From: an uncultured bacterium
GTDB lineage: Bacteria > Patescibacteriota > Minisyncoccia > UBA9983
Direction of reading: 5' to 3'
NCBI GenBank assembly: GCA_913009575.1
Contig: CAJVWH010000002.1
Location: forward strand, 1-45,614
Length of the DNA: 45,614 nt
Positions 1 to 45,614 of this stretch are shown piece by piece. Numbering within the stretch: position 1 is the first letter of the stretch; each line of letters starts with the position of its first letter. The notes under the pieces are model-generated. The model did not search any database, had not been told where the DNA came from, and saw only the letters and a program-made list of their open reading frames with translations. The position numbers and the translations under genes were made by a program.

Positions 1-1496
1 CCCGCCACCTTAAAATCCATATCGCCGTGGTGGTCTTCCGGGCCCTGAATGTCCGTTAGAATTTTATAATTCTTCTCATTCCCCAACATCAAACCAATGG
101 CTATTCCCGCCACGGGATTTTTAATTGGCACGCCGGCATCCATCAACGCCATCGTTGAAGCACACACAGACCCTTGAGAGGTGGACCCGTTTGAAGCCAT
201 TGATTCCGAAACGACCCTGATAGTGTAAGGAAAATCGTCTTTTGAAGGAATGACCGCTGAAAGAGCCTTCTCCGCCAATGCGCCGTGCCCTATCTCTCTT
301 CTGCCAGTTCCGCCCATTCTGCCGGTTTCGCCGGTTGAAAATGGCGGAAAATTATAATGGTGCAAAAATCGTTTGGTTGTCTGCACCTCCATCCCTTCAA
401 TTAATTGCCCGTCCTTTGGTCCGCCAAGGGTAACAACGGAAAGAATATGCGTCCCGCCCCTGTAAAAAACCCCAGAGCCGTGGACAATCGGCAAAATTCC
501 GGCGTCCGCGAAAACAGGCCGCAGCTCGTCAATCTTCCTGCCGTCCGGCCTTTTTTCTTTTTCTATGATTTCCTTATGGATTATTTCGCTAATTTTCTCT
601 TCAAAAAGGTCGTCCGCCGGCAGATTATTCCCCTCGCCGATGCTTTCTTCAACGGCTTTCAGCCATTCGCTCTTCAAATCATTCAACCCGCCCATTTCAC
701 CGCCAAAAATAATTTCATTTATTTTTGACAAAAACTCTTCATTAAAAAGGCTTTTCATTCCTTCCGGGTCTTCCTTAATTTCCACGCCGAGCTTTTCTTT
801 ACCGATTTCTTTTATGATGTCTTCCTGAAATTTTTGTATTTTTTTAATTTCGTCAACCGCTTTTCCCATCGCCCCGATAACAATGTCCTCTCCGGCCTCC
901 CCAGCTCCGGCCTCAATCATATTTATTTTTCCATCTCTCCCGCAGACGACAATATTAAGTTTTGATTTTTCCCGCTCCTCAAAATACGGATTGGCAACAA
1001 ATTCCATGTTTGGAGGTTGAACCTCCAAACATCCGATTCTTGCGGCGCCAACTGGACCTCCCCAAGGAATATCGGAAATGCCGAGCGCCAGCGAAGCGGC
1101 GATGACAGCCGGAATATCGGGGTCATTCTTATCGTCAATGGAAAGAGCCAACACAATAACCTGCACTTCGTTTCTTATTTTCTTGTTAAACAGCGGTCTG
1201 ATGGTGCGGTCAATGAGGCGGCTCGCCAAAATCGCCTCTTCCGAGGGCCTGCCCTCCCGGCGCATAAACCTGCTTCCAAGAATCTGGCCGGCCGCGTAAA
1301 ACTTCTCTTCATAATCAACGGTCAAGGGAAAATAATCCAAGCCCTCGCGCTTGTGCTTTGACATTACGGCAGCAGCGAAGACCGTGGTTTCGCCATAGCG
1401 GACAAGCACCGAGCCGTTTGCCTGCTCCGCCAAGTCGGAGATTTCAACGGAAAGCTTTTTCCCGCCAAAATCAGCGGAATATTTCTTTTTCTTCAT
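1..1496 (-). CDS. pnp: Polyribonucleotide nucleotidyltransferase (PNPase), 3'-truncated by window edge; missing from the ORF track
   Basis: Manual translation from ATG at 1496: MKKKKYSADFGGKKLSVEISDLAEQANGSVLVRYGET...DYFPLTVDYEEKFYAAGQI...RREGRPSEEAILASRLIDRTIRPLF; near base 1 LTDIQGPEDHHGDMDFKVAG; downstream of rpsO. Confidence 0.97.
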   Translation of the reverse strand, partial: MKKKKYSADFGGKKLSVEISDLAEQANGSVLVRYGETTVFAAAVMSKHKREGLDYFPLTVDYEEKFYAAGQILGSRFMRREGRPSEEAILASRLIDRTIRPLFNKKIRNEVQVIVLALSIDDKNDPDIPAVIAASLALGISDIPWGGPVGAARIGCLEVQPPNMEFVANPYFEEREKSKLNIVVCGRDGKINMIEAGAGEAGEDIVIGAMGKAVDEIKKIQKFQEDIIKEIGKEKLGVEIKEDPEGMKSLFNEEFLSKINEIIFGGEMGGLNDLKSEWLKAVEESIGEGNNLPADDLFEEKISEIIHKEIIEKEKRPDGRKIDELRPVFADAGILPIVHGSGVFYRGGTHILSVVTLGGPKDGQLIEGMEVQTTKRFLHHYNFPPFSTGETGRMGGTGRREIGHGALAEKALSAVIPSKDDFPYTIRVVSESMASNGSTSQGSVCASTMALMDAGVPIKNPVAGIAIGLMLGNEKNYKILTDIQGPEDHHGDMDFKVA

Positions 1497-1519
1497 AAAT
1501 TTTTGATATTGTTAATTTT

Positions 1520-2038
1520 TTACCCTTTTAATAAAAACTTTTTCGGGTTTTCGTCCAAATCAACGAAGTCGTCCGTCACCTCCTTTAGTTTTGAGGAAGT
1601 TGAACGGCCGAAAGCCATCACCTCAACCCTTCTTCCTTGATTCTTCAGGTATTCAACAAGGGGAACATAGTCGCCGTCTCCGCTCGCCAAAACAATTACA
1701 TCCACTATTTCCGAGGTTTTGATGGCGTCCACCGCGATTCCGACATCCCAATCCGCCTTTTTCATTCCTCCGTAATATTCCTGCAAATCTTTAACCCTCA
1801 TATCAATACCTAAATTTTCCAGCGCCTCAAAAAACGGCTTTTCTTCCCCGGTTTTGGTGCGCACCACATAAGCAAAAGCGCGAATCAACTGCCTTTGACC
1901 CACTGATGAATCCAGAAGCTCTTTAAAATTAACTCTTTTTTGGTAAAGAGCCTTGGCGGAATGGTAGAGATTTTGTACATCAATAAAAACGGCCACTCGC
2001 TGATTTTTGTATTTATCCGAACTTGTTATAGGAAACAT
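1520..2038 (-). CDS. NYN domain protein (LabA/DUF88 family, PIN-like fold)
   Basis: VFIDVQNL, K.DWDVGIAVD and LASGDGDYVPLVEYLK..G..VEV motifs. Confidence 0.9.
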   Translation of the reverse strand: MFPITSSDKYKNQRVAVFIDVQNLYHSAKALYQKRVNFKELLDSSVGQRQLIRAFAYVVRTKTGEEKPFFEALENLGIDMRVKDLQEYYGGMKKADWDVGIAVDAIKTSEIVDVIVLASGDGDYVPLVEYLKNQGRRVEVMAFGRSTSSKLKEVTDDFVDLDENPKKFLLKG

Positions 2039-2056
2039 GACAATTTTATTTTTTAT

Positions 2057-2332
2057 TTATTTCTTTGTCTTTTTCAGTCCTATCTTCTTAATCAAAGAGT
2101 CATATCTTTTCTCATCTTTTTTTTGAAGATAAGTGAGCAGTCTTCGGCGGTCCGCCACCATTTTCAAAAGACCTCTGCGGGAATGATTATCTTTGTGGTG
2201 CTTCTTCAAATGTTTGGCGAGAACGCTAATTTCCTCAGTTAAAATAGCCACCTGTACTTCAGGCGAACCGGTATCCACTTCATGAATCTTATGTTTTTCA
2301 ATAATAGATTGTTTTTTCTTGGTCGTTAACAT
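2057..2332 (-). CDS. rpsO: 30S ribosomal protein S15
   Basis: [13 protein letters not shown]...[26 protein letters not shown]. Confidence 0.98.
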
Positions 2333-2339
2333 TATTTAT

Positions 2340-2368
2340 ACTGTACCAAAAACCGCCAAATTTTGCAA
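2340..2368 (-). promoter_or_regulatory. Putative sigma70 promoter of rpsO
   Basis: Minus strand TTGCAA-17 nt-TACAGT, 7 nt before the rpsO ATG. Confidence 0.55.
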
Positions 2369-2372
2369 ATTT
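2350..2372. repeat. 23-bp direct repeat, copy 1 (AAACCGCCAAATTTTGCAAATTT)
   Basis: Identical to 3799-3821. Confidence 0.9.
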
Positions 2373-2375
2373 ATT

Positions 2376-2406
2376 AAAAAAGGGGCGTGTCCAAAGACCG
2401 CCCCTT
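2376..2406 (-). terminator. Intrinsic terminator after the two-gene cassette
   Basis: AAGGGGCG...CGCCCCTT stem with inner GTC/GAC pairing, followed by a T-run on the minus strand, 5 nt past the stop at 2412. Confidence 0.8.
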
Positions 2407-2411
2407 AAAAT

Positions 2412-2771
2412 TTATTCTTCCACATCCCTGAAAATTCCCGGGTAAATTGTATAATCTCCAAACTCTTCATGGGAAATACTACTTCTTAAGGCATCAGAAA
2501 ATTCAGGATCGTCAGGCTTTTTAAGAACTATGTATTGAACATGCTCTAAAAGCTCTCCGCTCTTATCTCTCTTTTCCCTGCTTTTTTTAAGATATAATCC
2601 TCCCTTATTCGCCAACATTTTGTTAAGTTCTTTCTGCAGTTTGTCTGCGTCTTTTTTATACTTTGACTCCACCACTATCTTGCCGTTTTTGACATAGACA
2701 TCAGCTACCACTTTCTCTATTTTCCTGCCAAGCCAGCCCTTTTTTATTCCCACTAATTTAATCTTTTTCAT
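2412..2771 (-). CDS. Hypothetical protein, 119 aa (start revised to ATG 2771)
   Basis: AGGAG 9 nt upstream of ATG 2771 (MKKIKLVG...); overlaps the upstream gene by 14 nt. Confidence 0.7.
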   Translation of the reverse strand: MKKIKLVGIKKGWLGRKIEKVVADVYVKNGKIVVESKYKKDADKLQKELNKMLANKGGLYLKKSREKRDKSGELLEHVQYIVLKKPDDPEFSDALRSSISHEEFGDYTIYPGIFRDVEE

Positions 2772-3729
2772 TGTTTTTTTCTCCTGTTTTCTCCAAAGTT
2801 GAATAAACTTTCTTAATGAAATCATACCTTGCTTCGTCAAACTTCTCAAGCTTTTTTGGTTTAACCTTAAACATGGCAAAACATTCGCAAAAATCATCCG
2901 CTCTGCCATACTCAGCTTGAGCTGTGATGAATCTTTTATTCAACATACTTGCTTGATACACCTCACCCCACTTCCAGCGCGATTTATCATCCATGAACTT
3001 TTCAAAAACGGTATGCCCCACCTCATGCGCGATTGTCATTTTGAATTCTTCAATCATCTTCTCTTTTGATTTTTCTTCCCGAAAGAGATCTCTAAACATT
3101 GTAATCACAGATTTATTAGTTCTGCGATCTTTGTGCGATATGCCAAGCCGCATTTCAAAAGAATTTCCCGAGACATTGTCACTAAACCGGATAGACTCAA
3201 TTTCCTTGAATATCTTCTGCGGAAATTCATCAAGAAATTCTTCAATCTCTTCATTGTTAATAATTTTACTGGCATTAAATCCCCTGACAGGAGTTGGGCG
3301 CAGCGCTTCGGCTTCTTCTCTGTAATTTCCGGATTGAGTTTCTAAGTCCTCGGCTTTCTTATGAAAATTACCAATTTGATTAAGAATGTTCTTGAGCTGC
3401 GCGCGCATTGCGTTGGTCTCGGCATTAACGGCTTCGCATTTATCCTGGACGGCATGCCCTTGGATTGAAAGTATTTTTGCCGAAGCTCCGTCACCTTCTG
3501 AATACACTTCTTGGGATTCTTTGTACAGGCGTTTAAATTCTGGCGCTAAATTGTTGGCTATGGACTGCAGATTATCAATTCTGGGCTGAAATTCCTCAAG
3601 GAGGGTCTTATATTCGCTTTTTAATATCTTAGCCTGAGAAATCAGCGCTTGCCTTTTAGTATGCAATTCTCTTGATTTTCTTAACAATTCAACCTTGCCG
3701 AAATTTTCTTTCCCGTCTTGTCTTCCCAC
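2758..3729 (-). CDS. Coiled-coil/DUF1771-like N-terminus fused to an HExxH zinc metallopeptidase-like domain
   Basis: IAHEVGH plus downstream EYG..DDFCECFA; AGGAGG 8 nt upstream of the GTG start. Confidence 0.7.
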   Translation of the reverse strand: MGRQDGKENFGKVELLRKSRELHTKRQALISQAKILKSEYKTLLEEFQPRIDNLQSIANNLAPEFKRLYKESQEVYSEGDGASAKILSIQGHAVQDKCEAVNAETNAMRAQLKNILNQIGNFHKKAEDLETQSGNYREEAEALRPTPVRGFNASKIINNEEIEEFLDEFPQKIFKEIESIRFSDNVSGNSFEMRLGISHKDRRTNKSVITMFRDLFREEKSKEKMIEEFKMTIAHEVGHTVFEKFMDDKSRWKWGEVYQASMLNKRFITAQAEYGRADDFCECFAMFKVKPKKLEKFDEARYDFIKKVYSTLEKTGEKNNEKD

Positions 3730-3798
3730 TATTCACACCTCCTAATTTATTTGTTTTATTAACTTTTCAAAGGTCATCTCTAGGTTCATACTTACACC

Positions 3799-3821
3799 AA
3801 ACCGCCAAATTTTGCAAATTT
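3799..3821. repeat. 23-bp direct repeat, copy 2
   Basis: Identical to 2350-2372. Confidence 0.9.
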
Positions 3822-3822
3822 T

Positions 3823-3831
3823 TGGTATAAT
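3823..3831 (+). promoter_or_regulatory. Extended -10 box of mutM (likely leaderless transcript)
   Basis: TGGTATAAT, 6 nt before ATG 3838; no SD. Confidence 0.65.
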
Positions 3832-3837
3832 GAGCTT

Positions 3838-4743
3838 ATGCCCGAATTGCCGGAGGTGGAAACAATTGTAAATGATTTGAAAAAGGTTTTGCCTGGATTG
3901 AAAATCCGGGATGTTTGGACTGATTTCAAAAAATACATAAAATATCCGAAAAATTTCAATAAGTTCAAAAAAGAAATTATTGGCAAAAAAATCCTGAATA
4001 TTGAAAGAAAGGGCAAAAATATCTTGGTTCACTTATCAGGAAACGCGACGCTTTTGGTCCACCAAAAGATGACCGGCCATCTGCTGTACGGCAAGTGGCA
4101 GTTGGAAAATGGCGGGGCAAGCGCTCCGCCGAGCGGGGTAAGGTGGAAAAGCGCGGTTCCCGGCCCCCTGCGCGACGACCCTGAAAACCGTTTCATTCAT
4201 TTAATCTTTTTTCTTTCCAACAATAGGCAAATGGCGCTATGCGATATGAGAAAATTCGCCAAGGCGTTATTGTGGCCCACTGACAAACTGGCAGAGCTTA
4301 AGGATATTAAGGAATTGGGGCCCGACCCTTTTGGCAAAAATTTTACTTTCAAAAAATTCGCTGAGCGGCTACACGGCTCTCGCGCGATTAAACAGGTCTT
4401 GATGGATCCGAAAATAATCGCCGGTATCGGTAATATCTACGCAGATGAAATTTTGTGGCTGGCCGGAGTGCATCCGCTCAAACAAACGAATAAACTATCT
4501 AAAAACGAGATTAGAAAAATTTATCAATCAATAAGGCCTATTCTTAAGCGGGCCATTAGTGCGCGAGGCAGTTCTTATATTGACTACCGCGACGCCTTCG
4601 GCGCGATGGGGCGTTACCAAAAAATGCATTACGCCTATCAAATGACAGGGACAAAATGCCGAAAAAAAGACGGCGGCGTCATCAAAAAAATCAAAATCGG
4701 CTCCCGTAGCGCCCATTTCTGCCCTGTTCATCAAAAATTATAA
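3838..4743 (+). CDS. mutM: Formamidopyrimidine-DNA glycosylase (Fpg/MutM)
   Basis: N-terminal MPELPEVE, RKGK, H2TH motif IAGIGNIYADEILW, C-terminal GSRSAHFCPVHQ zinc-finger region. Confidence 0.97.
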   Translation: MPELPEVETIVNDLKKVLPGLKIRDVWTDFKKYIKYPKNFNKFKKEIIGKKILNIERKGKNILVHLSGNATLLVHQKMTGHLLYGKWQLENGGASAPPSGVRWKSAVPGPLRDDPENRFIHLIFFLSNNRQMALCDMRKFAKALLWPTDKLAELKDIKELGPDPFGKNFTFKKFAERLHGSRAIKQVLMDPKIIAGIGNIYADEILWLAGVHPLKQTNKLSKNEIRKIYQSIRPILKRAISARGSSYIDYRDAFGAMGRYQKMHYAYQMTGTKCRKKDGGVIKKIKIGSRSAHFCPVHQKL

Positions 4744-4759
4744 ATGATATAATCGTTTT

Positions 4760-5635
4760 ATGGATGATGCGAAAAAAGATTTGTTTTGGGTAGTAATTAT
4801 ACTTCTTGCGCTTGCGGTTGTTTGGTTTTACACCGGCGGACCGGCACGCCCTTCCGCCACCAACAGCCCTTTTCTAAAAAAACCCCTGCAAAAACACCAA
4901 ACTGAAATCCAAAAACAAAGCCAGAAAATAATTGGCAACGTTTCCAGCCATGAGAAAAAGCCATCTGAAGCATCTGAGGAATCTGCCTATAAATACAAAG
5001 TTATTTTACACGCGGGCTATGCGGCAAGAAAATCAGACCCACAAAAAGAATACGTTGAAATACGCGCCTCATCAAACAATAAAAAGCCGCTACTTGCCAC
5101 CGGCTGGACGCTGGAAGGTAAAAAAGGGCTTGATATTAAAATCGGGGAAGGCGCCTATCTGCCTTATTCCGCACGCGTCAACCCGCAACAAGCGATTTTT
5201 CTACAACCCGGAGCAAAAGCATATATTATTACGGGAGAAAGCCCTATTGGCACAAGTTTCCAATTAAACAAATGCACCGGATATTTTGCGCAATTTCAAA
5301 ATTTTACACCTTATCTTTCAAAACAATGCCCTTATCCGAAAGACGAAGATTTACCCGAAAACTTAAGTGACAAATGCCTTGATTATATTGATCGGCTGCC
5401 GAGATGCGAAATCCCGCTAAAAATTCCGTGGGGGTTGCCTTCTTCTTGTGGAAGTTATATCGCCCAAAAAATAAATTATAACAGCTGCGTTAAACTTCAT
5501 AAAAACGACCCCGATTTTTACAAACCCGAATGGCGAATTTACTTGGGGAGAGGTGATGAGTTGTGGAAAAAAGAAAGGGAAACAATAGTGCTCAAAGACC
5601 AAAACGGAAAAATCATTGACTGGTCCTCATATTAA
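4760..5635 (+). CDS. Membrane-anchored Cys-rich hypothetical protein, possibly lamin-tail-like
   Basis: N-terminal TM helix; EYVEI...TGWTL and W....ETIVLKDQNGKIID segments resemble lamin-tail domain ends; six Cys. Confidence 0.6.
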   Translation: MDDAKKDLFWVVIILLALAVVWFYTGGPARPSATNSPFLKKPLQKHQTEIQKQSQKIIGNVSSHEKKPSEASEESAYKYKVILHAGYAARKSDPQKEYVEIRASSNNKKPLLATGWTLEGKKGLDIKIGEGAYLPYSARVNPQQAIFLQPGAKAYIITGESPIGTSFQLNKCTGYFAQFQNFTPYLSKQCPYPKDEDLPENLSDKCLDYIDRLPRCEIPLKIPWGLPSSCGSYIAQKINYNSCVKLHKNDPDFYKPEWRIYLGRGDELWKKERETIVLKDQNGKIIDWSSY

Positions 5636-5651
5636 TAATATAATACTCTTA

Positions 5652-6005
5652 ATGCTAAGTATTTTCCCACAACTTTTTAATTATTCTTATTTCGCGCCTT
5701 TTATCCTGCGTGTCGCTTTAGCGTTTATTTTGCTGGCGAATGGTTATTCTCAAATGGGAGAGTCGGGAAAATTCCAAAAAGCATTTGGTATAACAAAGAT
5801 TTTGGGAGCTGTTTTTTTTGTGGCTGGATTTTTAACCCAACCTACTGCAATATTGGTCGGCGTAGCGGTCTTGGCGGAAATTTTGCGATTAAAAATAAAA
5901 AAAATCAGCATACCGACAAAAGGTTTAAAATTTTTAATTCTTGCCATTGCCGTATCACTGATACTTTTGGGTCCAGGAATCTTTGCTCTTGATTTGCCGC
6001 TTTAA
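5652..6005 (+). CDS. DoxX-like membrane protein (start revised to ATG 5652)
   Basis: ILRVALA, AGFLTQPTA, LLGPGIFALD; about 4 hydrophobic segments; TATAAT 7 nt upstream. Confidence 0.7.
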   Translation: MLSIFPQLFNYSYFAPFILRVALAFILLANGYSQMGESGKFQKAFGITKILGAVFFVAGFLTQPTAILVGVAVLAEILRLKIKKISIPTKGLKFLILAIAVSLILLGPGIFALDLPL

Positions 6006-6012
6006 TAAAACC

Positions 6013-6507
6013 ATGGAAGATAACATACAATTTTACAATGAAACACTTGGACGTCGCCTCGGATTTGAAGAATTGATTGAGGAACTTATTGGTTACGTCA
6101 ACGCCGAGCCGAATAAAGACTATAAAATAACAGTTGGAACGGATTCCCAAGGAACGAACGACACTCAATTCGTCACTGCCATTGCCATTTTAAGAACAGG
6201 AAACGGAGGGAGATATTTTTGGACAAAGTCGGAAAAAACATATTGTCCCACTCTTCAAGATAGAATTTACAAGGAAACCATGCGCTCCATAACATCTATG
6301 CAAGAATTGAAAAGCCGCTTGAAAGACAAATTGGGAGACGAATTTTTCTGGGATCATAAAGTCAGCGTGCACATTGACGTTGGGAAACACGGCTCCACTA
6401 GAGATTTGATTGACACCGTGGTGGGAATGGTGAGAGGATATGGATTTGAGGCAGTCATAAAACCGGACGCTTTCAGCGCGTTTTGTTTGGCCGACCGCCA
6501 CACATAA
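6013..6507 (+). CDS. RNase H-like YkuK/DUF458 family protein
   Basis: ITVGTDSQ, G.GGRYF, L.DRIY.ET, VHIDVG..G.TRDLI, IKPDAFSA...ADRHT. Confidence 0.85.
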   Translation: MEDNIQFYNETLGRRLGFEELIEELIGYVNAEPNKDYKITVGTDSQGTNDTQFVTAIAILRTGNGGRYFWTKSEKTYCPTLQDRIYKETMRSITSMQELKSRLKDKLGDEFFWDHKVSVHIDVGKHGSTRDLIDTVVGMVRGYGFEAVIKPDAFSAFCLADRHT

Positions 6508-6517
6508 ATTTTAATAT

Positions 6518-6590
6518 CCGCCCATAGCTCAGTTGGTAGAGCAGCGGCCTTTTAAGCCGAGTGTCCCAGGTTCGAGTCCTGGTGGGCGGA
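6518..6590 (+). tRNA. tRNA-Lys(TTT)
   Basis: Acceptor CCGCCCA/TGGGCGG, D-arm GCTCAGTTGGTAGAGC, anticodon loop CT-TTT-AA, T-arm CCAGG-TTCGAGT-CCTGG; no CCA. Confidence 0.95.
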
Positions 6591-6613
6591 CACGAACGAA
6601 GTGAATGAAGGAA

Positions 6614-7510
6614 CTAAAAATTTATCAAAAACTTTTCAAGGCCGATTTCAAACTCGGCTCTTCCCTTTCTAATATCGTGGTATAGATTGACTAATTGCGA
6701 CGAGTAACCGTTCAGTTCTTTGCCCGTAAAATTTTTCAAGGCGGTTAAAGTCTTTTTAACAACAAAGGGATGTAAACCGCTTTCTTTCCGTAAGTTTTTC
6801 ACATTGGATTCAGACAATTTTTTAATCAAAAGCAAATTTTTTACCTGCCACCAGATTTTCCAAAAAACATCTTCCGCCGCCACGCCCCGCAAAAGTGCCT
6901 GCTGAAAAAGCACCCATGTTTTGTTTTTGTTTTTGGCAACAAAAGCATCACATATATGAAAAGGGTTATAATCATTCTTGGTTCCCCAAAATTCAATTTT
7001 TCCGCCCAAGACATATTTTTCAATTTCTCTTGAGGCACACCACAAGTCAAAACCGCAAATGTTTATGATATTTTCCTGTTCTTCTTGCGACACACTTTTC
7101 ACTCCTGATTTCCGTATTTCCTCCATAATCCATTTTCTCATTTCATGCCCCGAAAGCACGTTAAAAGACTGTATTTTTTCCGCTTTTTCTTCAAATAATT
7201 TTAAGTCCTCACTATTAATTTCTTTTTCCCAAAAAATAAAAACATTGTGTGAAAGAAAAAACTTGGTGATGTTTTCAGAAACAAATTTTGAAGAATTTTT
7301 ATTCTCCATCATTGCCTCGCAAACCACCAAATGTTTTTTCCTAAATAATATTTGCGACTGCAGCAACTCTTCAAGTTCAAACGAATTAAAATCCTCCCCG
7401 CTAATTCTAAAAACCCCCATTCTGTCTGTTTTAGAAGAAAAAAAATCAAGGAGGGTTTTTAACTTCCTTTTACTTCTAAACGTATCTTTGCCATAAAGTA
7501 AATAAAACAT
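6614..7510 (-). CDS. holA: DNA polymerase III delta subunit
   Basis: MFYLLYGKD.F, DLW...EIEK, F.ICDA, GLHPFVVKK, L..LY..I..G....EIGLE pattern. Confidence 0.8.
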   Translation of the reverse strand: MFYLLYGKDTFRSKRKLKTLLDFFSSKTDRMGVFRISGEDFNSFELEELLQSQILFRKKHLVVCEAMMENKNSSKFVSENITKFFLSHNVFIFWEKEINSEDLKLFEEKAEKIQSFNVLSGHEMRKWIMEEIRKSGVKSVSQEEQENIINICGFDLWCASREIEKYVLGGKIEFWGTKNDYNPFHICDAFVAKNKNKTWVLFQQALLRGVAAEDVFWKIWWQVKNLLLIKKLSESNVKNLRKESGLHPFVVKKTLTALKNFTGKELNGYSSQLVNLYHDIRKGRAEFEIGLEKFLINF

Positions 7511-7517
7511 CCCAATT

Positions 7518-7901
7518 TTATAAATAATGATTTTTAAGGGTCTTTTTCACTTTTTCTACGATTTCTCCGGGAGTGAAATTAACCTTAATCATAAAATCAA
7601 CAACTCCCAAAAATTTAGCCTTGGCAATATCTTCCTCTTGCCCCAAATTGCTCAAAATTATCACCGGTATAGCACTTGTTTTTTTATCCTTCTTTATCAT
7701 TGAAAGAATTTCAAAACCGTCCAAACCCGGTAAAATTAGGTCTAAAATTATCAATGACGGTTTTTTTTCTTCTAAAAGCTTGAACGCCTCTCCGCTACCG
7801 GAAGCCGCCCAAACTTCATAGCCCTCTTTCTCCAGTTTCTTGGAAACAAGGTCTCTGAAAAATTTATCGTCTTCAATTACTAAAATACCTTGCATTGCCA
7901 T
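7518..7901 (-). CDS. Stand-alone response regulator receiver domain
   Basis: ILVIEDD, LIILDLILPGLDG (phospho-Asp), PVIILSN, conserved K in FMIK. Confidence 0.92.
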   Translation of the reverse strand: MAMQGILVIEDDKFFRDLVSKKLEKEGYEVWAASGSGEAFKLLEEKKPSLIILDLILPGLDGFEILSMIKKDKKTSAIPVIILSNLGQEEDIAKAKFLGVVDFMIKVNFTPGEIVEKVKKTLKNHYL

Positions 7902-7924
7902 ATAATTATAATGTTAATTGTTAA

Positions 7925-10162
7925 TTATTTATATAATATCATATCTTCCCAGTTTTTACCTACTGCGACATTAACTTTGATAGGTACGTCGTTTTTATAA
8001 ACTTCCTCCATTTCCCTGATTATGAGGGGGATGCATTGGCCTATAATTTTTTCATCTATCTCAAAAAGTAATTCGTCGTGAATTTGAAGCAGTAATCGCG
8101 CTTTACTTTTCAATTTTTTGTCTCCAAGCGCTTTATCCGCCCTCACCATTGCCAATTTTATAAAATCAGCGGCAGTACCCTGAATTGGCGCATTTACCGC
8201 CATCCGCTCCGTCTCCTTTCTCACATATTCAATCGGGGAATTAATCTCCGGAAAAAATCTTTTTCTGCCGAACAGAGTTTCGGTATAGCCGTTTTTGCGG
8301 GCAAACTCTTTTATATGTTCAACATATTCAGCCATTCCGTTAAAATTTTTGAAATATTCTTTATAAAAAATCATGGCCTCTTCCCGCGAACATCCAAGAT
8401 TCGCCTTCAGTGCGTTAATTCCCATCCCATAAATAATTCCAAAATTAATGACCTTGGCCCTTCTGCGCATCTCGGCGGTAATTTTATCCGGCGTCACATT
8501 AAAAACTTTTGAAGCCACTGCGCTGTGAATATCCTCCCCTTTCTTAAAAATTTCCGACATTTTGGAGTCCTTGCTGAGAATCGCCGCCACTCTCAGCTCA
8601 ATCTGCGAATAATCAAAGGCGGCTAACTTGAAACCTTTGCCGGCAATGAAAGCGCGGCGAATATTCCTTCCTAATTCGGTTCTCTTGGGAATATTTTGAA
8701 GATTGGGGTCTTTTGAAGAAATTCTGCCCGTGGCCGTGCCGGCCTGGTCAAAAGTCGTATGAAGCCTGTTGTTTTCATCAACCAATTTCGGCAGAGCATC
8801 AATGTAAGTTGAAACCAGTTTCGCGAATTCACGATAAGAAATAATTTCGTTTATAATCGGATGCTCGTTTTTTAATTTTATCAATTCGGAAATATTGGTT
8901 GAATAAGAACCGTTTTTTGTTTTTTTTTGCCTTTTCACCCTTAACCCAAGCTTATCAAAAAGAATTTCACCTACTTGTTTCGGAGAATTAATATTAAATT
9001 CTTCTCCGGCCATAACCCATATTTTTTTCTCAAGTTTTTTAAGTTTAGAATGGTACTCTTCTGACAATTTTTTTAAATGTTCAATATCCAGCAAAATACC
9101 TCTTTCCTGCATCCCGGAAAGTACTCTTGAAAGCGGAATTTCAATTTCCCTAAATAATTTTTCCGGAACCGCGCCCTGAAATCTTTCATGAAGAAGCTCT
9201 TCTTCGCTTCCAAGGACAGTCCTTGGAAGCATCCAAGGACTGTCCTTGGAAGCATCGCCCAATCTTTCAATCAAGCTCCTGAAACCTAATTCGTTAAAAA
9301 GGATTTTTACTTTTTCAATATCAAATTGTTTTTTCCATTCAGTTTCTTCAAGAGAAAATTTTATGCGCGCGTCACGTCTGATTTCCGCCAATGTCTTGGA
9401 AAACAGTGATTCTTCTTCGTTCTCCTCCAAAAGTTTTATTATTCGCGGTTTAACGCCGGCTTTTTCCAGCGCCGATTTATTTTTTTTAATGGTTTTGTAT
9501 AAATTTTCAATGGTGTTGAATTTTTGTATCAACAAACTTGCTGTCTTGTCCCCTATGCCGGGTACGCCGGGAATATTATCTGAGGGGTCTCCCTTCAGCC
9601 CTTTAAAATCCGGCAAGAGTTTCGGTTCAAAACCATATCTCTTTTTTACCTTGTCTTCATTATAGATAACTGTGTCCTTTATACCCTTACTTAGAGTGTA
9701 AACAACAATATCATCATCTTTTACGAGTTGAAGGGTATCTAAATCTCCAGAAGCAATAATAGTTTTTAGTTTGTAGTTTTTAGTTTGTAGTTTCTCAACG
9801 ATTGTACCCAGCATGTCGTCCGCCTCAAACCCGGGCAAACTGTAAATCGGAATTTTAAAAACATCAAGAATGTCCCGCGAACGGTTAATTTGTTTTGCTA
9901 AAGCATCTTCCATTTTTGGCCGCTGGGCTTTGTATTTCTCGTAAGCGATGTGACGAAAGGTCGGTTCCGGCAAATCATAACAGGCAGCGATATAATCCGG
10001 CTCAAGTTCGCGGATTACCTTTAAGAGAAAGGCGGTAAAACCGTACAGAGCGCCAGTCGGTTCGCCCTTCGGGGATGTGAAATCCGGCAGGGCGTGATAG
10101 GCGCGATGCAAAATCGCGTGCGCATCCAAAAGTACCAATTTTTTTTTCTCACATTTTCCCAT
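7925..10162 (-). CDS. polA: DNA polymerase I (5'-3' exonuclease plus polymerase, no 3'-5' exonuclease domain)
   Basis: LLDAHAILHRAYHA, GDPSDNIPGVPGIG, TGRISSKDPNLQNIP, DYSQIELR, KVINFGIIYG, LQIHDELLFE. Confidence 0.97.
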   Translation of the reverse strand: MGKCEKKKLVLLDAHAILHRAYHALPDFTSPKGEPTGALYGFTAFLLKVIRELEPDYIAACYDLPEPTFRHIAYEKYKAQRPKMEDALAKQINRSRDILDVFKIPIYSLPGFEADDMLGTIVEKLQTKNYKLKTIIASGDLDTLQLVKDDDIVVYTLSKGIKDTVIYNEDKVKKRYGFEPKLLPDFKGLKGDPSDNIPGVPGIGDKTASLLIQKFNTIENLYKTIKKNKSALEKAGVKPRIIKLLEENEEESLFSKTLAEIRRDARIKFSLEETEWKKQFDIEKVKILFNELGFRSLIERLGDASKDSPWMLPRTVLGSEEELLHERFQGAVPEKLFREIEIPLSRVLSGMQERGILLDIEHLKKLSEEYHSKLKKLEKKIWVMAGEEFNINSPKQVGEILFDKLGLRVKRQKKTKNGSYSTNISELIKLKNEHPIINEIISYREFAKLVSTYIDALPKLVDENNRLHTTFDQAGTATGRISSKDPNLQNIPKRTELGRNIRRAFIAGKGFKLAAFDYSQIELRVAAILSKDSKMSEIFKKGEDIHSAVASKVFNVTPDKITAEMRRRAKVINFGIIYGMGINALKANLGCSREEAMIFYKEYFKNFNGMAEYVEHIKEFARKNGYTETLFGRKRFFPEINSPIEYVRKETERMAVNAPIQGTAADFIKLAMVRADKALGDKKLKSKARLLLQIHDELLFEIDEKIIGQCIPLIIREMEEVYKNDVPIKVNVAVGKNWEDMILYK
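9206..9254. repeat. Tandem 23-bp palindromic repeat inside polA
   Basis: GCTTCCAAGGAC-A-GTCCTTGGAAGC (9206-9230) and TCCAAGGAC-T-GTCCTTGGA (9232-9250). Confidence 0.9.
9760..9794. repeat. Heptamer array (TAGTTTN)x5 inside polA
   Basis: TAGTTTT TAGTTTG TAGTTTT TAGTTTG TAGTTTC; encodes KLQTKNYKLKT. Confidence 0.85.
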
Positions 10163-10216
10163 TCTTTAATTATAACATTCTCTCGCCTCAGGCATAATGA
10201 AATAAAAAAACCTGAT

Positions 10217-10246
10217 TTGACAATGATTTTTATTTATATATACTAT
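10217..10246 (+). promoter_or_regulatory. sigma70 promoter of nusA
   Basis: TTGACA at 10217-10222; TATACT at 10239-10244 (16-nt spacer) or TACTAT at 10241-10246 (18-nt spacer). Confidence 0.7.
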
Positions 10247-10263
10247 GAATATAGATAGATGAT

Positions 10264-10291
10264 AGTCCGTTTTTTGAAACGGACTTTTATT
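10264..10291 (+). terminator. Terminator-like hairpin in the nusA 5' leader
   Basis: AGTCCGTTT-4 nt-AAACGGACT followed by TTTATT, between promoter and start codon. Confidence 0.6.
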
Positions 10292-10309
10292 AAATAAAAA
10301 AAGAAAAAT

Positions 10310-11527
10310 ATGGATTTAAAATCACTAAAATCAGCGCTTGAACAAATGGAAAACGATAAGGGAGTTGCAAAAGAAAAAATCATTGAGGCGATTGAAATGG
10401 CCTTGGCGGCCGCCTATAAAAAAGATTTTGGGAAAAAAGGGCAGATTATTCGGGCCAAGTTTAATATTGAAACAGGAGAAACCGAATTTTCCCAAATTAA
10501 AATCGTTGTTGACGAATCAATACTGAAGCCGGAGGAAGAAGGAGAGGAATTAAAATCCGAGCAGCAGAAAGAACAAAAGAGCGAAAATGAGGATAAAAAC
10601 GAGGGAGAAGAAGGAGAGGAGCAGAAAGTCCGTTTCAGTCCTGAACATCACATAATGATAGAAGAAGCGAAAAAAATCAAAAAAGATATTCTTCCCGGGG
10701 AAGAAATCGTTTTCCCTTTGGAGTCCAAAAAAGACTACGGCAGAATTGCCGCCCAAACTGCCAAACAAGTTATTATTCAAAAAATCAGAGAGGCGGAAAG
10801 AGTTTCCATATTTAAAGAATTCAAAGACAGGGAAGAGGAAATAATAACGGGAATTGTACAACGCGTTGACAATGGCAATGTTTTTATTGATCTTGGACGC
10901 ATTACCGCAATTTTGCCAAGAGACGAACAAATTAGGGGCGAAAGATATCGCATTGGCGAAAGAGTTAAATCATTGCTTTTTCTTGTTGAAGAAACACGAA
11001 AAGGAATAAATTTATATCTTTCCCGCTCCCATCCTAAATTTATCGCCAAACTTTTTGAACTGGAAGTTCCTGAAATAGCCAATGGAATTGTGAAAATTAA
11101 GAATATCGCGAGAGAATCGGGTTCAAGAACAAAAATTTCCGTTGATTCCAATGAAGATGGTGTTGACCCGGTCGGCTCCTGTGTTGGACAAAAAGGGACT
11201 AGAATCAATATTATTATTTCAGAATTAGGGGGAGAAAAGATTGATATAATAGAATGGTCTGAAGACACGGAAAAATTTATCGCAAACGCGCTCTCACCCG
11301 CGAAAGTCATTGATGTTGAAATCAATGAAAAAAACAGGGAAGCGAAAGTTATGGTTGATGAAGACCAGCTTTCTTTAGCAATTGGCAAAAGCGGGCAAAA
11401 CGTGCGTTTGGCGGCCAAACTTACTGGTTGGAAAATAGACATACGCTCACGCGAAGGCAAATCAGTGGCAAAAGCAACGGAAGAAGGGGATATGATGGAA
11501 AAAGAAACCTCCAATGGAGACGCCTAG
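10310..11527 (+). CDS. nusA: Transcription termination/antitermination factor NusA
   Basis: YGRIAAQTAKQVIIQKIREAER, S1 domain, ARE.GSRTK, DPVGSCVG.KG.RI, SLAIGKSGQNVRLAAKLTGWKIDI. Confidence 0.98.
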   Translation: MDLKSLKSALEQMENDKGVAKEKIIEAIEMALAAAYKKDFGKKGQIIRAKFNIETGETEFSQIKIVVDESILKPEEEGEELKSEQQKEQKSENEDKNEGEEGEEQKVRFSPEHHIMIEEAKKIKKDILPGEEIVFPLESKKDYGRIAAQTAKQVIIQKIREAERVSIFKEFKDREEEIITGIVQRVDNGNVFIDLGRITAILPRDEQIRGERYRIGERVKSLLFLVEETRKGINLYLSRSHPKFIAKLFELEVPEIANGIVKIKNIARESGSRTKISVDSNEDGVDPVGSCVGQKGTRINIIISELGGEKIDIIEWSEDTEKFIANALSPAKVIDVEINEKNREAKVMVDEDQLSLAIGKSGQNVRLAAKLTGWKIDIRSREGKSVAKATEEGDMMEKETSNGDA

Positions 11528-11535
11528 GGGAAAAA

Positions 11536-12774
11536 TTATCTGATTCTCAAGCTCCATAAAGTATTGTCCTTTTTATTCATAAAAACAAGATAATGTCCGC
11601 CATCAACCCAGAAAGGATTTGTAACGTCAGTGCCCGTGTTTTTCAAAATCATTTTTGTTTCACCCGTTGAAATGTTTATGCTCCAAATTGAATCATTGAA
11701 AGAAATTAAACCTTGATACCAAGTGTCAGGATATTTTGACGAGGGAAGTTTGTTTGGTACTCCGCAATAAATCACATCGGGGCGCGATTCACCCCACACG
11801 CATTTTTCAGGAATGGTTTTTAATCCAATATCTCTTGAACTTTTTTTATTTACGTCAAATACTTTCGTATTAAATATTCCGCCAACACTTTGACTGTAAA
11901 TCACATTTTCTCCGCTTGGCGACACCAAAGCGGTAAGTCCCTTAATTTTACCCAATATTTTCTCCATTTTTGCCGTTTTGGGGTTTAAAAAATATAGGAA
12001 ACCATCTGCCAAGCCAGATGGTTTCGTAAGCAAAGAAATAATATTCTTATTTGGCCAATTCACGTTAAATCCTCCGAAAGGCATTGAAAATACTACTTTT
12101 TGTTTTTCATTATCAAAATTGGCAATTATTCCCGTGGTTTCCGCGCCGGAATTATTTAAATAAAAAACTTTGTCTTCCGCCGGAGAAACAGCTACAGCAG
12201 TTGTGTTTTTGGGCAGAAAAACACCCGCCAAAGAAGAAAAAGGCGTGGTCGTTCCGCCGGATGATTCACCGCCTTCCCCGCCATCCTTCTTAATTGAAAC
12301 GGAAAAAGTTTTTGCCAAGGAGATAATGTTATCGTCATCAAGGTAGCGAATCACAACCTTATCCGCGCCGGGAGACCAGAAAGATTCAAAAATTTTAAGA
12401 ATGGTGGTGTTGGTAATACGCGTTCTGTCTTTGCCGTGTGGGCCAACTTCATAAATATTTCCCGTTGATTTCTCAATATAGCGGATAGTAGTACTCGCGG
12501 ACTGTTCTCCGTTTCCGGAAAAAACGGCGGCCCCCGCAACAGCTTGCGGGACTATTTGAATAAAATCAGCAGTCTTGGCATTTTCACCCGGTAAAAGTTT
12601 TCCGCCTGGCAGCAAGCCGTTTATATTCCTTTCTCCACTTGAAGGAAAAGAACCGCCACCTGTATCCGAACCGTTTCCTCCAGACTTTTGGGAGGAAAAC
12701 CAAAAAACTCCGCCCGCTGCCGCCAGAAGCAAAATCAAAACTGTTGATAAAATTATAATTGTTTTTTTATTCAT
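11536..12774 (-). CDS. Membrane-anchored beta-propeller-like protein (start revised to ATG 12774)
   Basis: N-terminal TM helix, Gly-rich linker, repeated W/SP.G..V blade-like motifs; last gene of the T4SS-like cluster. Confidence 0.6.
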   Translation of the reverse strand: MNKKTIIILSTVLILLLAAAGGVFWFSSQKSGGNGSDTGGGSFPSSGERNINGLLPGGKLLPGENAKTADFIQIVPQAVAGAAVFSGNGEQSASTTIRYIEKSTGNIYEVGPHGKDRTRITNTTILKIFESFWSPGADKVVIRYLDDDNIISLAKTFSVSIKKDGGEGGESSGGTTTPFSSLAGVFLPKNTTAVAVSPAEDKVFYLNNSGAETTGIIANFDNEKQKVVFSMPFGGFNVNWPNKNIISLLTKPSGLADGFLYFLNPKTAKMEKILGKIKGLTALVSPSGENVIYSQSVGGIFNTKVFDVNKKSSRDIGLKTIPEKCVWGESRPDVIYCGVPNKLPSSKYPDTWYQGLISFNDSIWSINISTGETKMILKNTGTDVTNPFWVDGGHYLVFMNKKDNTLWSLRIR

Positions 12775-12782
12775 ATTATTTA

Positions 12783-13418
12783 TCAAGAACCTCCAGTTCC
12801 TCCACCATTTTTCTTGCAATTGGCAGTTTCATCTAGGCAGCAATCTTCTCTTGTCTTGTATTGGCTGCCAGATGTACTGCAATAGCCCGTATCCACACTT
12901 CTCTGAATACATTCACGGTCTCCATTTTGCACCACCCAACAATTTACTGAACTATTTCCATTTCCACTATCATTTCCACTATTTTCATTTTCAATGTTAA
13001 TTCCCGGTATTGTAAGCCCTTTTTTCACCAAATCGGGATTAATAGTACTGAGAATAAGCACAGACGATATCGCCAGCAATAATCCCCAAAGTGCCATTTC
13101 AATCATTTCTTTGCCTTTTTTCCGCGCGGTTTCGCTGGCACCCCCAACAACAATATTCATTGCTCCGATAATAATCTTCAGAACAGCAAGAAAAGCGGCC
13201 GCTGCCAAGGCAAAATGAAAAATCCAACTTAAATACTGCGATAAATTTGGACTGTCTCCGCCTTGAATGCCCGGCAATGGCTGTAAAAGGCTGTAGGCGG
13301 AAACAAATGAAAAACTAAGGGCAAAGAAAATGAAACAGAAAAACAGAATAGAAAAAATTTTGAATTTCATGCCGCTATTTTTATTTTCACGTTCTATAAT
13401 TCGCATTTTATTGTCCAA
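12783..13418 (-). CDS. Pilin-like (VirB2/TrbC-type) protein with Cys-rich C-terminal extension
   Basis: Signal peptide, two hydrophobic helices, motif K.GKEMI..AL.GLLLA..S.LIL.TINPDL. Confidence 0.7.
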   Translation of the reverse strand: MDNKMRIIERENKNSGMKFKIFSILFFCFIFFALSFSFVSAYSLLQPLPGIQGGDSPNLSQYLSWIFHFALAAAAFLAVLKIIIGAMNIVVGGASETARKKGKEMIEMALWGLLLAISSVLILSTINPDLVKKGLTIPGINIENENSGNDSGNGNSSVNCWVVQNGDRECIQRSVDTGYCSTSGSQYKTREDCCLDETANCKKNGGGTGGS

Positions 13419-14388
13419 AATTTACCATAAAATTATTATTGGCGAATTGGAATTCCCTAAAAAGATTTTTGGCATTGAGGGTGATGGTTGACTGCCCGGA
13501 TTCCCTGTTTTTGTTCACACGTAAATTGACCACGTTTGGTTTTTCAGTTTTGATTTTTTTTCCGTTTATTGCCCAATTAAAAGAAAACTCTTTTCCTTTT
13601 TTCGGGAAGGAAAAGAAGAACGGTTCGGCTCTGACTGAAACTTCATCTCCTTTTAATTGGAACATTTTTCCGATTGCCGTGTTATAAGACGGACCCTCCA
13701 GCGGATAATCTTCGTAAAAGATTAATTTCGGTTCCAAATTTTTAATTTTCACTGAATTCTCGGCAGTAATTTTTTTATTGTAATTTGAAACTTTCACGCC
13801 GACCGTGCTTTCATTGAAAGGCCCTGCCGTTCTGAATGTGAAAGAATTTTTCCCGGTCCCGGAATAATCCGGCTGATTTTTATGGCTCAACTTCCAATAA
13901 TAAACAAAATTTGACGGGTTGGTAATGGAATATTTTCCAAAACGCGGAATGGCCGTGACGGTTATCAAAGAACCGGGGACGGGCATTGCCTTGCCTTTGT
14001 AGGGAGCGGGGGTGTAAGTTTTCACCTCCCACAGCAAATCAACTTCTGCCGGAATAACCTTCAAAGTTTTGTTCAATTTTAATCCTTTTTCCGTTTTTAA
14101 AGAAACAAAAATATCCGTTTCTTTGCCGGCATCCCCTGTCTTAAAATTAAACGCTTTTTCTCCCCTGCCGGATAATTTTACCGTTCCGTTAACGGACCAT
14201 GTGATATACGACCTATCCACATCAATGCTGTAACTTTTCATGCTGACGTTAACCGGCATATTCGGACCCGGAAATTTCGGTGACACTTCTGCAAAAAAAT
14301 CCTCGCCAATCGCCAGCGCCCTGCCGAAAAAAGCCGTTGCCGACACAATCGCGACCAGAAATAAAATTTTTATGATTTTTTTTCTCAT
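13408..14388 (-). CDS. Secreted beta-rich (Ig-like) hypothetical protein
   Basis: Signal peptide; three repeats of a W..NG/W-centred beta-sandwich-like segment. Confidence 0.6.
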   Translation of the reverse strand: MRKKIIKILFLVAIVSATAFFGRALAIGEDFFAEVSPKFPGPNMPVNVSMKSYSIDVDRSYITWSVNGTVKLSGRGEKAFNFKTGDAGKETDIFVSLKTEKGLKLNKTLKVIPAEVDLLWEVKTYTPAPYKGKAMPVPGSLITVTAIPRFGKYSITNPSNFVYYWKLSHKNQPDYSGTGKNSFTFRTAGPFNESTVGVKVSNYNKKITAENSVKIKNLEPKLIFYEDYPLEGPSYNTAIGKMFQLKGDEVSVRAEPFFFSFPKKGKEFSFNWAINGKKIKTEKPNVVNLRVNKNRESGQSTITLNAKNLFREFQFANNNFMVNFGQ

Positions 14389-14741
14389 ATTGCTTTCGCT
14401 TCCAAACCTGCCATTGCTTTAGGCAAAATTTCTTTGGTTTTATTTTTAATCATTATAACAATAATCACGCCTGTCCAAAAGGGCAAGGCGGCGATGACAG
14501 GAATAATCTCAGCAATTCCTCCTATAGCAAGCCACCCTCTAAAATTCTTTACTCCTTTTATTTTCAACCAAAGATAAAAAGTAAGCCACGCCCAAATACT
14601 TATAAGTCTGTTTACAATCAACCCGATTAGAACTACGTCAAGAAAAAACTGGACTCCGTCAAAAAGCAAAGCGACGCCTATCATTAATCCCCATTCAATA
14701 TTTGAAATTTTACTTTTCTCATTACTCATTGCTTTGCTCAA
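14385..14741 (-). CDS. Small integral membrane protein of the T4SS-like cluster
   Basis: Three hydrophobic segments, EIIP...LPFWT; overlaps the virB4-like stop. Confidence 0.65.
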   Translation of the reverse strand: MSKAMSNEKSKISNIEWGLMIGVALLFDGVQFFLDVVLIGLIVNRLISIWAWLTFYLWLKIKGVKNFRGWLAIGGIAEIIPVIAALPFWTGVIIVIMIKNKTKEILPKAMAGLEAKAI

Positions 14742-16551
14742 ATTCTTCCTTTGATTTTTTAATCGCCAATAATTGCGCCGGGTCGGAAGTTATAATTTGG
14801 TCTTCGGTATAAGACGCTAAAACCTTTATCGCCACATGTTTCATTCCCGCGAAGAAAATCCCCTCACCCACATCGGATTCCAAAAGCAAAAATTTCTCTT
14901 CCTCGGTAAGATTAAAAGTCTTTTGAACCATATCTATTGATGCCGGCGACTGTTTCAAGAGAAGCTGCATAGAAGAGTTCGTTATGATGGGAAGCCCATA
15001 AGGCGAAGATAGAAAATCATTGACATTTTGAGTAATGGTAGCCAATCCCAAATAATATTTCCTGCATCTTTTGGCTATGCCAAACAGAAAAGAAGCGGTG
15101 TCTTTTGACTTCATCATCCACCAAGCTTCATCAATTACGAGAAGCCTTTTTCTTATATTTTTTCTAACGGTATTCCAAATAAAATGAGTGATAATATACA
15201 TTGCCACCGGCCGAAGTTCATCCTCCATGTCCCTCACGGAAAAAACCACAAGCTTTTTATTTATGTCAACATTGCTCGGCTGATTTAAAAAACCCGACCA
15301 TGTTCCCTTTGTATATTTACTAAGGCGTTGCGCCAAAGATTCTCCACCCTCCATACCCGCTAAAACAAGCTCTAAATCGGACAGTGTCGGAGGGGGAATG
15401 TTGGAAAAATCCGCCTCTGGAGTTATATCTCTAGCGGCATAAGTTTCAGTAATTGCTTTATCCATTATTGAATCCTCCTCGGGGGTCAAACCGCCAAGCA
15501 TCAAACGGAACAAACCAACCAAAGTAATAATATTAGAGCGCAAAACATCGGAAGGGGATTCATCTTCGCCCACGGGAGGGAGGTCAAAGGGATTAATGTG
15601 GTGTTTGGATGAAAGAGAGATGTCAAAATATCTTCCGTCAACCGCTTCGGCCAAATATCCATATTCGCGTTCTGGGTCAATAACGATCACTTCAGTATCA
15701 AACATTAAAGTTCTAAGTATTTGCAGTTTGGTTGTGTAGCTTTTTCCCGAACCGGATTTGGCGAAAATAACCGAATTATAATTTTCCAGTGAGAAGCGGT
15801 CAAACAAAACAAGGCTGTTGTTATGGCGGTTGATTCCGTAAAGAATACCGCTATCCGAAGAAAGATCAAAAGAAACAAAGGGGAATATACTGGAAAGAGG
15901 AGAAGAATTCAGGCGGCTGTGGACTTCAATCTTGTCAGTACCGAAAGGGAAGACACTTTCAATCGCTTCTTTTTGCTGAAAAAGCGCCGGCTTAACATAA
16001 ACAAGTTTTGATTCAAGAATTGATCTAATTTCCGATTCAATTTCGTTGAGTCCTTCCAAATTATTGGAATAAAGCGTAATGTACAGCCCGACGGAAAAAA
16101 GCTTTTCCTGCGCCTGCTGAAGCTGGTCCCTAAGCATCTCAAGGTCCTGATAAGCGGTATCTAAAATGGGGTCGCGTACCAATCCTTTCTCTTCCCGCAT
16201 ATGTATCTGCGATTGAACTTCGGCAACTTTCTTCTGCAGCTGACGCAACACCGTAGAAGTGTCAATGGGGTGGATAAAAATGGAAATATCAAAAATTTTA
16301 TCTAAATTAATAATGGGAGAAAACCAATTTGAAGCAAGAAAACGCGGATAAGACATCACAAAAATAGTTCTGGCGACTTTGTCACCCAAACGGATAAAAT
16401 TAGAATTTATCTGCATCGCGGAGGGAGCGATAACATCCTGTAATTCCAAAACCCCGCTCTCATAGATTTGCTGCGGAATAATCGGGGAAATTTCTTCACC
16501 CATTTCTTTATCTTTTGCTTTTTTAAGTTTTAATGCGTCTAATAAACTCAT
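14722..16551 (-). CDS. VirB4/TraC-family secretion ATPase
   Basis: Walker A AKSGSGKS, VIVIDPEREY, INPFD, Walker B LLVIDEAW, RKY, ITQ. Confidence 0.9.
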   Translation of the reverse strand: MSLLDALKLKKAKDKEMGEEISPIIPQQIYESGVLELQDVIAPSAMQINSNFIRLGDKVARTIFVMSYPRFLASNWFSPIINLDKIFDISIFIHPIDTSTVLRQLQKKVAEVQSQIHMREEKGLVRDPILDTAYQDLEMLRDQLQQAQEKLFSVGLYITLYSNNLEGLNEIESEIRSILESKLVYVKPALFQQKEAIESVFPFGTDKIEVHSRLNSSPLSSIFPFVSFDLSSDSGILYGINRHNNSLVLFDRFSLENYNSVIFAKSGSGKSYTTKLQILRTLMFDTEVIVIDPEREYGYLAEAVDGRYFDISLSSKHHINPFDLPPVGEDESPSDVLRSNIITLVGLFRLMLGGLTPEEDSIMDKAITETYAARDITPEADFSNIPPPTLSDLELVLAGMEGGESLAQRLSKYTKGTWSGFLNQPSNVDINKKLVVFSVRDMEDELRPVAMYIITHFIWNTVRKNIRKRLLVIDEAWWMMKSKDTASFLFGIAKRCRKYYLGLATITQNVNDFLSSPYGLPIITNSSMQLLLKQSPASIDMVQKTFNLTEEEKFLLLESDVGEGIFFAGMKHVAIKVLASYTEDQIITSDPAQLLAIKKSKEEFEQSNE

Positions 16552-16557
16552 GTTATA

Positions 16558-17235
16558 TTAAGATTTTTCCCCGCCGCTTATTTGTAATTCCTGAACACTG
16601 TTTTTTTCAATCTCTCCGGGATTAAATAATTTATAAAATAATTCTATCAATTCTTCCGTATTTAACGAAACCGCCCTGATGCCGGCACTGCGTAAACCTT
16701 GGCGAACAACATCGGCTCTTTGCTGCAATTGGAGCCGCGATTCTTCAAAACTTACATCTTTACCGGAATCATTCTTCTTTCCACCTCTAAATATCTTCAT
16801 GATGGCGCCGAAAGGATTTTTTTTAATACTGGATACCGCGCTTGAAACCGGATTATAAGCGACAACTACATAAAAAGTTTTTGACATAATATTCGTTGAT
16901 TTCACGAAATTTTTTATAAAATCAATATATTCTTTTGTCTGAATTTTAAGAAGTTCGTTTGTCTGCTCCGCTTTTGCGTCCTCAAGCGTCTTTATATAAT
17001 TTCCTATATCAAGTTTCCTGGACTCAATAAAAAATTGAATGGGAAAATCAAGCGAATTAAGAAAATTTTGATATTGCATAATAATCGCACTCTGTTCATC
17101 TTCTGATTTCAAAGCAAAATTCAAGGTGGATGTCATTAAAATCATTTTCAAAGAACCATCCTTGAAAACGGCGACGCCTTCGCGAATTTCATTGATTGGA
17201 ACAATTTCCTGCGTTGATTTTGATGATATTGCCAT
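16558..17235 (-). CDS. Conserved T4SS-associated protein resembling a VirB4 N-terminal region
   Basis: NFALKSEDEQ.AI...YQNFLNSLDFPIQ, L.TEELIELFY..FNP; lies between prgI-like and virB4-like genes. Confidence 0.65.
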   Translation of the reverse strand: MAISSKSTQEIVPINEIREGVAVFKDGSLKMILMTSTLNFALKSEDEQSAIIMQYQNFLNSLDFPIQFFIESRKLDIGNYIKTLEDAKAEQTNELLKIQTKEYIDFIKNFVKSTNIMSKTFYVVVAYNPVSSAVSSIKKNPFGAIMKIFRGGKKNDSGKDVSFEESRLQLQQRADVVRQGLRSAGIRAVSLNTEELIELFYKLFNPGEIEKNSVQELQISGGEKS

Positions 17236-17241
17236 ATTATT

Positions 17242-17646
17242 CTATTTTACTTCTTCTTTTATATTTAAACTCCATGCCAAATCTTTTAATTTGCTTTTAG
17301 TTAATTTTGGGGCATAAATTTGCGCAGGAGATGTAATTTGCCTTTTTTTTATCAAATTGTCTTTCTTCTCTTTTTTCTTCCATATATAAATTTTAGCATC
17401 TGACGCATAATGCAAGGCATTCTCAACCATTTTTATGAACGGTCGGTTGTTGGGTTTGTAAAAAGCAAGAGCCAAAGCAAGTGCTCCGACGGGAATGGTA
17501 AACAAAAACATCAAGAAAAAAGGCAGTATCACATACAGCAGAAAAATTATTCCCGCCCCTCCCGCCAAATAAATAAACTGTTTGAGCGTTAGAGGCCCGA
17601 ATATCTTGCTTTCTACTTCAATAAATTGTGGAACTTGAAATCTCAT
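17242..17646 (-). CDS. PrgI-family (VirB3-like) membrane protein
   Basis: FQVPQFIEVESKIFGPLTLKQF, two TM helices, N.RPF. Confidence 0.85.
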   Translation of the reverse strand: MRFQVPQFIEVESKIFGPLTLKQFIYLAGGAGIIFLLYVILPFFLMFLFTIPVGALALALAFYKPNNRPFIKMVENALHYASDAKIYIWKKKEKKDNLIKKRQITSPAQIYAPKLTKSKLKDLAWSLNIKEEVK

Positions 17647-18257
17647 TATTTTATCGGCTCTTGATAAGGATCGCCTTCCAGATAGTGTTCTGAAACCTGA
17701 AGCGGTTTTCTGTGAATTTCTTCGCTTGTCTTCGCTTCAAACGGACCTTTTTCCGGTTCGGGAATATTTAACCCTTTCAATATCTCCGGAACATTTGACT
17801 TTTCATCTTTATTAATTTCTTCGCTTTCAATTTCTTTAAGCATATCTTTTTTAATTTCAGTTTTTGCGCCTCCTAATTCGTAATTCCCGGTTTCCACCTG
17901 TCCGGCAGCAAAATCATTTTGCTCCGAAGTCCCTGTTATATTATGTATTTTTTTTAATGACTCTCTTACCTTGGCAAAAATCTGCTTATTTATATCTTCG
18001 GCAATCTTGCGCGCAGTTTCCCTGTCACCTCCGAGTCTACGGGAAAGGTTGGAAATAAAATCTTTGGGAGGAGTCACGCCAAACATTACCATTCCGGTCT
18101 CATCAGCCAACTCGCCGATTTTATCAATCATTAAGTTATATTTTTTCCCTACCTGCTGAATAACATTCGCTGAATCAACGCTTAAAATCGCATCTTTCAG
18201 ATCTTCAGGAAGTTTTTGGTAAATTTCTCTTGTTTGTTGCGGTGTTAATTTTGACAT
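17646..18257 (-). CDS. Hypothetical helical protein, paralog of 18280-18675
   Basis: Y.KLPEDLKDAI...MVMFG...KDF...IFAKVRESL; C-terminal DPYQEPI. Confidence 0.75.
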   Translation of the reverse strand: MSKLTPQQTREIYQKLPEDLKDAILSVDSANVIQQVGKKYNLMIDKIGELADETGMVMFGVTPPKDFISNLSRRLGGDRETARKIAEDINKQIFAKVRESLKKIHNITGTSEQNDFAAGQVETGNYELGGAKTEIKKDMLKEIESEEINKDEKSNVPEILKGLNIPEPEKGPFEAKTSEEIHRKPLQVSEHYLEGDPYQEPIK

Positions 18258-18279
18258 AATTTTTATAACGACAAATTGT

Positions 18280-18675
18280 CTATTTTTCTTGGATTAATAT
18301 TCTCCCCGGTAGAGCATTGAGATGTGACGCCATCTCCGGGTCTTTATATTTTTCAACTGCCGACATTATGGAGAGTGCCCCGCGAATTTTCGCGAAAATC
18401 CCCTCGTCAATTTCGCGCTGAATTTGGGCGGCAATGTCCCCGCTAACTCCGGCTGATTCTGAAATATGTTTTGCGAAATCTTTGAAGCGAATCATTCCGA
18501 ACATAACCATTCTCGCGGCTGACTCAATTTCATAAATTCCGTCCTCATCAATCTTGTGTTTGTCGGCAATTTTTCTCATAGCGTTTTCCATATCATCGCC
18601 AAACATCGCTTCCTTTATTTCTTCGGGAAGCTGCTGATATTTTTCTTTTAATTCTTGTTCCGTATAATTTTTCAT
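18280..18675 (-). CDS. Hypothetical helical protein, paralog of 17646-18257
   Basis: Y.QLPEEIKEAM...MVMFG...KDF...IFAKIRGAL. Confidence 0.75.
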   Translation of the reverse strand: MKNYTEQELKEKYQQLPEEIKEAMFGDDMENAMRKIADKHKIDEDGIYEIESAARMVMFGMIRFKDFAKHISESAGVSGDIAAQIQREIDEGIFAKIRGALSIMSAVEKYKDPEMASHLNALPGRILIQEK

Positions 18676-18684
18676 AATACTATT

Positions 18685-20553
18685 TTACGCCTTTTCCGTT
18701 TTGGGTGCGAGTTTCGGCGCTTCTCCTCCGCCGCCGGATTGCGCTTTCTTTATAAGTTTTTGCGCCTCTCCTATAATAGCATTTTCTTTTTTCTTATTTA
18801 ACTTACTGTTAATTCCATTAATCTTATCATACGTGGATTTCATAAATTCCGCCATTTCATTGTCTAATTTTTCCATTTCACGCTCCCAACTCCCGGGACT
18901 CCCATATTCAAGTTTGTTTGTTTTTTTATGTACTTCAATCTTGTCTTGAATCTTTTTCCTCCCTTCATCCCAATTTTCGGATTTTTCCCTTAGTTTTAAC
19001 CCTTTCCTTTCATTCTTAAGTTTTTTAATCTCTACTTTTTCCTTGTCTGCCTTCTGTTTACCTTCAAGTTTTTCCTCTATAACCTCGCGCCTTGACGGCA
19101 TAATCATTCGTTGCGCCTGCAAAGCCGCCAATCCCGCCGTGCTGTAAGACCCGTAAACTTTCTCGCGCCTTTTTTTCGTTTCCGCTTTTTGTTTCTCTCT
19201 CCAAGAAGACGCCCTAGCCGCGCCCTGAGCCGCGCCCGGAATCTTCAAGGCGGCCCTGAGCGCGACTGCCGTTTTACCCTTATTCTTGAAATTACCCTTT
19301 TCATCGGTGCCATAGGCATGGTTCAACGCCTTTTCAGAAGCAAAACCGACCCCCCTTCTTCCAATCCTTCCCGCATAACTTTGGCCCCACTTGCGGGCGT
19401 TAGTCCCCAATTTCTGCATTGCACCCGCGCCGTGAGCACCCATTTTACCGGCTATTATCAAACAAGCAACTAATAAAACCGCCAGTATTGAAAATTGCAT
19501 AATCACAACGGCAATACTCTTGAAAAAACTCACAATGCCGCCGGCAACACCCCCGCTAGAAGATGCTGACGTTGATAAAGTAGCTGCCAAGGAAGCCAAA
19601 AACCCTTCCCCTCCGGAAGGACCGACAATAAGCATCGCCACAAGATAAAATAAAAACAAAAATATGGGGGCGAAAAAGGATTGGCTGAACAATTTACCCC
19701 ACCATTCTTTCGCGTATCTTCCGGTGCTTGGCAAAATCATCGCTAAAAAGGCCAGAGGCGCCAAAATCATAATCAGCCAAAGTGCAACGATACGAACTAT
19801 AAACAAAATAGCCGCGGCAAAAAGCACAAAAGCGGCAATCACGTTTATTATGGATGCGACGAGAAATATTATAAATATAACCAAAAGAGAGCCGTTGCCT
19901 CCAACCACCCATTTTTGAAAAGAATCTTGGCTTAACAGGCGCTGCGGGTTAAAGCCGCTGATAAATACGGCGGAAACTCCCTTTACCTGCACTCCTCCAA
20001 CTGTCACGGCGCTTTCCTGCGGCGCGGATATTTTGCTGTAAAATTCCATCGCTAAGACATTTGACGCGTCAATGACCACTCTTGTAAACACCAAACTAAA
20101 ATTCACCAATAAAGCAACAATAATAACTTTTACCAATAAATCTTTCATACCGTATCCGCCAATTTGCAGAATGGTGGCAATGGATATGTAAAGCAATATA
20201 AAAATAAAAAACAGATTTACCAGATTACGTGTGATTTTCCACCCTTCTTTCACCATATTTGTGTTGAGGGTTTTTGAATCCAGGGCAAAAGAAACGGAAA
20301 CATCCAATATTTGCCCTGAAAACCACAGAAGCGCTGATGTTGGGACAAAGAAAATATAATAAGAAAGCGTAGCGGCACAAGCTGGGAGGTGTATTCTACC
20401 GGGAAAAGAGAGGCAATTGGTCTTGTCAAGCTGGCTTTCAATACTGCCTGAAGAGACGGCTGTGGGGGTAGAGGCGGCAAAAGTGCCCAAAGGAGCCAGC
20501 ACGTTTACGGCAAAAATCACAGTTATTAAAATATAAGGTAAAAATTTCCGCAT
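18685..20553 (-). CDS. VirB6/TrbL-like polytopic membrane protein
   Basis: GW.ITRNLVN.FFI, ALLVNFSL...RVVID..N, R.V.LW...ILAPLAF...ILP, WW; charged coiled-coil C-terminal tail. Confidence 0.75.
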   Translation of the reverse strand: MRKFLPYILITVIFAVNVLAPLGTFAASTPTAVSSGSIESQLDKTNCLSFPGRIHLPACAATLSYYIFFVPTSALLWFSGQILDVSVSFALDSKTLNTNMVKEGWKITRNLVNLFFIFILLYISIATILQIGGYGMKDLLVKVIIVALLVNFSLVFTRVVIDASNVLAMEFYSKISAPQESAVTVGGVQVKGVSAVFISGFNPQRLLSQDSFQKWVVGGNGSLLVIFIIFLVASIINVIAAFVLFAAAILFIVRIVALWLIMILAPLAFLAMILPSTGRYAKEWWGKLFSQSFFAPIFLFLFYLVAMLIVGPSGGEGFLASLAATLSTSASSSGGVAGGIVSFFKSIAVVIMQFSILAVLLVACLIIAGKMGAHGAGAMQKLGTNARKWGQSYAGRIGRRGVGFASEKALNHAYGTDEKGNFKNKGKTAVALRAALKIPGAAQGAARASSWREKQKAETKKRREKVYGSYSTAGLAALQAQRMIMPSRREVIEEKLEGKQKADKEKVEIKKLKNERKGLKLREKSENWDEGRKKIQDKIEVHKKTNKLEYGSPGSWEREMEKLDNEMAEFMKSTYDKINGINSKLNKKKENAIIGEAQKLIKKAQSGGGGEAPKLAPKTEKA

Positions 20554-20562
20554 AAAAACAAC

Positions 20563-22140
20563 TTAATCACTGTTTTGTAAATTGCTCAAATCAGTATTGC
20601 ATTGCCCGATCTGCTCTTCTATCCCGCCTGTTCCATTAATTTTATCTTCAAGATTTTGTTTAACCACAAAATATTCGTCCAGTGCGTTGTTTGCATCTTG
20701 CGGACTATGTAGGGATGACCCGCTACCGTTGGTAAAGTCTGTCATAGCTTTTTGTAGATCTACCAACGTAACAGCGCTTGATATAATGTTCTTATCCTCT
20801 TCACCTTTATTTATCATTAAAGTGGAAATTGCAACAGCGGCGACAAATGGAGCTTTTTCAGATTCAAGAGAATCTATTAAGGGTTGCGTTTCATTGTCTA
20901 TTTTTGTCCGGAGAGCATCCGCCTGCAGGGCTTCGTTTTGGCAAGATAAAGAATCCGCGGGCGTGCAACTTTTAAGAATTGTAATTTGGTCCTCATAACA
21001 TTGCTTTAATTCGTTTACTTTTCCTATGGCCCAATCATATTTATCAACAGATTTTTGTTCGGCATCCCTAAAATTAATTTCTGGCGTGAGTTTGCGGTCA
21101 ATTATATTTTTTGCACTCTGTTTCATCTCTGATGTAACTTCCGGAACTGAAGCAACTGAATCGTAACTTGATCCACCATCCCTAAGATTAGACATATAAT
21201 GATTAATTAAAGCGACAATAATCTCGTCAAGTTCATCGGCAACACCGAGAGTCTTCACATCCTGACCTAAAACCGATTCAAGGCGACCCTCTATTACCTT
21301 GCCGGGTGTCGTATTTTGCATCTGCCCGCCGGTCCCTTCGCAAATTGTTTCCGCGGGAATATTCGTCGCGTTACAATTAGAGACACAACTGTCATGGTCG
21401 GCAGAGGATGCATTACTGCATTGCAATTGGCAAAAATCATTTTTGTCCGCCGAAGAATCATAACATTTTTTCATGCTTAAAAATCCCTGACCTGAAAGAA
21501 TTTCCTGCTTGCCCAAACTGACCTTGGTACTCACTCTGGCGCTCATTTCATCTGTCGCCATAAAATAAGCGCCATAAGGATTGTTTTGCGGTTCCAGAGT
21601 CGCTGACAGCCAATTGTTCCATCCGCCATTGTTAAAATTCCCCATAAAATTATCCCAATTGGCAACAGCATCTTTAAAGGTGCAGCTGAATTTTTTCAAT
21701 GCGGGGGCGGCAAAATTATATCTTAAACTGAACAAAATTTGTGCCTTAAAAGGCGAGCAAATATCTTCAAGTCCCAACTGTTGCATAAAAAGGCCTGATG
21801 TTTGATTCGCTAAACCCTCAAAATAAGTTTTCGGATTGGTAACAAACGCAGGATTTCCGTTAAATCCTGAATTTATCCAATTAACCAAATCATCCGTTAT
21901 GCTCTGAATCATCGCCTTGGCGAAATACCAGGCAAGAGGGTCAAGGATATTCTCCTTTGTCCATGAATCCCCTTGCATATAAGAATTATAAACATTTTCA
22001 ACCCAGTTTGTCGGATCAAAACTTATATCCTCAACCCCCCACCATGCATCGGCACGCTTTGCCGGCAAAAAGAAAAAACTGGAAGATAATGCTAACGTTA
22101 TAAAAATTACAATTATGTATTTTTTATAAAAATTACCCAT
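20563..22140 (-). CDS. Secreted hypothetical protein of the T4SS-like cluster
   Basis: Signal peptide, WINSGFNGNPAFVTNP, NNPYGAY, GQGFLS, TPG..I; Cys-rich insert; helical C-terminus. Confidence 0.7.
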   Translation of the reverse strand: MGNFYKKYIIVIFITLALSSSFFFLPAKRADAWWGVEDISFDPTNWVENVYNSYMQGDSWTKENILDPLAWYFAKAMIQSITDDLVNWINSGFNGNPAFVTNPKTYFEGLANQTSGLFMQQLGLEDICSPFKAQILFSLRYNFAAPALKKFSCTFKDAVANWDNFMGNFNNGGWNNWLSATLEPQNNPYGAYFMATDEMSARVSTKVSLGKQEILSGQGFLSMKKCYDSSADKNDFCQLQCSNASSADHDSCVSNCNATNIPAETICEGTGGQMQNTTPGKVIEGRLESVLGQDVKTLGVADELDEIIVALINHYMSNLRDGGSSYDSVASVPEVTSEMKQSAKNIIDRKLTPEINFRDAEQKSVDKYDWAIGKVNELKQCYEDQITILKSCTPADSLSCQNEALQADALRTKIDNETQPLIDSLESEKAPFVAAVAISTLMINKGEEDKNIISSAVTLVDLQKAMTDFTNGSGSSLHSPQDANNALDEYFVVKQNLEDKINGTGGIEEQIGQCNTDLSNLQNSD

Positions 22141-23151
22141 TTACTTTTGTTTAAATATTTTATTTATAATGCCCCCCGGCTCATTTTCTTTGAAGAAAAC
22201 TCCCTTATTCCTTAAATTATCAAATATGAAAGTTACCGAATTTACAAACTTTCTCTGATTACCGTAATACTGTTTTAAGGACATCAAGGCACCTATTGAA
22301 TCCTGAGGATAATTCTTCAAATATTTGGTAATTTCCATAAATTTAGAAAGGGCGTTTATAAGGACAAGATGTTGGCTTGCCAAGTCAGAAGGGACTTTAA
22401 TCGCTAAAAAATCTTTTATAATATTTTTATAAGTACTTATATTTTTATCAAGTTTGGCAAACCCATTTTTGTCGTTTTTTTCAATGGCTTCTTTAAAATA
22501 TATAATTTCTGTCTCTGGAGAATACGGTCCGTTATATTTTTCCATAGTGGCACCAAGCTGATTCCCATAAATTTTTAATGCTTTCTTGCTGTTGTTTTGC
22601 GATATTTTAATATCAGAAATTTTATAAATCTTGCCGGAGATATCACTATTTGCATCGGATAGAATGGAATCTATTAATCTTTTTTTTGTTAATTCGTCAA
22701 TCTTTCCGCCGCTTGACCGTTTCGCCATAAGATATCTTGAAAGAAGGTCTTTGGAAATGCTTCCTGTCAGAGAAGTCTGTCCGGAATTTGAACTGGAAGA
22801 GGCCACGTTTTTGCCCGGAAAAGCCACTTCCAATTTATCATCCGGGCCGGGTTTTGTCGGATCCCTGCCCTCTTTAACTTCTTCGCCGTCTTTTGTTCCG
22901 TCTCCGTCGGTATCAGGATTATTAGGGTCTGTTTTCCAAAGCGCCTCTTCCCAGTCCGCCAAACCATCGTTATCGGAATCTTTTTGCACATTTTGGAACA
23001 TTTTTGAAGCAATTCCGTTTTTTTCATAAATATTAAAAATTTTTTTTTGGGCTCCTTTGTTGTTGGAAACCAAAAACCATCCTCCCAATACTACAAGGAT
23101 TGCAATAAATATAATCGTAAATTTTTTGTTGGGCAGATAAGAAAAAACCAT
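22141..23151 (-). CDS. Membrane-anchored protein with thrombospondin type-3-like Ca-binding repeats
   Basis: DSDNDGLADWEE...TDPNNPDTDGDGTKDGEEV..GRDP. Confidence 0.75.
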   Translation of the reverse strand: MVFSYLPNKKFTIIFIAILVVLGGWFLVSNNKGAQKKIFNIYEKNGIASKMFQNVQKDSDNDGLADWEEALWKTDPNNPDTDGDGTKDGEEVKEGRDPTKPGPDDKLEVAFPGKNVASSSSNSGQTSLTGSISKDLLSRYLMAKRSSGGKIDELTKKRLIDSILSDANSDISGKIYKISDIKISQNNSKKALKIYGNQLGATMEKYNGPYSPETEIIYFKEAIEKNDKNGFAKLDKNISTYKNIIKDFLAIKVPSDLASQHLVLINALSKFMEITKYLKNYPQDSIGALMSLKQYYGNQRKFVNSVTFIFDNLRNKGVFFKENEPGGIINKIFKQK

Positions 23152-23203
23152 GGCTTTTGCACCGCCTTTATTATAGCATTTTTAAAATTAAATTTTGTAC
23201 TTT

Positions 23204-23212
23204 TGTGGATAA
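23204..23212 (-). promoter_or_regulatory. DnaA box in a divergent promoter region
   Basis: TGTGGATAA, reverse complement of TTATCCACA. Confidence 0.5.
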
Positions 23213-23240
23213 ATAAGTAAATACAAGATAATATTAGAAT

Positions 23241-24071
23241 ATGGCAAAAAATTTTAAAGAAAAGCACGCATTCATTGCCTATTTTTTTCTTGCGATTGTT
23301 TTTACTTTGGCGATTTTTTTTTCCAGTTCCGCTCTCAATGCCCTTAAAAAGGAATCCGTGCTCTCAGCTCAAAATGGATGGAAATGGCTTTACAATTATC
23401 AAGGCAAATTTTTAGACCCGGGAATTCTTCACATTATAAGAATAATCAACGATGATTATTGCGATTCTTCACCCAAAATAGAAAATTTTTGGAAAAACAA
23501 ACTGAAAGAATTTGAAAAAAAACCTTATCTGCCTGTTTTTGAAAGGTTGTTTGCGGGACCAAATTATAAAATCAGTCCCCGGGTAAAAAAAATACTGCGG
23601 ACACCGCAGGAAAAATACAACGATATTCTCCCCCAAGCGCTTTATTGCGATCTATTCCCCGTAAAGAAAGATTTCGCGAAAAACACTTTTGGAAACATAG
23701 AAAAAGAAACCGGCTACAATCTTACCCACAAATTTTGGTCCGCCGTTCTTTTTAAGAAAAACGGGTGTTCCGCAAAGGGCTACGATATTGATAGAATAAT
23801 TTTATCCGGAGCGAAAAAAATTTCCGAAGAAGAAGAGAAAAGCAAAGGCAAATTCAATGATTTATACGCCGAAAGAGCCGCGTTTCTTTTTTACTATGGT
23901 TTTAAAGATATGGCAAAGAATGAATGGATAAAAAATATTTTGAAAAACCAGATGCCTTCCGGCGCGTGGGCGACACCGGTTTACTTTAATCAAAAATATG
24001 AGAATCCGCACACGACCGCCTTGGCAATATGGGTGCTCACCCAATATTCAAAAACTTGCCCCTTCAACTAG
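23241..24071 (+). CDS. Membrane-anchored hypothetical protein, DUF4735/C16orf89-like alpha-barrel (tentative)
   Basis: GYNLTH, GC, DLYAE, WI..IL..Q..SGAW, HTTALA. Confidence 0.55.
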   Translation: MAKNFKEKHAFIAYFFLAIVFTLAIFFSSSALNALKKESVLSAQNGWKWLYNYQGKFLDPGILHIIRIINDDYCDSSPKIENFWKNKLKEFEKKPYLPVFERLFAGPNYKISPRVKKILRTPQEKYNDILPQALYCDLFPVKKDFAKNTFGNIEKETGYNLTHKFWSAVLFKKNGCSAKGYDIDRIILSGAKKISEEEEKSKGKFNDLYAERAAFLFYYGFKDMAKNEWIKNILKNQMPSGAWATPVYFNQKYENPHTTALAIWVLTQYSKTCPFN

Positions 24072-24827
24072 ACACTTCCATTGTTCTACATTCAACTCTT
24101 CCGCTCTTGCTTTTTCTCCAATCCCGCACTTTGTTAGGCATTGAGTGTCTGATATTTGTAAATTATTTTTTATCAGTTTGCGCTTGCTTGAAAAACCTTT
24201 TTTGACGGCCGTAAAAAATTTTTCTTCATTAATTTTTTTCGCGCCGCAAAGGGAGAAGAAATCTTTTGAAATATTGTCAATCAGTAAAATAGCGGAATCA
24301 ACTTTCGGTTTTGGCGAAAAATATTTTGCCGGAACCCTCTTGATAATCCGAGGGCTGCCATATGCTTTGACACTGATTGAAAGAATACTTTCTTTGCCGT
24401 TTCGCGCCACAATCCTTTCGGCCACTTCTTTCTGAACCATCAAAACCATCCTACTCGGCCGGCAGTCACTTTCTAAAAACTTACGCAAAAGGTGCGAAGT
24501 AATGTAATAAGGGATATTTGCGATAATTTTATAACTTTTAGTTTTTAGTTCGCAGTTTCTAGGATTAAATTTTAAAATATCCGCGCGGACAACTTCCAAT
24601 TTTTCCCGGTCAGCGAATTTTTTCTGCAAAAACTCCGTCAAATGTTCATCTTTTTCAACCGCAATCACACGCCCCGCCTTTTCCAACAGCGCCTTGGTCA
24701 AAATTCCCTTTCCGGGACCCACCTCCAAAATGACATCATCAGACTCAACAGCCCCGGCTTGGATAATTTCATTGACTATTGCTTTTGATGTTAAAAAATT
24801 TTGCCCCAATGATTTTTTTGCTCTCAT
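24048..24827 (-). CDS. rsmA: 16S rRNA m6,6A dimethyltransferase RsmA/KsgA
   Basis: KKSLGQNFL, LEVGPGKGILT, IANIPYYIT, MVQKEVAERI, F.PKPKVDSA. Confidence 0.97.
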   Translation of the reverse strand: MRAKKSLGQNFLTSKAIVNEIIQAGAVESDDVILEVGPGKGILTKALLEKAGRVIAVEKDEHLTEFLQKKFADREKLEVVRADILKFNPRNCELKTKSYKIIANIPYYITSHLLRKFLESDCRPSRMVLMVQKEVAERIVARNGKESILSISVKAYGSPRIIKRVPAKYFSPKPKVDSAILLIDNISKDFFSLCGAKKINEEKFFTAVKKGFSSKRKLIKNNLQISDTQCLTKCGIGEKARAEELNVEQWKCLVEGASF

Positions 24828-24837
24828 ATTTTAAAGC

Positions 24838-25440
24838 TTAAAACAAAAATTTTATGGCGAGAAAAACGGCAATCAACAAAATAACAAATACGATTGAAAG
24901 AATATTAAAATATTTGTAAATCAGCCGGCTGACGCGTACGCCGAAAACTTTGACAAAATAGGCAATGGCAAAATAACGCATACCCCTTCCGATGACGGCA
25001 GCAAAAACAACCTTCCAGAATGAAACCTTGAAAAGACCTGCCGCAATAGTGATAACCTTAAAGGGAATCGGCGTAAAAGCGGCCGTGAAAACAGTGAGAA
25101 AAACATTGGCCCCGAACTTTGTTCCGATAAAACTGATTGTTTGCTGAAGATGGTAAATTTCAACTATACGCGCACCAATCATATGATAAAAACCCCATCC
25201 GATGGCATATCCCAACATCGCCCCCAGAACGGAACCAAGAGAGGTAATACCGGCATACCACCACCAGCGTTCCGCACCTACCATAAGAATGGCTATCATT
25301 AAAATGTCCGGCGGAATGGGAAAAACAGAGGCCTCAAAAAAAGCAATCAAAAAAAGCGCTACAGCCATGTGGGGAGTGTGCGCCCAATGCAAAGTCCAAA
25401 CGCGCACCCGTTCAAAAATTTTCAGGACAAAAAATTTCAC
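24838..25440 (-). CDS. DedA/YqaA (VTT domain) membrane protein
   Basis: F.EASVFPIPPD, GSVLGA..GY.IG, FTPIPFKV.TI.AG, GRG.RY. Confidence 0.9.
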   Translation of the reverse strand: MKFFVLKIFERVRVWTLHWAHTPHMAVALFLIAFFEASVFPIPPDILMIAILMVGAERWWWYAGITSLGSVLGAMLGYAIGWGFYHMIGARIVEIYHLQQTISFIGTKFGANVFLTVFTAAFTPIPFKVITIAAGLFKVSFWKVVFAAVIGRGMRYFAIAYFVKVFGVRVSRLIYKYFNILSIVFVILLIAVFLAIKFLF

Positions 25441-25474
25441 TATAAATAATCATAGCAGAAAAAACCGGAAAGGA

Positions 25475-26530
25475 TTAGAGGGAATTCCGTAAATTCTCCG
25501 CCGCCCGCTCGGGCGAAACCGCAACCACTTCAATGCCGGTCCCGAGTTCAAGCCCAGCCCACTTATCGGTACGAGGCAAAATCTCAATATGCCAATGGTA
25601 ATAAGGAACATTTTTCACTTTTGCCGAGGCGGTGTGAATGAAAAAATTGTAATCAGGGTTGTTCAATGTTTTGCCAATGCGGCTGAGGGCGTCTTTGAGG
25701 GATTCAGCGAGATACGGTATTGCCTCGCGGGAAATCTCTTCAAAATCAGATGAGTGCTCACGGGGGAAAATTCTGACTTCATATGAAACCCGCGAGGCAT
25801 AGGGAGTGAAAGTGGTAAAATGTTTATTTTCAAAAACAATTCTTTTTTTCTCTTTTCTCTCCCAATCAAGCATCACGCAATGGACGCATTTCTTGTTTTT
25901 CTCAAAAAAATTGATGCCTCCGTTTATACTCCTGGAAACATCGGGCGGGACAATAGGAAGGGCAACCAACTGAGAATGAGGATGAGCAATTGAAGCGCCC
26001 GCCAACTCACCCTTATTGTGGAAAATCAAAATGTATTCAATACATTGTTCTTTCTCAAGCATTTTATAGCGTTCCTTGTACGCTTTCAATACCAAACCGA
26101 TCTCATCAATGGACATTTTTTTAAAATCTCGGCCGTGATCGCGAAAAACAATCACCTCATGGAAACCCATCCCATCAATTTTTTCATAAGGGCCGAGAGC
26201 ACTGGTCGTCGGGCAAACACTTCCCTGAGGAAAAACGGGGTATCTATTGGGAATAATTTGGATAAACCAATCTTTAATTTCTTGCGAGGCTGATTTCGGA
26301 GATGGGTACCACAATATTGGAGAAGAATTTCCGCTTTTTTGAGGATTTTCAAAAGGGCAGTCTTTCTTTAATTTTTGGTTCTGGCGCTGAGATTCGGCGC
26401 CATGCCTCACATTTGCGGACTTCAAAAAATGCGGTCTCATTCGACGCATTGAAGAAATAAGAACCCATTCCCCGCTCACCGTGTCTTTTCTGAACTCCGA
26501 TATGAAATTTTGCTTTTTGTTTTTCGCCAT
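25475..26530 (-). CDS. galT: Galactose-1-phosphate uridylyltransferase
   Basis: EFRKD.V.G.WV...R..RP, CPF, PN.YP, G.HEVI, AGASIAHPHSQ, HWHIEILPR, GLELGTG. Confidence 0.92.
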   Translation of the reverse strand: MAKNKKQNFISEFRKDTVSGEWVLISSMRRMRPHFLKSANVRHGAESQRQNQKLKKDCPFENPQKSGNSSPILWYPSPKSASQEIKDWFIQIIPNRYPVFPQGSVCPTTSALGPYEKIDGMGFHEVIVFRDHGRDFKKMSIDEIGLVLKAYKERYKMLEKEQCIEYILIFHNKGELAGASIAHPHSQLVALPIVPPDVSRSINGGINFFEKNKKCVHCVMLDWERKEKKRIVFENKHFTTFTPYASRVSYEVRIFPREHSSDFEEISREAIPYLAESLKDALSRIGKTLNNPDYNFFIHTASAKVKNVPYYHWHIEILPRTDKWAGLELGTGIEVVAVSPERAAENLRNSL

Positions 26531-26576
26531 TGTTGCATTTACCCTTCCTTAAACTTCAACGGATTTTACTTACGTC

Positions 26577-27038
26577 TTATTCTACCACTTTTTGTTTTTC
26601 AATAAAACTTCGCAGGATGATGGCAGCTGCCGATGCGTCAATTTTTTTCATTTTCCCCTGCCATCCTTTTCTTTTTTTATTTGACAAAGAATAGCGCTCT
26701 TTGCCGATAACCGGCACCTCTTTCGCTTCATAAGTAGTCAATGTCTCCTCTTCATATTCCACAGCCAGACCGGTTTCTTTTTCCAAAAGTGTCTTGAAAG
26801 GTTCTATTTTTTTCATAACGGGATTAGGATAACCATGATAGTCAACTGACTTTCCAAGAATTATTTTTCCAACCTCATTCTCCTCACAAATTTTCTTAAT
26901 TTGTGCAAGGCTGAGCCTTGCACATTTTTGAGTGGGACAATTTTGAATCACGGAATGCGGAAAGGCAAACTTACCCCTTTCATCCGAAAGGGCAACTCCA
27001 ATCCTTTTTATCCCGTAATCAATGCCAAGCAGTCTCAT
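26577..27038 (-). CDS. ruvX: RuvX/YqgF family nuclease (pre-16S rRNA processing)
   Basis: LGIDYG.KRIGVALSD, EETLTT.EA, IDASAAAIIL. Confidence 0.93.
   Translation of the reverse strand: MRLLGIDYGIKRIGVALSDERGKFAFPHSVIQNCPTQKCARLSLAQIKKICEENEVGKIILGKSVDYHGYPNPVMKKIEPFKTLLEKETGLAVEYEEETLTTYEAKEVPVIGKERYSLSNKKRKGWQGKMKKIDASAAAIILRSFIEKQKVVE
26902..26924. repeat. Perfect palindrome inside ruvX
   Basis: TGTGCAAGGCT-G-AGCCTTGCACA, 11-bp arms. Confidence 0.9.
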
Positions 27039-27067
27039 AATAAATTCTGTTTCGCAACGAACTTGCC

Positions 27068-27832
27068 TTACTTCATGGTCAGCACTTCCGCACCTGATTT
27101 GGTGACAGCGACCGTATGCTCAAAATGAACTGAAAGAGAGCCGTCTTTTGTCTCCCAAGTCCAGCCGTCTCCGGATAAAATAATATCATCGCCCCCTTTG
27201 TTTATCATCGGCTCCAAGGCCAAAACCATTCCTTCTTTCAATCGCGGTCCGGTGCCCAGTTTCCCGTAATTTGGGATTTCCGGCTCTTCGTGCACTCCAT
27301 AGCCGACTCCGTGACCGACCAATTTTTTCACCACGCTGAAGCCTTGTAATTCGGCATACTGTTGAACTGCAAAACCGATATCGCCAATATGCGCGCCATC
27401 TTTGACGGCGCTTATGCCGGCATCCAAAGATTTTTTCGCCGCCTCAACGAGGCACCGGACTTCTTCGCTTACAGCGCCGACCGGAACCGTTATCGCCATA
27501 TCGGTATAAAGACCTTTGTGTCTCAAACCCAAGTCAAGGCCGGCGATATCGCCTTCTTTCAGAATTTTATCTTTGGACGGAATGCCGTGAACGATTTCGC
27601 TGTTTACGGAAACGCAAAGCGACGCCGGAAAAGGTTTATCGCCGCCTGTCTTGTAATTTTTGAATGACGGCTCGCCCCCGGCGCGTCTTATCAATTTTTC
27701 CGCCAAAGCGTCAAGTTCAATTGCCGTAATGCCTGGCTTTGCCGCTGCGGAAACCTCATTCAAAACCAAAGCGAGAATGTTGCCCCCTTCGCGCAAAATT
27801 TTTATTTCTTCTTTTGACTTAATTGTTATCAT
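27068..27832 (-). CDS. map: Methionine aminopeptidase type I
   Basis: CVSVN.EIVHGIP, D.G.....DMA.T, GHGVG..VHEEP, ALEPM, HFEHT. Confidence 0.97.
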   Translation of the reverse strand: MITIKSKEEIKILREGGNILALVLNEVSAAAKPGITAIELDALAEKLIRRAGGEPSFKNYKTGGDKPFPASLCVSVNSEIVHGIPSKDKILKEGDIAGLDLGLRHKGLYTDMAITVPVGAVSEEVRCLVEAAKKSLDAGISAVKDGAHIGDIGFAVQQYAELQGFSVVKKLVGHGVGYGVHEEPEIPNYGKLGTGPRLKEGMVLALEPMINKGGDDIILSGDGWTWETKDGSLSVHFEHTVAVTKSGAEVLTMK

Positions 27833-28424
27833 TAAAAATCTTCTGGATTATTTCTCTGTGCACTTCTCCTATTGCCTGCTCGCCGTTTATCGCGATTAAT
27901 TTATTCTTGCTTTCTTTTTCGTAATAGGCCACCACCGGCTGAACATACTTTTCAAAATACTTAAGTCGGTTTTTGATTCTTTCTTCCGTATCGTCAAATC
28001 TTCCTCTCGCTTTCAGTTTTTCCGCAGACCATTCATAGCTCACATCAAGTAAAACCGGAAAAATTTCGTCTCTTTTATAAAACTCAAGCGCCTCATCCAA
28101 AATTTTTGCCTCCAGTTCCGTTCGCGGAGAACCGTCAACAGCTAAATGTACATCCTTTTCCAACTTCTCAACTAATTCCTGAGACCAAGCCCAAATCGCC
28201 AAAAAATTCGGCTGTTTTCCTCCCAAAAGCATAATTTCTTTCGTTAATTTGGCAGTTAAATTTTTTTTATTTTCAATCAGTTCACGCATTTTTTTGCCGG
28301 CATAAACATGTAGAATCAACCTACTATCGTTTTTCTCCAAATATTCGCGTAATAATTTAATTTGCGTGCCCTTTCCGCATCCGGAGCGGCCGATAAAAAG
28401 AAAAGTTAACGGATTTTGTATCAT
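27819..28424 (-). CDS. adk: Adenylate kinase family nucleoside monophosphate kinase (short, no large LID)
   Basis: GRSGCGKGTQ P-loop, DGSPR, RGR.DD; position between secY and map. Confidence 0.85.
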   Translation of the reverse strand: MIQNPLTFLFIGRSGCGKGTQIKLLREYLEKNDSRLILHVYAGKKMRELIENKKNLTAKLTKEIMLLGGKQPNFLAIWAWSQELVEKLEKDVHLAVDGSPRTELEAKILDEALEFYKRDEIFPVLLDVSYEWSAEKLKARGRFDDTEERIKNRLKYFEKYVQPVVAYYEKESKNKLIAINGEQAIGEVHREIIQKIFNDNN

Positions 28425-28500
28425 ATAGATTGATTATAAGACATATCGTCACAAAAACAAAAGGGTGGTTTTCGCATTATGGCAAAAAAGTGGGGTAATT

Positions 28501-28525
28501 AAAAATATCCGCGGTTAACGGATAT
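28501..28525 (-). terminator. Putative terminator after secY
   Basis: ATATCCG-7 nt-CGGATAT followed by a T-run on the minus strand. Confidence 0.5.
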
Positions 28526-28590
28526 CAAAATTTTTATTTTTGGGATCTGATTTTTTTATTTTAACCAAGCAAAGCAAGTGAAATGTGGAC

Positions 28591-29865
28591 TTACTCGTAT
28601 TCTCTCATCACCACCTGGGATTCAATTTGTTTGATTGTCTCTAGAATCACAGAAACAGCAATTAAAAGAGCAGTTCCGCCGATTGCCAAAGACCTCATAC
28701 CTGTAACCACCTGCATCCCCAAAGGCAAAACGGCGATTGCTCCCAAAAAAAGCGCACCCACCAAAGTAATTCTGTTCAAAATCTTCCCGATATATTCGGC
28801 GGTTGGCCGGCCCGGTCTGATGCCCGGAACAAACGCTCCGCTTTTCTGTAAATTAGTGGAAATGGCCTCCGGATCAAAAGTAACGGCAGTGTAAAAATAT
28901 GTAAAGAGAAAAACAAGGATAAAATAAAACGAACCGTAAAGCCAAAGATTATTCATAAAAACTGAAAGAGCTTTTGATATCGCTTGAACAACTGAAGAAT
29001 TCACATTTGCCAAAACATTAGCAATCATTTGCGGAAACAAAAGGATGGAAAGGGCGAAAATAATGGGGATTACCCCGGCCTGATTAACCCTTAGGGGCAG
29101 ATGTGTTGAAACTCCGCCATACATCTTCATCCCTCTCACTTGTTTTGCATAAGAAACGGGAATAAGTCTTTCGGCCTCTGTTATTGCCACAACCCCGGCC
29201 ACAATTAAAACCGCAACTATGGTGAAAGCGAAATACAAGGGGATTTGAGAGGGCTCAAAAGTAAAAAGAAGATGTGTTATCGTGGTTGGCAAACTCGCCA
29301 CGATGCCGGCAAAAATTAAAAGAGAGATGCCATTGCCAATTCCATATTCTGAAATCAGCTCTCCCAGCCACATCAAAAGAACCGAGCCGGCGATAACAAT
29401 TACAATATTTGTAATTCGGTCAAAAATTCCTAAATTTATCAAAACATGCTGGCGTTCCAATAATACCAAAAGCCCAAATCCCTGTAATGCGGCCAAGGGA
29501 ACGGTGAAAAGCCGAGAATATTGGTTAAATTTTTGTCTGCCAGCTTCGCCTTCTTCATGGTAAAGCTCTTTCAGTTTCGGAAAAATCATCGTCAATAATT
29601 GCATTATAATGGTAGCCGTAATGTAAGGAGCCACACCAAGCATCATAATGGAAAGTTTGGATAATCCCCCGCCAGAAAAAATATTTAAAAAACCAAAAAA
29701 CTGGTTGCCGGCCAAAAATGACTGCAGGCGCAATTGGTCAATTCCGGGAATAGGGATATTTGCTCCCAATCGAAAAAGCGCAAGCATAAAAAGCACAAAG
29801 AGAATCTTTTTGCGTAAATCCGGGTCTTTAAAAACAAGTTTTAATCTTCTTAAAAAATTATTCAT
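28591..29865 (-). CDS. secY: Preprotein translocase subunit SecY
   Basis: LGVAPYITA.IIMQLL, WLGELISEYGIGNGISL, NQAGVIPIIFA, PGIRPG..T, GGTALLI. Confidence 0.98.
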   Translation of the reverse strand: MNNFLRRLKLVFKDPDLRKKILFVLFMLALFRLGANIPIPGIDQLRLQSFLAGNQFFGFLNIFSGGGLSKLSIMMLGVAPYITATIIMQLLTMIFPKLKELYHEEGEAGRQKFNQYSRLFTVPLAALQGFGLLVLLERQHVLINLGIFDRITNIVIVIAGSVLLMWLGELISEYGIGNGISLLIFAGIVASLPTTITHLLFTFEPSQIPLYFAFTIVAVLIVAGVVAITEAERLIPVSYAKQVRGMKMYGGVSTHLPLRVNQAGVIPIIFALSILLFPQMIANVLANVNSSVVQAISKALSVFMNNLWLYGSFYFILVFLFTYFYTAVTFDPEAISTNLQKSGAFVPGIRPGRPTAEYIGKILNRITLVGALFLGAIAVLPLGMQVVTGMRSLAIGGTALLIAVSVILETIKQIESQVVMREYE

Positions 29866-29867
29866 AC

Positions 29868-30302
29868 TTACTCAACTTTTCCCCCCGCTTTTTCTATTTT
29901 TCCTTTGGCAACAATGGAAACCTGACATTCGGACACTAAAAGTTTTTTAGTGATATTCCCGCTTGCTAAAAGTTTAACCGCAGGCATTCTTCCTTTTTTC
30001 TTTTCAATAACCTTTTTTTTCAAAAGGGTTGTCGGCGTAACTTTTTCATTGTCGCTAAATATTTTATCTAAAACAGCGAGATTAACCGGTTTCGCTTTTT
30101 CTCTGAAAGATTTAAAGCGGTATCCGCGTTTTTTTGGCAACTTCTTTATCGTATCCCTCATTTCCGGGCGCATTTTTCTGCCGGCGCGCGACTTCTGCCC
30201 CTTAATTCCGCGACCCGAATAAGTTCCGCGCTTGCCTCCTCGACCAATGCGTTTCTTCCCCTTCTTTTTAGTCTTCGGTTTTATATCATGAATTTGAACC
30301 AT
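29868..30302 (-). CDS. rplO: 50S ribosomal protein L15 (ATG 30302 preferred over GTG 30311)
   Basis: RIGRGGKRGTYSGRGIKGQKSRAG, LPKKRG, KIEKAGG. Confidence 0.95.
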   Translation of the reverse strand: MVQIHDIKPKTKKKGKKRIGRGGKRGTYSGRGIKGQKSRAGRKMRPEMRDTIKKLPKKRGYRFKSFREKAKPVNLAVLDKIFSDNEKVTPTTLLKKKVIEKKKGRMPAVKLLASGNITKKLLVSECQVSIVAKGKIEKAGGKVE

Positions 30303-30403
30303 AACTCTCACATCTTACCAATTTTAGCCCAAAAATGCAAATCCTGTATTATTCAAGTTTTTTGAATTTGTAGTGCCGAGTAAATAGAGGTAGAATAAAA
30401 TCA

Positions 30404-30982
30404 ATGATATCTCATTTGACCGGAAAAATATTGATGCGAGGAAATAAGTTTATAGCGCTTGATGTCAACGGAGTAGGATACAAAATTTTTGTGCTGCCGG
30501 ACACTCTTAAGGAAGCGCGCAAGAAACCTGAAGATTTCTCCTTGTGGACACACCTTCACGTGCGGGAGAACGCGTTGGAACTTTACGGATTTATGGAATA
30601 CGCCGAAGTGGAATTTTTTGAAATGCTCATCCAGATTTCGGGCATCGGACCAAAATCTGGGCTGGGTGTTTTGGCTGTCGCTCCCTTGGATACAATAAAG
30701 CGCGCGGTTTCAATCGGTGATACCTCTTATCTCACAAAAGTTTCCGGAATTGGCAGAAAAATCGCCGAGAAAATAGTTTTGGAGCTGAAGGAAAAAATGG
30801 GGGGGCTTGACCTTGGTGAAATTGGGAATGCCGCGCTTAAAGAGGATGGCGATGTTCTTGAGGCGCTGCAGTCCCTCGGATATTCATTGGGAGAGGCGCG
30901 CGAGGCGCTCAAAAAAGTGCCGGCGGAAATTGACGGCGCCAACGCCCGTATAAAAGAGGTGCTGAAAAACTTGGGTAAATAA
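30404..30982 (+). CDS. ruvA: Holliday junction branch migration protein RuvA
   Basis: DVNGVGY, HVRE..LELYGF, ISGIGPK, VSGIGRK.AEKIVLELK, ALQSLGY. Confidence 0.97.
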   Translation: MISHLTGKILMRGNKFIALDVNGVGYKIFVLPDTLKEARKKPEDFSLWTHLHVRENALELYGFMEYAEVEFFEMLIQISGIGPKSGLGVLAVAPLDTIKRAVSIGDTSYLTKVSGIGRKIAEKIVLELKEKMGGLDLGEIGNAALKEDGDVLEALQSLGYSLGEAREALKKVPAEIDGANARIKEVLKNLGK

Positions 30983-31032
30983 TTAAAGGCCGCGTTAAAA
31001 ACTCCAAACGACATCGTAAGTCGTTTGATACC

Positions 31033-32348
31033 ATGACAAAAATCAACTTGGAAACATTTTTGAGTTTTGGAAGGAAGGTTATTCCGAAAAAACTTTTTAG
31101 GATGGGGCAGCCGGTTTACCATTGGCTGTTGGCTTTTGCGGCCGCTTTGATTTATCGCTTCCCGTCGCGGAAAATATTCGTGCTTGGCATTACCGGCACC
31201 AAGGGAAAAACCAGCGTCATAGAAATCATCAGCGCCATTCTTGAGGAAGCCGGATACAAGACCGCCCTCGCCTCTTCCCTGCGCTTCAAAATCGGCAGGG
31301 AATCGGAAAAAAACGAGAAAAAGATGACCATGCCGGGCAGATTTTTCATGCAAAGATTCTTGCGCAAAGCGGTGAGGGGAAAATGCCAATACGCTATTTT
31401 GGAGCTCACTTCCGAGGGCGCCGCCCAAAGCCGTCACAGATTCGTCAATTTCAACGCGCTCATTTTCACCAATCTGGCGCCTGAGCACATTGAATCGCAC
31501 GGCTCTTTTGAAAAATACCGCGACGCCAAATTAAAGCTTTTTAAGTCGCTGGAAAATCCCCCAAAAAAGGAAAAATTATAATTGTGAACGAAGATGACCC
31601 CAACGCCGAACTCTTTTTAAATTTTAACGTTGAAGAAAAAATAAAATACGGACTGAAAGATGTTTCTTCCCGCAGTCTTACTGAAGACGGCATGGATTTT
31701 ATAATTGACAATGTTTCCATTCATTCAAAAGTCGCCGGCGAATTTAATTTATATAATATTCTTGCCGCGATTGTTTTTGCCAAATCGCAGGGAGTGGAAA
31801 TGGGAGCGATAAAATCCGCCATTGAAAAATTCAGAGGAGTTGAAGGAAGGGTGGAAAAAATAGACGAAGGCCAAGATTTTAAAGTGGTAGTTGATTACGC
31901 CCACACGCCGGATTCATTGGAGAAAGTTTATGAAACTTTTCGGGGTTCGCGGAAAATCTGCGTGCTCGGTTCGGCGGGCGGCGGGCGGGACAAATGGAAG
32001 CGGCTGGAAATGGGAAAAATTGCCTCTAAACATTGCGACAAAATTATTCTCACCAATGAAGACCCTTATGATGAAAATCCCCGCGCCATTGTGGAAGATG
32101 TCGCCAAGGGGATCGACCAGCCGATTTGTGAAACAATAATGGACAGGCGCGAGGCGATCGCAAAAGCCGTATCGCTCGCAAAAACCGGCGACACGGTCAT
32201 CATCACCGGCAAGGGCGCCGAGCCATGGATGATGGGTCCGAAGGGAACAAAAATAAAATGGGATGACCGCGAAGTAGCGCGAGGAGAGTTAAAAAATTTT
32301 AGAGAAAAAATAATCTCTACGAAATCTCATATTTTGTTGGAGCGATAA
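31033..32348 (+). CDS. murE: MurE-family Mur ligase split into two ORFs (31033-31581, 31584-32348) by a -1 frame change; recoded gene, pseudogene or assembly error
   Basis: First ORF: GITGTKGKTS, LELTS.G, FTNLAPEHIE.H. Second ORF: GEFN..N, GRVE, VDYAHTPDSL, GGGRDK.KR..MG, DRREAI, ITGKG.E. Confidence 0.85.
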
Positions 32349-32396
32349 GGGGAGTTGGGTATGAAACTAAAGGGAAAATATGATATTCTATAGATA

Positions 32397-33452
32397 ATGA
32401 AAGTGGAAATTATTGTTGGAGTTCCTTCGTATAACGAGGAAAAAAATATTTCTTTTGTGACAAGCCAAATTGACAAAGGGCTTGTTAAATATTTCCCGAA
32501 TAAAAAATGTGTTATCGTAAACGCCGATAATTTTTCAACCGACAACACTAAGAATAATTTTTTAACGACAAAAACAAAAACGCCGAAGCTTTACCTCTCC
32601 ACCCCGAAAGGAATCAAGGGAAAAGGAAACAATCTGCGAAATCTTTTCAGGCTGGCCATTAAGCTCAACGCCAAGGCGGTGATGACGGCCGACGCCGACC
32701 TTAAAAGCATCACTCCCGAATGGATGAAGGCGATGCTCAAACCTCTTTTGGATAAAAAGTTTGATTTTATTCTCCCCCTCTACGAACGCCATCCCTATGA
32801 CGCCACAATTACCAACCATATTTGCTACCCCTTAATTTACGGTCTCTTGGGAACGGATATTCGCCAGCCAATTGGCGGAGAATTCGCCTTTAATCAAAAA
32901 ATGATAAAATACTGGCTGGGCAAAAAATGGGACAGCCACATAAAAGACTTTGGGGTGGATATTTTTATGACTCTCAACGCCCTGTTTGGAAACTTTAAAA
33001 TTGGGCAGGTATTCTTGGGCGCGAAAATCCACCGCTCAAGCGGGCCGAAACTGGACAATATGTTCAAGCAAGTTGTTCTAAGCGCGTTCAAAATAATTTG
33101 GGAAAATAAAAACAAGTGGCGCAGAAAAATAAACAAGGTTAAAACAATTCCGACAGTTTCCAAAACGAAACCGCGCAAAAAGAAAATTCCTCCGCCTTCC
33201 GGACTTGAAAAAATAATGCGCAGAAAAAATTTTATAGGAGCCGAACAATGGATGGAAATTCTTTACGGCTTGCTGGCCGAGTACGGCGAAACAAAATCAG
33301 CCACCAAAATAATCGCCAAACTTGAACCGTTATATCTTGACCGCGCCGCCTCTTTCATAAAGGAAACAAAAAAACTGCGACTCAAAGGGGCGGATGAATT
33401 GATAAAAAAACAAGCGAAAATTTTTTTCAAAAAAAGAGATAAAATGATATGA
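32397..33452 (+). CDS. GT-A fold glycosyltransferase, glucosylglycerate/mannosylglycerate synthase-like
   Basis: GVPSYNE, DN.S.D.T, GKG, DADL.SITPEW, P.Y.RH.YD.TITN...YPL, IRQPIGGEF, FGVDI..T. Confidence 0.75.
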   Translation: MKVEIIVGVPSYNEEKNISFVTSQIDKGLVKYFPNKKCVIVNADNFSTDNTKNNFLTTKTKTPKLYLSTPKGIKGKGNNLRNLFRLAIKLNAKAVMTADADLKSITPEWMKAMLKPLLDKKFDFILPLYERHPYDATITNHICYPLIYGLLGTDIRQPIGGEFAFNQKMIKYWLGKKWDSHIKDFGVDIFMTLNALFGNFKIGQVFLGAKIHRSSGPKLDNMFKQVVLSAFKIIWENKNKWRRKINKVKTIPTVSKTKPRKKKIPPPSGLEKIMRRKNFIGAEQWMEILYGLLAEYGETKSATKIIAKLEPLYLDRAASFIKETKKLRLKGADELIKKQAKIFFKKRDKMI

Positions 33453-34627
33453 AATCAAAATTTATAATCTGCCACTACGACGAGATTGGGCTTAAGGGGA
33501 AAAACCGAAAATTTTTTGAGGAAAAATTACGCGACAACATAAGACAAAACTTAAAAAAGATTATGTCTGATAAGGTTGAAGGCTTTGAATATATCAAAAG
33601 AATCTCCGGGAGGATTATCGTCAAACTGACGGAAGACGGAGAAAAAAAAGAGGAAGAAATCAGCCGCGCCCTGCAGAATGTTTTCGGCATCGCTTACTTC
33701 GCTTTTGCCGTTAGCTGCGGGCAAAAAATGAATGAGATAAAAAAAACGGCGTTGGAAATTTTATCCGAGAAAAAATTCAAGACATTCAGAATTTCTTGCC
33801 AGCGCTCAAAAAAAGAATTTCCGCTGACTTCGCAAGAAATAAATGAGCAAGTGGGAGCGCATATAGTTGAAAGACTGAACGGCAAAGTGAAACTGGAAAA
33901 CCCTAATGTTGATTGCTTTATTGAAATAGTGGACAGTTTTACTTTTCTTTATCTTGAAAAAATCAGGGGCGCGGGCGGATTGCCGAGCGGAACAAGCGGA
34001 AAAGTCATTGTCCTGCTCTCCGGAGGAATTGATTCACCGGTATCAACTTATTACATTTTAAAAAGAGGCGCGACAGCGATTTTTTTGCATTTCCATTCAC
34101 TTCCATATACTTCACCAGCCTCCCTGGATAAAACAAAAGAGCTTGCCACGGCGCTCAATAAATTTCAATTAAACTCAAAACTTTACCTCGTCCCCTTCAT
34201 TGAAATTCAAAAACAAATTATGACAAAAGCTCCCGCCAAAATGAGAGTTATCCTCTATCGGAGATTTATGATGAGGATTGCGGAAAAAATTTCAAAAAAA
34301 GAAGGTGCGCTTGCCATAGTCACTGGCGAATCATTGGGACAAGTGGCGTCCCAAACCATGGAAAATATGGCCGCCATTGAGGAATGCGTAAAAATCCCAA
34401 TTTTAAGGCCTCTCATCGGCTTTGATAAAAAAGAAATTATCGTAAAGGCGGAGGAAATAGAAACTTACGAAATTTCAATTCTCCCGCATGAAGATTGTTG
34501 TTCGCTCTTTGTGCCCAAACACCCAGAAACCAAAGCAAAAATTCAAGAAGTAATAAAAGCGGAAAAAGATTTGGATATAAAAAAACTGGTGGAGGAGGCG
34601 GTAAAAACTTTGGCTATTTCGGAGTAG
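33449..34627 (+). CDS. thiI: tRNA 4-thiouridine synthase ThiI (THUMP plus PP-loop, no rhodanese domain)
   Basis: EIGLKGKNR..FE, GGLP.GT.GK, LLSGGIDSPV, TGESLGQVASQT, RPLIG.DK.EI, EDCC. Confidence 0.95.
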   Translation: MKSKFIICHYDEIGLKGKNRKFFEEKLRDNIRQNLKKIMSDKVEGFEYIKRISGRIIVKLTEDGEKKEEEISRALQNVFGIAYFAFAVSCGQKMNEIKKTALEILSEKKFKTFRISCQRSKKEFPLTSQEINEQVGAHIVERLNGKVKLENPNVDCFIEIVDSFTFLYLEKIRGAGGLPSGTSGKVIVLLSGGIDSPVSTYYILKRGATAIFLHFHSLPYTSPASLDKTKELATALNKFQLNSKLYLVPFIEIQKQIMTKAPAKMRVILYRRFMMRIAEKISKKEGALAIVTGESLGQVASQTMENMAAIEECVKIPILRPLIGFDKKEIIVKAEEIETYEISILPHEDCCSLFVPKHPETKAKIQEVIKAEKDLDIKKLVEEAVKTLAISE

Positions 34628-34689
34628 GCAGAATCGAACTGCCGCTACGGACTCCCGAAGCCCGCGTACTGCCGCTATACTATACTCCG
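34619..34689 (-). tRNA. tRNA-Pro(CGG)
   Basis: Acceptor CGGAGTA/TACTCCG, anticodon arm CGGGC-TT-CGG-GA-GTCCG, T-arm GGCAG-TTCGATT-CTGCC; no CCA. Confidence 0.93.
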
Positions 34690-34702
34690 GCAATTTTTAT
34701 CC

Positions 34703-35215
34703 TTATGGATAAATTTCCAATCGACTTTTTAATTTTTTTTTGCCGCTTTTTATTATAACCGATTTTGCTGATTTATAAAGAACAAACGCGACAATCGCGG
34801 CAATAACCATACTCCCCAAAACATCAATCGGATGGTGAACGCCGACATATATTCTTGATACTCCAACCATGGCTGTAATAAACCATAGTAAAACGCTCAA
34901 CCTCTTATTAAATGGGTAAATTACGGCGGAAACGGCGGCGCTTATTAATGTATGGTCCGAAGGGAAACCATTGTCCCCTTTGTGGGATATAAGCGGAGCG
35001 AAATGGCTTTGTATAAATGGCCGCGGGTCGTAATAAAATAAACTTATGAGTTTTGCCGTTATGTATATGGTCGGCAGGGCGAATAACCCAAAAATTAAAA
35101 TTTCTTTTTTCTTATCTTTCGGCTGTTTCAAGAACCAGAAAAAAGCGAGCGCCAAAACAAGCAGATAAAAATATTTCGCCCCAAAAATAAAAAAGTAGTC
35201 CATAAAATTCCGCAT
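34703..35215 (-). CDS. PAP2-family phosphatase (BcrC-like undecaprenyl-diphosphatase); start revised to avoid the tRNA
   Basis: K......PRP, FPSDH, SRIYVGVHHP.DV. Confidence 0.88.
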   Translation of the reverse strand: MRNFMDYFFIFGAKYFYLLVLALAFFWFLKQPKDKKKEILIFGLFALPTIYITAKLISLFYYDPRPFIQSHFAPLISHKGDNGFPSDHTLISAAVSAVIYPFNKRLSVLLWFITAMVGVSRIYVGVHHPIDVLGSMVIAAIVAFVLYKSAKSVIIKSGKKKLKSRLEIYP

Positions 35216-35227
35216 AAATTTAAATAG

Positions 35228-35298
35228 TCGGGATACCCAGACTCGAACTGGGACTAAATCCTCCCAAAGGATTCGTGCTACCATTACACTATATCCCG
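35228..35298 (-). tRNA. tRNA-Pro(TGG)
   Basis: Acceptor CGGGATA/TATCCCG, anticodon arm AATCC-TT-TGG-GA-GGATT, T-loop TTCGAGT; no CCA. Confidence 0.94.
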
Positions 35299-35300
35299 AT

Positions 35301-35672
35301 TTATAAAATTACATTCTCCGTGATTCTTATTTTAGCTTTTCTAGTTTTAAAATCAAGGAAAACCGCCATTACATCCAATTGCCACTCTGTTTCATCGGAA
35401 ACTTTATTTTCCAAAAGATATGTTTGAATCGCCCTCCCCAATCTTTTTAATTTCCACGAATGCACATTTTCTTCGGGCAAATATCCCGTTTCATGAGAAA
35501 CGGCCTTTACTTCAATAAAATGTATTTTTTGAGCTTTCTTGGAAACAATATCAATTTCTCCCCATTTCTTGCGATAATTCCTATCCAAAATTTCATATTC
35601 CTGTTTCACTAGAAACTTACACGCAACACCTTCGCCAATTTGCCCGATTTTCTGTTTTTGTGTTTGAGGCAT
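35301..35672 (-). CDS. YraN/UPF0102 family putative nuclease
   Basis: G..GE..A..FL, RNYR.KWGEIDIV, FIEVK. Confidence 0.92.
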   Translation of the reverse strand: MPQTQKQKIGQIGEGVACKFLVKQEYEILDRNYRKKWGEIDIVSKKAQKIHFIEVKAVSHETGYLPEENVHSWKLKRLGRAIQTYLLENKVSDETEWQLDVMAVFLDFKTRKAKIRITENVIL

Positions 35673-35686
35673 AAATTATCTTTTAG

Positions 35687-35932
35687 TCATTTTTTTGTTA
35701 TTTGTTTAATTTCAATTTTATCCACATTTGCCAAAGCGGGACCTGTTTTACACCATTCAGTTACACAAGAAACATTCTTCTCTTCCCCCGCAAGCATAAC
35801 TTCCACGGTTCCATCAGGTATGTTTATCGCTTCACATGAAACATTTAATTCTTTTGCCTTTCTTTTAACAGATTCTCTGAAGAATACCCCTTGTACCTTT
35901 CCGTAAACCTTGATTTTAGTCTTAATACCCAT
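35687..35932 (-). CDS. acyP: Acylphosphatase
   Basis: VYGKVQGVFFR, N.PDGTVE, WC..GP..A.V. Confidence 0.93.
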   Translation of the reverse strand: MGIKTKIKVYGKVQGVFFRESVKRKAKELNVSCEAINIPDGTVEVMLAGEEKNVSCVTEWCKTGPALANVDKIEIKQITKK

Positions 35933-35939
35933 AAATTTC

Positions 35940-36008
35940 TAATGGACATAACGGACAAATTTTCTAACGGACATCCCAACGAACAATGTCCGTTAGGGTG
36001 TCCGTTAT
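35940..36008. repeat. Array of TAACGGACA 9-mers: four direct, two inverted
   Basis: Direct copies at 35940, 35949, 35965, 35977 (first and last degenerate); TGTCCGTTA at 35987 and 35999. Confidence 0.85.
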
Positions 36009-36033
36009 ACACATAATCCACAAGTTATTCACA
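36005..36033 (+). promoter_or_regulatory. Three tandem DnaA-box-like 9-mers
   Basis: TTATACACA (36005), TAATCCACA (36014), TTATTCACA (36025) against consensus TTATNCACA. Confidence 0.65.
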
Positions 36034-36043
36034 TTTTTAAATA

Positions 36044-36115
36044 TGCCCCTGCCAGGATTTGAACCTGGAACAACAGATCCGAAGTCTGTTGTGATATCCG
36101 TTTCACCACAGGGAC
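36044..36115 (-). tRNA. tRNA-Arg(TCG)
   Basis: Acceptor GTCCCTG/CAGGGGC, anticodon arm ACAGA-CT-TCG-GA-TCTGT, T-arm CCAGG-TTCAAAT-CCTGG; no CCA. Confidence 0.93.
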
Positions 36116-36181
36116 TGAATTTCAAACATTTTTATTTTACCATAAAAATGCTATAATTCAATGATATTTGAAAATAATTCT

Positions 36182-36253
36182 GTCCCTATAGCTTAACGGA
36201 TAAAGCGTAGCCCTCCGGAGGCTAAAATCGAGGTTCAATTCCTCGTAGGGACA
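36182..36253 (+). tRNA. tRNA-Arg(CCG)
   Basis: Acceptor GTCCCTA/TAGGGAC, anticodon arm TAGCC-CT-CCG-GA-GGCTA, T-arm CGAGG-TTCAATT-CCTCG; no CCA. Confidence 0.94.
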
Positions 36254-36262
36254 TATTAAAAT

Positions 36263-37729
36263 ATGCCATACAAAATTCCTCAAATTGTTCTCAAAACAAC
36301 AAAATCCCTTATTGACGCCAGTTTTGACGCCTATTTGGTTGGCGGATGCGTTCGCGACTTATTGTTACACAAGAAACCAAAAGATTGGGATATCACCACT
36401 AACGCCAATCCGGAACAAATTCAAAAACTTTTTTCAAAAACCGTTTATGAAAACAAATTTGGTACGGTTGCTGTAATAAATGAATCGGTTTCTGATGAAA
36501 CACTAAAAGTTATTGAAATAACACCTTATCGTCTTGAATCTAAATATTCTGACAAAAGACACCCTGATGAAGTGCGTTTCACAAGTAACCTAAAAGATGA
36601 CCTAAAAAGAAGAGATTTTACCATCAATGCTATTGCCTTAAATCCGGTTTCCGGTGAAATTATTGATCTTTTTAGTGGCCAAAAAGACCTTGAAAAGCAA
36701 ATGATTAAGGCGGTAGGAAACCCTGAAGAACGCTTTAATGAAGATGCTTTGCGGGTTTTAAGGGCAATTCGCCTGGCAACGGAACTTGATTTCATTGTTT
36801 CCGGTGAAACAATGAAAGCTATTAAAAAATATTGCAATTTACTAAAAACAATCGCAAAAGAGCGAATAAGAGACGAATTTATAAAAATTTTGATGTCTAA
36901 AAAACCAAGCAAGGGCATAGAAATGATGCGTGAGTTGGAAATTTTAAAGTATATTGCTCCGGAACTGGAAGAGGGCATTGAAATAAAGCAAAATAAAGCC
37001 CATAAATTCACGGTCTGGGAACATAACCTTAGAAGTTTGGACCATGCTGCAATGAAAAATTGGCCTTTTGAAATCCGTATGGCGGCTCTTTTACATGATG
37101 TCGGCAAACCGGCTACCAGGCGTTGGAGCAAGGAAAAAAACGATTGGACATTTTATGGACATGATGTAGTGGGCGCCAAAATGACGGCAAAAATTCTTTC
37201 TCGCCTAAAATTTTCCAAAAAAATGATTAACTTAATAACCAAACTTGTTCGTTGGCATTTATTTTTTTCGGAAACAGAAACAATCACCTTGTCGGCAGTG
37301 CGTAGAACCGTCCGAAATGTGGGACCGGAAAATGTTTGGGATTTGATGAAAGTGAGATTTTGCGACCGAATAGGCATGGGCAGACCGAAAGAAACTCCTT
37401 ACCGACTTCGTAAATATGAATCAATGATTGACGAGGCGATGCGAGCGCCTTTGTCTGTAAAAATGCTTAAAATCAACGGGAAAAAAGTGATGGAAATAAC
37501 AAACGAAAAAACTGGTCCTAAAATAGGTCATATTTTACACGTTCTTTTGGAAGAAACCCTTGATAACCCTGAGTTAAACAACGCTGAATATCTCAAAAAA
37601 AGGGTAAAAGAATTGGCCAAATTACCTGAAAAACAATTGGAAGACATGGGTAAAAAGGGAAAACTTACCAGAGAAAAAAAAGAGGGAAGAGAAATAGAGA
37701 GTATACGTAAAAAATGGTATGTGAAATAA
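36263..37729 (+). CDS. cca: CCA tRNA nucleotidyltransferase with HD domain
   Basis: VGGCVRD, DWDITT, DLKRRDFTINA, RFNEDALRVLR, ERIRDE, LLHDVGKP, FYGHD. Confidence 0.93.
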   Translation: MPYKIPQIVLKTTKSLIDASFDAYLVGGCVRDLLLHKKPKDWDITTNANPEQIQKLFSKTVYENKFGTVAVINESVSDETLKVIEITPYRLESKYSDKRHPDEVRFTSNLKDDLKRRDFTINAIALNPVSGEIIDLFSGQKDLEKQMIKAVGNPEERFNEDALRVLRAIRLATELDFIVSGETMKAIKKYCNLLKTIAKERIRDEFIKILMSKKPSKGIEMMRELEILKYIAPELEEGIEIKQNKAHKFTVWEHNLRSLDHAAMKNWPFEIRMAALLHDVGKPATRRWSKEKNDWTFYGHDVVGAKMTAKILSRLKFSKKMINLITKLVRWHLFFSETETITLSAVRRTVRNVGPENVWDLMKVRFCDRIGMGRPKETPYRLRKYESMIDEAMRAPLSVKMLKINGKKVMEITNEKTGPKIGHILHVLLEETLDNPELNNAEYLKKRVKELAKLPEKQLEDMGKKGKLTREKKEGREIESIRKKWYVK

Positions 37730-37732
37730 CTA

Positions 37733-37780
37733 AAAAACTAAAACAGCCGCGCATTTAAACGCGCGGCTGTTTTAGTTTTT
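37733..37780. terminator. Bidirectional intrinsic terminator between convergent genes
   Basis: Perfect 20-bp inverted repeat AAAAACTAAAACAGCCGCGC / GCGCGGCTGTTTTAGTTTTT with 8-nt loop. Confidence 0.88.
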
Positions 37781-37806
37781 ACCTCATCTCACGGTTTTAT
37801 ATCTTC

Positions 37807-39876
37807 CTATTTATCTTTTTTCCCAATCGTAAATTTAGATCTGATGGATTTAATTCTTTTGATAAAACCTGATACGAGATAGATACTATTATTCTTTTTG
37901 CGTCTTTGCCATATTGAGATTTGAATAATCCACGACGCCACAAGGAGAAATAATAATACCAAAGAAAATGTGGATGTTATCTTGTTGTCGGCAAAAAAAG
38001 CCAGCGCGGCAGACAAAATTTTTCCCTTGCCATTCCCGGTTTTACTTCCAGGTATATTTGGTGGCGTTAAATTCGCTGATCCGGCAATTGCCGCGACTGT
38101 ACTGGTAGAAATGCCTTCTGCACCGGCAGTAACAACATTTTCTTTTTCAGATTTTCCTATTTCTTTCCTGATTTTTTTAATCTCTTCGCCGGCAGGAATA
38201 CTTCCCGCCTCGTGTTCCGCTCTCAGTCTTCTAATAAGGCCGTTATATCTTTCTATTTCCACCAAATCACTTTTTGTAAGAGGGAATTGCTTTTGGCAAT
38301 AAATCTCATTAACTTCTTTTTTGGTGGTGATATAAACATACCCCGTAGAATCTTTAAGCGCCCACGGATCCAGAATATCTTTTCTATGTTTTTTCTGAAA
38401 CTCGGAAACAGCGTCAAAGCTTGCCTTGTCATAAATTCCTGTAACGGCAAGACTGGAAAAACCTTCAAAATCCCTTAAAAATACCTGCAATTTGCGTACC
38501 TCATCAGGATTATTGTTTCCGCCAAGCTTGATGTATTCAAGAAGGTAGTTGCATGTTGAAGGAATAGGCGTCTCTTCAGGTAATTTTGGCAAAGTAATGG
38601 ACAATTCTATTCCGCCAACTTCTTCGTCTGTTCTGCCGGCAAGTGGACGGAAATAATATGGGACGCCACTTTTAAGGCCAGAAATAGTCACGGAATGGCT
38701 TGTTGCGTAAACTGAAGTTGTGGCCGTGGAAAACTCATATTCGTTGAACGGCTTAGTGCTTGAAGCGTATGATTTTAATCCATAAAGGACAGAGCTTGTC
38801 GCTTGCAGATTTGTGTCCCATGTGACCAAAACCGTGCTGGTTGCGGCATATTCAACTTTTTCATTTGTAATTTCCAAGTGGATTGGAGTTCCGCCCCCTC
38901 CGCCGCCTCCTCCGCCGCAATTGCTTACGCATCCGCTTGGTGGTGATGGAGGTGGTGTTGAGGGTGAACTCATCTCAACAGTCCTCAGGACTTCATCAGC
39001 AGTGGCTCCGTCGGAGTCGGAAACATTGTAAGTGATAGTATAAGTTCCGACGGCGGAAGTGTCCACCGTGTCTCCTCCAACGACAATATCAGAGGTGATA
39101 TCACCGTCTTCGGTGTCAGTCGCGGTGGCTCCGGGGTCGGTAAAGGTGTCTCCAACCGTCAAATTTATCGGGTTGTCGCCGAGAAGCGTGATAACAGGAG
39201 CCTGATTTTCGTCATTGTCATCCGGAGAATCACACCCTGGATCATTTGGATAATCCACTAATCCGTCCCCGTCATTGTCTACTCCATCGGAACATTGGGG
39301 CAAATTAACGGCATCTAAGGCAAGACATACCGCCTCTACGCTATTTGCGCTTGAATTATCGGGCCAAAAGGCATGCAATGCTGAAACACTGTCAGTATCC
39401 TTACTGATAACAAGCGCTTGGTCAACAACCTCCGCAGTGCTTGCCTCTTCCGCACAGTCAGCAAGATCGCTGATTGCAGAAGAAGTGGCAATACTTGACC
39501 CGTTTTTGTAAAAAACCGCCTTCCATTGCTCGTGAGGCTGAAACACGTTAATTCTACTATCATATCCGTCATAAGAGGCAAGAGAAACAGAATAAGTTCC
39601 TTGAGGAATACTCGCGCTCTGGGGACCGCAAGTTGCTTCATCAATCGTGCCACTGGAAACAATCTTTCCGCAAGACAAAGGCAGAAAATTCACAATAATC
39701 CTTCCTTGTTGCTGGTTAAATGGGCAAATTGGCGTATATCCTTGGCTTTCAGCGAAAACTGGGGAGGCCACCGCAAAAAATACGCTGACGGCAAATAAAG
39801 CCGCAAGAGAAAATTTAAGCATGATATTGAGAGAAATAAGACCATAATGCCCATTTGTTTGTTTGATTGTAGTCAT
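37807..39876 (-). CDS. Multidomain surface protein (Ca-binding repeat, Ig-like DUF5011-type domain, FN3-like domain, peptidoglycan-binding-like domain, C-terminal TM)
   Basis: Signal peptide; QCSDGVDNDGDGLVDYP.DPGC; APVITLLG...FTDPGATATD.EDGD; Pro/Gly linker; VRKLQVFL...TG.YD...AV..FQ. Confidence 0.75.
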   Translation of the reverse strand: MTTIKQTNGHYGLISLNIMLKFSLAALFAVSVFFAVASPVFAESQGYTPICPFNQQQGRIIVNFLPLSCGKIVSSGTIDEATCGPQSASIPQGTYSVSLASYDGYDSRINVFQPHEQWKAVFYKNGSSIATSSAISDLADCAEEASTAEVVDQALVISKDTDSVSALHAFWPDNSSANSVEAVCLALDAVNLPQCSDGVDNDGDGLVDYPNDPGCDSPDDNDENQAPVITLLGDNPINLTVGDTFTDPGATATDTEDGDITSDIVVGGDTVDTSAVGTYTITYNVSDSDGATADEVLRTVEMSSPSTPPPSPPSGCVSNCGGGGGGGGGTPIHLEITNEKVEYAATSTVLVTWDTNLQATSSVLYGLKSYASSTKPFNEYEFSTATTSVYATSHSVTISGLKSGVPYYFRPLAGRTDEEVGGIELSITLPKLPEETPIPSTCNYLLEYIKLGGNNNPDEVRKLQVFLRDFEGFSSLAVTGIYDKASFDAVSEFQKKHRKDILDPWALKDSTGYVYITTKKEVNEIYCQKQFPLTKSDLVEIERYNGLIRRLRAEHEAGSIPAGEEIKKIRKEIGKSEKENVVTAGAEGISTSTVAAIAGSANLTPPNIPGSKTGNGKGKILSAALAFFADNKITSTFSLVLLFLLVASWIIQISIWQRRKKNNSIYLVSGFIKRIKSIRSKFTIGKKDK

Positions 39877-40034
39877 ATCAGTATTGTTAAATTAACCGAT
39901 AATAATCGACCTTCCTTGTTGTTCAATAGTTAACGAGCAGTAATCTCATATTTTATTTTAAAAGACCAAAATTAATAGATGTTTAAAGAGCAAAAAAATG
40001 AACTAATACTAATTATATACAATACATTTAATTT

Positions 40035-40934
40035 TTAATTTGTCAACCTGCGCCTTGAATGAAATGCCTTATGGACATCGCGAAGCTGTTTGTCCGTTAT
40101 GTGGGTATAAATTTGCGTGGTAGTAATATTGGAATGGCCGAGGAGAGATTGGACCGAGCGCAAATCAGCCCCGGCGGACAATAAGTCAGTGGCAAAACAG
40201 TGACGAATCACATGGGGTGTAACTTTTTTGGAAATTCCGGCTTTAATAGCATAATATTTTACGATTCTTTCCACGGAACGCGGAGTAAGACGAGAAGTGT
40301 CGGAAACTCGGTTTCCGACATGGATAAATAGGGGTTCATTTGTGTCAGTTCTTTTTTCCAAATAGTTTTTTAATGATTTCTTCGCGCTCTCGGACAAAAA
40401 AACAACTCTTATTTTATCTCCTTTGCCGCGTACCGAAAATTCTCCCGTTTTCGCTTCAACAATACGATCTCTATTCAAAGAGCATAATTCCGAAACTCTC
40501 AATCCGGTTGAAAACAAAAGCTCCAATATGGCCTTGTCGCGTAATGATTTCAATCCATTGCCTTGGGGAGCATTAAGCAATCTTCCCAACTCCTCTTCCG
40601 TTATCAAATCCAATTCACGTTGGGGAACTTTGGCAAGTTCTATTCTTTCCGGAGCCAAGGATTTAATTCCACGCCTTGCCAGATATTTCAAAAACACACG
40701 GAGAGCGATTAAATAATAATTTTGCGTTTTTCTCTTTAATTCTTGCCTATTAAGCCTTAATCTAAACTTGCGCACCGTTTCATCAGTGATTTCCTCCGGT
40801 CCCTTTATTTTTGAGAACTCCAGAAACTTGCTTAGATATCTGCCGTAATTTTCCACTGTTTTTACGCTCCTTCCTTTTTCTATTTCCAAATATTCCAAAA
40901 ATTCTTTTCTTAAATTCTTAATGTCGCACAACAT
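40035..40934 (-). CDS. xerC: XerC/XerD-family tyrosine recombinase (start revised to ATG 40934)
   Basis: FL.YL.IE.GRS.KT..NY, RD.AILELLFSTGLRVSEL, GKGDK.R, TPH.IRH.FAT, VQ.LLGHSNI.TTQIYT. Confidence 0.88.
   Translation of the reverse strand: MLCDIKNLRKEFLEYLEIEKGRSVKTVENYGRYLSKFLEFSKIKGPEEITDETVRKFRLRLNRQELKRKTQNYYLIALRVFLKYLARRGIKSLAPERIELAKVPQRELDLITEEELGRLLNAPQGNGLKSLRDKAILELLFSTGLRVSELCSLNRDRIVEAKTGEFSVRGKGDKIRVVFLSESAKKSLKNYLEKRTDTNEPLFIHVGNRVSDTSRLTPRSVERIVKYYAIKAGISKKVTPHVIRHCFATDLLSAGADLRSVQSLLGHSNITTTQIYTHITDKQLRDVHKAFHSRRRLTN
40298..40320. repeat. Perfect palindrome inside xerC
   Basis: TGTCGGAAAC-TCG-GTTTCCGACA, 10-bp arms. Confidence 0.88.
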
Positions 40935-40963
40935 TAAAAATAGTATACAACAAATTTTGAAAG

Positions 40964-40972
40964 TTATCCACA
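40964..40972 (+). promoter_or_regulatory. DnaA box over the predicted -35 region of the xerC promoter
   Basis: Perfect TTATCCACA; minus-strand TATACT at 40942-40947. Confidence 0.55.
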
Positions 40973-41057
40973 ATGGAATATCTGAGGTAATGCTTTTTTA
41001 ATTATACTTAATGTAATAGAATAATTATATTGGTTAACGTTTTTGTAATTTTATATA

Positions 41058-41555
41058 ATGCTTAAAAAACCCGCGACTATCATTCTTTTTTTATCGCTAG
41101 CGCTTGTTCTTTTTTCCTACTTTTTTTTCTTCCATAAAACACCCGAAAAACACCAAGCGGAAGAAATTAAACAAGGGCTGATGGAAATGGTTGCGGGAAC
41201 GGTTGTTGGAATTGACCAAAGTCAAAATAACTTTGATGTTGATATTGACCCATTGGGCACCAATAAAACTTACACAATTTATGCCGATAATGGCACAAAA
41301 TTCTTTTCCTTGCGCTACCCAAAGCCGCAAATCGGCAAATTTAAAAAAAATAATTCCACCTCTCCATCTGAATTTGAAGAAGGGCAATCGTTCATAAGGA
41401 AGCCCGCTAAGAAAATTTCCGTTAATTTTGATTACCTGAAAAAAAGAATGTTGGTTGAAATATATTTTTACAAACGCCTTAACCCCAAAAAATCCAAATT
41501 GATTGCCAAAAGCGTTAATATAATTGAACATGGAGAGAGTACCCCGCATCATTAA
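41058..41555 (+). CDS. Membrane-anchored hypothetical protein (OB-fold-like strands)
   Basis: N-terminal TM; G.VVGID...F.V, L..RM.VEI; overlaps the start of the next gene. Confidence 0.6.
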   Translation: MLKKPATIILFLSLALVLFSYFFFFHKTPEKHQAEEIKQGLMEMVAGTVVGIDQSQNNFDVDIDPLGTNKTYTIYADNGTKFFSLRYPKPQIGKFKKNNSTSPSEFEEGQSFIRKPAKKISVNFDYLKKRMLVEIYFYKRLNPKKSKLIAKSVNIIEHGESTPHH

Positions 41556-44500
41556 AAAAATTTTTGTTTATTTGTTTGCCGCGCCCTTCATGGGTTTATT
41601 GTTTCTTTGTCCCAATTTTAACGCGGTTTCCGCTCAAACCGAATCTGTAAGTTTAATCCGCGAAGATTGCACCGGCTATACAAATTGCTACACATCGCTC
41701 GCGGACTGGGAGGCAAATTACGGAAATATAAATTTTGGAGGATGTTCAACAGGCGACCTTGTCTGTGCCGACAAAATAGCCGTGGCCAAAATTGAAGGCG
41801 CTTGGACCAATCCTGACACCAACCCGCTGAGTATAGCCGGGTGGAATACGGGGCCAAACAATTACATCAAAATTTACACCACCTCTGAAGCCAGACATAG
41901 CGGGGTGTGGAATAATAATGCTTATAGAATCCAAATATCAACGGGTATCGCCATAGATAATGAAGAAAATTATGTAAAAATTGACGGTCTCCAGATAAAA
42001 GTAACATCAAATTCCAGCTCAGGTTATGGGGTTTTATCCGAAGGAATCAATGGCGGGGGAGATGTTGAAATATCAAACAATATTATTGTGGGTCCGAATA
42101 TTGTTTCCGGCCCCGGATATGACGGGGTTGGAATATTTATGTATTCCAATGATTCCGACACCACGCATAAAATTTGGAACAACATTATCTATAATTGGGG
42201 GAGCGGGGACTCGGTTTATGGAATTTTGTTATGGTACACAAACGATATCGCCTATATTTACAATAATACAATTTACAATTCCACTTTGGGAATATCCGCG
42301 GACGGGGGAAATGCCACATTAAAAAACAACATATCAATTGCCGACTTTCCATCAACCGGATTTTATTCCTTAGAAAATTTCAATATTGCCAGCTCCACAA
42401 GTAACGCTTCCAATAACGGGGACATTCCGGGATTAAATCCAATAATTCTTTCAAGCGGCAGTCCCAATGATTATTTCATCAGCAGTACTGAATTTCATAT
42501 TAATCCCACCGCGCAATACGCCCAAGAAATCACAGATGCCGGAGAAAATCTTTCTACAGACGCCAATCTCGCGTTTCAAAATGATGCCGGCGGAGAAATC
42601 AGGGGCGCGGTATGGGACATAGGGGCAGACGAAAAAGATACAACACCGCCAAAGCGCAGCAATGGTTCTCCGCAAGGAACAATATACTTGGTTCCGGGTC
42701 CGACGAACAAAATAATCACCTTAAATACGGACAAGAACGCCACCTGCAAATATTCAACATCCCCCGGAATAAATTACAACTCCATGGCCAATATCTTTTC
42801 GGCAACGGGGGGAACTTTCCACTCCACCATTGTTTACAATCTCAACCAAGGGGAGACATATTCTTATTACGTAAAATGCCAAGACGTTTTGGGCAACGCC
42901 AACACGGACGACTACATAATTAATTTTTCCGTCAGTCCCATCCCTATTGGCGGCCTTTGGGGAAACTACAATAAACTGGGAACTGATGATTGGACGGAAT
43001 TCAAAACGGCGAAAGTGGAAAATATTGATTTTCTAAACTTTGACGCCACGCTTTTGAGCAGAATCGGACAAATAAACGATGCGGAGATTATTTGGAGGGG
43101 AGCCATTTTGGCCGACACAAGCGGAACATATAATTTTCGCATTGACACATTGGGGCAATATAGCAGGTTTGACATCGATGATACCTACCTTTGGCCAAGA
43201 GGCGGCTGGTGGGCGTACGGCGATAAATCCAATTCCATTTATCTTACGGCCGGTTGGCATTTTTTCTACCTTCGTTTCCAAGTGCCGTCATATCAATCAG
43301 ACTCTCAAGCCCAACTTTATTGGACACCCCCCGGACAATCGGAAGAAATTATTCCAACCGACCATTTGAGTCCGCAATTATGGTCAAACAAAATAATCAC
43401 CATTCCTGATATTTCAAAACCGAAAGAACAAATCAATTATATTACCGCGGGCGTCGGAACGGCAGACCTGCCAAATCCAACCATTGAGATTACTCTTCCA
43501 AACAATGTACTAAAAGACGAAGTCTGGATTATATGGCTTAATTCGCAAAACCCAAACATTACCGTTACAAATACTCTCAGCGGAGTGAGTGAAAGTATTG
43601 TCGGAACCCGACTTACCACCGTTCAGGGACTGGGTTTGGATGGCGTGGTAGCAAAACTCCCGCAAACTCTGATTCCCGATTCGGGTACATTGGAGCTTTC
43701 TTTCAGTGAGCAATTTCCCAGCAGGCCGGCAGGTATAGGAATAATCGTTCCATATGTTGACCCCAGCCGTCCTTTGGGGAGAATTTCCATTAACGCGATG
43801 GCCAATTCAATATACCGCCGGGTAAGCCCCGTTTTTATTTTTCCCGTAAACCTGGAGGTCAGCAATAATATCCAGCCGCTTTTTATGTTCAGCGACGGCG
43901 AAACTAAAGTGACGGCTCCGGGTAGTTACCGCCCGAATTATCTGGTAATGCTCGCCGGAAAGGGAGCGCAACCTTCGCAATTTGATATATTGCAAAATAT
44001 GGGAGGAACAAAAATTGTGCCCCAAGATCTAAGCGTGCCCATTGACCTGAATAATTCAAACACATGGTATCCAAGTTTTGGAAGAGAGGGCCCCCAGTTT
44101 GATGTGGTTTCGCCAAATTATGTTCCGAATCAATGGTCCGGCGCGGCGGATACGGGAGGGGGTCAAATTAACTCCATCAGTATTCCTTTGGACAGCGCAT
44201 GGGTGGCTTTCCAAATTTACTCAAGTAATTTTGACGAGGACGGTGTCTGGGGAGACGCCGAATCCGGCACTTCAATTGTCGGAGGAATTTTCTCAACTCT
44301 GGCGCTGGCAAAAGAATCCGTTCCCGACGCCCCCGCAAACCTCACCGCCACTGCGGGAAGCGGGACCGATTGCGAAACCATAAATTTGAATTGGACTGAT
44401 AATTCAACCAATGAAATTAAATTTGAGATTGAAAGAAAGAATGACGGAGGAACATTTGCTTGGATTGCCGACGCTCCCGCCGACGCGACTTCTTACCTTG

Positions 44501-44994
44501 ACAGCAACTTAATAGGAGGGAACGATTATTCTTACCGCGCAAGAGCCTGCAACAACGACAATTGCTCGTCTTATTCAAATGAAACCGCTTCCACTACTGC
44601 GATAAATTGCTCGGATTTCAATCTTTCAAACTCAAACGCCATTTACTCCACCATTGTTAATGGGCTTGATTCAGTTTCAACGGAAACCGCGATTAGCGCA
44701 ATCAACGTGGTAAATTTTTCAGACAGCATAAATCTGTCAGTTGATTCAATAAGCCCCGCCATTCAAGGAGCCACTTACAACTTTAACGGCATAACATGTT
44801 CCATTGGGGAAATCTGTGACACACTCACGTCTTCTGAATATGCCACGGGTTCGGTATTCAGCGTTAATGTTCCCGGAGATACTAATAAGGGGCTTTATAC
44901 CATAACCATTAAAGGAGAGGGAGGCGGGTTAATCAGAACAACAAAAGTAAATTTAAACATAGAAATTCTTGAACCAAATTGGAGAGAATTTTAG
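41530..44994 (+). CDS. Large secreted protein: right-handed beta-helix, PA14-like and FN3 domains
   Basis: Signal peptide; repeated I.NNII/IYNNTIYN; W.G.I.A..SG.Y.F...L.AGWH...L.W..PG...EIIP (PA14-like); P.AP.NL.A...I.L.W.DNS.NE..F.IER...Y.YR (FN3). Confidence 0.8.
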   Translation: MERVPRIIKKIFVYLFAAPFMGLLFLCPNFNAVSAQTESVSLIREDCTGYTNCYTSLADWEANYGNINFGGCSTGDLVCADKIAVAKIEGAWTNPDTNPLSIAGWNTGPNNYIKIYTTSEARHSGVWNNNAYRIQISTGIAIDNEENYVKIDGLQIKVTSNSSSGYGVLSEGINGGGDVEISNNIIVGPNIVSGPGYDGVGIFMYSNDSDTTHKIWNNIIYNWGSGDSVYGILLWYTNDIAYIYNNTIYNSTLGISADGGNATLKNNISIADFPSTGFYSLENFNIASSTSNASNNGDIPGLNPIILSSGSPNDYFISSTEFHINPTAQYAQEITDAGENLSTDANLAFQNDAGGEIRGAVWDIGADEKDTTPPKRSNGSPQGTIYLVPGPTNKIITLNTDKNATCKYSTSPGINYNSMANIFSATGGTFHSTIVYNLNQGETYSYYVKCQDVLGNANTDDYIINFSVSPIPIGGLWGNYNKLGTDDWTEFKTAKVENIDFLNFDATLLSRIGQINDAEIIWRGAILADTSGTYNFRIDTLGQYSRFDIDDTYLWPRGGWWAYGDKSNSIYLTAGWHFFYLRFQVPSYQSDSQAQLYWTPPGQSEEIIPTDHLSPQLWSNKIITIPDISKPKEQINYITAGVGTADLPNPTIEITLPNNVLKDEVWIIWLNSQNPNITVTNTLSGVSESIVGTRLTTVQGLGLDGVVAKLPQTLIPDSGTLELSFSEQFPSRPAGIGIIVPYVDPSRPLGRISINAMANSIYRRVSPVFIFPVNLEVSNNIQPLFMFSDGETKVTAPGSYRPNYLVMLAGKGAQPSQFDILQNMGGTKIVPQDLSVPIDLNNSNTWYPSFGREGPQFDVVSPNYVPNQWSGAADTGGGQINSISIPLDSAWVAFQIYSSNFDEDGVWGDAESGTSIVGGIFSTLALAKESVPDAPANLTATAGSGTDCETINLNWTDNSTNEIKFEIERKNDGGTFAWIADAPADATSYLDSNLIGGNDYSYRARACNNDNCSSYSNETASTTAINCSDFNLSNSNAIYSTIVNGLDSVSTETAISAINVVNFSDSINLSVDSISPAIQGATYNFNGITCSIGEICDTLTSSEYATGSVFSVNVPGDTNKGLYTITIKGEGGGLIRTTKVNLNIEILEPNWREF

Positions 44995-45008
44995 CTTTCC
45001 CATATATT

Positions 45009-45614
45009 TTATTCTACCACAAGTCCGATCGGAGGAGAGGGAGGGGTGGTGTCAACAATTGGAGTGCTCGCGTACACTCCATTCAGTGTCTTCCATAGCC
45101 CGCCACCTTTAGCACACCCGGAATATCCATTTTCATAAGTAACACTATAGCCGGTTTCTTTGCAAATCCTTGCTTCCATGGGCCACGGCCATAAAGGAGT
45201 GGATGTAAGAGTTCCATCCTGATACCGGTACAAGACTTCAGCTCCTATATCTGAGCCTGACTCACCCTTGCCTTTTAAGGCCGAAGGCACCATTAAATAG
45301 GCACCATTACCATAAGTTGCTGTATCATATGAAGGATTGACATATATCTCACCCGTCCCGGCGGAAGCTAATCCGCCATAATTAGTGGCCATTCCGTAAA
45401 GGTTGTTATATGTATTTGTAAAATATAAAAAGTGGATATTATTATTTACAAAGAATCCCGTTCCTGTTGACAATATAGAGAATATAGATGAGTTTTTAAG
45501 TGTCGTACCAATCCCAAAACCCGGGTTTTTTGTATATGCAGCATCCTCAGCCGACACAAAGGCATTATGTGCAGCATTTACTATCGTCATATGATTTAAT
45601 GTCAATGATTTATC
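45009..45614 (-). CDS. C-terminal part of a secreted beta-helix-like protein, 5'-truncated by window edge
   Basis: Frame open to base 45614; GA.VLYRYQDG.LT..PLWPWPME.RI and terminal DTTPPSPP.GL. Confidence 0.65.
   Translation of the reverse strand, partial: DKSLTLNHMTIVNAAHNAFVSAEDAAYTKNPGFGIGTTLKNSSIFSILSTGTGFFVNNNIHFLYFTNTYNNLYGMATNYGGLASAGTGEIYVNPSYDTATYGNGAYLMVPSALKGKGESGSDIGAEVLYRYQDGTLTSTPLWPWPMEARICKETGYSVTYENGYSGCAKGGGLWKTLNGVYASTPIVDTTPPSPPIGLVVE

What the first reader, a model, noticed from the sequence alone, without database searches (positions are those of the whole stretch)
4111..40320. Short palindromes embedded in frame in variable loops of housekeeping genes
Seen: compact inverted repeats inside coding sequence of polA (two, 9206-9250), ruvX (26902-26924), xerC (40298-40320), rsmA (24132-24154), mutM (4111-4130) and galT (26382-26402). 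Two types each occur in two unrelated genes: CAAGG-N5-CCTTG (polA, ruvX) and a 23-bp TGTCGGA.AC-type palindrome (xerC, rsmA). Copies are translated in different frames and orientations, so the shared feature is DNA or RNA, not peptide. They appear to fall in loops or linkers and keep the frame. Known: Rickettsia palindromic elements also insert in frame into housekeeping genes but are much longer, and REP elements spread by RAYT transposases are mostly intergenic. Inference: a mobile or protein-binding micro-element system that colonises ORFs. Five of six host genes act on DNA or RNA, which may only reflect local gene content.
Basis: partly seen in the sequence, partly recalled or inferred. 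Interest (0 to 1): 0.78.

Follow-up and report, generated by a model that had tools for sequence, protein, structure and literature searches.

The report
Mobile mini-palindromes inside housekeeping genes
This tiny bacterial genome carries families of 21-27-base DNA palindromes, tied to a hairpin-cutting transposase-like enzyme, that sit in frame in tolerant loops of many essential genes because the genome has almost no non-coding DNA.

Summary
The mutM and galT ones are at chance level, and the rsmA one is undecided.

Genome-wide (0.65 Mb, about 92% coding), perfect hairpins with arms of 12 bp or more number 90, against 0.8 simulated. Inside ORFs of 150 aa or more, arms of 11 bp or more number 48, against 3.4 (synonymous shuffle) and 1.9 (codon-order shuffle). 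They form sequence families read in up to three frames.

The genome has three divergent Y1 HUH genes. The one I modelled has E. coli TnpA-REP (4er8) as its best fold match. Two of the three are bracketed by their own palindrome family and carry it in frame. Across 88 homologous Parcubacteria loci, 53 repeat one palindrome around or inside the gene, against 1 of 158 control windows.

The families are patchy among relatives. At the same loops of gatB, leuS, ruvX and pnp, different genera carry different palindromes, matching that genome's own multi-copy family or cognate RAYT where I checked.

Verdict: a REP/RAYT-type system whose copies live largely inside genes. It is a new variant of a known kind. 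Mobilisation by the enzyme is inferred, not shown.

The parts
9206..9253 (.). Inverted doublet of two family-C palindromes (TTCCAAGGAC-A-GTCCTTGGAA and ATCCAAGGAC-T-GTCCTTGGAA, period 23). It lies in frame in the linker between the 5'-3' exonuclease and polymerase domains of polA (gene 7925-10162, minus strand). The two units are read in different frames (..SKDSPWM.. and ..LPRTVLGS..).
   Evidence: TRF period 23, 2.1 copies. Pfam domains. The linker varies in length in 8 orthologs. Family copies elsewhere.
26902..26924 (.). Single family-D palindrome TGTGCAAGGCT-G-AGCCTTGCACA, in frame in ruvX (26577-27038, minus strand; peptide KCARLSLAQ).
   Evidence: 6 copies in G000. The loop varies in length in 13 orthologs. 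G003 has a different perfect palindrome at the same site, and that palindrome is a 9-copy family in G003 and in G022.
40298..40320 (.). Family-A palindrome, T.G-wobble variant TGTCGGAAAC-TCG-GTTTCCGACA, in frame in the xerC/xerD-like recombinase gene (40035-40973, minus strand; peptide VGNRVSD).
   Evidence: The loop varies in length in 13 orthologs. The same 23-mer variant occurs in G007, G011 and G022 at other places.
1006..1032 (.). Family-E palindrome ATGTTTGGAGGTT-G-AACCTCCAAACAT (13-bp arms), in frame in the polynucleotide phosphorylase gene (3-1496, minus strand; peptide CLEVQPPNM).
   Evidence: It is +5 aa relative to G009 and G008. G006 and G007 hold other palindromes at the same site.
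24132..24154 (.). Possible decayed copy of the TGTTAGACAC-tcg-GTGTCTAACA family in rsmA (24048-24827, minus strand). It has 6 Watson-Crick and 4 G.T pairs on the + strand. Membership is undecided.
11998..12025 (.). Singleton perfect palindrome GAAACCATCTG-ccaagc-CAGATGGTTTC in a 427-aa ORF with no Pfam family (11536-12819, minus strand). Not assigned to a family.
   Evidence: no second copy at up to 4 substitutions.

Best explanation
The palindromes are REP-like elements: short hairpin-forming repeats of the kind handled by REP-associated tyrosine transposases (RAYTs, single-strand-DNA HUH enzymes). The host is a Parcubacteria-type genome that is about 92% coding.

Each RAYT-like paralog has its own cognate palindrome family. 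The gene is bracketed by that family and often carries one copy in frame inside itself, 50-80 nt upstream of the HUH codons.

Copies, single or as inverted doublets, are spread or maintained by the enzyme acting on single-stranded hairpins (inferred). With so little spacer DNA, what survives selection is copies in spacers plus copies that keep the reading frame, contain no stop codon and fall in surface loops or linkers of proteins. There they are translated as 7-16 extra or replaced residues.

Shown here: non-random excess, families, multiple frames, stop avoidance, location in indel-tolerant loops, the RAYT fold and REP bracketing, patchy distribution among relatives, and genome-specific variants at orthologous sites.

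Inferred: that the RAYT-like proteins bind, cut and copy these hairpins; that the substrate is single-stranded DNA; and that selection rather than targeting explains the in-frame pattern.
For: 1. Excess. 90 vs 0.8 perfect hairpins with arms of 12 or more genome-wide. In ORFs of 150 aa or more, 48 vs 3.4 and 1.9 for arms of 11 or more.

2. Families with 2-14 copies in unrelated genes and in spacers. Of 82 hairpins in multi-copy families, 37 lie in ORFs of 150 aa or more, 12 in ORFs of 60-149 aa, and 33 in spacers or at gene edges.

3. A DNA or RNA feature, not a peptide. Family B is read as HLETKSPS or LGDLVSK. Family C is read as QGLPL, PRT.LG or SK.SPW. In 10 of 10 family-B copies in ORFs of 150 aa or more, the central A or T is the one that avoids TAA/TAG in that frame.

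4. Enzyme. Three Y1_Tnp matches lie over the Pfam cut-off. The paralogs are 34-38% identical to each other. His-x-His and Tyr are invariant in 63 homologs. The model has pLDDT 91.9. Its best PDB fold match is 4er8_A, TnpA-REP bound to a REP hairpin (E 3.2e-6), ahead of IS608 and ISDra2 TnpA at about 1e-3.

5. Bracketing. The C9 gene has family B upstream, twice inside and as a doublet downstream. The C21 gene has family C upstream, inside and at its last codons. In 88 homologous loci, 53 repeat the same palindrome at least twice within the ORF plus or minus 100 nt (upstream+downstream 32, upstream+internal+downstream 14, others 7), against 1 of 158 shifted control windows. 14 of 21 internal copies are centred 50-80 nt 5' of the HUH codons (examples).

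6. Indels. The family-A copy in TIM is a clean +7 aa against 5 of 5 relatives. GAPDH is +3-4 aa against 2 of 5 relatives, equal to or shorter than 2, and +7 against 1. pnp is +5 aa against 2 of 4.

7. Patchy distribution. Family B is in 7 of 17 same-family genomes and 0 of 23 from other families; family A in 3 of 17 and 0 of 23; family D in 2 of 17 and 0 of 23. Copies in relatives lie at other places, and 24 of 29 sampled sit in stop-free frames of 150 aa or more.

8. Co-variation. G009's RAYT carries ACTTGGACAC-tcg-GTGTCCAAGT, and the same unit fills its gatB and leuS loops where G000 has family B. Variants differ by compensatory pairs or G.T wobbles.
Against: - No activity is shown. The contigs of public runs gave no insertion polymorphism (uninformative).
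- NCBIfam's REP_Tyr_transpos equivalog model scores only 25-40 bits against a cut-off of 80. Sequence-profile matches to solved TnpA proteins are weak (E 0.007 to 0.1).
- No conserved GTAG or CGTC tag flanks the palindromes.
- Families A, D, E, F, G and H have no cognate RAYT in this assembly. The third RAYT-like gene (C7) has no flanking palindrome.
- G024 holds 20 family-B copies but no Y1_Tnp match at 92% completeness.
- Most families are complementary right up to a single central base. A hairpin does not need that, which fits a duplex-symmetric site or a fold-back copying origin at least as well.
- The cca palindrome (36790-36817) has no length difference from 5 orthologs and its right arm is ancestral coding sequence. 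So not every palindrome here is an insertion.
- At polA, ruvX and xerC the loops are variable but no clean empty site is seen.
Confidence: 0.8

Rival explanations
1. The palindromes arise where they stand, without transposition. Replication template switching or fold-back synthesis turns imperfect inverted repeats into perfect ones, and unrelated genes converge by chance or by shared mutational bias.
For: Complementarity runs up to a single central base in most families. The palindromic extension beyond the shared core differs between copies: CCAC../..GTGG, CAAC../..GTTG, TCGAC../..GTCGA. The cca palindrome shows no indel against 5 orthologs, and only its left arm differs from the ancestral coding sequence.
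Against: Identical 21-25-nt units recur in unrelated genes and in spacers. The same units bracket Y1 HUH genes in 53 of 88 loci against 1 of 158 controls. The TIM copy is a clean 21-nt gain. Template switching cannot explain why gatB, leuS and the RAYT gene of one genome all share one variant.
Confidence: 0.07
2. They are host-selected functional sites, for example binding sites of a dimeric protein, replication or transcription pause sites, or mRNA hairpins. They are kept for a cellular role, and the HUH proteins are domesticated partners that do not move them.
For: Genome-specific variants sit at the same loops in different genera. The in-frame copy inside the enzyme's own gene has a conserved position. 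RAYTs are described as single-copy, vertically inherited and co-evolving with REPINs (bioRxiv 10.1101/2021.07.10.451892, passages). The paralogs here are divergent, not IS-like duplicates.
Against: Families are present or absent between genera of one family, and copies lie at different places. Many families coexist in one genome, with few copies each. For the xerC copy and the rsmA remnant, the G.T pairs lie on the strand opposite the mRNA, which speaks against an mRNA hairpin there. No common position relative to gene starts or ends is seen.
Confidence: 0.08
3. The shared feature is a selected peptide module (a short repeat motif useful in protein loops), and the DNA symmetry is incidental.
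For: Family A is read as VGN[RP]VSD in 4 of 5 intragenic copies. QG.[PT]L is conserved at one position of the RAYT-like proteins.
Against: Families B and C are each read in two or three frames that give unrelated peptides. The same units occur in spacers. Arm changes are compensatory at the DNA level.
Confidence: 0.02

Closest known systems
REP / REPIN elements with RAYT (TnpA-REP) of Proteobacteria (E. coli, Pseudomonas, Stenotrophomonas)
   Same: Short palindromic repeat families. Singles and inverted doublets. One cognate family per divergent, non-duplicated Y1 HUH gene, and that gene is bracketed by its own repeats. Repeat and enzyme co-vary between lineages. The best fold match is 4er8. 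Background on REP and RAYT comes from PMC5581495 and bioRxiv 10.1101/2021.07.10.451892 (passages read).
   Different: REPINs are described as almost exclusively extragenic. Here 37 of 82 family members lie in ORFs of 150 aa or more. The units are shorter (21-27 nt) and mostly perfect up to a 1-nt centre. No GTAG or CGTC tag is present. There are up to 15 paralogs in a 0.5-Mb genome. A cognate copy sits in frame inside the enzyme gene at a fixed position. The NCBIfam equivalog cut-off is not reached.
Intragenic REPs reported by Di Nocera et al. 2013 (PMC3733652; passages read, supplements not seen)
   Same: REPs lying wholly inside ORFs, often as dimers. Hosts include DNA polymerase, ligase and tRNA synthetase genes. 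The copies are encoded as extra residues.
   Different: That paper says most REPs are intergenic, with a variable number per species inside ORFs, and treats GTAG- or CGTC-tagged REPs of Proteobacteria and a few other phyla. Here 37 of 82 family copies lie in ORFs of 150 aa or more, the copies are untagged, and the host is a Parcubacteria lineage. Their Additional file 3 (a list of intragenic REPs) could not be opened and may hold closer parallels.
Rickettsia palindromic elements (RPE)
   Same: Palindromic selfish DNA inserted in frame into unrelated housekeeping genes, at positions compatible with protein fold (PMC10969869 and PMC2996958, passages).
   Different: RPEs are about 150 bp. The units here are 21-27 nt (up to 48 nt as doublets) and are tied to RAYT-like genes.
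Palindromic coding elements of Methanocaldococcus jannaschii and Wolbachia
   Same: [quoted passage not shown]
   Different: I saw no sequence or enzyme link, and I did not read the primary papers.
IS200/IS605 insertion sequences (IS608, ISDra2)
   Same: Y1 HUH fold with His-x-His and Tyr. Sub-terminal hairpins flank the gene.
   Different: There are no near-identical gene copies (34-38% identity). The proteins are 210-264 aa against 125-152 aa for the solved TnpA chains. The repeats spread without the gene.

Membership tests
REP/RAYT system (REPtron plus dispersed REPs) | Families of short palindromic repeats over-represented in the genome | tested here: met
REP/RAYT system (REPtron plus dispersed REPs) | A Y1 HUH tyrosine transposase-like gene with His-x-His and catalytic Tyr, closer to TnpA-REP than to IS200 TnpA | tested here: met
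   Pfam Y1_Tnp over its cut-off. H79, H81 and Y139 invariant in 63 sequences. Foldseek top hit 4er8_A at E 3.2e-6, against about 1e-3 for IS608 and ISDra2. One paralog was modelled.
REP/RAYT system (REPtron plus dispersed REPs) | Scores above NCBIfam's curated cut-off for REP-associated tyrosine transposase (NF047646) | tested here: not met
   25, 36 and 40 bits against a cut-off of 80.
REP/RAYT system (REPtron plus dispersed REPs) | The enzyme gene is flanked by copies of the repeat family that is dispersed in the same genome | tested here: met
   2 of 3 genes in G000. Upstream and downstream copies in 46 of 88 homologous loci, against 1 of 158 controls showing any repeat. In G009 the flanking unit equals the gatB and leuS units.
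REP/RAYT system (REPtron plus dispersed REPs) | The enzyme gene is not itself multiplied as near-identical copies | tested here: met
   Paralogs are 34-38% identical.
REP/RAYT system (REPtron plus dispersed REPs) | Repeats lie in extragenic space | tested here: not met
   37 of 82 family members lie in ORFs of 150 aa or more. In relatives, 24 of 29 sampled copies lie in stop-free frames of 150 aa or more. Per kb they are still roughly sevenfold denser in spacers (my arithmetic).
REP/RAYT system (REPtron plus dispersed REPs) | The enzyme binds and cleaves the single-stranded REP hairpin | not testable with these tools
   Needs biochemistry.
GTAG-/CGTC-tagged REP superfamilies (Di Nocera 2013) | A conserved GTAG or CGTC tetranucleotide at one end of the palindrome | tested here: not met
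   Flanks of all copies of families A-H show no shared tetranucleotide. GTAG occurs only in the 5-nt loop of family C.
Rickettsia palindromic elements | In-frame insertion into unrelated housekeeping genes | tested here: met
Rickettsia palindromic elements | Element length about 100-150 bp | tested here: not met
   Units are 21-27 nt and doublets up to 48 nt. The RPE size is taken from PMC10969869.
IS200/IS605 insertion sequence | Several near-identical copies of the transposase gene with its ends | tested here: not met

The most novel reading that the evidence does not exclude
In this Parcubacteria lineage, REPs are long-term residents of protein loops and not occasional accidents. Copies at fixed loops of essential genes (gatB, leuS, ruvX, pnp) are repeatedly rewritten to match the current specificity of their RAYT. 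This is either enzyme-driven concerted evolution or site-specific re-invasion. The cognate REP kept in frame inside the RAYT gene, 50-80 nt before the HUH codons, is a self-recognition site that lets the enzyme sense or limit its own gene. A transposase-like enzyme would then continuously edit the sequence of dozens of housekeeping proteins.
Probability: 0.3. Interest if true: 0.8.

Novelty: new variant of a known kind. Interest (0 to 1): 0.62.

Why it matters
Ultra-small CPR genomes are usually described as streamlined and poor in mobile DNA. Here a 0.65-Mb genome holds dozens of REP-like elements, and relatives of 0.5-0.9 Mb hold 5-15 RAYT-like genes each. The elements persist by living inside essential proteins. 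This has four consequences:

- It gives a natural map of insertion-tolerant loops in core enzymes.
- It offers a system in which repeat-enzyme co-evolution can be read at orthologous protein sites.
- The in-ORF cognate repeat poses a testable question about RAYT self-regulation.
- It is a practical warning for annotation and phylogenomics of CPR genomes. Shared loop peptides such as LGDLVSK or VGNRVSD are mobile-DNA footprints, not homology.

Tried and rejected
- Population polymorphism. One run search listed five DNA holders kept only as contigs, in two studies. No RNA holder was listed. Laying four of them on window 1-20000 showed contigs covering 1006-1032 and 11998-12025 without indels. 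No listed contig bridged 9206-9253. This says nothing about mobility, and the best holders may be the source of the assembly.
- First structure model, from an 11-sequence alignment: pLDDT 43, unusable. It was replaced by a 63-sequence alignment.
- phmmer of one RAYT-like protein against PDB sequences gave only two chance-level hits at E 0.3. The profile search gave weak TnpA hits.
- DNA-uptake-sequence reading: rejected. There are many families with few copies each, and they are genome-specific.
- Assembly or amplification artefact: rejected. The same families occur in several independent genomes.
- cca 36790-36817 as an insertion: rejected, no indel against 5 orthologs.
- mutM and galT sites: rejected as chance.
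- Target-site motif or duplication: the flanks of family members show nothing conserved beyond variable palindromic extension. Exact insertion boundaries could not be set because relatives are at most 79% identical in protein.
- Literature. Searches found no paper in the held library linking RAYT, REPIN or IS200-type palindromes to Patescibacteria or Parcubacteria. The 27 papers holding 'rayt' plus 'patescibacteria' looked unrelated among the 10 listed. This covers only that library.


Full report
**The sequence and its host**

The window is a whole 45,614-nt contig (C2) of a 651,712-nt assembly in 39 contigs, about 41% G+C and 94.6% complete. Its relatives have genomes of 0.4-1.2 Mb. Homologs of its proteins are named by their sources as Patescibacteria, Parcubacteria or Paceibacterota. 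My crude ORF calls cover 91.5% of the DNA.

**Checking the observation**

Read directly, four of the seven listed palindromes are strong:
- Two units in polA at 9206-9253.
- ruvX 26902-26924, with 11-bp arms and a 1-nt centre.
- xerC 40298-40320, with 10-bp arms and a 3-nt loop.

The other three are not:
- The mutM and galT sites have 5- and 6-bp arms and are unique in the genome. Such hairpins are as common in the window as in simulated sequence: 625 vs 627 and 210 vs 180.
- The rsmA site is not a Watson-Crick palindrome. It may be a decayed copy of another family, but a match that weak is expected about 0.5 times in the genome by chance.

**Is it more than chance?**

Genome-wide there are 90 perfect hairpins with arms of 12 or more and loops of 8 or less, against 0.8 in second-order Markov simulations.

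In 484 ORFs of 150 aa or more, arms of 11 or more number 48. Shuffling synonymous codons gives 3.4, and shuffling codon order gives 1.9. For arms of 12 or more the figures are 33 against 1.5 and 0.4.

**Families**

The palindromes cluster into sequence families:

| Family | Unit | Copies and window member |
|---|---|---|
| A | TGTCGGAAACC-N-GGTTTCCGACA | 7 at up to 3 mismatches; xerC |
| B | ACTTGGAGACT-W-AGTCTCCAAGT | 14 |
| C | TTCCAAGG-N5-CCTTGGAA | polA |
| D | TGTGCAAGGCT-S-AGCCTTGCACA | 6; ruvX |
| E | GTTTGGAGGTT-N-AACCTCCAAAC | pnp |

Several smaller families also exist. Many copies are inverted doublets 18-25 nt apart.

Of 82 hairpins in multi-copy families, 37 lie in ORFs of 150 aa or more, 12 in shorter ORFs, and 33 in spacers or at gene edges. 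Per kb they remain about sevenfold denser in the scarce spacers (my arithmetic).

Hosts identified by Pfam are PNPase, PolA, RuvX, XerC/D, MiaA, TopA, a Kae1/HypF-like protein, LepA, LigA, a T2SSE ATPase, TIM, MetRS, LeuRS, MnmA, GAPDH, DnaG, a flavoprotein, a D-Ala-D-Ala carboxypeptidase, GatB, a glycosyltransferase, PheT and a Fic protein.

**DNA feature, translated**

One family is read in different frames:
- Family B gives HLETKSPS or LGDLVSK.
- Family C gives QGLPL, PRT.LG or SK.SPW.

In all 10 family-B copies in ORFs of 150 aa or more, the central base is the one (A or T) that avoids TAA or TAG in that frame. This is what selection on translated insertions would leave.

**Orthologs**

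- The polA linker, the ruvX loop and the xerC loop vary in length among 8-13 orthologs.
- The TIM copy is a clean +7 aa against 5 of 5 relatives.
- GAPDH is +3-4 aa against two relatives.
- pnp is +5 aa against two.
- Against a solved TIM, the query has 5 extra residues just after the CPPF motif.
- The cca palindrome shows no indel, and only its left arm differs from the ancestral coding sequence. It is not an insertion.

**The enzyme**

The genome has three Y1_Tnp matches over the Pfam cut-off, in ORFs of 210, 225 and 264 aa that are 34-38% identical to one another. NCBIfam's RAYT model matches them, but below its cut-off.

A 63-sequence alignment keeps His-x-His and Tyr invariant and gives a model of pLDDT 91.9. 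Its best PDB match is 4er8_A, the E. coli REP-associated transposase bound to a REP hairpin (E 3.2e-6), ahead of IS608 and ISDra2 TnpA.

The palindromes around these genes are as follows:
- The C9 gene has family B 17 nt upstream, twice inside in frame, and as a doublet 13 nt downstream.
- The C21 gene has family C upstream, inside, and in its last codons.
- The C7 gene has none.

**A conserved layout**

The C21-type protein has 2,380 homologs at E of 1e-10 or better, which their sources name only 'transposase'.

I analysed 88 loci: the 80 GTDB loci plus the 20 loci from relatives, minus 8 with no ORF found and 4 at contig ends. In 53 of them the same palindrome occurs at least twice within the ORF plus or minus 100 nt. 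The pattern is upstream+downstream in 32, upstream+internal+downstream in 14, and other patterns in 7. Only 1 of 158 shifted control windows shows a repeat. Fourteen of 21 internal copies are centred 50-80 nt 5' of the HUH codons.

The palindrome sequence differs from lineage to lineage while the layout stays the same. In the model, the internal copy encodes residues 52-59, between helix 1 and the next strand. I found no description of such an in-ORF cognate repeat in the papers I read.

**Relatives**

Family distribution among 40 relatives (17 of the same family, 23 of other families):

| Family | Same-family genomes | Other-family genomes |
|---|---|---|
| B | 7 of 17 (20 copies in G024, 13 in G022) | 0 of 23 |
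| A | 3 of 17 | 0 of 23 |
| D | 2 of 17 | 0 of 23 |
| C-type pattern | 5 of 17 | 2 of 23 |

Variants differ by compensatory double changes or by G.T wobbles on one strand.

Four of five relatives searched have 5-15 Y1_Tnp matches, and G024 has none. Where examined, each gene has its own palindrome. These include relatives of G000's 'orphan' families A, D, E, H and the TGTTAGAC type.

In G024 and G022, 24 of 29 sampled copies lie in stop-free frames of 150 aa or more, read in three frames.

**Same loops, different palindromes**

- In gatB and leuS, G000 has family-B doublets of 23+2+23 nt. At the same position and with the same geometry, G009 has doublets of ACTTGGACAC-tcg-GTGTCCAAGT. That unit also brackets and invades G009's orthologous RAYT gene. 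G002 has doublets of a third variant.
- In ruvX, G003 has TGTGCAACATT-S-AATGTTGCACA, a 9-copy family in G003 and in G022.
- In pnp, G006 and G007 have yet other palindromes.
- In xerC, G012 has another.

Either the ancestral insertions are rewritten in step with the enzyme, or these tolerant loops are re-invaded. I cannot tell which.

**Interpretation**

The best reading is a REP/RAYT-type system in a lineage where the copies live largely inside genes. Mobilisation by the enzyme and a single-stranded DNA substrate are inferred from the family and fold, not shown.

Points against full membership are the missing GTAG or CGTC tag, the sub-threshold NCBIfam score, the intragenic location, and near-perfect symmetry up to a single base. 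A plain hairpin does not require that symmetry.

Prior art covers several parts of the picture:
- Intragenic REPs in repair, ligase and synthetase genes (PMC3733652).
- Rickettsia RPEs (PMC10969869).
- In-frame palindromes in Wolbachia and M. jannaschii (one sentence in PMC2996958).
- RAYT-REPIN co-evolution (bioRxiv 10.1101/2021.07.10.451892).

All of these were read as passages only. The finding is therefore a new variant of a known kind, not a new kind.

Noticed in passing
window 9760-9793; also G000 C3:4041-4073, C3:4249-4279, C16:9347-9378, C32:2901-2934: Tandem tracts of a 7-nt (or 14-nt) unit, 4-5 units long (TAGTTTG, AATTTCT, AAATTAG), lie inside ORFs and in spacers. The polA tract sits in a length-variable loop of the 5'-3' exonuclease domain. 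Relatives fill the TIM, XerC, GatB and LeuRS loops with (ATCTCAA)n or (ATCAGCT)n, giving recurrent 'ISNLKSQISNL' peptides. These are the same loops that hold palindromes in other genomes.
   Followed up: partly
window 36790-36817: A 12-bp-arm perfect palindrome in the CCA-adding enzyme gene with no length change against 5 orthologs. Its right arm is ancestral coding sequence and its left arm differs. It may have arisen in place or by chance.
   Followed up: yes
G022 and G024 (relatives), whole genomes: G022 (about 0.5 Mb, 84% complete) has 15 Y1_Tnp matches. G024 (92% complete) has none but holds 20 family-B copies.
   Followed up: partly
G000 C19:6318-8702: The phenylalanyl-tRNA synthetase beta chain has an NlpC/P60 Pfam match at residues 354-429, between its B3/4 and B5 domains.
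   Followed up: no
window 7925-10162: PolA is 745 aa with 5'-3' exonuclease and polymerase domains but no Pfam hit for a 3'-5' exonuclease domain. The palindrome doublet lies in the short linker that takes that domain's place.
   Followed up: no
window 37733-37780 and 35965-36007: A 20-bp-arm perfect hairpin lies between the convergent cca gene and the 689-aa gene and looks like a terminator. An imperfect 21-nt inverted repeat lies among four tRNA genes.
   Followed up: no
G000 C7 contig end (locus L002 2300-3103): The ORF at the contig end finishes in ...SEEHTSELQSH. I recall this peptide as a frequent assembly or contaminant artefact at contig ends (recalled, not tested).
   Followed up: no
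G000 C10:4305-4339, 6489-6523, 8748-8782 and C11/C24/C26: Two further hairpin families (17-bp arms CTCCCGCCCCCGAAGTC; 14-bp arms AACGCCCGAAGAAA with a 4-nt loop) recur in spacers at roughly 2.2-2.5-kb intervals. They look like terminators of repeated gene units, not the in-frame elements.
   Followed up: no
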